Shown here one piece after another: positions 1 through 64,000 of a stretch of DNA of 64,000 bases. Below the pieces are notes generated by a model. The model ran no database searches. It was given only the letters and a program-made list of their open reading frames with translations, and was not told the DNA's origin. Within the stretch, counting starts at the first letter, position 1; each line of letters opens with the position of its first letter. A program made the translations under genes and the position numbers. This stretch comes from a virus. Its lineage: Duplodnaviria > Heunggongvirae > Uroviricota > Caudoviricetes. The stretch is taken from positions 43,394-107,393 of IMG/VR virus record IMGVR_UViG_3300028805_000051; one strand, given 5' to 3'.

Positions 1-1
1 A

Positions 2-118
2 ATTGAAATATTGAAAAATCTTGAAAATGAACCATTAAAATCAAAATGGGTACATATTTATGATACTTATGGTTCTGACTATATTACATACACAATTACT
101 AAACAAGAAATAAAATGA
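2..118 (+). CDS. 3' end of a hypothetical protein (truncated by window start)
   Basis: Open frame IEILKNLENEPLKSKWVHIYDTYGSDYITYTITKQEIK*; its TGA overlaps the thyX ATG (ATGA at 115-118). Confidence 0.6.
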   Translation: MEILKNLENEPLKSKWVHIYDTYGSDYITYTITKQEIK

Positions 119-1113
119 AATTCTTAGAACCTGTAACCCAAATAATCCAACAACCAGAAGGATTAGATGGGATATATAAACAAATTGAATATGTAGGAAG
201 AAGTTGCTGGATGTCTCAACATATGATAAAAGAAGATTCAGCAACTTCTTTTGTACATAATTTACAAGAAAATGGACATACTGCTCCTTTTGAACACGGT
301 ACTGTCTATTTAAAATGTTATGGGTCTGAAGATGAACTTAAAAAATATGCTAAAAATCCTTATTCTAGATATATTAGAATATACGATCATAAAGAAGTTT
401 GTCAAGGAGATGTAGACTACTATGCAACTGAATATGTCACAACTAATTATAGAGTAATCATAGAAAATAATTGGTTTGATGATTTACAGTATATTGTTCC
501 GTTTGATAAAGAACATCATGTTCCTAGAATAACTTTCCATTTTGTTTGTCAAAGAGCTATATCTGCTGAATTTAATAGACATCGACATAATTCACCAATG
601 GAGTCTAGTTCTAGGTATTGTAATTTTTCTGGGGATCGATTTGGTAGAGAAATTACAATATGTGTATCTGACTGGGTAATTAAAGAAGCTGAACAAAATA
701 TTAAACCTATTGGATTTAGACATATTAAAGGAATTGATGCTTTAAGCGAATGTAACAAAGGTCTTGAACAATATTGTTATGAAATTGCTAATGGTTATGA
801 TGTGGCCAATATGAACAAGATTGATTATTGGTTATTTGCTAATTTAGCCTGTGAACATGCTTATATGAATATGATAAGACTTGGAGCTAAAGCTGAAGAG
901 GCAAGAGAGGTTTTACCATTAGATCTTAAAACAGAATTATATCATACAGCATTTTTAGACGATTGGTTACATTTCTGTTCTTTAAGAGCTTGGAAGAGTA
1001 AAGGTAATAATCCACATCCTGAAGCAAAAAGATTGGGTATTGCAGTATTTGAAGGACTGAAATATTTAGGTTTTGTTACTGATGATTTTAGAAAAGATAG
1101 AGAAATAGAATGA
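115..1113 (+). CDS. thyX: Flavin-dependent thymidylate synthase ThyX
   Basis: ThyX signature RHRxxSxxxxSxR (EFNRHRHNSPMESSSRY), plus EEAREVLP and HPEA C-terminal motifs. Confidence 0.92.
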   Translation: MKFLEPVTQIIQQPEGLDGIYKQIEYVGRSCWMSQHMIKEDSATSFVHNLQENGHTAPFEHGTVYLKCYGSEDELKKYAKNPYSRYIRIYDHKEVCQGDVDYYATEYVTTNYRVIIENNWFDDLQYIVPFDKEHHVPRITFHFVCQRAISAEFNRHRHNSPMESSSRYCNFSGDRFGREITICVSDWVIKEAEQNIKPIGFRHIKGIDALSECNKGLEQYCYEIANGYDVANMNKIDYWLFANLACEHAYMNMIRLGAKAEEAREVLPLDLKTELYHTAFLDDWLHFCSLRAWKSKGNNPHPEAKRLGIAVFEGLKYLGFVTDDFRKDREIE

Positions 1114-1949
1114 AATTTTTAAAAATAATTGAATCTAGTATCTTATGTTTGAGGTTTCCATTTTTATACCCAAGAAATAGGTTTTCTGGTTTACATTATA
1201 CTAACTGGAAAATGTTTAATTTTGTGGGTAATTGGAAATCTCAAACTTATGATATTATATGGTTCCAACCAACAGCAGAAAAGAAAGGTTGGTCTATAAT
1301 AACTCAAAGAATTAATGATTTCAGAGAGTATACAATTTTAATAAAAGACAATAAAGTATTTATTAAAAATAATAAAAAAGTTATTTGGGAAAAACCATTT
1401 TCATACTTTGGAGAAGGAGAAATTAAAGGGATAACCAAAAATGATGATAATAAACTTTGCTTAGTTGTTTCTGAAGATTTTAAAAGAAATGAAAATAGTC
1501 AATGGTTAATCACTATTATCCATTCAAAATGGTTATATAAATTATGTAATCTTGTAGATTGGATTCATAAATATCCAGTACAATGGTTACACCTTATTCC
1601 AACATTTACTGAATTGGATGCAATGGAAACTGGTTGGAAAAATGCATTTGGAATCCAAATGTGTAAAGAAATTAAAATTGCTTTAAAGAAAAATAATTGT
1701 TTAAGGAAGTATAGAATTACACAAATTAAAGAAAAATATGGTTCATTAAGATGGTATGATACTGGAGCACCAGAAGAAGTTTATAAAATCATATCTAAAT
1801 ATGAAAAAATTTCTACTAAAACTTGCATAATTTGTGGAAAACCTGCTAAATATATTTCCAAAGGTTGGGTAAGTCCTTACTGTGAAAACTGTATTGGTAA
1901 TAGAAATTATACTAAAATAGGAGAAGACAATTATGATGAAATGGTATGA
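1110..1949 (+). CDS. Conserved phage hypothetical protein with C-terminal Zn-ribbon-like CxxC motifs
   Basis: 279-aa ORF; QIKEKYGSLRWY...TCIICGKP...PYCENC resembles a widespread phage hypothetical family; ATGA overlap with thyX. Confidence 0.75.
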   Translation: MKFLKIIESSILCLRFPFLYPRNRFSGLHYTNWKMFNFVGNWKSQTYDIIWFQPTAEKKGWSIITQRINDFREYTILIKDNKVFIKNNKKVIWEKPFSYFGEGEIKGITKNDDNKLCLVVSEDFKRNENSQWLITIIHSKWLYKLCNLVDWIHKYPVQWLHLIPTFTELDAMETGWKNAFGIQMCKEIKIALKKNNCLRKYRITQIKEKYGSLRWYDTGAPEEVYKIISKYEKISTKTCIICGKPAKYISKGWVSPYCENCIGNRNYTKIGEDNYDEMV

Positions 1950-2193
1950 TGGAAAAAATGGATTTCTAGTTACTAAAGTTATAGTGGAATATTCACAACC
2001 TGGAGATGGTTGTGAATCCTGTGATAATGAACAAGTTCTTAGACTTGAAGCAATGGACAATGGAGTTGCTCCATTTATTCGTATAAGTACTCCTACCGGA
2101 TATTTTTCTATTGCAGATTTAGATGACCTAAAACCAATATTTGAAGATTTTAAAGAAAAAGTAAATTATGAAGAAAAAAATAGTTGCAATTAG
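1933..2193 (+). CDS. Hypothetical protein
   Basis: 86-aa ORF packed between neighbours; ends TAG-TGA (2191-2196), so it terminates in either genetic code. Confidence 0.65.
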   Translation: MMKWYDGKNGFLVTKVIVEYSQPGDGCESCDNEQVLRLEAMDNGVAPFIRISTPTGYFSIADLDDLKPIFEDFKEKVNYEEKNSCN

Positions 2194-2848
2194 TGATTTA
2201 CATGGAAATCTCCCAATGGATCTTCCAGAAGGAGATATTTTATGTATTTGTGGAGATATATTTCCACTAGATATCCAAACTCAAATTTTAAAATGTGATG
2301 ATTGGTTAAACGATGTGTTTATTCCCTGGACTATAGAATTGCCTTATGAAGAAATTATTTTATTAGCAGGCAATCACGATTTTTATTTTGAAGAAGCAGC
2401 TCCGGTAGATACTTTTTTAACATTTGATCATACTAAAATTACTTATTTACGTGACTCTTGGGTTACTATATATGGAATCAAGTTTTATGGTACACCTTGG
2501 TGTCATAAATTTGGAAATTGGGCATTTATGGAAAATGATGCAACTTTGGAGTCTATATTTAAACGTATTCCAGAAGATGTTGACTTTCTTTTAACTCATG
2601 ATGCTCCTTATGGAACTAGTGATATTTGTATGCAAAATGTATATTGGAATAACGGAGACCATATTGGTTCTAAACCATTAAGAGATGCTGTTATTGAAAA
2701 GAAACCAAAATATATGTTGCATGGACATCTTCATTCAACTAATCACGATGAAGAAATTTTAAATGAAACTAAGGTTTATAATGTAAGTATTCTTGATGAA
2801 AGATATGAAGTTGCATATTCTCCTTTAATTATAGAATTTGATAAATGA
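2168..2848 (+). CDS. Calcineurin-like metallophosphoesterase
   Basis: Motifs SDLHG, CGD, GNHD, THDAP and GHLH occur in the canonical order. Confidence 0.9.
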   Translation: MKKKIVAISDLHGNLPMDLPEGDILCICGDIFPLDIQTQILKCDDWLNDVFIPWTIELPYEEIILLAGNHDFYFEEAAPVDTFLTFDHTKITYLRDSWVTIYGIKFYGTPWCHKFGNWAFMENDATLESIFKRIPEDVDFLLTHDAPYGTSDICMQNVYWNNGDHIGSKPLRDAVIEKKPKYMLHGHLHSTNHDEEILNETKVYNVSILDERYEVAYSPLIIEFDK

Positions 2849-2994
2849 AAGAATTACTTCGAAAAACTATTATACGTTGGTTTGTATGTATACTATGGGA
2901 GGGAAAGCATGATTATCATAAAATATCTCCCATGGATATACATTATCGTTATTTAGCTGAATGCAAAAGATGCCATAAGCAAAAGGTGTTTTAA
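2845..2994 (+). CDS. Small Cys/His-rich hypothetical protein (49 aa, not in the ORF track)
   Basis: MKELLRKTIIRWFVCILWEGKHDYHKISPMDIHYRYLAECKRCHKQKVF*; ATGA overlap with the upstream gene; contains CxxC. Confidence 0.55.
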   Translation: MKELLRKTIIRWFVCILWEGKHDYHKISPMDIHYRYLAECKRCHKQKVF

Positions 2995-3044
2995 TATATT
3001 GTTCAAAGTTAGATTTTGTTTATTTTAACATTTAAAAAAATAAT

Positions 3045-3677
3045 ATGATAATTGGAATATCTGGAAAAATTGGTTCTGGAAAGAACGAAGTTGCAGATAT
3101 GATATCTTATATTGGCTTTAGAAATGCTGATGGGACTTTTAATCAGTTTAAAGAAGCTCAAGATATAAGAAATACTTTTTTCAAAAATGAAAGATGGGGT
3201 GATGCCGAACGAACATTACCAAATATTCATTCTTTTGCAGCAAATTTAAAGAAATGTTTAGCAGTGTGTACCGGAATAGATTTTCATAAATTAGAAGATC
3301 GAAATGTAAAATCCTCTGAAATTCCTTGGCTAGGTATTTCTTACCGACAACTATTACAACGGTTTGGAGAAGGTGTTAGACTTACTGTAGACAAAAATTT
3401 CTGGGTCAATTCTCTGTTATCTCAATATGAAAAGTCAAATATTTGGATAATTTCTGATGTTCGACATATTGTTGAAGCAGATGCTATTCTTGATAAAGGT
3501 GGTATTTTAGTTAGAGTAAATAGAAATGGGCTTGATACTGATAACCATATAAGTGAAACAAACTTAGATGATTATCAAAAATTTAATTATACGATAGACA
3601 ATAATGGAACTTTAGAAGATTTATTTAACAAATGTAGAAATCTTTTAGAAACTATAGCTAAAGATAAACAAAAATAA
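3045..3677 (+). CDS. Deoxynucleoside monophosphate kinase (T4 gp1-like)
   Basis: N-terminal P-loop IIGISGKIGSGK, then FAANLK, RQLLQRFG, IISDVR and HISE motifs. Confidence 0.85.
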   Translation: MIIGISGKIGSGKNEVADMISYIGFRNADGTFNQFKEAQDIRNTFFKNERWGDAERTLPNIHSFAANLKKCLAVCTGIDFHKLEDRNVKSSEIPWLGISYRQLLQRFGEGVRLTVDKNFWVNSLLSQYEKSNIWIISDVRHIVEADAILDKGGILVRVNRNGLDTDNHISETNLDDYQKFNYTIDNNGTLEDLFNKCRNLLETIAKDKQK

Positions 3678-3680
3678 ATA

Positions 3681-3740
3681 ATAAAGGGCGTAAGCATTAA
3701 TCTCGTTTGAGGTTAGTGTTTACGCCCTTATTTTTTTTAT
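3681..3740. terminator. Bidirectional intrinsic terminator between the convergent + strand and late gene blocks
   Basis: Long hairpin AAGGGCGTAAGCATTAATCTC-GTTT-GAGGTTAGTGTTTACGCCCTT with G:U pairs, A-rich on the left and a T-run on the right. Confidence 0.85.
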
Positions 3741-6700
3741 TAATTATCATCTTTTCTTCCGTTATCACCTATAGGTCTGCCTAGTGTATTAATTTTTACA
3801 TAATCTAATACACTTTCCCTAGTTCTACCAACAGCAGCTAACTTTACTAAAGTATCATACATATCAGTATTACCAGAAATACAAGATGATAATCTTTTAA
3901 CAGTATTAGTCGTTGTAGTTATAGAAAATGGAGTCCATTGCATACCTCTACCAAATATAGTATTCATAAAGAAAAAGTCGTCAGTTGATGTTTTTAACAT
4001 AGCTACTGTATTTAACATAGCAGTATTAATTATAGCATCTCCTAAATCTTCATTTCCAACTTCTTTAGTGTAATCTTTTGCAGCTGTTTGCAATGCTGGA
4101 GCAATTAACATTCCAAGTAACAGCATCATTAGTAAATCATACCACCATTGAGATAAATTAGCTCGATAAGCTGTTTTTAAATTTTCATCTGGATTGTTTG
4201 CAAATTCATTATATGCATTAGAAAATGATTTAAATAAAGTTAATACATTTTTATTATCCTCATCTTTAAAATTTTCATATCCAGTTTTTAAAATATTTGA
4301 AAGAGTTACAAATATTCCTTCTTGATACTAGCCCTACCAAACCATAAATGGAGTATTAGTCACTTCTGTAGTTGGATTTCCTTCATCATCTTCATAATAA
4401 TAAATTGGATTTCCTTTATCATCTTTTTCAGAATAATGAACCCATTTACCAGTCATACGAATACCTCCTGGAGCCATAAATTGATTCTTTTTAGATGACC
4501 AGAAAGTATTCATTTGCATAAATAAAGCACCAGCAGTAGTAGATTGAATTAAAGATTTCTTTTCATGCGAATAATATCCATATACCATATCAGCCATAGA
4601 TTTAATACTTTCAGCCTCCAATACTGTATAAGCTCTTGGTAATGGTAATGGATGTTCAACATTTACTACAAAATCTACTAATTCACCATTACTGTTTAAA
4701 TATTTAGCATTTTCATTCTAAAATTGTTTAGCAACTGCTAAATATCTTGCTTTTTGTTTATTAAACTCATTTTTTAAACTTTCTGGAATTTCATTTTCTT
4801 TGCCAGCATATTTAGCAAATATTTCATAACGTTTATCTTTAGTCCAGTCATAATTACCATGTTCATCATGTGCTTCAAAACAACCATCAGCTCTCATATG
4901 GGCACCAAAGATAGTCATTCTATTATAGAAGTCAGGTCTTGAGGCAAAATGGAAAGCAAGATTATTAAAATTAAACATACCAAATTGATTTGGAAGAATT
5001 TTACTACCATAAGTGTTCATATCCATATCATTTATACCATATACTTCATTTAATACTCTTGCTAAGGATTTATTGTTACTAAAATGTCCTAATTCTTTAT
5101 ATATCCAGAAAAAGCTGTCTTTAAAGTTTTTGGCAGAAAATGCTTCAGTTCCGTCTGGATTTTTTATTACTAGCATAATGTCTTTCCATAAACCATCAAT
5201 AGCCTAATATAACTATCTTGGATTAAAAGCTAATGCTAGTTTAGAAGCACCCTACATAAGTTTTCCAGCCATAAATGATAACTAATTCCATTTTGGATCT
5301 TGTATAGACATATTTAGTACTTTAGCAGTAATAAAGTTATGTAAATACTCGATATCCTCAGCAAATTTATCGTTTAAAATAAAACTTTGATATTCTAATT
5401 GATATGCTACAGCTTTTAATACTGGAAATATTTTATTAATATTATCCTTCATTACATAACTAACACAATGTGCTGTAGTTAGGACTTCAAGATTTCTTTC
5501 CCAAAAATCAATACCTCTACCATTAGGGTTACTTTCACTTTTTGGCTCTAATACAGTTTTTCTATATTCTTCATTTTCAAAAGCATCAAAATTACTTGAC
5601 ATTTCCCATAATTCAAAGTTTTTATTTTTTGCTTTTGCCATACGATTTTTTAAAGCCTAATCACCTGTTTGCTTAACAACATCTTCATCAGTTAAAAAAT
5701 CTCTAAAAAATTCTTGAAGATTTTCCTTATTAGGAATTAATTTACTAAATGAATCTTTTATAGCATACCATAAACCTTTATTAGCAATTTTAGAACTAAA
5801 AGAACCTCTCATTAATGGAGCTCTTAAATATTTAAAAGAATCTTCAGAATTTAATAAAAATTCTAAATCCTACATTGTGTGTATCTAATTAGAATATCTC
5901 CTACTATTTATTTGAAATAAACAATATTTTAAATATTCTTTTTCAGTATCAGTCATTGTATGGTCTTTAAATGGATTTTTAAAAATAATATCGTCAGGAT
6001 AATCATCATCATACATATTTTCAAATAAAGAAGCTTCATTTCCAACAGTTTTTGATTTTAAATATCCAAAACTTTTTTCTTTTCTTAATTTTTCTCCAAG
6101 CTCATATAATTTTTTTGTAACAAATTGTACTTCATCTCTAACATTTTGATAACCGGTATTTAATTGTCTACCTACTAAATTTAATAAGTCACTATCCAAC
6201 ATACCAGGATTATCAAGACTGTTAGCACTCCATCCTTTTGTAAAAGCTTCTTTAAGTCCAGATTGATTTAAATACTTATGATGGTCTTGTAATTGTTGTC
6301 TAAAATGTACACCATCTAAAGCACCAATAGCACTATGTATATCAACTAATAATCTATAGGCTTCACTTTTATTTTGATCATTAAGTGTTTCTTGTTTAGT
6401 ATTGTGCTCTAAATTAAAAGTATCAGAAATATCTTGAGCAATTTTAACTAAACCACTTCTTATTGCTACAATATTATCAGTTGGTAACTGATCAAAATCA
6501 CTTAATGCAGAAGTTACTTTTTTGAACCTATGATTTGGTGGATTAGCACATATTTCTTTAATTCTTAATTTTACTAAACTTAAGTAAGAAGCAAATTTAC
6601 TTTTTGTAAGGTTATTCTGCATTGGATGTTTTTTATCCAAATCACATAATTCCTTAAAGTTGTAAATCAGTTCTTCGTTGCTTGCTGTAAAACCTTCATC

Positions 6701-8686
6701 AGTTGCCTAATTAAAAAGCATAATATTACCTATAACACTTTCATTTTGAAATATATCTTGCATTTCATTTAAAGCAGCTAATGTTTCCATTAACTTTATA
6801 TTACCATAAGTACTAGCTAATACTAATTCTCCTGGTTTATTTTTAGCTACAATATCCGAAACAAATGTTCCAGTTAATGTTTGTCTATTTCCGCCAAGTT
6901 TTATATTTTCTCTAAATTCATGTGCTGAAGTATCGCACACTAATACGTCAATTCGTTCACTAAATATATTCTATACTAATATAATTCCCAAACTATCTAA
7001 TGCTTCAGAATAACAATTTAAAATACGATAATCTGGTGTAGCATATCTATTTAAAATAGTTTCAAGTCTAGGTGAGTATTTTAATTCAATAGGTTTATTT
7101 GGGTCATTTATTGCATCCTACAAAGCAGATTTAATTGCTTGTGTCTATCCTTGTACATAATTCTTAGATTCCTCTATATTTAATCTTGCAGTGTGAACTT
7201 TATCAATTAATTCTTCAAAAGTATCTCCTTCATATAATTTTCCATTAAACTAACAAGTGTATTTTTTAGCATTCTTTTTTAATTTATCTGCTTTTTTAAG
7301 TTTAAGAAATTCTTTAGTATTTTCTCTTGTAATTTCAGACTATTTAGCAAATGAAGTAAATTTATTTTCAGAAAACGATTTAACTGCATCTAGAATATCA
7401 CCATCTGCTATTATTTTTCTATTTAAAGGTAAAAATTTATCAACATTTTTATTAATATTATCAGAACCAAATCCTTTAATATTTAATTCCTCTAATACCT
7501 GATCTTCTACAGTAACAGAATCAAATGTTAATAAAGTTCTAATATCACCTTTTTCTAAATCAATATTATGTAACTAAAAATTATTAAATTTTATTGGTGC
7601 AACAAAAACTTTGGAATCACCTCCTAATGAAAATCCCATTCTTTCTAACATTCTCCTATAAGTAGCTAACTAATATGAAAATGTTAATTTTTTTGAAGTA
7701 TCATAATCAATATAATTTTTAGGAGATGTTTTATAATCAATAATCTACATTGCTCCATTTTTATCTATTACAAGCAAGTCAAAATTACCTACTAAATTAG
7801 TAATAGATTTATCTCCTGAAAATCCATTAATAGCAGTAATTGCAGATACTTCAGGCATAAATAATAGATCTTGTCCAAATTTATCATTTAATTCTTTATG
7901 TAATTTTTTACAAGCTTCTAATGTAGAGTCAATTACTGAATCTGGAATAATTTCAGAAAATTTTATTCCTTTATATTTTGCATATTTTGGATTCTATGCT
8001 GTTTTATCACTAATCAAATTAAAATTAGTTAGTGAATTTTTCATAGTTTGTTTTAAAGCATTATCATCAAATATTTTATTATTTATTGCTTTCCAATACG
8101 ATTCAAACATTCTATGTATTCCAGTTCCCATAAATCCTTGCATTGGCCAAGAAGCTGAAATTAATTTTTTACCTTTTTCAATTTGATCTGGAGTAGGAAT
8201 ATTTGTTATATCCTATGGTCTTACTCCTTCTCCAAATACAGCATTTATTTCATTCTACGTAGCTATTTTACTACCACCTCTAGTACCATTCCAATAAGAT
8301 AAGTCGTTCCAATCATTTCTTATTTTATTTTGCCAATAATTTTCCTCATTAAATATTGGAAATAAAATATTACCGTATTCATCAACATATTCAGTTAATC
8401 CTCTAGTTACTGGAATATGACCTGGAGGTAACATATCAGTATCATAATCTTCAAATATATCTGATTCTAATCTTATCTATTCATATCCCTACATTTTTTT
8501 CTTTGCTACCTCATCACGTTTAGTGATTATAGTGTTAGCATTTTTTTGTTTAGTAGAGTAATCAAAAACAATGTCAGTAATAGTTCCATTATACTTTAAA
8601 CTATTAACAATAAACTCGTCAAGAGCTAATTCTGAGTTGAAAACTCTACCATTTTTATAAGTAAAAGTACATTTCATATTACTCAC
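3740..8686 (-). CDS. Giant virion cargo protein (~1648 aa, TAG=Gln) with a PD-(D/E)XK RecB-like nuclease domain
   Basis: Track ORFs 3740, 4334, 4718, 5282, 5885, 6707 and 8489 share one frame, separated by TAG; motifs GTGIHRMFE, GNFDLLVID, IIDYKTS and YQ(TAG)LATY at ~7650-8150; ends TAA. Confidence 0.85.
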
Positions 8687-9755
8687 ATTTTTGTATTAAT
8701 TCACCATCTTCTAATAATTTAGATTTTATATTAGCAGTTTTTCTATGAATAGCTGCTAAATCCATTATAGTTAGTGGTGTTTGTTTTATAATTTCAGATT
8801 TAGTTTGAATTGCTAAATCAAGTAAACTACCTTTAATAATATCTTCTGCTGGAAGCATTTTCACTGTAGTTTCTCCCATTAATACAGAATCAATATTTCT
8901 TGTAATATTATATAATAAATACTAAATATCAGATTCTTTCATAGAATCGAACTCTGTGTTATATCCAGATAAAAATTTAGCAAATTCAGTTACAAAGTAT
9001 TCCTCTAATAAATCGTTCTAAGATTTATTACCAAATTTAGACTGTAGAGTTTCTAAATCCACATTTTTTAATTTAGATATTATATTAATATATTGATCAG
9101 GATTTGTGTACCTCATACCTCCTAAAAATATATGTAACATTTCATGTATTGGGGATTCTAATTCAGCTAATTCTGTATTTACATATATATTACCATTAAA
9201 GACAAAAGCTTTTGCTATTTTAGACTGGTCTGGTAAATCTTTAAATTCATCAGAATATTCAAAATCTGAAGAATCAATTGGAATTATATTGATTCCATAA
9301 TATTGTTGTAATTTAGATAATGCATTAACTAATACTACTCTTCCACTTTCAGGAGTACTTTCATAATTTAATTCAAAATTATTTTTAACAGTCTCAGCAG
9401 TAGGTCTATGTTTTATTTCAACAAAAAATTTACCATTTCCAATGTTAAATCCCATTATTTCTAAATCTCTATGTATATTATTTAATTTAACTATTGCTTG
9501 TTCAAAAGATTCCTCTCCAGTTAAATTTAATAATGTATTAATTTCTGCTACCTACGAATTTCCAACTTTTTGAACATTAAGTTTTTCCTTTAAATATTCT
9601 TCAGAATTTACATTAGGTAATTCATCTAAATTAGGAAATCTATCAAATTTTGTTAGATAATACTAACACCAAAAATCCAAAGTAGTCTCTGGAATACCAG
9701 CCATATTTTTCAATGACTGGTATTCCCCAAGACTCTTATTTATACAACTTGCCAT
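8679..9755 (-). CDS. Virion cargo protein with a zincin HEXXH motif (~358 aa, TAG=Gln)
   Basis: Starts MASCINK at 9755, in frame with track ORFs 9018 and 8679; FVFNGNIYVN...SPIHEMLH; ends KCE-TAA. Confidence 0.8.
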
Positions 9756-9760
9756 TATTT

Positions 9761-12700
9761 TTAACAATCAGTCTTTAAAATATCCATTAAATCTTCTGCA
9801 GATATATCTCTAATAAACTAACTACCTAATTTATTCATTATTCCTAATTTAATAAATAAATCTGTCATTGATTTGGCACCTAATATTTTAACTTTTTCTA
9901 AGTCCTTAATATTATTCCAAGTTATTCCTTTGTATTCAGTTAACTCACCATTAACTGGAATAACTTGTTCTTTAATGGTACTCATACTTAAGTTATTTAC
10001 TACAGTAGGATTAGTAATTGTATTATCAATAACATAATAATTAGATTCATCTATTTGTCTTAAGAAAAATGATTTTCTTTGATTTTCTAAAGCTTGTGCA
10101 GCTTCTCCATCATATTCACCACTTTCACTATAACTACTTTCATCATTTTCTGAATTATCCTAATCATAATCTATATCAGGACTATCATCATTTGGTAACG
10201 ATTTCTACTTTTTATGTTTATTAGGATCTAATTCCAATAATACAGTTTTACCAGTAGCTGGATTAACTTTTCTAATATAAGGTAACCCAGTAGTAAAGTT
10301 ATTATCTATAGGAGCAATTTTCTTTAAGAAATTGATTAAATCATTTTTACCAAATTGTTTTATTTTTGCAAATATATAATCTGGAGATGTTTTCTAAAAA
10401 TCAAAGAATTTCTAAATTAAATCTGTTTGTCCTTCAAAACTTTTTTTACTTGTATCAAACATATATGATTCAAATAAAGTAGTTAATGAATTTTCTCTAA
10501 CAGCATTTTGATTAACAATTAGATTATAAACATACAAAGCATCTAAGAAATGAATATTACCCAATTCTGGGATTTTGACATCTTTTATAATGTTTAATCC
10601 TTGTTTATAATGAGCTATTTGTTCTTCTTCATATGTATTTTCAGGTAATAGCTTAGTCTATGTAGCTAACTTAATTAAAGTATTTTTGTCTAAAGTTTTA
10701 TCAGTTTTAATAAAACCTAATGATTTTAACAATTCATTATTAGGATATTTACTTTTTAAACTAGGAATTACAAACTATTCAAATATATATTTAAAAGTCA
10801 TATTTCCTTCATATGTTCCTAACGTAAAATTATAATCAGTTGGGGCATTTACTAATTTTAATGTTCCGTCTGATTGTTCTTGTAATACTTTAGTATTACC
10901 AGAATTTGGTAATTTACCTTCACCAAATCCAAAATCATATGTCTTTAAAAATTCATCAATAAAACTTCCATTTATATAATCAATAGTGGATGATAGTAAT
11001 TTTTCTCTAGAAGTTTTATCTCCCCTCATACTATTTAAATAATACTTAGATATAAAGTTAGTCATATTCCATACAGAAGACATAGAAGATGTTAATGTAA
11101 ATAATGCTGCTGCAGTCTACATATATCCATGATAATGAGGTACTGTAACAAATGCTTTAAATATATTTACACCAAACTTTAATTGATCATAAGTATCAAT
11201 AACAAGCTACTAATATTCTGAATTTTTTACAAATTCAAGAAAATCTACTTGATTTAAATTAGGCTTTATTAATAAATCATCTGTAACCCCATCATTAGAC
11301 ATTAATTTTCTATTATAATCCTATAATGGTTGTAAAATTTCATTCATTACTTCTGATGTAATTCCTCCCTATAATGATTGAATAGTATCTACTCTCGAAT
11401 TTAATATCCCTTCAAAACGACGTATCCAATTTATTTGTTCACTTAAGGAATTTGGAAGTCCCTAATTAAGTCTGGCTCCCATAGTAAATGACTGCATTTC
11501 TCCTAACATAAAACAAAGTTTCTATATTTCATTAAATGCATTCAATTCCTATCCATCCGATGTTAAAAAAGTACTAAATGTTACAGAATCTTTTAATCTA
11601 CTCCAATCTCTTAGTTGTTCTTGAGTTCTCTTTATTTTATCTAAAGTAGATTTTTTAACTGCACTAGCTGTTAAACATTTTTCAAATGTTTTATACTATT
11701 CTGTAGTTAATTTTTCAAGATTTTTTACAGTTGGATTATTTTTAAAGAAATCAGGTAATTCGTTAAATGATCTTAACATTTTGTTTAATACATTATCAAG
11801 ATCAAAATCTTTAGGTCCAATTTTAATAAATTTTAAAACTGATTTAACATCAGGATAACCAGACGCTCCAGTAAAAAAATTTGCAGGAATTAAATTAGCT
11901 ATTTTTAAAGCAGGTTCAGATGTTAATAAATTTATTAATGTTTTTACATCCAATCCTAGTGTAATTCCAGCTAAATATAATCCTATCATTGATTCCTAAG
12001 CATTAATCTTAGGTAATGTTGGATCTTTTGCATTATCTGTTGCAAGTGATAAGAATCCAGAATATAATAATGCTGCATCAACACTCTAATCAATTTCATT
12101 TAATGCCTATGCAACTTCTGGAGGAAGTTCAGTATCTAACTATTGATGTGAATTAGCTATTAATTTAACTAATTTTCCACAAATTTCTTGATTAATTAAT
12201 AAATTAGCTTTATCTTCCTAACTTCCATTATTTAATATATTACAAATGTATTGATAATATGCTTCAAATACTTTTAAACTAGAAGCAACAATACCGGTAT
12301 CTGTTTTACCTCCCATTGTAAGAGCCCTAGTTCTATACTGACTTGTTAAAGAACCTGGATCAGCATCATTAAGTTTTTTAGAATATGGTAAATCTGCAGA
12401 TAAATCTTTAATTGTATTTACAGCACCATCTTTACTATCAACAGATTCTTCTCCTTGAATTTGATTAACTGCATCTTTACCAATATTATACATTGACGAA
12501 GATACAAAGTTAATTAAAGCATTTGATACATCAACATTTGGTTTATTAATATATAAGTTATGTCTATTAATTATATCTTCTAAACCTTTTATATTAATAT
12601 TTTGAGGTATTCCTCCTAATTTATTAATTGTATTTAATAATGTTGACAATTTTTTAATATTTTCTACTGATGTTTTAAACATTAAACCATTATCAGTTTG

Positions 12701-15700
12701 TTCAAAAATATCATTACAAATACTCTAAATAGTTCCATTGTCATCAACTTTAGCATACTGTATTTCTTTTCCAGTTGGAAATGGTAAATTCTCAGATGCT
12801 TCTAATAATTCTTTAGAAGATAAATCCATAAATGGAGACCATTTAATAAATTCCCCGTTTTTAAATTTAAATCCTAATAAAGAAACTTTATCAATATCAA
12901 AGTCAGAACCTTGTAAATATATTTGATATCTGCTTACATAAGCTGTATTTAAACCACTTTCATCAAAACCTACAATTTTCATTGACATAAATGATTGCAT
13001 ACATTGAGCAGGAATACGAGCAGCAAGAATTTCCAAAGATTTCAAGAAAGATGTATGTATTTCTTTAGAAGACTTTAATTGATTTTCTAACCATTTATCT
13101 TTAGATTTTAAATCCTCTAAAGAAACTCTTTTTTGTTCTGGAGTAAGATCATTATTTTTTAAAATCTTTTGTATATTTTTTATTTTTGCTTTTTCATAAC
13201 TTCTATATTCAGAAATAAATTTTGAAAAAGCTTCAATACCTTCTTCTGAGTGTATTATTTTATTAATAAATCCATTTTCAACTTGTCTTTCTTCTCCATC
13301 TATTGTATAAGTTAGATTATCATCTAAAGTTCCACTTTCTATAAAACTATCAAACTTCTTAACAAAAAATTTAGCAGGTTTTGAATCAGATTTATCGAAT
13401 AAGTCTATTATATCAGCTAATTTTTCGTGGGATTTAATTCTAGATGAAATATTTACTCTTACATGTTTAATAGCGTTAAGATAAAAATCTACATTTTTAG
13501 TCTTTATTAAACGTACTTTACCATTAGAATAAATTTCATCTTCTTCAGAACTTAGTTGTTCTACTGGGTTATTTTTATAATCTAAATACCAAAGTTTTCC
13601 AGTTTCATCTTTTACTGGAGTAAATGATAGTTTTCTAAATCCTTTAGGAACATCATCAGTAATTAAATATTTATTATTACCATCAATTGTAATTAATTCT
13701 ACATCAAATTGACTATCAAGTAAATGAACTTTTTCTTCTAAACTTCTTTCTAAGAAAAATAAATCATTTTCTGAAATATCTTTAACATCATCATTAGTTC
13801 TTAAACCAAACTAAGATTGATATAATTTGGACATAATAATTTCATAAGGTTTAACCTTAATAGATGATTTGTCTAACTATATCTATTTTAATCTTATTTC
13901 ACCTTTTTTATGTTGAATTAATTCATTATTAAAATTATAATGCTCCCCATCATTTTCCCAAACTCCATCTTCTACAACTACAGTATTTTGATCATAATAA
14001 TTACTTAATGAGAATAATGCATTCTATAATACTTCTCTAATTTCATCTTTATTAGCACCTCTCCAAGCCTATTTTACAACAGCTAAATCCCAAACATTAT
14101 ATGAATTCCCATTAATATCTTTAAATTTAACATTATATCCAGCAAGATCTCTTCCTCTAGAAACTACTTCTTCTATAGGAGATCCAGTTTGTTCAATATA
14201 TTGTCTTAATAGATAATAATCTTTAGGAGTATTAACTTTAAATACATCACCTTCATAATATCCAGGAACATAATAAGTGGTTCCTAATTCAATATCAGCT
14301 AAATCAATTACTGGTTTATTAGGAAGATCATTAATATCCTAACCTTCATAATAAGATAGTAATCTTCCATCATATAATTTAAATATTCCATTTGAAGGAG
14401 ATAATACATCCATTGTTCCTGGAAATTTCAATTTAATACAGGATTTTACCAAAGTTGCTGATATTTTTGACATCATTTGTCTTAATAATACTGAATTGTC
14501 TATAGGTAATGTCTGTTTTATAGTTTCATAATCCAAAACTCCTTTATTATCCTATATTGCTTGTAAAGCTTGTTGTACTAATAAATCAGCTAAAGTTTCT
14601 GGATTTGCAGATGTTTTACCTGGTTTTAAAGTTTTGAAAATAACTAAAGTTATAAAGTTTTCTATTTTACTTTTAGCTCTATCAATATTTCCAACTTTTG
14701 AATAATCAATAGAATCAATAAAATCTTTTAAAGTTATTTGAGTTAATGAACGTAATGCTTGATAAGCACGATTAGCCTATTCAGCAGTATATCCTCTTAA
14801 ACCAAGAGCATTTAATACCTATGTCATCATAGATAATACTGATTCATCAGATTCATGCTCTGCATTTAACTGTGGACCAGCATCATATAAGTTTTCATCA
14901 GTATAAGCTAATTCAGTACTTAAATCATATAAAAATGATTTTTGATTTTGATTAGTAGATCCAGATTTAGTTGCTTCATGTGTTGGGAAATAATGTATCA
15001 TAGCTTTTTTCAAATACTAATTTACATTTTTCTAACTAGTAGGTTTACTTGTTAAAGCTTTTCCAACACTATTTACAACATATGTAGCATATTTAAATGA
15101 ACTTTCATCATATTCGTTACCTTTTATTTCCTATTTACCAGAAATTTGATCTTCAGATAAATTCATAGAATAGGCACCTCCAAAAAATAACCAAATATCA
15201 TGCACATCCTTTAATAAAACTTTTTGTTTTATACCATTAGCTAAAAATTCAGTAAATCCAGTTTCTGGATTAAATACAACATTTGTAACTGTAACTATAT
15301 CACCATTATAAACCTGATGATTATCTAGTGGTTGATCATTTTCATCATAAACTTGTAAATAATTTATATGAGCATCTGTGTTTCCTAGCCATACTCTCTT
15401 AAATGAGAACATATCAAAGTTTAAAGATCCTCCTAAATAATTTTTAGTAATATCTAAACCCTGATTTTTTCCTTGATAAAATGGAATTAGTTCAGATACT
15501 TTTCCTCTTAACCCTCTATAATTTAAATATCTGTAAAACTTAGAATCACGTATTCTCATATTAGTTACTGGGAAAGAAGCACATTTTACAAATTTATTTA
15601 TACCAGTCTATGGGTTCTAACTCCAAATAATGTCTTTTTTATCAACACCAACAGCACTACCTTTCAATGATAAATTTTCAAGATAGTTAGTAATACCGTT

Positions 15701-18700
15701 AGCATACATAGCTCCATCATCATCTAATGGATTTGCCTCCTATCCAAATATTGTTGCAACACTATCTCTAGTATTTTGTATAGTGGCCATTTTTACATCA
15801 GAGGGCAATCCATCTAATTCATTTAATTGGAATTGATGTTTAGCTCCTGATTCAATCACATTACGTTTAGTTTGCTATGCATATGCTTGTGCAGCGTATG
15901 CTCTTATGTTTTTATGATTTTTTCCTGGATGTTGAGCATATGAACCTACCGATGTATTCATATATTCTTGTCCAAATAAATATCCTAAAGTATTGAATTT
16001 TTCAATTAAAGGATGAATTTGAATTGAAACTTTATGGTCTATTTCAGGATGTTTTTTAATATTATTGAAATGTTTTTCAAATTTCTCAATTAAATTCTTT
16101 TTTCTTGTAGAATGTATTCTAGAGTCTGCTTCTACATTTACTTTTTTAGTATTTAAAATTTCTTCAGCTGTTTTTTGATTCTTACGCTCTGCATCTAATA
16201 ATTGATAATGAGCATTTAATACAGTTACAAGCTGATTAAATGAAAATTCTGGTGACGTTAACCATTGTTCGACTGTTGCATACTGTTCAAAATCTTCAGG
16301 AAATAAATAATATTTAGCATTTTCAAATGCATAATTAACTACTCCTATTTTTCTTAATGATTCTAAATCAGTAATTCCAAATGAATAATCTTTTTCAGCT
16401 AATTCATCTGTTTCATCTGATTCACTACCATTATCAGAATGCTTTGTAAAATCAGTATAATTTAATTTAGCTAATACTATTTTTCCACCTCTAGCCCAAG
16501 TATGATTTTCAAAGTTTACTAACTTTTCTAAAACACCTGGAACAGTTTTTGAAAATTGATTTGTAGTTGTTATATAACCACCATCTTGTATAAAATCCCT
16601 TACCCATTGTTCATTTTTCTTTTTAAAAAATTCTTCAGAATTTTTATAAGATGTATTAGCTAAAGTTTCATTAGGTACATGACTTCTAAACCAAGATTCA
16701 TCTTTTACACCCCATTTAAATAATTCCTAAGATATAATATAATTTACTCTAAAATGCAATTTATCATCAGAAATAAATGAATAACTTGTAGCAATTGCTG
16801 CTGGTTCACCTTTTTCTTGCTATGTTATTTCTAAAGTATGTAATAGATTTGTAACAGCATCAGAAGCTCTTGTTCTTAAATGTTTATTTATTTGTTTTTC
16901 TATAGCCTTATAATGATCACTGTTTTTATCAAGTATTGCTACTTCAACTTCAGTTTTTATATCATTATAATTTGCACCAGAATTCTTAACTAATTTTATA
17001 ATATAATCATTTTTTATTGACTAATATATTGGATTAGTATATTGAACAGATCCATCTAAACTAAAGATAGATTTAAGTTTATCTTCAATAAAAAGATCTA
17101 TAGCTTTATTAATACCATTAAAATTGGATTCTAATCCAAATAAATCAATAGATTTAGCAATATTTAAGAACCAAATAACATCTTCTCTATTTTTATAATT
17201 TCCTATTTTAACATCGCCTTTAGATACTTGATTTAATTTTAGCCATTCCTTTTCAATAGCATTAAAAGATTTTTTATAAAAACTTCCAAGTTCTTCTTTA
17301 GCTATTTGTTTAATTTCATCAAGAGATAAATCTTTAATTTTCTTTCCATTTTTTAAAGCATGTAAATTAATTAAAAGTTTTAATACTCTTGGTTTATCTG
17401 AAATCACACAAGGCAAAACTCTCATCATAGCATTTTCATCATCACTTAGATAAGCATTACAAAAATCATATACAAAATCAAAAGCACCACTTTCTGCTGG
17501 AGTAAATTCAGTAACTTTTTTATTATCACCATTAGTAGCTTTTAAATCTCTAGCAATTTCATATCCAGAATATGCTTCATGTAACATTTCTAAATCATGC
17601 CCTAGATAATCTTCACCCAATTGTTCTCCTCTATATATCTAGGCACAAGTTTTATCCATTAATTGTGAAGTGGACATAGTATTAATTGTGTTACCATCAG
17701 CCCCTTTTGCTGAAGCTTCACGCATTATTCCATTTAAAATATCTAAAGTATTACAAATAGACTCCACTGATTTTTTCATTACATTAGTTGGAAAAGACTA
17801 AACTTCTTTAGAGTCTTTTTGCATTCTTATATCTTTCTGTTTATTATGTTGATAATATTTTAATGCAGTATTTTTTGCGGAAACTAAAGTTTCAGCTTTA
17901 ATGGATTCACAAGAAACAGAATAATTATAAAGTACAATTGCAGCAGTTTCTAATAATTCTGATTGTGTTATTGATAGAGATGGAAGAAATGTTTTTTCAA
18001 AATTTGAAACATTTAAATTTAAAATATCTTTTATAAATTCACACAAATTAGAATTTTTAGTTAAATCAATATTATTTATAGATCTAAATGTTTTTCCACC
18101 ATCTTTAGATAAAGTAACTGTTAATGATGGAGTAACTTTTAATATAGTTTTTCCATCATTAAATTTTATAGATATGAAACTTTTATCAAGTTCAGTAGAT
18201 AATGTTGTTCTGTCTAATGTAAATCCATTAAATTTTTTAATACCTTTATTAAAATTTTCTTCATCATAATATTGATCTACAATTGCAGAAAAATTACCAT
18301 TAATCTAATCTTGATAATATAAGGTATGACTTCCTAAACTTGCTTTACCTAAAGTTTTTATTTCAAAATTTCCTTCAACATTCTATTCATATTGAGTCAT
18401 TGGTATATGACTCTAATTATTAAAATAATGTGTTATATATTGATAAAAGGATTTAGGCTATGTTTTATAATGTTCAATATTTCTTGATTCCCAAGCTTGT
18501 CTAATTTTAGCACTTGGATCAAAAGTTTGTTTATAAATAGAATAAACTAAATCATTATGTGCTGCTTTAAAATTTTTTATATTTATGTTTAAATCATATT
18601 TTTTATCAGCAGCTAATAATTTAAAAATAAGCGGAATTACAAATGTTCCATCAGAATAAGTTTCCTATAATAAATCATACATCGATTTAACAACTGTATC

Positions 18701-19867
18701 AGTTGTTCCGTCTTCATTTATGACAACTTTTAATAAATAATCATGTTCTTCCTATGTTAAATAATCATTATTTAACATTTTATTTATAGACACTTCATTA
18801 AAAGGAATTTTTGACTCTTTATCAAACTAATATTTCTTAATTAATCCCCACACATAAGTAACTTCTCTTACATTCAAGTTTCTAATAGGAGTATCATTTT
18901 TACTTCTATCTAATAAAAAACGTGAATTAAAAAATAATTTAACTATGTCAGAAGTTTCTTCAACAACATCATTCACTTCAGCCTCAGAACTCCAATTATT
19001 TTCTAAATTATAATTCAATCCACTAATTTGATATTTATAATAATTCTATATTAATTGACATGGATTAATTAAATGTTCAGGTCCAAATCTTAATGGATCT
19101 ATTTCAATTAAATTACTATAAAAACTTTTTATTAAATTATCAAAATTAATTAATATAAAATAACTTTGAAAAGCATCCAATAAATTTTTTTTCTTTGGAT
19201 CTTTTAAAGAATCTTCATACAAAGCATTAATAGCTTCTGAAGAAAAGTTTTCAAAATATTGTTTCACTCTAGCTATTTCAAAAGTACTTAGAAAAACACT
19301 TCTTTTTTCTAAATTTAATGGAATATTAGAATAAACATTTTTCCAAAGTTCTTCTAAATAGTGTGCAATATTTTTATTTAATTGTTTTTGTGTAACTACT
19401 TCTTCTCCAGTAGTAACATCGAATAGAACAGCATCTGCTAACATTTTATTAAAACGTTGTTTCATATCAGCTAATGCCATAGATGTATATCCATAGGTTT
19501 GATAAATAAATGTATCAGAACTATCAGCATAATCTGTCCCATCAATATTATCTTGTTTACTTTTATTAGAATCTGCCTATCTATCCTAAACATTGTTAGG
19601 ATTAATTAGACTATCTAGTACTTGTAAACTTTTATATTTTAATATCCAAGGGTACTTTAAAGATACCATTGGAGAACTTATAATTCTAGATAATATATTT
19701 TTAAATTCATCAACACATGCACTATTAGGTTCATCTTCATATATGCTATTGAATTGTGCATTTATAATATCTAAAAATTTTTCTTCTGTAAGATTCTACT
19801 TGAACTCACTACGAAGGGAAGAAGTTACAGTCTTCTTCCCTTCTGGAGTTAAAATACTACAATTCAT
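9761..19867 (-). CDS. Virion-packaged RNA polymerase (crAss/phi14:2 gp66-like, ~3368 aa, TAG=Gln)
   Basis: Eleven track ORFs from 10775 to 19046 share one frame; catalytic GSDFDIDK and RIPAQCMQSFM motifs at ~12880-13030; starts MNCSIL and ends TDC-TAA. Confidence 0.9.
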
Positions 19868-19868
19868 A

Positions 19869-22800
19869 TTAAATTGAACAATAAGGATTTTCTTGATTTT
19901 CTCCTATTAAATATTCTAAATACTATTTAAATTCTGAATCACTTATAGCATCTTTTAAATCATTTAGATCGGCTTCAACATTTCCATAAACATCTTTTAT
20001 TAATATACTATTAACAAAATTTTTAATAGTACTATTATTAATAAGATTATCTATTTTATCTGGAGTCGTATTTAATATATTTGCTAAAATATCTTTTATA
20101 GTTTCTCCCTAATATCTAGAGTTTAAAATATTTCTTAATTTAATTAAATTTATTTGTGAAATACCTGCCCCAGTAGATCCTTTTTTAGGCGGAAATTTTA
20201 TTTCAAATGTATTAGGATTAATCTCTATATCATAATTAGATAAATCAGTTATACCAGAATTACCCATAGCATCTCTAATTTCATCTTCATCAACAATATA
20301 ATTTACATCACCTACTTTAATTTGTTTATAACTTAAATTAGGTAATTGAGAAGAAACATCAGTAGTTGGATCTAATTTTTTCTCTTTTATATATTTTGAA
20401 AATTTAATATTATTATCTTTTTCATAAACATCAATAGTATTAACTTTCTACTAAGGATTTATAATAGGAAGTAAATTTCCAGCTTGTCTTCCTTCATATA
20501 AACTACTATCTAATAAAGAACTTTTACCACTTGTTCTAGCTAGTTCTTTTTGTTGTTCATAAACACTAGCTTCTTTTCTAGTTGGAGAAAAATCCTTAGT
20601 TATAAACGCACTTGTACATAATGTTCCTCTTATTTTTATATCATCAGTATTAAGCTTTGCTTTAATTATACGATTACTTTGAGTTCCAATTATATCTTCT
20701 GATTCTCCTTCGTGAGAATAAGCAATTCTAGTATAAAATCCATGTTTAAAGCCACCATCTTTTAATAATTGTTCCATTTTCTAAACATTAGGTAAGTTTG
20801 GATCTGGATTTTCGTATTCTATAGCAAAATTATTAATAGTTCCTAATGATAATAATCTAGTTAATTTATCAAAAACGTTAATATATCTAGTTTTACCCTA
20901 TTTAATATTTAATAATCCAACTGATGCCTATAAACTATCAAATGCATATTCTCCTAGTTTTACTACTAATTCATTATCTACACCTGTATTAGTAACAGTT
21001 ATATTAGAAAGTTGTTGAACTAATTGTTCCAATTCATTAAATATAGCATCACTATTTACGTTATCAAATATTTTTAATCTATTCTTTATAAATTGCTTTC
21101 CTTCATCAGATTTAAATAATTGTTCAATTATTCTAAATGAAGTAGTCGTAGTTCCTAAAGATTTATCATAAATTTCAGAAACTTCTTTATTATAAATACT
21201 ATCAATATGTTTTATATATTCTGCAAATGATTTTGCAGGTGGTTCTATATAAACAATGGATAAATCAGTTCTATTCTATCCATTAATAAGTGCATCCCAT
21301 AATGCTTCATCAGAAGTTTGTTCTGCAAATTCAAATAAATTATCAGTAACAATAATAAATGGATGTCCCGCTTTTATAGTAACAGTTCTGTTTTTCTATT
21401 GAATTGTAATATCATTTGGAGCAATATAAGCATTATTAGATATTCTAAATAAACCACTCTTTAATAATGTACTATGAGAAACAGTTTCTCCAGTATATTC
21501 TACAAAATCATCAACATTAATAATTGTTCCAGATTCCGACAATCTTAAAGTAAGTCCAGAATTTTCCCAATCTCTTCCAGGAATTAAAGGTTTTCCTTCA
21601 GAATTATTAAGAAATTTAATCTAACCACCCATTGGTAAATTATGAGTGGCAATAAACATATTAATTTGTCTTAATAATTTTTTAGCCTAAGGATGATTTT
21701 TTAAAGAACCTGTAGTTAATTCAGTTTTTAATTCTCCTAATAATTGCATGTATAAACCATCAGTATTAGGTGCTAATTTAATTAATTCTTCTCTACGGTT
21801 AGTTATCCAATCAGCAATTTGTTCAAATCCATTAGAAAATGCTAGTGTTAATGGGTTTGTATCAGTAGCTACTGGAGTTTCAAATAATTCATTACCACTC
21901 TAATCAATTAACATCATTGATATTGTAGCATCATTCATTTGTTGATGCATTTCAGTATCATTAATCCAACGTGGAACTGTTTCAGATTTTGGTTTATAGT
22001 AACGTCCTTTAACAAAATTTCCTAAGAATTTTCTTGATGGACTGTTTCCTTTATAATTTGGATTAGTCTCCCAAACTTCAGGTCTTTGACTTACTTTATA
22101 AAAGAATCTAACACTTACATTATTAGGAAATTTAAATCCATGTTTAAGATTTAAACTTATAGCATTTTCTATAATAGAAATAATTTCCTATTCAGATGTA
22201 GCTAAACGAGATGCAGATCTTATTATTCTAAGAGTTTGTTTTAATTTTTCTGCAGTTTGTGATCTAATTGGTTTAGTTATATCTAATCCTATTATTTTTG
22301 CTAAACCAATTGCATTATCTAAACGTACATCAGCCCATTCTCCAAAATGAACACCATCTTGAGATAATCCATATTCATCAACATTATAAGAATGATGCAT
22401 CATTTGTGTATCTGAACCATTATTATCTATTAATACATCTGGATTTAAATTTACAGAGTTTAAATCTTCTACCTATTGAGATGAATCACTTTTAGTTACC
22501 TACTACCAATTTGATAATTCTGATACTTTAATTATTTTTATATCATTATTATCATTAATATTCTTTACAGTTAATTCCTATTTATTAGAATCAAAACTAA
22601 TTATTTCATAATCATTATTACCATCTGTAATTAATGTACCTATTGGTAATGGGGAAGTTTGTACTGGAGTTGGGGGTGCTGGTTTTATAGGTTTTCTTCC
22701 TATAAATGGTAAATCATCTTGGTTTGGGTTACCATAAACTTTTTCATATAATTGTTGTTTATCAGAAATAAATTTAGATTTAACAGCATCAGTTATTGGA

Positions 22801-25800
22801 GAATCTTTTGACGAATTATCTAATACTGATTTTTCTATAAATTTCTTTATTCCTTCATACCCAATTATTAATGTACCTCTTTCAGCTCTAGTTAATCCTG
22901 TATATAAATCTTTTAAAAATTGCTTTTTGTTATTATCAGGATTTTTACCAAGATTAATTATATAATATGGATTTTCATCACCTTGCGCCGAAAAACCTTC
23001 TTTAAAATCAATTATATCTCTATATTTATCTTCCTAAGAAAGTTTTTTCATTACATCATGTACTAGATTAACAGTATCTGTATTATTTCCAGTATCATTT
23101 ATATCATATATATAACCAAGTTTTTTATTATTTCCTAACTAAATAGTTCTATCTAATAATGCTCTAACTTGATTTTCAAAATCTTGTTGCCAAGATACTT
23201 CGTCTCCTTTTAATGGAATATCTATAAGTTTATCACCTAGTAAACCATGTTCAGGTGTTTCAGAATATTTAAAAGTTACAAGGTGTGGAGTATCTGTTTG
23301 AAAACTTTTCTTCAGTTCTTCTTGAAACACCATATTATCAGAATCTTTAAACTTATTATCAGTTCTTAAAGATTCCCCTAATTTAGGTGCATGTATAAAA
23401 TTAGTATTATTAGCCTATCCATAATATGTTGGAATGAACATTTCACTTCCATCTGCTTTTTTAATTTTAGCATTGTCTAATTTATGATTAATACCAGACT
23501 AATCAAAATCTCCAAAAGTTAAATGAACACATCCAGCTTGTTCAGAAAATTGATCTACTAGTAGTAACGATGGAACAGACATATGACTAACCTCATCAGT
23601 TATAATTAATGTAGGTTTTTCTGTTGTGTTTAATCCATAATTATATGAAATTGGTTTACCATCTTCATAAATTAAATCAGTTGCATCAATTTGTAAATTT
23701 CCATCTGAATCAATAATTTCATTCCAAGTGTGTCCAGTCTATGGGTTTACTCCACTTATTTTCTTCATTAAAGAAGAATGTGAAAATACTTTATCAGTTT
23801 GAATTCCTAGTATATTTGCAAATTCTTTAGCTTTCTACTCTGATGTATGTACAAACCATACATTATCCAATAAGTGTGCAGTATTTGGATTAGCTTTAAT
23901 TAATTTAATTAAAGTTTTTGCAAGACCTTTACTTTTTCCCGATCCTGAAATACCTTCATTTAATATTGTATGTAAAAAATTAATTGACACATCACTATCA
24001 GATCCAAAGAAACTTTCTGGAATTGTTCTAATTTCAGTTTTTCCTTCAGCAAATTTACTTAAAGCAATATTCCAAGCTTTTCCAAAGTTTTTAAATACTT
24101 CATTATTAAGTAAAAATGCATAAGATACCATTGCAGCAATTTCTTGTCCTATAACTGGGATTAATTCTCCATCTTTTAAAGTACTTTGATAAAGTGTCAT
24201 ATATTTTGATGGATCCATTGCTGCGGTTGCTGCAAGTATCCACATAAATCCAGATTCAGAAATATTTTCAGCATTAATATTAAGTAAATCAGTATCAAGC
24301 TAATCAATACCAGATGTATCTGGATTTAAGAATTCAGCTAATTGAGTTGGATCTGCTAACATTGCAGAATTTTTACTAAAGAATGTATGTAAAGAATCAA
24401 ATAATTGTTTTATTTCATTTTGATAAGCTTCTTTTTCATTATCATTTAATGACCAATTATTTGAATTAGTTTGAAAATTACCTTGTAATCTTCTTAATAT
24501 TTTAAAATTATTTGGATCATTTAAAGTTTGTCTCAATTCCTATGCTGCCTAATCATCACCTGGAGGAAAATTAGGTAAATTAAATCTAGAAACAATTTTA
24601 TTAAATAATAAAGTATTACTTCTAACACTAGTTCTAGAAAATTGACTAATTCTATTATTTGAATTAATATCAACTAATGTTTTGTAATATTTTAATCTTG
24701 CCTCAATTTGTTCTAGTTCATTATATATAGTATCAGCAGTATTAGCTTCAATTTCTGCTAATTTTGCATTTGGATTTGTATTTGACTTTGAATCAAGTTT
24801 ATTAGTAACTTTGTTATATCCAAATAAATCAGTAGCACTTGCATTATCAGTTCTAGCTGCTTGTATACAAGCTTTAGCTAATTGAATCACTGATAATGCA
24901 TTTTTTATTTGATTCTCAGTATCTTCTCCATTATATCCTATTTCTTTTAACGTTCCTGATTCTCCAGATTTATAGAAATATTCATCTAAATCTTCGATTA
25001 ATTTAGATATACTTACAGATTCTACTTTAGTAGCAACACTAAATTTATCTAAAAATTCAGAAATAGGAGAATAGTTAACATTGTCTAATTCTCTAGATAA
25101 TTCAGAAATATAATTACTTACATTTAAATCATAAGAAGTAAAGGAATCAGGATCCATAGGATCTGGATAAAGTAACATATTCTACATAGCAGTTAAAGTA
25201 TGTTGTAAATCTTCTTTCACTGCAGCAGTAATATAATTACTATTTTTTATTTCTTGTAATAACTATTTACCGTTTTTTAAATCATTATTAAAAGTATCTA
25301 ATAAAACAGTAATAAACTAAGCATCTTTCTAATCTTCTGATAAACTTTGATCGTGTAATTTTCTATCAAGCTCGTCCCAAGATATAGATAATTTTCCTAC
25401 ACTTGACATAGCTCTCATAAAATGTATTAATGAAGCATATTTTGATTGATACCTAGCTTCATATGCTTTTATTGCTTCATCATCAGTAGGTAATTGCTAT
25501 GTTGATACTGTTTGTTTAAATGTATATTCTTTAAATTTACCAATTGCAGAATTTGGGTCAAAATATGTCTATGCAAATGTTTTTATAGTACCAGAAGCTT
25601 TTTCATTAACTTCTGTAAATATATCATATAATTTATCTAATAAAGCAGTACCTTCACCTTCTTGGTAAAATTTATTAAACTCTTCAGTACCTTGTTGTAT
25701 TTCAGCTTTGTTTAATTGGGATAAAGGTTTTCTATATTTATATTCTAAAAAAGTAGGTAATGTCAATCTAGCATTTTCGAAAGCTTCTCTTATTGGAACA

Positions 25801-28331
25801 CTAGTTTCAAATAATATTTTCTTTGTTAATTCTGTAGCCTTTATTCCATTTTTATAATCTTCTAGAGCTTTTTCTTCTTCTTTAATTTTTTGTTCTAAAG
25901 CAGCTCTTTCTTGAAGTCTTGTAGGGTCCTAACTCAGCTATTTTTTCTAAGAATCTGGTGCTTCAGCTATAGCTCTATCCATTCCAATTAAAGCAGCTCT
26001 ATCTTTTGCTAAATTTTCAATAAGTTCATTATAGTCTTTAATAAAACTTTTTGCAAATAAAGAATGTCCTATAGTAACAGCTCTAAATTCTTTTAATGGG
26101 TCATCAATACTAGAAATACTATTTAATAAACTCTAATTTGATATATTAGCTCCCTCAACATCTAAAATACCTTTTACTAAGTCAACGGCCTGATGCATTA
26201 CTTTTTTAGCATAATCATTTTGACTTATATTATTTTCATCAGCTGGTAAAAATATTGTCCCTTCACTATTTTTTGGTTTTACTTCTCCATAACGAGTGTA
26301 CTCTAAATTAGCAGGAACAGTGGATAATCTAGTAGATGCCCATAAAGTTTTATCAACAGTTTTTAAAAATTCGTCCGATTTACCTTCTTTAACAATTTGA
26401 ACTAATTGTTCAAATGCTTTTTCTTTATCCATATTAGCAATTGCAGAAGCTTCTCTAAAATCTTGAGTAGCTTGTCCTAATCCACCACCAATAACACCTC
26501 CTACAAAAGATAATGCATATCTATTGAATAAATCTTTTGTATTACCATCATTAAAGGTAGTTAAATGTGTATCACTTCCAGCTAATTCATATCCAAAATT
26601 ATATAATGTTTTTGTAAGATCATATAATAATTCTTCAGAAGTTTCCTCAACACCTTCTCCTAAAGCATTAGCAATCATTGCTTTTCCAGTAAGTGCCAAT
26701 ACTCCTTTTTTATTTATTTTATCACTGTAATCTTGTAAAGCTTTTGATTTTCCAATATGAAGAATTCTTTTTGCCCAATTAGCCATTTTACCAGCATCTT
26801 GAGTTCTAGTTATTGCTGATTCATCCAATCCTTCATTTACTAAGTTTTTAGCTATTTGTTTCCATCTATTAGATTCAGCACGTAATTCAGGTAAAATCCA
26901 TTTTCCCAAATCTGAATTAATAATAAGAAATTCCCCAGCAGCATAACCTAGTGTTAGTAAAGCAGCTTCAAGTTTTGATGCTCCTTCTTCTAATGCTTCA
27001 CTATATGAATCTTTAACAGTAATTCCAGTCATATATCCAATAGATAATGCTTTACCAATTTTTTGATAATCATTCATATATTTTGCAACCTATTGTGTTG
27101 CATATAATTGATTCAATGCTGGCATTTCTGCTGTTATAGCTGCTAAATCAATACCTTTACCAGATTCTATTAAACTTTTTAATTCTTTTGAAGTTTTTGT
27201 ACTAGCTTCTTTAAGTTTTTCTGCAAACAATTTTTCCTGATTTTCAATACTCATTCCTGCACTACCTTTAAATAATGCTGGAGGATATTTAAACATCCAT
27301 CTTTGTTCTGCTAATTGTGTAAATACGTCAGCAGACATATTAATTATATTCTCTAAGGCCCAAGGATGTTCTCTACTATAATCTGAAGATGAATATCCTA
27401 GAGACTCAATATATGCATTTACATTATTAGATAAATTATTGTCTGCAAGCATACGTATTCCTGTTGCCATTAAATCAGTTAGATTCATAGCAACACGTGC
27501 ACCTATATACCAAGGTGAAATAGCTGGAATAAAAGCTGGTACTATTTTTAATGCACTTCTGGTTATAGAACCCAATATATTTTGTTCTTTATCATCGGAA
27601 TCAAATGGATCGAATTTATTAAATACAGACCCATCAGTAGTTATAGTATCCCATTTTGAAAGAACTTCTCTACCATAAGCACTTCTATTACCTAAAGTTT
27701 CATAATAATAAGTTCCTTCACTATTTAATTTTTTATCACCTTTCTTATGTTTTACTACTTTTCCAGTTACTGGATCCTCATGTGTTCCATCCTCATCCCA
27801 TTGAGCTAAAACTAAAGTTCTTCCAAAATTTTTAAACAATCCAGCTTCATTTGGAGAATCAACCCATTGATTAGTTTTAAAATCCCATACTTTTTGAGTC
27901 TAAGCTATTTCTCTTAATGATAATGGATTTTCTACAATAGAATCAACTGATGCTCCAAATCCTTTAAATGTTTTTAATGGATTTGGAGTTCTGTACATTT
28001 GTATATCATATCCTCTTCTTCTCTGACTTTCAGGAGCATAGATATCATTTCTATAAAATGAAGCATGCTACCCTATCTAATCACCTACTTCATTATTAGC
28101 CATTTGATTATAATTTACTAAAGCTAAATTATATATATTATCAAATTTTGTTTCATCAAAAGCACCATTAGTCTGGAAAAGAGGATTATTTTTTACATAA
28201 TCTAAATTTTTATAAGTATCTTTAGATTCAATAGATGTATTGTCAGCATTTAAACCAACTTTACTAAAATCAAAAGCATTGAATTGTAAATTTTCTATTT
28301 GGTTTAAAAATAAATCATTTTCCTTAGCCAT
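19869..28331 (-). CDS. Giant virion cargo protein (~2820 aa, TAG=Gln) containing an SF1 helicase-like domain
   Basis: Track ORFs 20451 to 28077 share one frame; motifs GISGSGKS, IITDEVS, GDFDQ(TAG), SAQGDE and YTGLTRA at 22870-23960; hydrophobic Gly/Ala-rich segments at 26400-27600. Confidence 0.85.
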
Positions 28332-28333
28332 AA

Positions 28334-30244
28334 TTATTTTTTTAATTCACCTAATTTTTTACCAGGATTATATGTCTAAACTTTCTAATTATCTGCCCAT
28401 CTTTGTGCAGCTGATGTTGCATTTTCTTGAGGTAGTTTATAATATTTATCACCACCATAAGTAGATGCAATAATATCTTCTCTTACTGGTATAAATACTG
28501 CACCTTCATATAATTTATCATGGGTATGAAATAAACCACCTTCATCTAATGAGTAGTTTTTATCATGGGTTTTCATATATTGTTTAAAGTTTTCTCTTAC
28601 TTTATCTGATGCTTCATGACTTGCGTAAGCACTTACATCAACATCTTCCTATAAAGAATTTTCATCAACCAAAGCTCCTACTCTTGCAAATCTTGCATAA
28701 TAAGCAGTGTCTAATTTTGGATGTCCATTTTCGTCATACCCAATATACATTGATGGAAGATTTATACTTTCACAAAAAGCGTTAACTTGTTCTGCATTAT
28801 TTTTATCAACTTTTTTATTTTGTATAGCCTAATCTAGTTTTTGCATTTTAGTTGTTAATTCTATATCAGGTCTAATTATTCCAGTCTCATTAAAATACTA
28901 AACATCTATTGGTAAATCTACACTTACAATGTCAGCATTTTTTAAGAAAACTTTATTAAGAGTTTCAATTTTCACACCACCGTAAGTAGCATTATTCCAA
29001 TCTAATATTCCTGCAAAAGCTCCATTTGATGCATCATTTAATGTACTATATTCCCCAAGTGGTTTTCCAGTATGATCTGTAATAACTCCATTTATTCCAT
29101 GTAATTTAAATTCATACACAGTTCCCGGATTCATTTTTATTTCTTTTTGATAACCCCTACCTAAAACAAATCCAATAGAAGGAGTCATTTCAATACCTTT
29201 AGCATCGCTACCAACACCATTACTACTGTTTCCTGAACCTGAACCAGAGTCACTACCATCAGTATTTTTAACTAATCCATTAGAAAGTTCTATTGTACTA
29301 TCAAACCCAGAAAATACTAATGTCTAAATTAAATTAAAAGCTCCTTCTGCCGAACCACCTTTAACTTTAAGTAATGTTTTAGCATTATTTGGTAAAGTTT
29401 TCCATAAATAATTTAATGCTAATTTAGCCTAATCAGTCTAATCTTTAGTTAACTTACCTTGTTTATATAATCCTTCTACTGTCATGCCAGCTTGAAAGGC
29501 TTGTTCTAAATTAGCTAAACCAGAAATAATTCCATTAGCACTTTTTTCAGAATATCCTTCTTGTTTTAATGTTGTAGTACCAATTTTACTAGCAACTTTT
29601 TGCAAATAATCTGTTACTTTTTCCATACCAACACCATTACTAACAATGGAAAATATATTATTATTAAAAGCAAAATCCGGATTATTTGCTCTATAATATA
29701 GTAAATTAGCATTAGTTAAAACTTGATAATTTTCTTTATCTTTAATACTATTATATTGTTCAGGAGTTATTTTATCAATTGCACCAGACTTTTGATCCTA
29801 GATATAAATCTTACCTTGAGTATCTATTGCAATTTCATTATAACCACCTTCCTTTACTACCTGATCTCTAACATCTTTATATTCTTGTTGATTAAATTCA
29901 GCCATTCTGATACTTCTTAATGCAGATAAATATGTTGAAATTAAATCACTAGTATTTAATTCTCCATTACTACTAAATAAAGAAGCATCATCATACATTT
30001 TCTAAATCTACTACGTTACTATACTCTAATCAACAGGTAATCCTTTTAATTCTTTCACTAGTCCAAGTAAATCCTTTAAACCTACTTTACTTGAAGATTT
30101 ACTTTCTCCATCATTTTGTGAAGTAGGAACAGCTGTTGTAGCCTATGGTGATGTAGCCTATTTATTTAATCCAGTAAATGGCTAATAATTAATAAAAAGA
30201 GATGATATATCCCCTCCTTCTTGATATTTTAATATAGGTTTCAT
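28334..30244 (-). CDS. Putative cargo/internal virion protein (~636 aa, TAG=Gln)
   Basis: Starts MKPILKYQEGG; track ORFs 29798, 29438, 28898 and 28385 are in frame; TAA at 28334. Confidence 0.75.
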
Positions 30245-30253
30245 ATATTATTT

Positions 30254-30284
30254 AAAATAAAGGGAGGGATTATACCCTCCCTAT
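30254..30284 (-). terminator. Intrinsic terminator
   Basis: AGGGAGGG-TATAAT-CCCTCCCT followed by TTATTTT on the minus strand, right after a stop codon. Confidence 0.8.
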
Positions 30285-30286
30285 AA

Positions 30287-32755
30287 TTATTTTTGCATCA
30301 TAAGTTTTCTATAATAAGCATATGCATCTCTATTTGTCTTAAGATGATGATCTAAATTCATAGTCATTAAATCATGAAGCATTCTCTCATACATTGCTCT
30401 CCCATATTCCCCAACTTTTCCACCTCTCTTATAAATAATTGGAACTGGATTTGGTGTTTGTTCTCCAAATATATATCCATATCCAGCATATGGAGTTCCT
30501 GTAGGAGCTAAATGCTCTGTATCATAATGATCTGCAGCTGCTTGTTTAGCCTATTCTAATTGTAATCTTATAATACGTAAATTCTTTTTAGTTTCTTCAT
30601 TACTAGGATTTTCGTAATATGCTTCAGTAAGTGCATCTACTTGAGATTGTAAAGCTCTAACTTTTGAATCATTTTGAATAGTATATAACTTATCTCTGTT
30701 ATAATTTCTTTCAGCATTTAAAGCAGTTCCATATTGTCTAGACATTATATTATTAACATCAAGTGCTCCATTTTTGCTGAATAATTCAGCTAACATATGA
30801 CGTCTTGTATTCCAAAGAGCAACATCTGATTGTCTATTCTTTTCACCGGCTTCGTGACGATATAAATTATTCTTTTGAGCAACTTCGTTTTCTTTATCAA
30901 TACTTGCTCTAGTATCATCAGCTTGTTTACTAATTAAAGGAGTATTTGCTGACATAGCTTGTCTTCGATAATTTATATTATAAGCATGACCTGCACCCTA
31001 ATCAGATGTTCCAGATGCTGCAGTGTTTCCTAAACGATTAAAATCAGCATTATTTTTAGCAATGTGATCTTCTAATGGTTTATCAGTATATTGTTTATAA
31101 TGTTCCATAGGTGGAGATACATGAAAATTACGTATTCCATTCATAATATTATAAACCATCTGATTAGTCTACTTAGCTAAATTAAGCTTTCTATTTTCTA
31201 ACCAAGTAATATATCTATCAGTTGGACTTATATTATATTCTTTTCCTGGGGTGCGTCCTGTTTCTCCATTTTCTGGAATTTCTACATCCTCCGATGTTTT
31301 TGGGTTTCCTAAAGTTCCAGTTAATAGACCACTTCCAACAGTTCCAGTTGTTAAACCAGTATTTTGTGATGTTGCAGATGGATTATTTGTATTAGTGCTA
31401 ACTGGATTGTCTGGATCACTTAATAAATCATTATCATTAAAAAGCAAATTAGTGCCTAATTTCGCTTTTAGTACACCACCTTGTTTATATGAAATATCAG
31501 TTATTTTATTATATTTTAAGTATGAATTTGCTAACCATGTTTGTAAGTTACTATCTTCTGAATTAAAAGCATCTTTTATGGCATTAAAGTTAAGTATATA
31601 TTGATTATTTGATTTAGTTGCGGTAATTAATAATCCTTTATTCCAATTAGGAAGATAATAAGTATTATTAATAAGTTTAGCATTATGTTTTAAATATTCT
31701 GAAACTACTTCAGACCTAAACTCAAAAGGCTAATTTGTATTAGTTATAATTTTTAAGAAATCATCTATAGATAGATTTTTTGCTTTATTAATATTGTCTG
31801 AATCTAATACATTTTCTCTATCATAAAATAAAAGTTGCTAACCATAACTTTGAACCTAATTATTTAAGTACTAAGATAAATGGTTTAACCAATACTTCTT
31901 TTTAGTATCAACTAATGTATTATACTCTTGAGTTCCAAAAGAATGTGGATTTATTCCAGTATTATTTAAATAAGCATTATTTTTATTAGCAGCAATAGCT
32001 TCATCTTTTTCTTCTTGAGTCATATATCGTTCATCAGTGAACATATAATGTGACATCCAAGGAGCAATTTTACCAAGTTTAAAACCTGATACACCATTTG
32101 ATAATGCATTTATTCTATCTAACTCTTTAACTTTATCTTCATCTGATATATCATATTCACCATTATTTAAGGCTTGAGCATATTTTTCAAGTTCTTGTTT
32201 TATAAATCCCTATCTACCAGATGTTGCTCTTTTACCATTATTTAATGGATCATATTGATTTGCCCAAGCTAATAACTATTCAGGATTTTTAGTAGGATCT
32301 TGTTGATTACCTTCTCCAAAAATAGATGTTCCAATTACATTTCTTAAAGTATTAGAATCCCACTCTTTTAAAGATTTGTCTTTTTTAGGAGTTAACTAAT
32401 TAGCTACACCAATTAAATAAGTCTGGACATTAGTATATGGATTAAATCCAACTCTACGACCCGATAAAAATCCACCTTTACCATCAGTTCTTTGACCATT
32501 TCTTTCTTTATAATAATTTTCTTCTTCTGGTATGCCATGAATTTTACCAAACTCTGAAGTTGTATATTTTCCGTCAACTATTCCTTGTAAAACTTCCTAA
32601 AAACTATTCATAAAGTCAGTACGTTCATCACCTTGAAGCATTTGATAATCCATCCATTGATTTGCTTTAGATTGTGCTAAACGTACAAAATCATTTCGAT
32701 CCAAATCCCTGCCAGCAAAATGTATTGTTTTAGGTTTATTATTTTCGTTTGGCAT
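30287..32755 (-). CDS. Putative cargo/internal virion protein (~822 aa, TAG=Gln)
   Basis: Starts MPNENNKPK; track ORFs 31871, 31169 and 30551 are in frame; YKQGG and YKRGG motifs; ends TAA. Confidence 0.75.
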
Positions 32756-32770
32756 AATTATTAATAATAT

Positions 32771-32810
32771 TAAAAAAGGAGATATATAAATTTACTTATA
32801 TACCTCCTTA
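32771..32810 (-). terminator. Intrinsic terminator
   Basis: AAGGAGGTATATAA...TTATATATCTCCTT stem followed by a T-run on the minus strand. Confidence 0.8.
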
Positions 32811-32832
32811 TCAATTGTTTTAATGTAAAAAA

Positions 32833-33159
32833 TTATTTCTTACGATAAGCAAGGCGACCTCCCTTACGATAAACGGGTTCTCCCTGCTCAGCAGGAGCTT
32901 CTGCAGGAGCACCTGCTCCACCCTGTGCTAGTTGTACAAGGGCTGCACAAACTTGAAGTGCCAATTGACCATCATTTGTTTGAACTGCTTGCATAGCAGC
33001 TTGTAAAATTTGTTGCATTGGATCTGCTTGTGCAGGTTCTGCACCTTGAGCTGGTTCAGCTGGAGCTGGTTCAGCAGCTGCTGCTCCACCTTCAGGCATT
33101 GGACCACCTTCTTGGAATCTTTTTACTTCTTTCTCTAATTTACTAAAGTTAACTTTCAT
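32833..33159 (-). CDS. Small Ala/Pro/Gln-rich crAss virion protein (108 aa)
   Basis: Intact ORF with FQEGG near the N-terminus and YRKGG near the C-terminus; contains no TAG. Confidence 0.85.
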   Translation of the reverse strand: MKVNFSKLEKEVKRFQEGGPMPEGGAAAAEPAPAEPAQGAEPAQADPMQQILQAAMQAVQTNDGQLALQVCAALVQLAQGGAGAPAEAPAEQGEPVYRKGGRLAYRKK

Positions 33160-33263
33160 AATTCTAAATATTTATTAAAATTTTATTATTAATTTTACAA
33201 ACATTGGCATTATCATATTTCAAATAAATAATACCTTAATTTTTTTAGTTATCAAAGTTCATA

Positions 33264-33857
33264 TTAATTTTTATCTTTAGATTCAGGTAATTGTACATAT
33301 TCAGGATCTCGTGAATCCTATTTCTTTAACACTTTAAACATATATTTACCTAATCTTTTATAATCAGAATCATTCTTAGAATCATAAGCTTTTTTAGCCT
33401 AACGAATAAGAACTTTTGTTTCTTTTCTACTAACTATTCTTTCACCACCTTTGAGGTTCATTTGAGTAGAACCATCTGGTGCAAGAACTTTCATAACATA
33501 TTCCTTAGTATCGTCAAGAAACTCTAATTCATCTCCTTTTTTGATTCCAGAGTTAGCATTAACTTCAACAACATATAATGTTTCAGGTTCTCCTATTAGA
33601 GTTTCATCATTAGGTTCACGAGTAACAACTTTAGTTACTTCTAAATCAGAATTAATAAAAATCTAATCTAGTGATATCTATGTGTTATACATCCACATTT
33701 CATGGTTTCCCTCTTCTCCAAAATCAAAAAGCATTCCTTCATGTTCACCAAGATTAGTAATACCCATTAAACCTTTTCTTAATTCATTTTGAGTTGATGC
33801 TATATCTAAAGTGTATTCTTTATTTCCTAATTTAACCTTTGTTTTCTCCATTTTCAT
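33264..33857 (-). CDS. DUF192-family protein (TAG=Gln)
   Basis: DIASTQNELRKGLMG...EGMLFDF...MWMYNTQ(TAG)ISLDQ(TAG)IFI...YVVEVNANSGI matches the DUF192 pattern; continues to TAA at 33264. Confidence 0.8.
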
Positions 33858-34062
33858 TTTTTCTAAAAGCACCTGTGACACTGTCAACTCCTAATAATGC
33901 AACTATTGCACAAATTAGAAATTCTGTAAAATCTGGAGCTTGTTTTGTTTCAAATAAGATTACTAAAAAACCTATTAATAATACAATCCAACCAAGTATA
34001 CCACAAACTCTTTTACTAGATAATCTTCCTTTAGGGGTTTCAATTATTTGCCAAAGTCTCAT
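33832..34062 (-). CDS. Holin-like small membrane protein
   Basis: 76 aa, SSKRVCG followed by two hydrophobic helices and a charged C-terminus; ATGA overlap with the upstream gene. Confidence 0.6.
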   Translation of the reverse strand: MRLWQIIETPKGRLSSKRVCGILGWIVLLIGFLVILFETKQAPDFTEFLICAIVALLGVDSVTGAFRKNENGENKG

Positions 34063-35651
34063 TGTTCATTATTTAAAAGTCCAACACGATCATCTGTATT
34101 TTCCATTATTTGTACTGAAAGAAGTTTTCCAGCTTCAATAGCAAAATTTTCTTTTTCTTTATTAGTGTATTCATTAGAATTAAACTTTTTATAAAGTTCT
34201 TCTAACTTTTCAGTGGTTTCTTTATTAAATATAATCTCTGAACGTTCAATTTCTGCTTGTTGCTCACCACTATTATCTATTACTGGAATACCTTTTTTTG
34301 TAAAGTTTTCAGCATTTTCCATATGATGTAATCTAGCATGTAAACTTCCTTCAGGAATTACATTCATTTGCCCACCTTCTTTATGGCTTTCTACTTTCCT
34401 TTTATACTTATAGTATTTTAAAGGTTTACCGTCTTCTTCAGTAATTAAATCATATTCTTCTCTAAACTTTTTAGCTTCATCAGAATCCCCATTATACCAA
34501 TCTAATTCATATTTTACAGTTGGATGAGTTGAAGATTTTAGAAATTCACCAGTGGGAGGAAATATTGAAAATCCGTGGTAAGAATTATCCTCTGGATTTA
34601 ATTCGAAGAGTTTTTCATTTAAAGCATCTTGAAAATTCCAAACATTTGGAGAATTATCAAATAAATATCTCATTCGATAGCCATCTTCTCCATCATTTCC
34701 TTGCTACAAGTTTTCTGGTAAAGTAGATAAAAATTCTTTATATGTTTCATCATTCTTTTCTTTCTTTACTTTACCTCCATTTTGAAATTCTTGTATTTCT
34801 TCTTCTGTAAATAAAGTTGAAAAGAATGAATCATCCTATTCTTTAGTAGTTGGTTTAAAAACTAAATCCTAAAAGAATTGACCACCATCTTTCATTACAT
34901 AAATTTCTTCTTTATTTATTTCTTCTGGTTCTTTAAATTTAATTTGTAATGAAAGTTGTTTAATTTTATTAATTTTCATACCTAACTATCCATATCTTGC
35001 ATAATTCTAGACATAACCTCCTCTTAATCCATAAGCATTCTGCATTGCTTTATTTTGAGTCATAGAAGCCATTTGTAAATAATCTGCGTCAGAATTTTGT
35101 TTTATTCCTTGAATAGTATTATCTTTAAGTTTTGCATCTTCAATCATCATATTTGCTTTACTTCTGCCAAATAATAATTTTGCTCCAGCATTTGCTTCTG
35201 CATTGTGAGCATTTTGAGTAGCTCCAGCATAACCATTTTGCATAACTTGCATATCAGCAGACATTTTATAGTCATCTGTCTTTTTCTTATTTAAAAGATA
35301 TCCAATTCCTGGAACAAAAGAACTTATAGCATTTAAAGCATCTGTTCCACCACCTAATCCTTTTGAAACATCAGAAAATCCTCCAGTTTTATCTAGTGCA
35401 GTAATTGCTACACCAGCTGCCATAGCATAAGGATTTCCTGAAGAAAGTAAAGTATTTGAAATAGTGCCTCTAGCATTTGCAGCCATCTAATTATTACTAT
35501 TTAGATCTGCATTGGGAGTTGGGAATCTTTGTAACATTCCATCAACTCCCTATGCGATCATTCCGTATCCACTAGACTACATAAATCCAGCTAATGCTGT
35601 TCTCCAATCTTGTGGACTGCCACCATTTTCGTATTTTTTAATTAATTTCAT
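34059..35651 (-). CDS. Cargo protein with a Gly/Ala-rich membrane-like N-terminal half (~530 aa, TAG=Gln)
   Basis: Starts MKLIKKYENGG; track ORFs 35007 and 34059 are in frame; C-terminal NVIPEGSLHARLHHM...GIPVI...AEIERSEIIF; ends TGA. Confidence 0.75.
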
Positions 35652-38600
35652 TAAGCTATTGTATTAAAACTTGTAGCAGTTGCTAAAACAATTACTAATT
35701 TATCTCCTTTATAACGTATTCTAGTTTTTAATACTTTATCAAGTAATTTAACTTCTGTTCGTTTATTTGCAATTGAATCCCAAGGAGTTCCATCTAATAA
35801 AGTAGTGTCATAACCAATATTAGATATTTCTAGTGGAAAATCATTATCAGTTAATTGTCCTTGTGTATAATCATACACTTCTTTAGGAACATTTGCTAAT
35901 ACTAATTTTGGAAGCCAAGTATTATTTTTTTTCAACCAAGTATTATTTCTATTTAATACAATTAATGGAGATATTTGAATATTCCATTTATCATTTACAT
36001 ATTGAATATTTCCTCTACTTCTTCCAACTTCTTTAATATCTCTGCATTTAACATGATTACAAATACTAAACTAATCAAGTGTCTAATCCCATAAGATTTC
36101 TCCTCCTGTTATATTTGGATAATCTGAATAAGGTAAACTAGCAATAATTCGTTTATAAAAATCTTCAACTTCATTAAATGTGTCTTGTCTCATATATATA
36201 ATTGGAAACAATGTATCTTTATAAGATGTTGAAACAGCTGCATTTCCTCTTAATGGATTACCATTTCTATCTCTTTCAACATAATCAGAAGATGTAATCA
36301 TTTGTGGTAAATATCCAGTAATTGAATCAAACACAGCATGATCATATAATAAATCTGATCCATTGTACTAATATAATGCTTTAGTTGCTTCTTGTCTAAA
36401 ATACATAGCTGGTTTTTGTAATGCAAAATCATAACTATCACCAATTATAGTATAATGTATTGATTCTGGAGCAACATTATTTGATGAAATTTGTAAATTA
36501 TCAAATTGTTTATATCCAGCATTATCATTACCAACGACATATTCAAATTCAAATGGATGTTGTTTACCATACCAGAAACAAGGCCTAATTTTATCTTGAG
36601 CATCAATTAAACCAGCAAATCCATGTTTCCAGAATTTAGTTTCAAATGTAGGTAATTGGACTGAAATAACATTCTAATTTTCATTATTTATTCTAACATC
36701 AACAGTATTTAATGTTTCAGATACCCAACGTCCATTCTCATTTCTTACTCTACTGGTATTTTCATAAATATCTTTTAATGTTAAAAATACTTGAGATTCA
36801 TAATATCCAGCATTCGATACTTGATATTGTGACCAACCATTTGGGTCAGAATTTGATTCAACTACAGATAAATTACATCTAATATTTAATTGAACGCAAG
36901 GAATAATTGGATCTTTTATCTACCCTGCTATTAAAAACCAATGTTCTAGTAAATCATTATATTTATCAGTTTTTATTTTTAATTCTGATTTTATAACATT
37001 ATCACCAACTTTAGTCTATACAATATCAAAATATTTCCAGAATCCAAAATTATCTCTAATTAATTCAAAAGCAAGATAATAATCTCTATTTATTTCTCCT
37101 TCCGGTAAAGGTCTATTTGCTAAATGGAGCTCTTCTTGAAATGAATCATCTTCAATTAATGGACTTTCCATACAAACACCACTAGCATTTTCATTATTGT
37201 AAGTACTTTGGCTTAATTTAGCAATCCATTTAGATGAATTTCTATCATAGGTAAAGTATATATTATCTATGTTTGTAGAATAAGAAGGAATCCAAGAATA
37301 AAATGTAACAAATGCTTGTTGTAATTCATTCCAACACAAATTCCATACTTTTTCTTCAAATCCATAAGTATTATCATAATATGTAAACATTACATCATGT
37401 TTAAAAGCATTGTAATGTGTTTTAACATTTCTAACTCCAATTACTGGTGTTAATTCTTTTTCACTTAATGTAATATTTTCATTTAAGAATTTCTAAACTT
37501 TAAAATCAGAAATACATTCTAATTTAGTTCCATCTGTTCTCCAAATCTTTTTACCAACTGTATCTACTCCATATATATAATTATCAGATTTACATATACT
37601 TTCTGGCCATTGTGAGCCAAAGTCAGTTGAAATCATTATAGGAGTAGTAGCTAATGGTTTAATTGCCCCAACAGCAATCTATGTACCATCATCAGTAGGA
37701 ATTAATGCCTTTTCATTTACCGCAGCTAATGCAATTCCATGCTCAAATACAATAATTAAATTTCCTCTCCATTCGACTAATTTTGTTATTCCACCATATT
37801 GATTTGAGTAATCAACATAGGATATTCCTTTAAATACTCGGAATCCATTTTTAAATGCATCGGTTTGAGCAATATCAGAATAAATAACTCTAGTTTGGAA
37901 TATATTTTTAATATAAGGGACTGGAGGTTGTAAGAAATTCATTCTTTCTCCGGTAGTAGCATTAAATCCCTAATTAAACATTACTGATTCTGGAATCTTT
38001 CCATGACCATCTACTCTAAATGAAGATAATGGATAAAAAGAACGTTTATTTCCAGTTAATGCTTCTTCAGATGGAAAACTTCCATCCCAATCTCTCATTG
38101 CAAGATTAATTGAAGAATAACACTTCATTGTTAAATATGTGCCAATTCTAACAGCATTTAAATCTCCACGATTTATATCTTCAGTAGAATCAGTATCTTC
38201 ATCATATTTTTCCCTCCAAGTATCTTCTTCAACAATTGTATCGTTACAAGGAGCATCAGGATCCTAAAAGTTTCTGTTAATTCTATGTGTAAACTAACTT
38301 ATAAAACAATCACCTCTATAAATATGTTCTCCATCTTCAGGAAATTCATTAAGACTTGTTCTTGGAGAAACTGGATAATAAGAATCTTCACAATTAATTC
38401 TTATTTTAAAATATTCCTACATATCACTAACATCATATCCAGGAATATAAATATTAACTAAAGAATTTGGTTTTAAAAGATTAGTATTATATATTCCTAA
38501 ATATGGAGAATATAATCCTCTAACAATTTTTACTTTATGTTCTTGTACATAATTAGGAATATTAGGCTATCCATTTGTAAATGTTATATTTGTTTCAAGT

Positions 38601-40480
38601 ATATCAAAATTTCTCTTTCTAGGTTTTGTTGATTTTCCTACCAAATATTGAAATGTATTTTCATTTGCACTCCCAGCAACATTTCTAAATATATTATTAC
38701 CATCTCTTAGTAAACCACTGTCTGGAACTGAAGCAACTTTAGCTTTAATAAAAGGAGCTGCATTTGTATGTGTATATTTACCCTTATTATTTATAAATAT
38801 ATGATTTTGCTCTCCTCCTAAACTGAATTCATCAGATGTTACTTGTTTTAGTTTTAATGTTCCTCCAGTAAAAATGTTGTTATAGTATGCTTGATTCATT
38901 TCAAACTCTGGACATATACCAACAGATGTTTTAGTGTGATTATTTCCTAATAACATCAACCTTCTTCCATACTCATGAGTTACATATCCTCTAGAATCTA
39001 GAAATGATTCAGTTACCCATTTTCCAGAAGTAGAATTACTACCATCTTTTAAAAACCAAGCAGGTATTCCAGAATAAGAATCTTGACCAATCATAAATGC
39101 CTAACAAAGAATAGTAGGAATACGTTTTTGTCTTACAAAGAAATATCCTTTTATATTTAAATTGCTTAATTCCTATAATAGACCAGTTTGTGCTTTAAAG
39201 ATAAAATGTCTAACCTAAAAATAATCATCTTTTCTATCTTCATTGTCATATATTCTACAAACTCCAGCAGAATTTTCAAGAGTAAAATTATTTATTAATT
39301 GAGTATCATAATCTACTGTTATTTCATCCCAAGGATCATATCCACTTGCATTTGGATCATCTATATTAGGAACATTATTTCTTCCTCTTATGTTGTAAAC
39401 TGGAGATAAAGATCCATTTGACATTATATAAACAACACCAAATCGATAAATTTCTTCATTCCAATAACCTACTTTATTATATATATTTTGAACATTGTAA
39501 TATCCGCCAGGATTATAAGTTTCATTTAATGTACTTCCTAATTCTGTTTCTTCATCAATTGCTTTATAATAAGGAGTAAATCCTAAACTCAATTTAGCTA
39601 AAGTTTCATAATCTGGAGTATATTTTTGTACATTACCAAGAAACAACATATTTTGGCACACTTCTTGAGTTTTAGCAGCTGAAGCTAAAAAGAAGTCCTG
39701 ACTCAAATCTTCTACTGGAATAATTTCTGATAATTCGTTTCCAGTAATATGAATACTACAAACATTCTAACGTATTCTATATCTATTTAATATTTTTACA
39801 GCTTGAACAGATCTCTATAAATTATCTGCTCCAGAAGTTCTAGAATAATAAACAGAAACATAATCATATCCAGAATCTAAATTAGTAATAATAAACTAAA
39901 TAGATTTACCACTATTTTCATTAAACTAACCTCCCCTTATTGAGGCAGGATCATTTAAGGAGCCCATATGAATGGTTACTATTCCAGATTCTGCAACAAT
40001 ATCAGTTTCATTGCCATCACCATCAGATAATTTGAAATAAAAAGTATAATTTCCTACTTGTAAATTACCTCCATAAAATACTCCAGAAAAATTAACTTTT
40101 GGAATATTTATATATTTCTTTAATAAAGAAGTATCTATTTCAAATTCTGATTCATCATATATATTAGTATCAGTATTACCTGTTCTATCAATTCTTTCGT
40201 AAGTATTATTTTCTTTTGCTGTAAATCTAGTGTTTATAAGCCTTGGCTAATTCTTGTTATCATTAAGAATTAAATTTACAGAACCATCGTAAGATTTTTG
40301 ACAGACTATATCTACAGGATGTTCTAAGTCAAAATTTAACTAAGAAGATCCTGTAGTTATTAAGTCATCAATTTCTCCATTTAAATCATCTGGACGATAA
40401 TTATATAATGGATTATATTCATATACGATTTTTCCTTTAGGCTTAATTGCTTTAATATTATAACCAAATAACTCAGCCAT
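35651..40480 (-). CDS. Tail stabilization/muzzle protein (P22 gp10-like, ~1609 aa, TAG=Gln)
   Basis: Six track ORFs share one frame; YDGSVNLILND, YGGITKLVEWRGNL and FVTFYSWIPSY motifs recalled from crAss tail-stabilization proteins; ends TAA. Confidence 0.75.
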
Positions 40481-40482
40481 AA

Positions 40483-43400
40483 TTAAAATGATTCAGTTGT
40501 ATATGTTGTTTTAAATAAATCTAAATTAATAACATGATCCTTAGCTAAATCTGTAATCTTTCTTCTAGAAAATCTCCAATCACCATGCTTTCCTTTCATA
40601 GCATTTCCTAACCACCAATTAGTTGATGTTATTAAGGCATTAGTGTTGTTCACAACAATGTTCTTTCTATTATGCTAATTATCAGTTTCAATTTGTAATT
40701 TATTATTTCTTAACGCCTAAGCAATATTATATCCCCATTGTCCAAGCGTATAACTATATGCATAATTTAATGCGTTATCTGGATCCTAACAATCTATTAA
40801 TATAGGTTTTCCATTTTCATCATCTCTTACATAAAGATAAGCGTGATCAGGTTGATCAAATTTAGCATTTGACATTTCATAATGTCCTCTAACCACTCCA
40901 GTACTATATTTCACAGTATATGATATTGGAGCCATAACATTACTTGCAGTATCTTCTGGTATACGTTGCTGTGTACCATAATTATTAATAGTGTATGTTG
41001 TAGGAATAGGATGATCAAGTAAATATTCTTCAGGAGTATCAAGAACATAATATGTAGTTACTCCATTAGTAACAACTGATGAATTATTTTCATCCCCAGA
41101 TGCATAAATTCTACTTCCAATAACTCTTGTGCCAATATGAATCTTACCATCTGTAGCAACCTTACCAAAATCAAAGTATGATCCCACACTCTTCATACCA
41201 TTTTCCCAAACAGTAACACTATTACCAGTTACAACACCATTAATAAGTCTTCTACCAGTTATAGTAGCAAGGCTACCTTCTTTTGCTTCATTAAAGTCTA
41301 AAGTATGTTTTTCGTAAGGCTCATAAGTACCATTGCGAGAGGGGTCAGAAAGGTTTATGCAGATGTCGTGGTTGTATGATGTAACATCTTTAGGTGTATG
41401 TGTATTAAATGCTATATAATAAGTGTTAGGACCAGTTATAAAAACAGAATTAATAGATGCGGAAAAAGAACCAATTAAAGTCTTATTTACATCATAAGCA
41501 TATTTGTCGAGACCATTAGATGCTTTTAGATAATATGCTGTGTTAGGGGATACAGGTATTAAGTTTTTTGAGCAAATAAATTGTACATGGCTAACAACTT
41601 CACCTGTTGTATCGGAAATATATCCATTCTCCCACTCTTCGTCCCACTGATTAAACCCGGTAGTCTCAATACCACTTGCAGCATTGTTAATAAGAATAGG
41701 AGTAGGAGTATAGTCATAGTAGTCAAGAGGATAAAGCGCTTCAAATTCTGCAACAGTTGAAGGTTCATTACCGGCACCGAACATCTTAGTTAAATCAAAA
41801 ACATTCTGTTTATTCTTGACATAGTATTTGTGTCCGTTAGGGTCTGTAATGATTACATCACTTGTTTTAGCTATTGCCCTGACTGAAAAACCGCTGTACC
41901 GACCGTAGTTGTTCCGCGGACCGACACCACCAGAGCTAAAGCTCAGACCTCTGGCATGACGAGCAGAGTAGAACGAACTAGACCAGTAATAGCCATTCGA
42001 GTCGTGATTGCCCCACGAAGAACCATTGCCGCTGCCTGAGGCAGAGAAGAAGAGGCGGTTGCCGTTGGTCTTGCTCTGGAGGTAGAGGCCTACAATGCCG
42101 TTTACGGTCACTCTTTTATCTGTTGTATCTGATGGAATTTCAACACCATCAGCATTAATAAAAATACAATTATTAACCAGTTCTTGAAAATCCGCAGACT
42201 GAGGTATATACCACGGTGCCCCAAGATTTGCTCGGGCAGCATCATAGGTCTCTCCCACAGGTATATTAGTAGTTAGTCCTGCACCAGCAGTATCTCCGTA
42301 AGGCTGTCCATCATACCAAGGTTCTTGACTATTAGCACTGCCCCAGTTATAGTCAAAAGCAGAAGTACTGATAGGATTGTGTCCTTCAATATTACCCCAA
42401 GAAAAGAATGAACCTTCATATTGAAATGGACTTGCAGCAAACTTATTAGGTTGAGTAACATCAATATTGGATGTAGCCCAAAGGTTACCACTAGGAAGAC
42501 CCATATCAACAAAAGTTCCTTCGCCTAGCAATTGATTCCATACTATAGTGTTACCTTTGAGAGTGCCTATCTGTGCAGTACCTGTACTATTAATATTACC
42601 AGTTTTACAAAATGTATACTCTGTTGGTACTGGATTATTGTATTCAATTGAAGGTAATACTAATTTAACTTTTTTAGCTTCAGTAACTAAACGTTGTCCA
42701 CTTCCATCAAATATGATTGCACAAGAATCTAATACAGGAACATTAGTGTCTAAAAATTGTGCATTTTTTACACTCTAATCTGGACAACTATAAGAATCTG
42801 TATAATTTTGATCAAATGATTTATCAATAAGTTTAAACTTTGGAAGATATAATGATTTATCGTCAAATGATACTTTATTTTTTATTACAGTTCCAGTATT
42901 ATATGCATTATAGTTTACATCATTAATAACTGGATATGCATTATTTGTTGTAATATTTACATTGTAAGAAGTATTTACTGAATAGTTATTAGTATACACA
43001 AATTTACTTATTTCATTACTACCTATCCAATAATCATAGTTTACATTCTAATCTGGTTGTTGAACATAAATACTATTGAAATTTCTTACAATATCAACTA
43101 ATAGATCTTTTCTAGATAAATAAAATGTTTTTAATATATAAGGATAACCATTTTTATCTAACATTATTGGAATACAATAAGTGCTAATTCCTGCCTCATG
43201 TGATGTTTCAGATGTAGATAAATTACTCCAGTCATTTACAATACCATACCATAATAAGAATGTAGGACTACCTATATTTGAAGTAATAGCCTCAAGATTC
43301 TATTTTACTGTAGCCCATTGTGCTGGATTTGTTTTTAGTTGATGTGCTAAATATGAAATTTTCTACCATCCATTTATATTTAATAACGTTCCACTCTTAA

Positions 43401-45831
43401 GAGAAGCTTCTGAGTTGTTATCAATTGGCGTAACTAAATTTGGAATACCTTCCATTATTCCAATATACTAATCTGCTCTTCTCTAGTGCCATTCAGTTCC
43501 ATATGTATCACCCCACCATTTTCTACAATTTAATGCATAATTAAACCAATATTGTGGATAAATTTCAGAAATTTCTGCATTTAACTAAGCACCACTACTA
43601 TTAGTTTTAATAGAACTTAATGGTCCTAATACATTTTCAAGCTATCTTCGTCCTAGTTCACTATAATGTTTTGGCATATATGGTATAAAAGCTGGCATAA
43701 TTGTATTCATAGTAAATTTATAATCATTTACTGTTTCTCCAGTAGCATTTGGATTTTTTGCTAATTTAGAGAATAACTATGAGTATAATTTATAATTAAT
43801 TGTTAAATTATTATTAGTTACATTATACCATACTTTATTTTTTCCAGACTATGGTTCCTAACTAGGAATTGATTCATTATCAACTGATGGAACAGTATCA
43901 TCAATTAATTCTCCTGTCCTAGAAATTTCAGTTGAGTATTTAATATCATTATTGTAAGTTACATTATTTGGAGTAAAACTTAAACCAAATGGAAAACCAT
44001 AATTTTCATTTTCACTAGTTGGAATACTTGTTTCTATATTATGTTTATATACAGCAGATCCAGTTTTTACAGTTTCATATTTTATTCTTGCAGTTTCAAT
44101 ATTTAAAGGTGGCTCAGTTAAAATGTTAGTTGCATTACTATCAGAACTAATACTTTCAGATGAATAATCAACTATTTTATTTCTAATAATATTTGCTTCC
44201 CAGTCTATATCAAATACTTTCTATGTAATTGTAGCAGGAATTTCTGGAGTAGGGTTTGTTGTATCTGGATTATCTTGGATAATAATCATATTATCAAAAC
44301 TTTCCAAATATAATTTATTTGTAAATGTACTAGTTATAACTGCATACCAATCACTAGTATAACGTTTTTCTGAAGGTTGTAAATTTGCTACATGTTTTTT
44401 AACATTAATATTTATTCTACCAATATAATATTTTCCTTTTTCAATATCATTTTCAAAAGAAATAAATTTAGTATAATTTCCAAAATAATTACTACTGTCT
44501 AAATTAATTTTCTTTATATATGAAGCTGAAGAATCGTAATTGATAAATAAATTTTGTCCTGATGAAGCATATAAATCTTCAATATTAATTAATTCAAGAT
44601 ATAATTCGTCAATTTGATAAATATATTTAGAATTCTGATCAGTATCTATATAAGCTTTTAAACTATAATCAAATACAAACTTATTAGTTGCAAAATCATT
44701 ATAATATCTAAATATAGAATCATCAAAATCAACTTTTCCAGAACCAATAGCTGATATATCAATTACATCAGTTCTTTTGAGTGATTCAACTTTTCCATAA
44801 GTTCCCTCATAATTATATTTTGGATATACTGTATATTCTATAATAGCATCTTTTGGAACAATGTAAGAACCATCATTTTCTGGAGATACTTTAACATTGT
44901 TATTTGTAACAATTATATCATAATCACTTAAACGATTTCCTCTCCAATCATTATTACCAGTCCCATTACCAGTCCATTCTTCCCCATTTTCATTATAAGC
45001 CGCTGGAGTAATTATTAATTTTAAATTACTTGCATCTTCATCAATTGTTTCAGTAGAAACACTAACATTTATATATGCAGGTAATATTAGTTCAGCCTAT
45101 AAATATAATTTTCCACAAATTTTATTTTTATAAATTGAATAATCTGTGTCATCTGGAGAATTATTATGTAAAATTCTAATAAAAGGAGTATGTGCTATAG
45201 CTTTTGCAGTTTCCCAAGCTATTGGAGATTGAGCAGATCCGTCATAAACATCAGAATATTTCTAAGTCATATCAATTAATTCGTTAGAAATATCTATACT
45301 AGTTCCATCAGAATTAATAATTAAAGCACGTAATCTTATATAGTTATAATTGTTTTCATAACTACAAGCCACATTATTATCATAAGTAATGACAAATTTA
45401 TCACCTGTTCGAATAATTTCATCATTTTCTCCTATTAATAATACTCTATCTGTAGTATTTTTAATAAAACCTGCTTCAATAAAATCTGTTAAAAGTTTTA
45501 ATCCAGTCTATGGAGTTCCAGAATCTTCCTAACTTAAATTTCTTTGAGGAGAAGGAAAACAGCCTATCTAACTTTCTCCTTTTAGTGGATTATATGAAGC
45601 TACATATACTATTCCCCCATGTTCTTTCATTCCTACTGGTACATATCCTTCAGGAAGTTGAGCCTAATCTACTTTAGCATTACCCATATCATTCTAAAGC
45701 ACTAATTCATTACCATTCATAGTAACCATTGTAGCATTTAGTGCACCAGTAAGAGTATGATTATCTATTGCAATAGGATTAGTGTCTAAATTTAGTCCTT
45801 TATCAAACTAATTTGCTCCTTGTTGTCTCAT
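40483..45831 (-). CDS. Muzzle/tail-stabilization-like protein (~1782 aa, TAG=Gln) with an internal DGR-target C-type-lectin-like domain
   Basis: Starts MRQQGANQFDKGLNLDTNP...LQNDMGN...GMKEHGGIVYVASYNP. Track ORFs 42775 and 40786 and the sampled flanks are in frame with only TAG interruptions; TAA at 40483. Internal VDMGLPSGNLWATSNI...YWSSS...GFSVRA domain. Confidence 0.75.
41876..42045 (-). repeat. DGR-type variable repeat (VR); no partner template repeat seen in the window
   Basis: Encodes GSGNGSSWGNHDSNGYYWSSSFYSARHARGLSFSSGGVGPRNNYGRYSGFSVRA; variable positions are NNY codons derivable from AAY; 41881-42120 is 54% GC (129/240, hand count). Confidence 0.75.
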
Positions 45832-46847
45832 ATTAATTCATAATCATTATTAATTACTAAAATATCCTAAAACTTAAGTGGCTCTCTTTCTAAAAATAAT
45901 TCAGCATCTTTAGTTTTAAAGTTCTCATTATAAAATGTAAATCCCATGTCAATTGGGTATGGAACTTTAAAAAAATATCTAAAATTACTTTCAGATAATG
46001 AACAATCTTCCCAAAGTTTATATAAAACAATATTACCAAAGTTATAATGTTTTCTTGGACGACCTCTTTTCTTTTTACTATTTACAAATTCCTTATAACG
46101 TTCATCACTTAAACCAAAATAATAATATCCATCCCAAGGAATTTTCTTACGATTATACATAACTCGTATCTTATTTCGTAATTTTATCTTATAGTAATTG
46201 AAATGTCCTAAAGAATCATTTCTAAGTATACCTATATAAAACCAAAATCCGGAATCTTTGATTAAAACATCACCACCATAAGTATTTACTAAATATAAAG
46301 ATTTCCATCCAAAATTCAAAATTTTCTATAAATCTGAATCAGGAATTAATGGAAACTTTTCTTTTACAGATGAGTAATAATCTTTAATAGTCTTTACTAT
46401 TTTTCCGTAATAAACTCTACCTTCATTTGTGTATTTAGTGATTCTTTCTTTTAATTCTTTATTAACATAAACCTATTTAGCCTTTGGAATATTACGATGG
46501 CCATACATATAGAATTGTAATTGATTAGCTATAAAGTTAGAATCTATGAAATCTACCTCCATAAATTTTCCATTTTTTCTAGCTTTTTTAAATTCTTCAT
46601 CCCGATATGTATGCATCTGTAATGATGTCTTTCTTGATCCAGTTGGAAGCTAAAATTCAACATCATTATCAATTATATCATTAACTATTATTTTTACACA
46701 TTCTCTGAAAACTTTATAACATAATCTTTTCTTATGATTATCTCCATAAAGTCGCTAAAGAGATACTCCATCAATTAAAAGATTCTATGATTTAAAGTTT
46801 TGAAATATTTCATCAAGTTTCCAAGCATATCCTAAAGCATAATTCAT
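45828..46847 (-). CDS. crAss IHF-like/conserved protein (~339 aa, TAG=Gln)
   Basis: Starts MNYALGYAWKLDEIF; KQ(TAG)VYVNKELKERIT and KILNFGWKSLYL motifs; TGA overlaps the next ATG. Confidence 0.65.
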
Positions 46848-46850
46848 AAA

Positions 46851-47537
46851 TTAAATAATAGGTTTTAAAGATTTATTAAATTGTTTACGATTCCAACTTG
46901 TTTTTGCATTTAGAATTTCATCCATCTAATTTTGATTTATATATTCTGGAGTCTTTGCTTGGTCACATTTAGTTATCCAATCTTGTTTAAGCATCTACAC
47001 AGCTGCCATAATATTTTTATCCATTACCTATAAAGCTTCTTTATATTTCTAGGTATATGCAATATAGACAGCAATTGCATTAGCTTCTTTATCATTTATA
47101 TCAGGTAAACCATTATCATCAAGTACTTCCCCTTTATATAACACTCCAACAAAACGATAAGGTTTATCAAAATATAAGGTATGACCAATCTATTCATACT
47201 TTAAAAACTTTCCTGGTTGATATAAAGGATCAGTGAACATTTTAGTTCTTTCAATATATTGTTCTATAGCAAAGCTATCTGGGTCACCATGCCAGTGTTT
47301 ATTAGTTACATGTTCCCAATCTTCCCAAGCTCCACACACAGAGATTACATGCATAACATTACAAGGTAGTTCCAAACTTAATGTTTTTGGATCCACACTT
47401 CCAAAATATCTATAAGTTCTACAATTTTTATTACCTATATGATTATAAGCAATAAGAGCCAATTCTTCAAATTTATCTTCTGGCATATCAATTCCATATA
47501 GCTCATTTGCCAGATATTGTGCGTAATGTATATCCAT
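46851..47537 (-). CDS. Tail tubular/ring protein (~228 aa, TAG=Gln)
   Basis: Track ORF 47190 continues past TAG to TAA at 46851; FEELALIAYNHIGNK and GLPDINDKEANAIAVYIAY motifs. Confidence 0.75.
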
Positions 47538-48214
47538 TATACGTATTTTTGGTCATTAGGTAAATTAGGCATATGTAACTAACGATAGTAGTTAACTTTC
47601 TGCTACACTAATCTATTTTTTACTTCAATATCTATAAAACTATAGTTTTCTGGTTCTTCTGAAGACTCACAACAATTATATCCTTCTAATTGACGTAAAT
47701 CTTTAAACACTCCAACAACAGAAATAACTTTAAGTAAAGGTGCATTAAATATATATCCATCATACATATTATTTTCATTTGGTGTAGGATCAATATATAC
47801 ATAAGGCTTATCTTTACCTCTTTTTCTATATTTCTAATATTTTTGTTGAAAGTCTGCACTTACATAAAAAGTAAAAGGATTTTGTCTATCAACTGAACCA
47901 ATATAAGCTATAGCCGCAGTTCCGAATCCATTTATAATTTGAGGAATTTCGAAATGTGCATTAGGTGTTTTATATCCTGGTTTACAAATTGGACAACGTT
48001 CTAGATCTTTACAATCTACAGGAATACAATTAATTGCAACTAAAAGATCTTTTAAAGGTAATATTCCTTTTAATTGATATTCTTTAATAATTTGTAATCT
48101 TAAAGCAACAATTTCATCTTCAATTTGTTCCTAAGATAATGAAAGATTATGATGTAGACCAGCTAATCCAGAATAAACATCATTTATAACAGCAGATGCT
48201 AATTTTGTATACAT
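47537..48214 (-). CDS. Ring/head-tail connector protein (~225 aa, TAG=Gln; absent from the ORF track)
   Basis: MYTKLASAVINDVYSGLAGLHH...INCIPVDCKDLERC...KYRKRGKDKPYVYID...NDQKYV-TAA. Confidence 0.75.
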
Positions 48215-48221
48215 ACTTATA

Positions 48222-48265
48222 AATAAAAAAGGAGGCAGAGGCTTTTAATGAGCCCTTGCCTCCTA
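48222..48265 (-). terminator. Intrinsic terminator
   Basis: AGGAGGCAAGGGCT...AGCCTCTGCCTCCT followed by TTTTT. Confidence 0.85.
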
Positions 48266-48289
48266 TTATTAATATAATTTTTAAATCTA

Positions 48290-49231
48290 TCAGATTAATT
48301 TACCAGCAACTTCAGTAGTTCCAATTGTAGAATTTGTTAAAGCTGATTCAAAAGCTGAAACAGCATCAGCTTCTACATAGAATACGTGAACTGTACGAGA
48401 AGTAGCAACTCCACCAAGTGCAGTTTGCTGTAAAACACCACGATCTGAAGTATACTGGATTGTGTACTGTGTATAATGACCATTTGGCATTGGTTTATCA
48501 TCATTTGGTTCTCCGCCAAAGACATCACCTTCAGCAATTCCTTGCCATCTACGATTTGCATCGGTAGGAAGACGTAAGTCTTTTACAATATGAGCAAAAT
48601 CTCCAAATGCTTCATTTCCGTTATTAACAGTGACTGTACCACCTGTTGCAGCAATAAATTCTTCGTGAGTTGGTAAACTTGTAGAACCATTTACAACATT
48701 TCCAGCTGTGTCAACAGTTTTTAGAACTTCTAGTTTAACTCCGCTGTTAGCATCTTGATCCATAAAAATTTCCCACTGATCGCAAGCTTCAATTACTAAA
48801 TTTTTAGGATCACCTTGAGCTGCTCCAGCAACACTTGAGAAATTAACTAAATCATAGCCATATTGTGCTAGCATATATTTTTTAGCACGGCTTACGATTG
48901 CATCTGCATCATCACCATTAGTTCCAATAGTGAATTCAACATATAAAGGTCTTCCTTTAAATGTCCAATTATTATAGAAATAAGGATTATTATTATTTCT
49001 TAATCTAATGTACATTGCAATACGATAAATACCATCTGTAGTAGGTAACACAATAGTTGCTTTAGCTTTAGTTGCAGCTACATAAGGTTGTTTCTTAATT
49101 AATTTTGCACTATGGATAGTGCCATCATTATAAAACTCTGGTCCGAATTTTACACGGAAAAATTTTTTAGTTTTGTCTGCCTAAACGCTGCTGCCATCAT
49201 TAACGATAGTTGTTGTTGTGAAATTTAACAT
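48290..49231 (-). CDS. Auxiliary capsid/structural protein (~313 aa, one TAG)
   Basis: Starts MLNFTTTTIVN; a single TAG at codon 17; C-terminal GHYTQYTIQYTSDRG...TVHVFYV; ends TGA. Confidence 0.75.
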
Positions 49232-49250
49232 AATTTTTTAGTTTTTAAAA

Positions 49251-50375
49251 TTATTTCTCTGTCGGTGCCTGAGCTGGGTTAGCAATCGACATTGAAATTG
49301 GAACATGTGATTGTAATCTTGGATCACTTGAATTTTCCATAATTAAATGGGTCAGCTCATTTATTATCTCTTGACAAACATAATCTGGAAATTCCATCAT
49401 TTGTGATGTATCTTCAGTTAAGTCTATCTACTCTTGTGTTAAACGTAAATGTTGTGGAGCTTTAATATAGTCGATATAGATACTCTTTAAATCGAATATA
49501 CTATCGTCCTTTCCTGTTCTAATTTCAATTCTTACTTTTGAAGTATTTGCTAAACGTTGAGCAGTTGGTTTTTCAACTAATGAAGTAGGAGTACTGTCAT
49601 CAAGTTTAAATGTTCTTGATAAGTTAGAATTTCCTTCCTGATTAGTTACATAGGGGTCGTTGTCTTTTATATAATAATCAGTGTTTTCAGCCCATTCTGT
49701 TGGCTATGGGTCACATTCTATATAAGTAGTACCAGATTTAGTATAGTAAGTTTCATTTGTATCTGGGGTAGTAACAACCGTCTAATTGACTAAACTATAT
49801 TCAGAAGGAGTTACTTCGTATTTATCCTTATTCATATCAGTACCTTCACCTGTACTTGAATTATAAGGATTAGTAGGAACAACTTCATCAACGTTTACAT
49901 TATGAAGATAGTAATAAGGTTTTTTATATGAAGGTTTCATATAGAAATTATTAATAATCTATCCCCATAAATCAGCAGTTAAACGCGTAGCTCCAAATTG
50001 GACATATGTATTTGGATCATAGCATTTAAACTATTTTTTTACTTTATAATTACAAATGCAATTAAGTAAGTGTAAATAATCAGCAGGAAGAAAAGCTTCA
50101 TAAGTAGCTCCATATAGAGAATTTTGGGATATTACATCACCACTTATATTATTACCATATTTTGTAGTTTTAGTAACATTTAATACAGTAGTTGATTTTA
50201 ATACTCTTAAATCATCTGTGGACTACTGATTTACATCATATACGTTATATTTTTTATTAATATACTGATTTATAGCTTTATTAGCAAGATAATTAAAATC
50301 TTCAAGCAACATTGATGGAGCTTGAACTTTATTTAACTCTACTAAAACACCTTCATATACCTATCTTAGGGTCAT
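49251..50375 (-). CDS. Ring protein (~374 aa, TAG=Gln; absent from the ORF track)
   Basis: MTLRQ(TAG)VYEGVLVELNKVQAPSMLLEDFNY...NQQ(TAG)STDDLRVLK...EFPDYVCQEIINEL; ends TAA. Confidence 0.8.
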
Positions 50376-50400
50376 TGCTATATCGTTTTATGTTAGTAAA

Positions 50401-51243
50401 TCACTTTTCTTTATTTTCTTCTTTATCATCTTTATACATATCTGGATATGTATCTCGCTTGATAAGTTCGAGTATTTTTTTATTTTTAGGATCTTTCATC
50501 CATGTTATAACTGCATCATCTGTAGTTCCAAGAACTATATTATCTGCATACATATAAAGTTTATTTTTAACATAGATGACTCTTTTATCCTTTGCTTCTA
50601 TAAACAGCAATCTCAACGAAGTATCACTACCAACGTATGCTGTAATAATTTTATCTGGATCAGACTCAGCTACAGAAGTTAGGTAATCAGTAACATCAGC
50701 ATCACTAGTACCTTTCATATTTTTTCCAAGTAAACGGCAAATAAGAAGTCTACCTTCTGCACCTCGTTTGTCGTCATAAATAAAGTTAAGAGCTTGACGG
50801 TATTTATCTTTCTTAGAAATACGACGATTAGCTTCTTCTTCTGGTTTATAAACATAAAGTTCAGCACGTCCATATCTAGGAGTTGGGTTACTCCACCCCA
50901 TTGTACCATCAATTAAATAATTCCCTTGAGCATCTTTAGCATCTCTAGAAGGAGCAATAAATGGACAGTTTTTAATAGCTTCCCATTGACGTGATTCAAT
51001 TTCATCTTTAAGATTGAAGGTTTTTCCATCTTCAATTACAAAAACCGCAGTTTCTGGAATAAAATATTTACCACTATTGCGTTCCTCATCTGTTAAAATC
51101 ATATCACCCATAGAATTAACTCTTTTCACAAATTCTGGAAACTATCCAGTCCTTGGATTTCTACAGGGTTGGATAAAGTATTTTTGACCAACCTTGCCAA
51201 AAACACTTCTCAAAATAATAATATCATTTGTTGAAATTGCCAT
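50401..51243 (-). CDS. Conserved crAss protein downstream of the MCP gene (~280 aa, one TAG)
   Basis: Starts MAISTNDIIILRSVFGK; TAG at codon 34, then track ORF 50401; ends TGA. Confidence 0.8.
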
Positions 51244-51257
51244 ATTTACATTAACAT

Positions 51258-51296
51258 AAAATAAAAAGGGAGCTGAGGCGTAGTCAGCCCCCTTTA
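51258..51296 (-). terminator. Intrinsic terminator after the MCP gene
   Basis: AAAGGGGGCTGA-CTACGCC-TCAGCTCCCTTT followed by TTATTTT. Confidence 0.85.
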
Positions 51297-51329
51297 TCCT
51301 AAAAATTTATTTAATTTAATTTTTTAATC

Positions 51330-52754
51330 TCAAATTTCTTGGCAGATAAAGCTGCGGTATGGGTTAAATACTGCAATACCAGCATATCCGTGTAAAACAA
51401 GTTTACTACCAGCAACTGGAGTTGCAACTGGGCCTGACTGACCACCATTTAATCCACCAACACCAGCAATAGAGTTGCTAACAAATTCTTTTCCTTTAAG
51501 AGAGAACTGAGCAATTGCGGGTTGATTGTTAGCTTCATCAGCTGTTAAGTCAACACAAATCATATAACCTTTATCGTTACCAAATTCACGTGAAAGTGCA
51601 CGGTCAACACTGAAAGTAATCTGATTACCAGCGATTAAATAAGTATCGTAAGTAGCACCTACGCTTACATATCCATTAGCTGATTTTGACCACATATAAG
51701 CTCCATCAGTATGGAAGCGAGCAAGATAATCTCCAAGAACGATTTGTACATCATTCCATGCTTTTTCGTTAACGCAGAAATGGTATTTATTACCAGTAAC
51801 TTTGTTAGCTTTTTCATTCATAGTACGAATGATTGTGTTGAATAATTCAAGAGTCATTCTACTATAAGCATATTTAGAAGCAAAACGTTCGATTTGAGGT
51901 ACAAGACCATCACCAATTGTAATTCCACGTCCAGTATCTGGGTCTACAATAGTAGGTTTACCAGTTTTAGGATTGATATTACATTTATTGAAAAGTAAAC
52001 CTTGAGCTCTTGAGAACATAAAATTGTCAAGAAGTTTCTTTTCAACAGTGTCCATATGATAAATAGATTCAGTTAAATTATTTTTATCTTTACCCTGTCC
52101 GATTTTGATAAATACATCTTCAAGAAGTTTGTATTGTTCTGAATAACTAATATCATTACGGAAAAGAGTTAGATAATTTCTATGTTTACTAACTGAACTC
52201 TGTTCTTTTGTATATCCTTCTTCTGATAACTCAGGGTGAGCATTAGATTGGAATCTACAAGTCATACCAGCTTTACAAGCGGTAAGATCAAGAGTAGTAT
52301 CATAAGAATTATCAATTAAACGTACCTAAACTTCCCAGCAGTTATCAGCCTTACGAATAGGACGGCTAACAACGATACATTGCTAACGGCTTTCGTCAAT
52401 CTTGAAGATGTCATACTTCTCGAAATAACGCTCTGTGAACTTCATTGTAATTTCTGTTCCGTCAGCACCAGTCTCTATAACATCCTCAGCAAAAGGAATA
52501 CGTTTAATATAAGAATCCTCAATTTCCCATTCAAAATACATTGAATCAATAGCTTGGAACTTATTAGCTTTCTTTTCATCGTTGTAGTAAATGTTAGCTA
52601 ATGAACGAGTTAAAAAGTCAGCTGTTAAATCTGTATTCATACGTGATACAACGCCTAACATATGAGGTTTACTTCCTAAAAATTTGTAAAAGTCTTCATA
52701 TGTATGAGTTTCACTCATTGTAGGGCGATTAGTAACAAAATTTGCAACAATCAT
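51330..52754 (-). CDS. Major capsid protein (~474 aa, two in-frame TAG)
   Basis: MIVANFVTNRPTMSETHTYEDFYKFLG, SNAHPELSEEGYTKEQSS and YAGIAVFNPYRSF are crAss MCP motifs; TAG at 52383 and 52326. Confidence 0.92.
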
Positions 52755-52793
52755 AACTAAATTTTATTTTTAAATTAACTAATAAATATTTTA

Positions 52794-53870
52794 TTAACCA
52801 TAGATATCATCTATAGATGTCGCGCCAGGGTTACCTCCTGTATTCTATGGTCTATAAACAACTTTACCAGAAGATTTTTTACCATCTTCTAGACCTTTTT
52901 GATAACTAATCTGTTTTTGGTTCTTTATTTCGTTTACAAAATATTCAGAAATACTGTTAAGAGCATCGCGTCCTTTAAGAGTCCACCAAGCCATTTCGAC
53001 AAGTGTTTTTGGATCATTTAATGCTTTTCCAAAATAACTCATTCCAGAATCATCTATATCTAAAATAAAGGAAGCAATGTCTTCCATGTCTTCAACTTCT
53101 AAATTCAAATCTAAATCTCCGACCTTATTAAGTGATTGAATACTGGCTAGAACAGAATCTTTAAATTGATTAAATTGTTCATTTTGTGTTTGCTGTTGTT
53201 CAGCCAACATTTGTTGTTTGTATTGCTCTTCTTGTTCTTTTAGAGCTTTTCTCATACCAGCAACTCTTCTTTCGAAGAGTGGATCTTCTTTAGCTTTATT
53301 TAAGGCAGATTTAATTTCTTCTTCAGAAGCATCTTCAATCTTGTCTTGTAAATCTAGCATAAAAATTTCATCATCACTTAAATCATCTATTGAATATTGT
53401 GGAGCATTTTGTAAATACTCAGCATAATCTTGAGCTGCTTTTTGTCGAATTGTATTTATATATTGTGTAGGAGATAATTTACTTGCTCTAAGTTCATTAA
53501 TGAACATAATTTCATCATCTGATAAATCACGCTCTGGCTCATTTCCAGAAGTAGTAAGAATATTCATCTTTTCTTCAAAAGATAATTCACTCCAAGACTT
53601 ATCTTTTACAATTCCATCATCATCTTCAAATTTAATATGTTCTGGATCACTAATTCCATTATATTTTAAGAAACTAGTAATAACATCTTCTTTACCATTA
53701 TCCTAACCTCCGTTATTATTATTTGGATTTGTATCAGAGTTTGGATTTGGGTTTTGAGGATTTGGTTCAGGTGGATTTCCACCATCATTACCATTCTCAG
53801 AAGGATTGTTCACCTAAGGATTTGGCTCATTTCCTTCGATTGGTTCAAAATCAATTTCGTCAAAATTCAT
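52794..53870 (-). CDS. Acidic scaffold-like protein upstream of MCP (~358 aa, TAG=Gln)
   Basis: Starts MNFDEIDF; Pro/Asn-rich N-terminus; ALNDPKTLVEMAWWTLKG motif; ends SIDDIYG-TAA. Confidence 0.75.
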
Positions 53871-53980
53871 ATTACATTAATTCATTTAAGTTAAACATAA
53901 GTATCATCTACTTAGTCTATTATAACTAATATTTAAAATAATTCAAAGTATTTTATATGAAAATTAATTAAAAATTAACT

Positions 53981-56900
53981 TTAACTCTAAATTTTTGGTG
54001 CATAACTAATCTGAATATTTAGATCTCCAAGTCTATAGTTAGTTGTAGTAGATAAATAATATAAATCAATTCTAATTGAATAGATTAAATCTATAATTTC
54101 CTAATCTTCATCAGCTTCAGATAATGTGTTTTGTGTATTATCATCAGGCTAATCATTATCATCCCATGAAAAAAGTACAGGATCTGTATCTAGAGTAACA
54201 CCACTACTTTTGACTAATATTCCTACATTTGTTGTTTGATCCAAAAAATTATGTACTTTAGCAAAACTTGGAAAAATTGGTTTCTATCCCCTTTCTATAG
54301 ATCCTGACGTATTTAAAAATTTAACTTCTGATATTCCATTTAAATTAATTGATAACTAATCTTTGCTAAATCCAAATTTATTAAATATACTGTTCCAATC
54401 TTTTCCAAATATTATTACAATTCTATCATTTTTTACAGTCACATATAAATCATTTTGTTTATAATATAATATAGGGATTGTTCCGGATATATTATTATAA
54501 AAATCAAATAAATCTAACAACTTATCTGGATTATAATAACATAATAATTTTTTATTCAAATTGTTATTTGTTAAATTTTTATAAATAAGTGTATTTCCTT
54601 TAAAATTATAAGTATCATATACACCACTGAAAGTAGATCCAGTAAATACAAGCTAATTTGATAATAGAGTACCGTTTAATATTGGAATATATCTATTCAT
54701 ACTGTAATTAGAAAGTGTATTTAATGATATTCCTTTTGAAAAAGATATTCCACTTCCTTCAGATAATAAATCAAAGTTAATAGAAGAATTATTTTCTTCA
54801 TCAGATACTAAGTATACTCCAAAATAATTATTACTATTAACTCCAATTCCTAAACCATTTCCCTATAAATTAGTTTGTAAATTATTATTTCTTAAAGTAA
54901 TTACATACTTAGATAATGCTACTGTCCCAGTAACACTATAACTATCAGGGGCATTTGTTGGATTCCAAGCACTAAGATCAGTGCTTTGTGTGATGGCAGG
55001 AGTACTACTCTACGTTGGATTATAGAGATTATCTGTATCCAAATAATTATCTATACTAATAGTTTGCTAATCTATAGTACTTCCTGGTTCTACTATTCCA
55101 GGAGATGTATGAGTAGTTGGTATATAATCTTTAATATTATAATTATTATCAATCTGTATTAAAGCAACATATTCTAAATAATATGTTATATCATCATTAT
55201 GATAATTTGTAATATTTATTGAATTATTTTGATATTTCTCTCCAGACAAAGTAGTGATTTTCTCAGAATCTAGTAACCCTATTTCTTTTGCATTATTATT
55301 ATTTATTATAGCTTGTTTATCTCTTTTAATAATACAATTTTGTTGAGATATCCATTTATGATTAAGATAATGATTCACCGTATCTGTTTCTCCTCTAGCA
55401 GTCGTTTCCCAAGTTATTCTAAAACCAGATATTAAAGTTATATATCCAGAAAAAGTTTCAAATGTATCATTAATACCTATATTACCTCTATATGCAATAT
55501 CATGTAATGTTAATGATACTAATGAATCACTTAATGTAATATATTTACTCTAATTGTTAGATAATGTAAATTGTGCAATTCTTTTAATAAATTTTCTACT
55601 ATCTAACAATTCTTCATTTTGAAAATATGTGTGATAATTTGGAGAATATACATAATTATAAACAGGATTACCTCCTAAAGAATATCTAACCGCATTAACT
55701 TGACTTACAGAGGATGGATTCGTAATAATATTTCCCTATGCATCTTTTAAATTTCTATTTAATATTACATTCTAAAATTGCACAGAAATTGGACTACTAT
55801 TTGTTGCATCAAATTCAATTTTTCCTTCCTCAATATTATTGTTATATGCGTGCTAACTATCTAACTAATAGTTATATATTGGACTCTCATCTTTTGTATA
55901 GTTACCAATACTAGATATTTTAGTTTTTATTGTCTATTCCTTTTTAAAATATATAGCAGGATAATTTACATTTTCTACTTGTCTATGTCCTTTATTATCA
56001 GTTAAATGGATGGATTGCTAATCATCCCCAATTGTTGCTTCTTTTAAATCCATACCTTGTGCAGTAATTTTACCAGTAGTTCCAGACACTACAACAAATG
56101 GAGCAGATTTATCTATCTAACTTGTAGATTGATTTAATACAGGATAATTACTATCAGAAATAGGTTCAGTAACATCAAAATCTGGATTTTTCACAAATCC
56201 ATCTGTATCAAATGCTATTAGATTTTTTGTTTCTATATAATCAGAATTAAACTTACCATCTTTAAACATACCTGCTGTAACTACTCTTTGTACAGCATAA
56301 TAATCACCAGAATCAGAGTCTGAAATCATTGCTCCATTATTATATATATAAAATACATTTCTAGGAGCTTCATAATAATTATTAAATAGATATGATTCAT
56401 CAGTAGTAATGTCTATAATTGAATTAGATGGATGAAATACAGAAGATCCAATATCTGTTTTCTTAAAATCAACATATTTTAAATATTGATTACTACTTTG
56501 TCCATTTACTCTATCAATATATTTTTTATAGGATAAATTAGAAAGAAATGATTGCTAAACATATCTTACTACAAAGTCTAAATTTGAATAATCATTAGGA
56601 ATATATATTTTATTTGAATATGTCCAACTTGTTGGAGAAGTTTTTGCACAAATCATTTCATAATATGTAATACCATTTACAATAACTGATTTGTTTGTAT
56701 TAAACCAAATCTTATTACCTTGTAATAGAATTTCCTCATCACCATCACCAACAGTAGAAGGATCAATTTCTCCATCTGCATTATAAACAGCATCAGGATT
56801 CATTAATACAATGCCAGCATTTCCCAATGCCCATAAAGAGTAATCTCTTCCTAATTTTAATATTACATTATTATTTGTAGCAATAGCCCCAGTATAATTT

Positions 56901-58540
56901 GCTTCAGTGATTATACTATTAGCTTCAATTGTTGCTCTGATAGAAGAGTCTAATGAATTTAAAAATCGTTCAATTTCTTTAATATTTCCATTAGCTAATA
57001 AAATATCTTTATTAATGTCAACTAATGAACGACCATTATTAAGATAAAAATTTCCAGTTAAATAAACACTCTCTCCATACAATCCATACCCTCTTGGTTG
57101 ATTTGTCCCAAAAGTATAATTATGGATTCCAGTAAGATTACCCATTCTTACTTTAGTATTTGGAACAATATCTGCTACATATAATGTATTACTCTGTGAA
57201 TCTACTCCTTTAACTACTACTTCATCATACTAATTAGTTAATAGTAAACATCCACATTTTAATTCAGATTCTTCACCAGTATTTACATCTATACTTCCTG
57301 GTAAATAATACTAATTATTTTGTATTCTAGTATATAAGGAATTATTTACAAAGTATAATTCAAATCCTTGTTGTATTGTATTTTTTCTATATGTAAACTA
57401 TACACTAAATTTTAAATATTTAGGATTTGTTATATTTAATGTAGATAATAAATTTATAGACTAACTATATGTTAAATTTATGTTATTTGTAATTAGTACT
57501 TCTTCATCATAATAAGAATAAGTTAGTAATGTCTATAATATTTCACTAGCGGGAATAATTTCAGACTAAGCTCCTTTAATTCTAGTTAATTTAGGTAATA
57601 AATTAATAGTAGGATTTAATAATGAAGCTGCATTATAATTAATTATGATTGTATCAGTATTAGATAATCTAAATGAAATATCATCAGCATTATTAATACT
57701 AGTATTATTATTTATAATAGATAGTAATGTATAATAATATGATCTATCTGTACCAGTAGTAGTAATATCAGTTATTGGTTTAGTAACAGTATATTGAAAA
57801 CTTTTTTGTGGAAGTATTTCAATCTATCCATTGTCTCCGAATAAATAAATTGTATTACTAGGAACATTAATTGTATATATTCCAGGAGTAGTTATTATTA
57901 TAGATGATGTAACTGTAATTACATTATCTGTTATTGATGTAGTACTTGATTGCACAACATTATTTGAATCTTTAATAATAATATTTCCACTATTTAAAAT
58001 AGTTGAATTACTATTGAGATTAAATAATATTTTAGCAGTTGATAATGACTAGCTAGAATCATTAATTAATGTAGTCCCATTTATTAATTTACCTACTATT
58101 TCATTTGAATCATATAAAACATAAGTATCTCTTGTATCTTCATTTTCCTCAAATTCATAATAAGCAATTAATCTACACTACTTTAATTTATCTTTAATAT
58201 TAGTAGGTATTGCATCAATTAATGCATATGCAGATACATCATATAAATTATATTCTCTAATTGTTGTTTTATTTGAGTTTGGATCTATTAACCAAATATC
58301 AATTTGATCTAATCTATCAATACGGACAGGGATAAATCCAGATTCTTGATTGTATATTAATGCATAAAACTTATCACTATATTCAATAACAATATATTTC
58401 TCAATAGCATCTATTGTTTCATTTGGTATTTGTACACTATATACCTCTTCAACATCAGAAGCTAAACCAACAACATTATAAAATGTTTTTGAGGGAATTA
58501 AATTATTATCTTGATTAATATAAATTTTTATACCTTTCAT
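53981..58540 (-). CDS. Tail hub/fibre protein (~1519 aa, TAG=Gln)
   Basis: Track ORFs 58178, 56555, 56117, 55067 and 54356 share one frame, and most of the gaps were checked with only TAG stops found; VRMGNLTGI...GYGLYGESVYLTG motif. Confidence 0.7.
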
Positions 58541-61500
58541 ACTCTTGCTCCTATTTTTATTTGGATACTACTACCTTCATCTTGGTATGAAAATGAATTA
58601 TTATCACTTAATTGTTCTCCAGTTATTAACTTAGATTCATTTGTTGTAAAATATAATCCATTATTTATTATTATATTTCCATTACTATCATAAGTTAAAT
58701 GTTCTGGATTGATTGTATAATATCCTTCTTGTGAATTATCATTTCCTAACATTGAATAAGGTCTATACTAATCATATACTGCTTTTAGTAAAAGCATTAT
58801 AGAATCAGTTATAGTAGAATACTCTGTTATTAAATTTTGTTTAGCTACTGAATTTGGTAAACTATTAAAATTAATAGCTGTCCAAGTTTTATTTAAATTT
58901 TTTAATTGATCTCCAATGTACATAATGTACATGAACTTAGGCTTTTGTATATAAAACTTCCCTCTTCTCTAATTTCCATCATATATAAAGCTTCCTTCAA
59001 AAGTTTGATACTTAGGAGTTAGATAATTAATTGTATAATCTGGTCTATTAATATCAATTAATACATCTTGATATGGACTATTATTTTCAGAAGAAGTTAA
59101 GTACATAGAATTACGTCTATCTCCTGGATAAATACTTCCAATTCTAACTAAAGAATCATCTTTTTCTGGAGTACCGTAAGTACTTTTTAATAAAGCTTTT
59201 TTAAATATAGGATGATTCTTTATTTCTTCATAAGTTAATCCTAAAATTTTATTAGATATTATTAATTCTACTTGTGTAGCTATAGCTTCTTGAGTTTGTG
59301 CTGCAATTAATGCATTATAATAAGTTTGATATTCACTTTCAGGTATTAATACCTAAATACTCCACTAGATCTAGTCAAGCATTTCTGTTCGGTTGGCTGG
59401 GGATTCATCAACATATTTTTTCAATATTAATTCTGCTAAATTTAGATAATTATTAAATATAATTTCTAAACCTTCACTTTTATTATATAAAGTATCGTCT
59501 ATTTTAAGTTTTGTTTTAACTAATTCTCCATCTATAGTATATGAATATTCAACACTTTCATTAATTATTGACTCATTCTGTAATTGTATTACAAACCCAT
59601 AAGCATCAATTAATCCCAATACTAAACCATAATATTGTTTTATACTAGTACCTGTAAATTTCTAACATTTTAATATATCTCCTGGTTTAAATACTGGATA
59701 TTCATTATGACTTGATTCCAATATATATAGATTCATCCCATCTGTTAAATTAGATCCAAAATATTTATAATATAGATTTATATTTGAAATATCAGACTCT
59801 TTAAATATATAATAACCATTATCATCTAAAGTAGCAGTCTTACCATTTACTATAGTAAATAACTAATTTGTAAAACCGCTTATATCTTCTGGCTAAATAT
59901 AAAAAGATGATGTTAATATTTGTTCTAAATCTTCTACACTAGTAGAATTTTTCTAAAAGATGTGATATATTTGTATTATTTCGGCAGCAGCTAATGCTTT
60001 AAGTATAGATTCTGTAAATAAATCAGATATTGAATATTCAGGAGTAACTATATAGGACTAATGAATATGTCTCATTATTTTAATTTCATTACTCAAATCA
60101 TCTGATTTAAGAGCATTTTCTATATTTATAGTTGTCATTAAAATCCCATCTTCATCAATTTTTAAATATAAATTAGTTTTTGGGTCAGGTTCTTCCTCAC
60201 CAATTATAGGCAGATGATCTAAATTGTCTAACCGTTCATCTTTCGATATTATATTATAAATTCTAATGTAAGAATTTTCATCAATGTAATTACTTATTCC
60301 TTTTGAACCTAATTCATCTAAATAACTAGATAAATCTACTAATTCTTCGGAATCTGTATCAACCTCTTCAGTTGTCTGTGTAAACTTTTTCTTAAATTCA
60401 TCAATTTGGAGAATTCTAAATGTCCATTTACAAAAATCAAATGATGGTATTGTCTAACCTTCAGGAGATTGATTGTCTCTTGTAGCGTAAGGATGTGTTG
60501 AAGTATCTGGAGTTATAGAAGAAATATATAGATTGGGGTTTGAACTATTTGTTATTGGGATATAATATTTATCCTTATCAAATAAATTATTAATAAACTC
60601 TTCTGTTTGGACAACTGAATCGTAATCATCTTCATTTAAATATATAATATCATATATTTTATCAACTTTAAAACTATCAGTAACCCAAAATGATCCATTA
60701 GTTGCAGATATTTTATTTACGATTAATTCAAATACATTTAAAATTCCTCTAACTATAAGATTATCAATAGTTAATGTATTAGTTTCTGCATCTAATCTCC
60801 AACCATAACCAGTCATTCCAGACATAAATTGACTAGAACCAATACTACCATCAGTTACAATGTCACCTGTTCCTACTCTTATAGCTGTATTAGTATCTTT
60901 AAATGTAGCAGTTTGATTAAAATCAGTTTGATTCTAAAAATGAGTTTTTCCACTAAATGTAGCTTCTGCTTTTACTTCTAATTCTCCATTTATATTAACT
61001 GAATTATTAAAATCATTATGACCATCATGAATGTTACTACCTTTAAATCTCCAATTTCCATTAATAATTTCATCCTTATCCTTTTGAGCAAAATCATTTG
61101 GAGTTTTTCCTTGTAAATATTCAACATTAAGATTTTTTACTAACTCTTTAGATTTTATTTTTAATGGAACTCCATCATAAGCAATTTCTAAAGGACCAGT
61201 CATTTTATCCCCAGTTTTATTTACATACTTTTCAACAAGTTTATCATTATATTCAAGCAATAATAGTAATTCATCTTCATATTTCAAATATAAAATCTTT
61301 TTTAATACATCAAACACTAACATTCCTGATTTATAACTAGAGGGATCTTTAGCTCCAGTTGGTTCAATTATAACTCTACTAAAATCATTTGTAGATTTAG
61401 CAACTGTAGTTATAAAAGACTAAAAATCTTTATAACTATTACCATATCTTATCCAAATTTTTCCAAGATTTTCTAGCACTAAATCATGTAAATGATCTCC

Positions 61501-61551
61501 TACCACAATCTTTTTATTACCTAATACATAATCTTCTTTAATAAATTCCAT
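58537..61551 (-). CDS. Tail hub/fibre protein (~1004 aa, TAG=Gln)
   Basis: Starts MEFIKED; LVKNLNVEYLQG, FVSGMTGYGWRLD, VFELIVNKISATNGSFWVTD and GDILKCQKFTG motifs; TGA overlaps the next ATG. Confidence 0.75.
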
Positions 61552-61587
61552 AATTCATTTATATTATTTATAAAACATTAATTTACA

Positions 61588-61626
61588 ATAAAAAAGGAGT
61601 TATCAGAATAAATCCAATAACTCCTC
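61588..61626 (-). terminator. Intrinsic terminator
   Basis: AGGAGTTAT...ATAACTCCT followed by TTTTT. Confidence 0.75.
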
Positions 61627-61652
61627 AAATATAAAATTATTTTTACAATAAT

Positions 61653-62060
61653 TCAAATGAAATCATGCCAATTTATTTCTATTCCTTTTCCTTTTAAATC
61701 GGCACACCATCTATTAAAAACTAATCCCTCATAACCATCCGGATCATCTATTAAATCTTTCACATACAAAATAAGATGTTTATCATCTTCTATAGAACTA
61801 TCAAGAAAATCAGCTTTTGCCATATTTAATACATATAAACAATCATATAAATGATAATTTTGTATTGTTATGCCATATATTTCCATTAATTTATGTAAAT
61901 CAGATTCGCCTGATGGAGTAATGTCCACTTCGTTCCCTTCATTGTCTAGATAATACATCTAACTTACTGCGAAATTTAAAGTATGTTCATTAAAATGATG
62001 ACCATATTTATTTACATACTCATTTTTATCTTTGTGATGTACTCGTTCTACTATTATCAT
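61653..62060 (-). CDS. Conserved hypothetical protein (~135 aa, one TAG)
   Basis: YVNKYGHHFNEHTLNFAVSQ(TAG)M...YDCLYVLNMAKADFLDSSIEDDKHLILYVKDLIDDPDGYEG; ends TGA. Confidence 0.75.
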
Positions 62061-62526
62061 TGTTTTGAAGCATATTACAAATAGAATCAATTTTAGATTC
62101 TATTCCGCCAAGTTTATATTCTAAATTAAGTATCTTTTCTTCCTAGTCCTTCTATTTAGCATACTAAGGATTTAATTCTTTAAGAATATCTTCACAAGCT
62201 TCAACTTGATGTCTGTGCATTTCTACACTATCCAACACCTAATTACTTAATTTAATCATGCTCTCAACTTCTTGGACAATAGAATCTCTAGATTCACCTA
62301 TTAAAACATTACCAAAAGGAGCAACATTAAGATTGCTTGGAACTTGTTTAAATTCCTAATTTTTATCTTCAACTTTAACAGTTATATCCACTGTCGATTG
62401 AGTCATTCCATATGCTCCAAATTGATTTAATGGAGAACTAACGGAAACAACTTGACCAATTTTTAAGGAAGGTTCAGATTTATCTAAAATATAAACTAAA
62501 CTTCCCTGTCTTAGAGCAGAAAACAT
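62026..62526 (-). CDS. Conserved coiled-coil hypothetical protein (~166 aa, TAG=Gln)
   Basis: MFSALRQGSLVYILDK...ACEDILKELNPQ(TAG)YAKQ(TAG)KDQ(TAG)EEKI; ends TAA. Confidence 0.75.
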
Positions 62527-62528
62527 AA

Positions 62529-63382
62529 TTAACCGTTAGTTGTTGAAGTTGGTGTTGTATTATTATATCTATTTAAATATCCATTTAGTAAGTAAGCAGG
62601 TACTACTTCTAATTGTGGATACTGAACAACAGTAGTTGCAGGCTGTGCAGCTCTGATTGCATTAATTTGAGCCTATAAAGGAGCAATCATTCCAGCAATT
62701 ACCTGATTCTATTGTTCCTGGCTAATCTTAGTTCTAAGGTTAGTTTTCTCTTCAGTAAGTTCAGCAATTTTATCATGTAAATTCTAAGTTTGCATTTCAT
62801 TTAATTTGCTTACAATAATAGCTGTGTTACGATTATTATCGTCTTTTAAAGACTGAGTTTGTAACAACATGTTATTATTTATAGAACAAGTTTGAGCGGC
62901 TCTCTCATAGTTTGCACTTGAGAAATTCTACTGTAAAGTGTTGTTTAAACTATTAATATTGGTTGCTAAATCATACTGAATATCTTTCTGACCTAACTGG
63001 GTCTGATAATTTAATTGAGTTGTAAGAAGTCTATTCTCACAGCAACAAGATTGTAAAGCAGATGTTAAATCTTTGTTACCCATTAGAACAGAATTGATAA
63101 CTCTTTCTCCTGTTATTCCAGAAGCAGCTGCTACTCTGTCAACAGCATTTCTTACTTCACTAATAGCACCTTGCATAACTGCAGAATTAGTACCAAAAGC
63201 AGTAGCAAGCTCATTGATGGCAGTAGCACTACCATTAATTCCTTGAAGAACAAGGTCATTATTATGGTTAGTATTAACAGTGTCTTGAAGAGCTGCAATA
63301 GCACGTGAATTATAGTCAACACCATTGTCTCCTCCGTTGTTCCAACCATTGCGAAAGAACATCATCCATATAAGCCATATAA
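62529..63382 (-). CDS. Exon 2 of an intron-split membrane/coiled-coil protein (CCCE motif, TAG=Gln)
   Basis: Begins TT-ATA-TGG-CTT-ATA-TGG-ATG-ATG-TTC (xIWLIWMMFFRNGW) directly after the intron terminal G; contains LQSCCCENRL; TAA at 62529. Confidence 0.75.
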
Positions 63383-64000
63383 CATTTTGTTACGAATATA
63401 CCGCATCCGTATATTCTCTCTATGTTACCATAGAGTTCAGACTATATCATACTACTTTCGTAGTCCCTGCGCTTCGGGAATGCTATTCCCTACTCTACTC
63501 ACTTCCTGATATTCAGTGTTTTCGATAGTCGTTGAACCTTCCTTAAAGGCTTGGCTGCTGATTGTCCCATAGGGAGTTTCCAGCAATTCACAGGGTTTTA
63601 AATCCGCTTATAAGTCTTTTCTGGTCCATAAAAATCCATGATAAAGTTTATCTTTATTTACAACTCTTAATATATTACTAGCATTATAATTATTTGCTCT
63701 TGCAGCATCACCACTACCAGCATATGTTGCAAGTATTTTTCCAGTTTTTGGGTCAACTTTATTTATATATCCTTTAAATACAGGAGAATCTTCTCCTTTA
63801 ACACCATACATAGGATTATTTTCACCTTTATTCCCTTTACCTAAAACATCAATCCTATGACGTTGATTTTCAACATTAGTTACCCACTCAAGATTAGAAG
63901 CACAATTGTTTTCTTTGTTTCCATCAATATGATTTACATAATTTTTTTCTTCTGACCTTCCTTCACAGAAATAAACAGCTACAAGTCTATGTACATTAAA
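63383..64000 (-). mobile_element. Group I self-splicing intron (IA-like); its 5' part lies outside the window
   Basis: Minus strand shows P3 CCCTG/CAGGG, GAATTGCTGGAAA, AATCAGCAGCC, GGTTCAACGACTA and ATGATATAGTCT (P7 GACTA/TAGTC), extra stems between P7 and P3', P9 CTCTATG-GTAA-CATAGAG, and a terminal G at 63383. Confidence 0.92.
63608..64000 (-). CDS. Intron-encoded HNH homing endonuclease (5' end outside the window)
   Basis: VHRLVAVYF...VNHIDGNKENNCASNLEWVTNVENQRH (HNH_3 pattern), followed by NUMOD-like GENNPMYG and helix-turn-helix segments; TAA at 63608. Confidence 0.9.
   Translation of the reverse strand, partial: FNVHRLVAVYFCEGRSEEKNYVNHIDGNKENNCASNLEWVTNVENQRHRIDVLGKGNKGENNPMYGVKGEDSPVFKGYINKVDPKTGKILATYAGSGDAARANNYNASNILRVVNKDKLYHGFLWTRKDL

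Follow-up and report, generated by a model that had tools for sequence, protein, structure and literature searches.

Cysteines at the inward-facing ends of four neighbouring cargo proteins suggest an end-to-end tie in a crAss-like phage

The four large proteins P1 to P4, encoded one after another in the genome of a crAss-like gut phage, carry a cysteine at each of their six internal termini and at neither outer end, and this arrangement is conserved among relatives, is restricted to internal protein ends and is lost, neighbour by neighbour, when two of the proteins are fused. The presence of Cys at inward-facing ends, dropped only on fusion, suggests a previously undescribed means by which these proteins are tied end to end into one thread; we found no paper describing such a terminal-Cys tie in crAss cargo proteins. 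Crassvirales dominate the phages of the human gut. For podovirus-like phages it is an open question how several very large internal proteins are put in order, dosed and delivered when the channel does not admit folded domains. A conserved end-to-end tether would be a concrete and directly testable answer to this problem of cargo delivery.

The stretch of DNA analysed (the window; 64,000 nucleotides) contained no large ORF between positions 3740 and 28331 under translation table 11. Reading TAG as glutamine gave four contiguous minus-strand ORFs in this interval, and a suppressor tRNA with a CTA anticodon is encoded in the phage genome. The first member of the putative chain, P1 (19869-28331; 2820 aa), begins MAKENDLF and ends NPYCSI; it is followed by P2 (9761-19867; 3368 aa; MNCSIL to LKTDC), a putative virion RNA polymerase, by P3 (8679-9755; 358 aa; MASCINK to IQKCE), a small linker module, and by P4 (3740-8677; 1645 aa; MKCTF to RKDDN). 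For P4 the C-terminal end given in the original prediction stood, whereas the start, MSNMKCTF from an upstream GTG, probably did not: the ATG at 8677 is most likely the true start because 54 of 54 homologs begin M-x(0-3)-C, and under either start a Cys falls within the first six residues. The block belongs to the crassvirus structural module, where the muzzle and cargo genes precede it, in a gene order shared by relatives. Matches to PF25731 crAss_MUZ (35651-40480) and PF23898 Crass_capsid (51330-52754) were found in the window, together with a sub-threshold match to the ring protein PF24228. Searches of Pfam and PHROGs with P1, P2 and P3 gave no match, a tblastn comparison with GenBank phages recovered only two distant unannotated records for the window proteins, and word-based scanning of IMG/VR gave no match for P3 alone or for a P2 N-terminal profile; the scan of IMG/VR with a P4 profile found two lineages only.

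Junction 1 is bounded by Cys2818 of P1 (19878-19880), two residues before the C-terminal end, and Cys3 of P2 (19859-19861); junction 2 by Cys3368 of P2 (9764-9766), the last residue of the protein, and Cys4 of P3 (9744-9746); and junction 3 by Cys357 of P3 (8685-8687), the penultimate residue in a terminal L-x-E-x-C-x motif, and Cys3 of P4 (8669-8671), all on the minus strand and all encoded by TGT. As originally predicted, then, Cys was found at all six internal termini, 0-2 residues from the C-terminal end or at position 3-4 from the N-terminal end, and both outer ends (the N-terminus of P1 and the C-terminus of P4) were without it. The two upstream cargo-type genes (28334-32755, minus strand; 636 and 822 aa), which lie outside the chain, likewise had no terminal Cys, and contained one and zero Cys in total. 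The accompanying claim that Cys is scarce in P1-P4 was borne out (about 0.4% versus 1.4% genome-wide). With Cys outside the termini making up 0.37% of P1-P4, the joint probability for the six positions is about 8e-12. Taking the phage's own 171-kb genome as background, the 127 other ORFs had 5 N-terminal and 9 C-terminal Cys (14 of 254 termini), and comparison with six of six internal termini gave a Fisher p of about 1e-7.

A survey of orthologs that included lineages in which the genes are fused or split, the check suggested with the original prediction, showed the terminal Cys to be conserved, and to be rare or absent at outer ends; it gave none of the outcomes named beforehand as refuting. 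Proteins of only about 25% identity still had them, and at least three crassvirus families were represented. Among P4 homologs Cys was present at position 2-5 in 54 of 54, as an invariant column in an unselected alignment, and at the C-terminal end in 2 of 54; none of the P1 N-ends seen had one, this terminus being conserved and Cys-free (M-x-KENDLFLNQ). Representatives of the P3 family had Cys at all complete C-ends (135/135) and at position 2-5 in 127 of 131 complete N-ends, the four exceptions beginning at profile position 11-12 and looking like miscalled starts; for two apparent exceptions (P0122 and P0165) upstream GTG starts give (M)SKC. P1 homologs ended in CSI, NCKISII, NCKITII, NCKITIV or NCKLNI, P2 homologs began MNC, MNNC, MSNC, MAC or MNKC, and the P2 tails of relatives read NMCP, KNPC, NGCGK, NGCK, ELICG, RINC, INCK, IDCE, VNCE, IICSA and LKDC. 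Some Cys lay farther from the end, with eight residues after the Cys in crAss001 gp50 and seven in the P1 of lineage L038. At about 30 junctions of relatives where both sides were present, both Cys were found in all and a single Cys in none. Junction 1 was the least sampled (six clean cases plus crAss002), because protein searches with the P2 N-terminal and P1 C-terminal ends gave few full-length matches.

Gene fusions bore on whether facing Cys belong together. In two P3-P4 fusions (P0166/L037 and P0202/L038) both Cys of the junction were missing, and those at the N-terminus of P3 and at the C-terminus of the upstream P2 were kept. The two lie in different well-supported clades and therefore represent at least two independent events. 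The predicted pairing of each C-terminal Cys with the N-terminal Cys of the next protein gained support here, as fusion removes exactly the two facing Cys and the one facing P2 stays; this loss fits pairing between neighbours, not self-closure or independent roles. A negative control was provided by RNA polymerase ORFs broken by LAGLIDADG insertions, which had no Cys at the break. The insertion in L029 is a group I intron (RF00028 at 73.8 bits), that in L010 contained two ordered sub-threshold RF00028 pieces, and L012 represents an intron-less allele; as group I introns, such insertions therefore create no protein ends at the break.

The same rule was seen in cultured phages. The RNA polymerase block of Crassvirales (phi14:2 g067-g066-g065; crAss001 gp47, gp50 and gp49) consists, as here, of giant proteins encoded after the muzzle and cargo genes, with a DFDxD-type RNA polymerase as the central member, followed by an HExxH module; g066 of phi14:2 is the virion RNA polymerase of PDB 6VR4. 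The 5398 aa of the phi14:2 proteins include just four Cys, and every one is at an internal terminus: one in g067, as the last residue, two in g066, at positions 3 and 2179 of 2180, and one in g065, at position 3. In crAss001, gp47 has one Cys, at -3, gp50 has Cys at 5 and -9 and one internal Cys, and gp49 has one, at position 5. As gp47 is encoded on the strand opposite to gp50 and the genes are non-adjacent, and the rule still holds, terminal Cys are a feature of the proteins and not of gene junctions. Two terminal Cys were also kept in crAss002 across a gap of at least 170 nt, a fit that requires gp33 to start at the in-frame Met33 (MSCT...) and not at the annotated start. Four proteins and six terminal Cys are found in the present phage, against three proteins and four Cys in phi14:2 and crAss001, because the HExxH module (P3) is here a separate 358-aa protein. 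The present phage differs further in that its genes are TAG-recoded and its internal Cys reduced rather than eliminated. The fused giants of crAss001, crAss002 and phi14:2 gave no placement for HMMs of P3 and of the N-domain of P4. The crAss001 proteins gp47, gp49 and gp50 were detected in the virion by mass spectrometry, as separate proteins with their own masses (PMC10172136), and the orthologous sets of crAss001 and phi14:2 are, by mass spectrometry, virion components and are presumed to be injected (PMC10172136; bioRxiv 10.1101/2020.03.07.982082); neither paper mentions the terminal Cys.

Going by the genes, P1-P4 would be the RNA polymerase cargo proteins that a crAss-like phage packs into its virion and injects into the host. 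The reading that best accommodates the terminal Cys, and one that we consider probable, is that head-to-tail interchain disulfides turn separately translated proteins into a reducible pseudo-polyprotein. The C-terminal Cys of each protein would pair with the N-terminal Cys of the next (P1-P2, P2-P3 and P3-P4). In the mature particle this link would most likely be an interchain disulfide, giving one linear head-to-tail chain of about 8200 residues. Because each Cys is so close to a chain end, the cross-link would be almost without side branch; the chain, if partly unfolded, could therefore travel N-to-C through the narrow tail channel as a single thread. Threading would occur in fixed order and at a 1:1:1:1 ratio, after which host cytoplasmic reductants would free the individual enzymes. 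From the pattern of ends we infer how the proteins are linked (by disulfide or metal), the timing of the link, stoichiometric packaging, ordered single-chain threading and release; that Crassvirales in general use such a disulfide train, with 1:1 packaging, unbranched threading in gene order and uncoupling by host reductants, seems to us evenly poised between true and false. Crassvirus virions do contain intermolecular disulfides, and their cargo must partly unfold for passage through the tail, the exit of gp45 being expected N-to-C (PMC10172136). No match to thioredoxin was found in the phage's own 94%-complete genome, which was counted against a disulfide, as was the site of assembly, the reducing cytoplasm of mostly anaerobic hosts. 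A search for the Erv1 family gave no match in this genome, nor in control genomes. Avoidance of mispairing is not absolute in this lineage, because internal Cys have not been purged (16 in P2 and 10 in P4). For matching each C-end with the right N-end among three junctions only junction-specific flanking motifs are available, a point also counted against it, as were the Cys that lie farther from a chain end and the conditional fit of crAss002. Complex prediction for a near-cognate pair (P0081 with residues 1-260 of P0022, each with its alignment) scored 0.11 against a mark of 0.32 and gave no answer either way.

Paired terminal Cys could also hold a bridging metal, as a Zn or Fe-S type clasp, which would still be a head-to-tail tether and could form in a reducing cytoplasm. 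The evidence for pairing is the same for sulfur-metal-sulfur as for sulfur-sulfur, and cytoplasmic assembly, the thioredoxin result, the exactly four terminal Cys of phi14:2 and crAss001 (one tetrahedral site) and the Glu often present at -2 from the C-terminal Cys of P3 (L-x-E-x-C) all favour a metal. However, every family surveyed has one Cys per terminus, as opposed to the CxxC or CxC of a zinc clasp or zinc hook, there is no second conserved ligand at the P1 and P2 tails or at the N-terminal heads, a two-ligand site would be weak, and the number of Cys tracks the breaks (two per break; six in the window, two in crAss002) rather than a fixed cluster, so that we regard a metal as unlikely. 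Somewhat less likely again is that the Cys are unpaired, each being an independent end-specific site, for example for attachment to another virion component, for modification, or as a packaging or ejection signal dependent on a free chain end. Loss on fusion is equally expected of a Cys that works only at a free end, and direct contact between neighbours is something we infer; yet independent sites explain neither the Cys-free outer ends nor the equal numbers of neighbouring C-end and N-end Cys, with no single-Cys junction in about 30.

Thiol-based ligation of the native-chemical-ligation or splicing-like kind, in which a true peptide bond joins neighbours and short overhangs are discarded, would suit the very short overhangs (1-4 residues before the N-side Cys and 0-8 after the C-side Cys) and the existence of natural fused polyprotein forms, but we think it highly improbable: the ends have no room for a Hint/intein fold, the N-side Cys is not residue 1, and gp47, gp49 and gp50 of crAss001 are reported as separate virion proteins (PMC10172136). 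The reading to which we give the least credence is coincidence, or some nucleotide-level property of closely coupled gene junctions such as TGT near stop and start codons. Its appeal lies in the six identical TGT codons and in the TAATATGAA-TGT shared by junctions 1 and 3. Against it stand probabilities of about 1e-11 to 1e-7, conservation at 25% identity despite different spacings and overlaps, retention in crAss001 (opposite strands) and across the crAss002 gap, and other tight junctions in the window without the pattern; the crAss001 layout and the conservation in P3 and P4 homologs effectively refute it.

Several other candidates were tried and rejected. Split inteins have Hint-fold halves of about 100 and about 35 aa, with Cys as first intein residue and a C-terminal Asn followed by Cys+1, and protein trans-splicing failed on the lack of space for such halves beyond the junction Cys. 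A zinc clasp or hook needs two Cys per partner, a lipoprotein-type N-terminal Cys (here at position 2-5) would need the signal peptide that is absent, an Ntn-hydrolase nucleophile leaves the C-end Cys unexplained, and read-through or frameshift fusion conflicts with the differing frames at the junctions and with the opposite strands in crAss001.

Comparison with known systems places the proposed disulfide-linked chain among related solutions. Schitoviridae (N4-like) phages also pack a giant RNA polymerase in the capsid (gp50, or gp71 of DEV, with co-ejected gp51/52 or gp72/73) and expel it through a short tail. There the functions reside in one polypeptide of about 3500 aa without any Cys, and terminal Cys pairs are not reported; in crassviruses an equivalent mass is split over 2-4 proteins, in which precisely the end-facing Cys persist. 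Strong, general suppression of Cys in ejected proteins is documented in Schitoviridae (PMC11445570), and against it the terminal Cys of crassviruses are conspicuous. The AB toxins (of the clostridial neurotoxin and diphtheria toxin type) are an analogy in how they work, being non-homologous to crassvirus cargo: one disulfide holds two chains, one chain translocates unfolded through a narrow channel, and reduction on the cytosolic side frees the cargo (PMC6899712). Their chains are products of nicking a single precursor, and the disulfide does not join them end to end, whereas the crassvirus proteins are separate and, we propose, serially joined C-end to N-end. The structural disulfides of crAss001 (gp57 dimer, tail hub and ring proteins) are likewise intermolecular, but they hold together a rigid assembly that cryo-EM shows; the proposed cargo links are unseen, serial and would be undone after ejection.

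A tether would explain why nearly Cys-free cargo proteins retain a few invariant Cys. If true, it would take the place of the one giant polypeptide used by N4-like phages with a modular and evolvable arrangement, in which gain or loss of one Cys pair compensates each gene split or fusion. Virion preparations, mass spectrometry and structures already exist for the cultured crAss001 and phi14:2. As an annotation rule for the RNA polymerase block, terminal Cys distinguish real starts and ends, split genes, fused genes and genes interrupted by introns, and a terminal-Cys tether may be a natural model for joining proteins in series with release by redox.

The functional labels originally attached to the proteins were verified in part. 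The nuclease label is backed by a match to a PD-(D/E)XK domain (Pfam PDDEXK) in P4 at about 7595-8131. For P3, the zincin label drew support from a near-invariant HExxH motif (HEMLH, 9132-9146; H204, E205 and H208 at least 90% conserved in 91 sequences) but not from a clear fold match: a confident model (pLDDT 93.5) gave no Foldseek match at E<=0.001, and the best VIA Z was 4.4, a minimal metallopeptidase scoring Z 3.4. The helicase label of P1 stands on a P-loop (Walker A; GISGSGKS at 23931-23954) and a sub-threshold AAA_30 match in homologs. That of RNA polymerase rests on the catalytic-type motif DFDID (P2 residues 2322-2326; window positions 12890-12904). Similarity to the solved enzyme lay below phmmer detection (P2 residues 1900-2900 against PDB, including 6VR4; no match at E<=1), and a close P2 homolog had a weak BLAST match to crAss002 gp33. 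The homing introns of relatives interrupt exactly the DFDID motif of the RNA polymerase.

No long ORF was found between 3740 and 28331 when the window was read with table 11. With TAG read as glutamine, the same interval gave four contiguous ORFs on the minus strand: P1 (19869-28331, 2820 aa), a P-loop protein and putative helicase; P2 (9761-19867, 3368 aa), the putative virion RNA polymerase (RNAP); P3 (8679-9755, 358 aa), a small module with a zincin-type HExxH motif; and P4 (3740-8677, 1645 aa), a PD-(D/E)XK nuclease protein. TAG recoding is credible because this reading opened the entire late module of the window, because in-frame TAG was confined to the minus-strand late genes and was not needed by the plus-strand early genes (115-3677), and because the phage's own 171-kb genome (G000) carries a CTA-anticodon suppressor tRNA that supports the reassignment (contig C1, 137510-137581, outside the window). 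That genome, an IMG/VR virus record that is 94% complete, has 27 tRNAs, this suppressor and a tRNA-Cys (GCA) among them, with a tRNA block at 146-170 kb. The window can be assigned to a crassvirus on its domain matches to the muzzle protein (PF25731) and the major capsid protein (PF23898), together with a sub-threshold match for the ring protein. P1-P4 belong to the known crassvirus RNAP cargo block; the present set differs by its TAG recoding and by comprising four proteins, one of which (358 aa) carries the HExxH module on its own.

One Cys was found at each of the six internal termini of P1-P4, all encoded by TGT codons whose coordinates were verified, and none at the N-end of P1, at the C-end of P4 or at the termini of both cargo-type genes upstream of P1. 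The re-read ORFs bore out the termini listed in the original prediction, as well as its claims that the outer ends and the neighbouring cargo genes lack terminal Cys. The exception was the start of P4, for which the terminal Cys stood but an ATG giving MKCTF is likelier than the proposed start codon, because 54/54 homologs begin M-x(0-3)-C. The joint chance of six terminal Cys, computed from the Cys frequency of P1-P4 outside their termini, was ~8e-12, and in the 127 other ORFs of the phage's own genome only 14 of 254 termini carried Cys, compared with 6/6 here (Fisher p ~1e-7). The analysis thus confirms the observation and shows it to be highly non-random. The N-terminus of P1 (28308-28331), which lacks Cys, was itself strongly conserved (M-x-KENDLFLNQ) in homologs P0058-P0061, which have ~30% overall identity, and might serve the chain as a docking or leading-end signal.

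A survey of orthologs, suggested with the original prediction, showed that the terminal Cys are conserved. All 54 full-length P4 homologs (26-99% identity) had Cys at position 2-5 and only two of them had Cys within the last six residues; in an unselected alignment with 25% mean identity, Cys3 of P4 was one of six invariant columns. For P3, a profile search gave 830 relatives, and among the 150 best cluster representatives, counting complete ends only, Cys lay 0-2 residues from the C-end in 135/135 and at position 2-5 from the N-end in 127/131. The starts of the four exceptions, at profile position 11-12, seem to have been miscalled. For two P3 homologs called with N-terminal extensions and without the Cys (P0122 and P0165), upstream GTG starts in the contigs read (M)SKC; the protein before each has DCE or NCE as its C-end. 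At the ~30 junctions with both sides visible, drawn from ten lineages of relatives and from three phages in culture, both Cys were present in every case and one-sided junctions were not seen. One P4 clade (P0030, P0032, P0033, P0036, P0041 and P0054; for example, L028, end at 14797) does not share the Cys-free outer end found elsewhere: it has a further conserved Cys, 4-11 residues from the C-end, in the motif F/E-C-I/L-E.

In phi14:2, three virion proteins in a row, g067, g066 (the RNAP that has been crystallised; 10.1101/2020.03.07.982082) and g065, add up to 5398 residues and contain four Cys: g067 ends in one, g066 (2180 residues) has them at residues 3 and 2179, and g065 has one at residue 3. 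In crAss001, gp47 (2341 residues) has a single Cys at -3 and gp49 (1349 residues) a single Cys at position 5, while gp50 has three Cys: one internal, one at position 5 and one nine residues from the C-end. The single Cys of crAss002 (Intestiviridae; MN917146) gp32 (2020 residues) is at -2. As annotated, crAss002 gp33 (4245 aa) begins without Cys, but its start was probably placed 32 codons too far upstream, since Met33, in the same frame, opens the family motif MSCT. In this region (11073-11340), gp32 is followed by a hairpin with a T-run after it, which suggests that the two genes are transcribed as separate units. HExxH was found at residue 2157 of crAss001 gp47 and residue 1814 of crAss002 gp32. 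In these two phages it lies in the first chain member, ~185-205 residues from its C-end, and not in the protein after the RNAP, which suggests that crassvirus families differ in the order of domains along the chain.

The arrangement in crAss001, where gp47 is not next to the gp50 start and lies on the strand opposite to gp50 and gp49, excludes translational coupling and the nucleotides at gene junctions as the cause of the terminal Cys. How the Cys might be paired was indicated by two natural P3-P4 fusions, P0166 (2006 aa) and P0202 (1931 aa), on contigs with intact reading frames. Where split forms end L-x-E-x-C-x and restart M-x-C-x-Y, both fusions have a short Cys-free linker; the N-terminal Cys of P3 is kept and the P2 upstream still ends in Cys (IICSA, LKDC). 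L038, the contig of P0202, has a full three-protein chain with four terminal Cys. The P4-module tree placed the fusions in different strongly supported clades, the starred branches forcing at least two changes; P0166 is sister to a split form with 100% support, and P0202 is a long branch of uncertain exact position. On at least two occasions, therefore, a peptide bond has taken the place of the Cys pair. The Cys lost on fusion were always those facing each other, a pattern that fits pairing of each C-end with the next N-end. Self-closure of the middle proteins does not fit, as the facing Cys are lost and the other P3 Cys is kept.

The comparative evidence thus supports pairing between neighbours, and its most economical reading is a head-to-tail tether between consecutive cargo proteins. 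We favour a disulfide, because there is one thiol per side and no conserved second ligand, because intermolecular disulfides are known from crassvirus particles (PMC10172136) and because a redox-labile link would give a natural means of release, the host cytoplasm reducing it to free the cargo. Stoichiometric packaging and ordered threading of the linked chain may be envisaged, the timing and place of link formation being equally conjectural. The extreme position of the Cys would make sense if the chain passes a channel narrower than the folded domains; in crAss001 the cargo must partly unfold and gp45 is expected to exit N-to-C (PMC10172136). AlphaFold modelling of a P3 homolog (pLDDT 93.5) placed the two Cys beyond the first and last helices, in short coils. 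The proposal is weakened by assembly in a reducing cytoplasm, by the internal Cys that this lineage keeps (16 in P2 and 10 in P4), by the unexplained choice of the correct N-end among three junctions and by a few Cys that lie 7-8 residues from the chain end. A search for an Erv1 oxidase gave no match in the phage's own genome or in control genomes, so that this negative is uninformative. No thioredoxin match was found in the 94%-complete genome, which adds to the difficulty of the reducing cytoplasm; the early region of several relatives encodes a small thioredoxin/glutaredoxin-fold protein (L026 22148-22465, L030 17287-17544, L038 21672-21923) that may serve either virion thiol chemistry or nucleotide metabolism only.

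The closest working analogy is with AB toxins, which have no homology to the cargo set and whose interchain disulfide is reduced after translocation (PMC6899712). The ejected proteins of N4-like phages show a documented suppression of other Cys (PMC11445570); the novelty of the present case lies in the Cys exception at facing ends. The terminal Cys are not mentioned in the crAss001 atlas (PMC10172136) or in the phi14:2 RNAP preprint (10.1101/2020.03.07.982082), which notes only fusion of the three proteins in some phages, and targeted full-text literature searches found no description of the rule.

Several relatives provide a negative control: an insertion that carries a LAGLIDADG endonuclease gene breaks their RNAP ORF, and the breaks have no Cys. 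The insertion is missing in a sister genome (L012 compared with L010). That of L029 matched a group I intron model at 73.8 bits, above the gathering score, and that of L010 matched in two sub-threshold pieces, in order, that flank the endonuclease ORF. The breaks are confined to the DNA and make no protein ends, so that a Cys pair is not expected there. Such introns were located in L002, L010 and L024 (~2994-4078 in L010), L029 (5456-6938), L031 (22696-23799), L034 (754-1757) and L037 (5104-6276). The intron site in many relatives is exactly the catalytic LQGSD/FDID motif, corresponding to 12890-12904 in the window; P0056, 96% identical to P2, is interrupted at this motif, whereas the window copy is intron-free.

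Follow-up and report, generated by a model that had tools for sequence, protein, structure and literature searches.

Host gene and foreign module

The window, by which we mean the whole 64,000-nt stretch of phage DNA analysed here, belongs to a large phage of the rumen in which the TAG stop codon is recoded and whose genome has 171,393 bp at 28-30% GC overall. The contig is 94% complete according to CheckV, with an ORF cut at its 5' end, no terminal repeats and approximately 6% of the genome missing. Long ORFs in the window amounted to 62.6 kb when TAG was read as glutamine, compared with 26 kb when it was not. Under the TAG = Gln reading, positions 40483-45837 (minus strand) form a single 1,784-aa gene within the structural block; it contains 23 in-frame TAG codons and is readable only in this way, since translation table 11 yields merely a 581-aa ORF for the region of the variable repeat (VR). 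The 1,784-aa protein is probably a tail fibre, judging from its neighbours, which match PHROG major head and virion structural families, and from its homologues, which include the long, fibre-like proteins P0002-P0004 and P0015, a bearer of Phage_tail_C. Giant TAG-recoded ORFs of 3,381 and 2,825 aa are also present in the phage, with a PHROG major head match at E = 1.5e-8. The parts of P0001, P0002 and P0004 outside the domain described below had no Pfam or PHROGs match, and blastn of the gene and of the VR against GenBank phages returned irrelevant or N-terminal matches only. A GC-rich spot at positions 32824-33143 was considered as a tRNA and ruled out.

The gene contains a TAG-free interval at positions 40789-42774 (minus strand; codons 1022-1683) that has the character of a foreign module in a recoded gene: none of its 17 Gln codons is TAG, as opposed to 23 of the 41 in the rest of the gene. 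Residues 1087-1639 (positions 40921-42579) align with fibres of three standard-code phages at 59-65% amino acid identity. Within this stretch lies a C-type-lectin-like domain of the FISUMP / Lcl_C type (residues 1095-1335; positions 41833-42555, minus strand). The domain is 77-88% identical to its counterparts in the phages L001-L003, and over positions 42540-42110 the DNA of the window and L001 is 97-100% identical. Of the long homologues sampled, roughly one in five also had the domain in an internal position.

Pfam Fib_succ_major (PF09603) matched the window domain at E = 9e-4, under the cut-off; scores for this family and Lcl_C (PF07603) were 19.6-19.9 bits against a gathering cut-off of 33.9, so that the domain does not qualify as a Pfam member. 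Each of the two families was, in addition, matched by 21 of 41 homologous domains (E < 0.01), and a relationship of the window domain to both is likely from these profile scores. The structure model was mediocre (pLDDT 63, falling below 50 within the VR). Its top VIA matches, all with low Z values, were TaqVP (Z 5.2), Mtd (4.3) and TvpA (4.2); after these DGR variable proteins came the Lcl C-terminal domain (3.8) and C-type lectins, and nearly all of the 39 VIA matches, again at low Z for a mediocre model, were CLec or FGE folds. Foldseek of the model against the PDB and a profile search of PDB sequences with the domain gave no match. Taken with the Pfam score, the model weakly supports the lectin-like fold that the original prediction had proposed.

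Adenine footprint of the VR core

Inside the domain, 150 nt at positions 41891-42040 (minus strand) are homologous to DGR templates (TRs). The closest real template is that of L033 (JAEEGL014104980.1), which lies on another contig, so the match speaks to the origin of the VR and not to a current pairing. Across the 150 nt, 20 of 43 template adenines were changed in the window VR, compared with 5 of 107 other sites (Fisher p = 5.5e-9); by template base, the changes numbered 20/43 for A, 2/39 for C, 3/34 for G and 0/34 for T. The five non-A differences (three G>A and two C>T) all run from GC to AT, and two of them alter conserved scaffold residues (R>H and G>D). The codons that had been picked out from the window sequence alone as products of adenine change (GGC, TAT, TAC, CAT, GGT, AGC, AGC, GGT, TAC, GGT and AGC, plus CGG for CAG) do sit at AAY and CAG sites of real family templates. 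The window VR and the L033 TR also have private synonymous states in common, and GC3 is 0.66 in the tract versus 0.06-0.40 in the surrounding codons of the gene. The adenine-specific footprint against a real TR shows that the VR (42040-41891) is a genuine product of DGR mutagenic retrohoming, as the original prediction held. Its internal position was likewise borne out, 465 codons (predicted, about 460) following position 41881 to the end of the gene.

The former AAY codons differ among the RT-less phages, and the inert fossil envisaged by the original prediction for the case of invariant codons therefore describes this VR only in part. An IMG/VR scan with the window-specific non-A pattern found nothing. 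When variable-site states were compared, L002 and L003 agreed at about half of the sites and the cis-DGR relatives L034 and G007 at a similar fraction; the window and P0010 had 7 of 17 states in common at the protein level, yet their DNA belongs to different template lineages. Shared states at variable sites thus had no discriminating power.

Cis cassettes of the same VR family

Seven loci combine a VR of this family with a cis TR and reverse transcriptase (RT), namely G004, G005, G006, L033, L034, L027 and an L028-type locus, and in five of them the VR/TR pairs show 0-3 non-A differences. L033, L034 (Ga0326514_10039711) and the IMG/VR entries G004-G006 are ruminant-gut phage contigs. Their cassettes resemble the window in their VR/TR family and in the same lectin-like domain upstream of the VR; the L033 TR and the window VR agree at 95% of non-A sites, and the L034 TR has 94-98% identity with the VRs of L001-L003. 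They differ from it in that the VR ends the protein (...VRPVQ or VRPVK, then a stop) and is followed by an accessory ORF, the TR approximately 1 kb downstream, and the RT, and in that their contigs have 37-58% GC and the standard code, whereas the window phage has 28% GC and is TAG-recoded. The VR core of the window is of the L033-like template lineage, and those of L001-L003 are L034-like. Only 2 non-A differences separate the L001 core from the L034 TR; because this is as close as true family VRs come (1-3), the L001 core is recent.

A search for matching TRs and RTs elsewhere, proposed with the original prediction, thus uncovered same-family cis cassettes, the L033 TR being the closest, but none in the phage genome itself and, across IMG/VR, JGI metagenomes and GTDB genomes, no exactly cognate template. 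L033-like and L028-like templates were present in runs that hold the phage or its relatives. Two pattern scans of GTDB species-representative bacterial genomes for the VR/TR family found nothing, so that no host or prophage donor can be named; the likeness to Bacteroidales DGR targets, part of the original prediction, gained no support from them either. An IMG/VR scan for 3' ends of the GTCAGGGC type gave only two matches, L028 and L041, neither of them cognate; L027, from the sample of L001, and L041, from the sample of L002, were rejected as templates because they belong to other lineages (13-45 non-A mismatches). Exact-protein look-up of the L033 accessory protein returned L033 alone, and the DGR accessory ORFs had no Pfam or PHROGs match.

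Absence of DGR machinery and 3' signals

The original prediction reported no TR, RT or downstream hairpin in the 64 kb, and this absence holds for the full 171 kb as well. No TR-like second copy was detected at ≥60% identity in 60-nt ungapped windows on both strands of the 171,393-bp genome, nor did a BLAST-type search of the genome find a second VR copy or TR. No RT candidate emerged with Pfam RVT_1 or with the L033 DGR RT protein as query; a custom HMM of the family RTs reached a best E of 0.18 in the genome, versus E < 1e-78 in five control loci. No accessory gene adjoining the target and no RT fragment was found in the 171 kb, and a remote cassette in the same genome, one of the three sources suggested at the outset, was not found there. 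G001-G003, which carry the same internal domain, had no TR or RT; G003 is complete, with terminal repeats.

The expected IMH site, at the 3' junction (positions 41860-41890, minus strand), is now fibre coding sequence shared with L001-L003. No IMH match was present there (16/25 mismatches to the L033 and L034 template 3' ends), and template homology ends approximately 10 nt past the last variable codon. All four RT-less phages have this junction sequence, and an IMG/VR scan with it returned just the three known relatives. The downstream 80 nt (positions 41800-41880, minus strand) are coding and without a DGR-type hairpin or cruciform: the DNA fold of -4.8 kcal/mol was not significant (z = -0.73), compared with z values at the same position of -6.4, -3.4 and -2.05 at the cis loci L034, G006 and G004, respectively. 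L033 also has no hairpin within 80 nt of its VR. In the literature, IMH and hairpin are held to be required, and the C-terminal placement of VRs is explained by them (PMC3240598; PMC8144416).

Donor-gene block and recombination patches

GC content was 53.7% at positions 41881-42120 and 28.3% at 42121-42180, in agreement with the contrast first noted (54% and 28%), and few 240-nt windows of the whole genome reach ≥47% GC. The contrast had been read as a VR end fresher than the rest of the domain. The tract is indeed GC-rich, but it is not simply the VR, since it begins at 42112, 72 nt upstream of the template start at 42040, and its upstream part derives from a donor gene. This block (positions 42041-42112, minus strand; 55.6% GC) has 7/71 mismatches to the target genes of the cis loci L034 and G007 and 43/61 to the templates; of its 16 adenines, 15 do not vary among six sequences. 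Because it is approximately 90% identical to DGR target genes and unrelated to templates, the alignments show that it came from a donor gene and not from template cDNA. By alignment column, the GC-rich tract begins at ~440 in the window and L001, ~345 in L002 and ~220 in L003; each onset is upstream of where the TR starts, and it is the L034 and G007 target genes that the tracts match, a picture of mosaic recombination.

Patch replacement was also seen in a sister lineage. P0011 and P0247 have an identical 4.5-kb gene except for a ~310-nt patch whose start precedes the VR by ~100 nt; adenines are not favoured among the differences in this patch, which is plain gene conversion. In three related events, a patch was replaced from a starting point upstream of the TR, and those patch events with visible ends all reach beyond the template. 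At L044, the cis DGR (RT and TR) matches only the C-terminal VR, with 16 mismatches, all at A, and no template was found for the internal FISUMP-type domain of this locus. Variation in the P0012 and P0013 clusters is confined to the C-terminal VR, and P0009, which has the internal domain, occurs without a single letter of difference on five contigs that represent at least 3 samples. No RT was found within ±10 kb of L037-L039.

In the source run, the unitig exact to the VR (positions 41818-42082) had a depth of 81, compared with 77-104 for its flanks; the source sample thus holds a single dominant VR allele at flank depth, as judged from contigs, which drop rare variants. The 581-aa table-11 product clusters as one sequence from two contigs. 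The contigs of X3, X4 and X15 stop short of the 3' flank of the VR and so do not bear on variation in close relatives of the phage. L035 and P0005, considered as independent copies of an identical VR and hence as evidence of stasis, were set aside because their identity is 100% across 10 kb of DNA and 1,246 aa, so that they are probably the same data. Active diversification of the window VR is unlikely; low-level diversification through rare variants in the source sample, which contigs cannot show, is possible.

Origin of the window VR

We regard the window VR as probably a captured, currently static DGR product that was spread by modular recombination; of the three proposals made originally, that of a VR refreshed by recombination with those of other phages is the best supported. 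We infer that the VR core entered by recombination rather than as cDNA and is no longer rewritten. On this account, a lectin-like receptor-binding domain of the DGR-target type would first have been fused in-frame into a longer fibre, a fusion that would have destroyed the 3' homing signal (IMH and hairpin), and the fused module would then have spread through unrelated RT-less phages, including a TAG-recoded one in which it forms an island free of TAG. DGR-bearing phages would later have been the source of patch replacements that swapped VR-containing tracts of differing lengths, giving RT-less phages second-hand receptor-binding diversity. The segment at 42040-41891 itself would have been written in another phage with a full cassette (target, accessory gene, TR and RT) and have arrived here inside a target-gene segment through homologous recombination, to persist as an allele that is fixed for now and drifts slowly towards AT. 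The five changes taken as drift could instead be template differences, because the exact cognate template was not found.

Against capture, the four RT-less phages, with near-identical flanks, differ at A-derived codons to within ~10 nt of the 3' junction. Differences between the window and L001 begin at 42046, with the template start at 42040-42051, and the differing tract coincides with the template span between flanks that are 90-100% identical. So confined a swap would be expected of cDNA homing; for recombination to yield it, the 3' crossover would have to fall within a very short interval. The recent L001 core, the L033-like and L028-like templates in runs with the phage or its relatives, and the missing ~6% of the genome also count against capture. 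A tentative possibility is homing in trans from one genome to another, in which an L033-type DGR of a co-infecting phage, a prophage or a host element would supply template RNA, RT and accessory protein and rewrite the internal VR at least occasionally. It would also fit the presence of two template lineages in one conserved frame, the related templates in the same or related samples, and the GC-rich 3' stretch retained by L001, which matches L028-type templates for ~17 nt; in the laboratory, moreover, a target carried by a replicating phage is rewritten from DGR donors on plasmids (PMC3240598). The unmatched IMH and missing hairpin tell against homing in trans, however, as do the five non-A differences to the nearest template (0-3 in cis pairs), the want of an exactly cognate template in the databases searched, the dominant allele and lack of any sign of variation in the source sample, the active cis DGR of L044 that leaves the internal domain untouched, and the extension past the template of every patch event with visible ends. 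Homing in trans, which the original prediction had proposed for a host or prophage DGR, is conceivable, but the 3' recognition elements are absent. The narrower claim that the DGR of a co-infecting phage rewrites the receptor-binding tips of RT-less phages in trans is one we consider unlikely; were it true, the hypermutation machine would be a resource or liability shared by fibres with a compatible internal VR, and rewriting would even pass between genetic codes, the donors using the standard one and the recipient recoding TAG.

An ordinary DGR acting at a distance, with TR and RT in the unassembled ~6% of the genome, would be compatible with the incomplete contig, its cut ORF and its lack of terminal repeats, and remote targets are known (PMC5758913; PMC8144416). 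We nevertheless consider it highly improbable, given that the complete G003, with the same internal VR, has no RT or TR, and that the 171 kb hold no RT fragment, no accessory gene beside the target and no 3' recognition elements. Nor does the VR behave as an ordinary FISUMP / Lcl_C lectin-like domain with loops under positive selection and a coincidental adenine pattern. Non-synonymous change at former AAY codons does necessarily fall at codon positions 1-2, and Pfam gives just a weak FISUMP match; but the nucleotide-level match to the L033 TR, with 102 of 107 non-A sites identical against the 20 changed adenines (p = 5.5e-9), together with the private synonymous states in common and the GC3 of 0.66 against its surroundings, makes this reading so improbable that the L033 footprint appears to refute it in practice.

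Relation to known systems

The canonical DGR of Bordetella phage BPP-1 (mtd-avd-TR-brt; Guo et al. 2011, PMC3240598) is like the window gene in its receptor-binding domain, of putatively lectin-like fold in the window, in a VR that departs from a template at template adenines, in its AAY variable sites and in its tail-fibre-type protein. The window phage differs in that it has no TR, RT or accessory gene in its genome, its nearest template lying on another phage's contig, and its VR is internal, with 465 codons after it and neither an IMH match nor a hairpin. The crAss-like phages (PMC7290462; also PMC11054128 and PMC12386605) are, like this one, gut phages in which VRs outlive the cassette: a VR was found in 80 genomes and a TR in only 30, 73% had incomplete cassettes, and the authors ask whether such VRs still function (Morozova et al. 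2020, PMC7290462). Those cassettes decayed where they stood, their RT and target genes truncated and their VR C-terminal, in contrast to the window, where there is no cassette remnant, a longer gene encloses the VR and the module occurs in unrelated phages. The remote-target DGRs of Treponema, Legionella and cyanobacteria (Wu et al. 2018, PMC5758913) likewise have a VR far from RT and TR, but there the target and the cassette occupy one genome and the IMH still matches; the window differs on both counts.

Nature offers here a clean setting in which to ask whether homing can still act on a VR that is internal and lacks IMH and hairpin; should the ordinary answer, a captured relic, be correct, the case provides an annotation rule of practical use rather than a new mechanism. 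DGR surveys explicitly count only VRs adjoining an RT (PMC8144416) and so miss RT-less carriers of DGR-made sequence. Four or more unrelated phages of the ruminant gut, one of them complete, have a lectin module in common whose DGR-written tips differ, and none has a retroelement, which suggests that receptor-binding diversity made by DGRs escapes, through modular exchange, to phages at large; host-range variation of RT-less phages may in that case depend in part on neighbouring DGR phages.

A recoded structural gene with an internal repeat

The standard bacterial code breaks the window into many short ORFs; with TAG read as sense, long ORFs cover 62.6 kb of it instead of 26 kb. On that reading the region of the variable repeat (VR) is a single minus-strand gene (40483-45837) encoding 1,784 residues with 23 in-frame TAG codons. 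The gene lies in a structural block, its neighbours matching PHROG major head and virion structural proteins, and the parent of the window is a single virus contig of 171,393 bp with a CheckV completeness of 94%. Throughout this 171-kb genome the late and structural genes use TAG as a sense codon; minus-strand ORFs with TAG open measured 3,381, 2,825, 1,784, 1,651, 1,613 and 1,531 aa, and the four plus-strand ORFs at 103-3677 were uninterrupted under the standard code.

The stretch flagged by the original prediction corresponds to a domain of ~240 residues (residues 1095-1335) with a weak Pfam match to Fib_succ_major; half of its homologues also matched Lcl_C. Its AlphaFold model was mediocre (pLDDT 63), and the best structural alignments, at low Z, were to the solved variable proteins of diversity-generating retroelements (DGRs) TaqVP (5.2), Mtd (4.3) and TvpA (4.2), followed by other C-type-lectin and FGE folds. 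The internal position of the VR was borne out, with 465 codons lying 3' of the repeat, as was the GC contrast (53.7% in 41881-42120 versus 28.3% directly upstream). Another of the few genome patches of at least 47% GC is found at 32824-33143, between ORFs 30287-32791 and 33264-33914, and a tRNA search there returned none.

DGR origin of the repeat

The genome contained no second copy of the repeat, and three independent searches, one with positive controls, found no reverse transcriptase (RT) in it. The template was therefore sought outside the genome, in IMG/VR and in JGI metagenomes, using the invariant VR scaffold as the search pattern. The scans retrieved conventional DGR cassettes of the same family, in which a target gene ending in the VR (...GFAVRPVQ, stop) is followed by an accessory ORF, then, ~1 kb downstream, by a template repeat (TR), and by an RT. 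In five such VR/TR pairs, 0-3 non-adenine positions differed. The TR of a 2.4-kb metagenome contig (L033, JAEEGL014104980.1) has the private synonymous states of the window VR. Along the 150-nt core at 42040-41891, 20 of the 43 adenines of this template are changed, compared with 5 of its 107 non-adenine bases (p = 5.5e-9), and the codons listed by the original prediction coincided exactly with its AAY and CAG codons. The adenine footprint, measured against an actual template, is therefore real, and the window repeat is a DGR repeat.

The same module in phages lacking RT

Three IMG/VR phages (L001-L003; genomes of 83-85 kb, 34-45% GC, standard code, one of them complete with terminal repeats) carry the same domain within fibres of 1,250-1,392 aa and share with the window phage the 3' junction into downstream fibre sequence. 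Neither RT nor template was found in their genomes. Their repeats belong to a second template lineage, that of the ruminant-gut cassette contig L034 (Ga0326514_10039711), from which they differ at 15-22 adenine and 2-7 non-adenine positions. Among the four phages the flanks are near-identical, and the repeat differs at positions 1-2 of former AAY codons. The common module (residues 1087-1639 of the window gene) sits inside a TAG-free island (codons 1022-1683) in which 0 of 17 Gln codons are TAG, versus 23 of 41 elsewhere in the gene, a codon usage that marks the module as foreign to the recoded genome.

Orphan VRs as such are not new: among alpha crAss-like phages, a VR occurs in 80 genomes and a TR in only 30 (PMC7290462). 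Unlike those repeats, the window VR is internal, at a position common to at least four unrelated RT-less phages; also unusual are its nearest templates, which could be located on other phages' contigs, and its residence in a TAG-free island of a recoded genome. The case suggests that DGR-made diversity spreads beyond DGR carriers.

An extra 604-nt contig (depth 19.9) in the probable source sample (run X1) has the same module frame when compared with window 41818-42113, with 87-89% identity in both flanks, a repeat core that diverges over 108 nt and upstream sequence that differs; it represents a second phage built in this way around an internal repeat, within a single sample. In a 2,263-aa Logan homologue (P0040), two or more such lectin domains bear VR-like tips, about 400 and 200 residues before the protein ends, and the C-terminus apparently forms a third.

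Capture by recombination versus homing in trans

Several lines of evidence point to a VR that was captured by recombination and is now static. The GC-rich tract of the window outruns any template: its start at 42112 lies 72 nt upstream of the point where homology to the templates begins. This extra block shows ~90% identity to the target genes at L034 and a second locus (G007) and is unrelated to the templates, and 15 of the 16 adenines in it are invariant across six sequences. The donor-like tract starts roughly 95 nt further upstream in L002 and roughly 220 nt in L003. In a sister lineage, the 4.5-kb fibre genes of P0011 and P0247 differ in a single patch of ~310 nt and nowhere else. The patch begins ~100 nt before the repeat and shows no adenine specificity, which is plain gene conversion. 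Homing in BPP-1 depends on two cis elements, a hairpin downstream of the repeat and an initiation signal (IMH) that matches the 3' end of the template (PMC3240598), a requirement given by Roux et al. as the cause of C-terminal repeat placement (PMC8144416). At the window VR a matching IMH is absent (16/25 mismatches) and the downstream sequence showed no hairpin structure (z = -0.7); three cis loci fold strongly at the corresponding position. Relative to the nearest template, the five changes at non-adenine positions are all G>A or C>T, the pattern expected of drift in a genome of 28% GC, and two of them alter conserved scaffold residues. The exact VR unitig had a depth of 81 in contigs of the probable source run, versus 77-104 in its flanks, and the product of the VR-bearing gene is a singleton cluster among 5.8 billion.

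Rewriting of the window VR by homing in trans is an unlikely alternative to capture, albeit one with evidence of its own. The window and L001 diverge over a tract that coincides with the region covered by the template (they first differ at 42046, and the template starts at 42040-42051), between flanks that are both 90-100% identical, and the L001 core matches its own template lineage as closely as bona fide family repeats do. Variation among the four phages continues as far as the final variable codon, which lies ~10 nt from the junction they share, so that recombination would need a 3' crossover within a very short stretch. Moreover, templates of related lineages occur in the same runs, and DGR donors have acted in trans on phage in the laboratory (PMC3240598). 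A cassette in the unassembled 6% of the genome is very improbable, and a non-DGR origin can be set aside almost entirely. The window VR is a naturally occurring case in which to ask whether a repeat that is internal and lacks homing signals can serve as a target.

Contig ends leaving the window at 42013 and 42040 (X1 and another run, X3) read, when reverse-complemented, as DGR templates: the loose end in X1 is L028-like, and the one from X3 takes in the leader that precedes the L033 template. Read in this way, they place cassette-bearing elements alongside the window phage or its relatives. L042:9776-14296 and L043:1024-5541 are 4.5-kb fibre genes from different samples with no difference outside a single ~310-nt patch over an internal lectin domain, one allele being GC-rich and the other AT-ameliorated.

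Internal domains beside active cassettes

A further line of evidence for capture and stasis comes from L044, on which an active cassette and an internal domain of this type coexist: the only repeat that its template matches is another one, at the C-terminus, and each of the 16 mismatches falls on an adenine. This Logan contig (SRR32661676; L044:694-5685) encodes a 1,096-aa fibre with two lectin-type domains, a 123-aa ORF, a TR near 4430 and an RT at 4672-5685; its C-terminal repeat is of a different sequence class, and no template was found for its internal FISUMP-type domain. P0009, another protein with an internal domain, was letter-identical across five contigs from several samples, and members of the P0012 and P0013 clusters varied only at the C-terminal repeat. 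Two cluster members, P0256 and P0013, differed only at the C-terminal repeat (residues 1061-1102), P0256 having Asn at ten positions where P0013 carries other residues; the P0256 repeat resembles a copy of the template with hardly any mutations, which might stem from homing that was recent and mutated few sites, or from mis-assembly with the TR.
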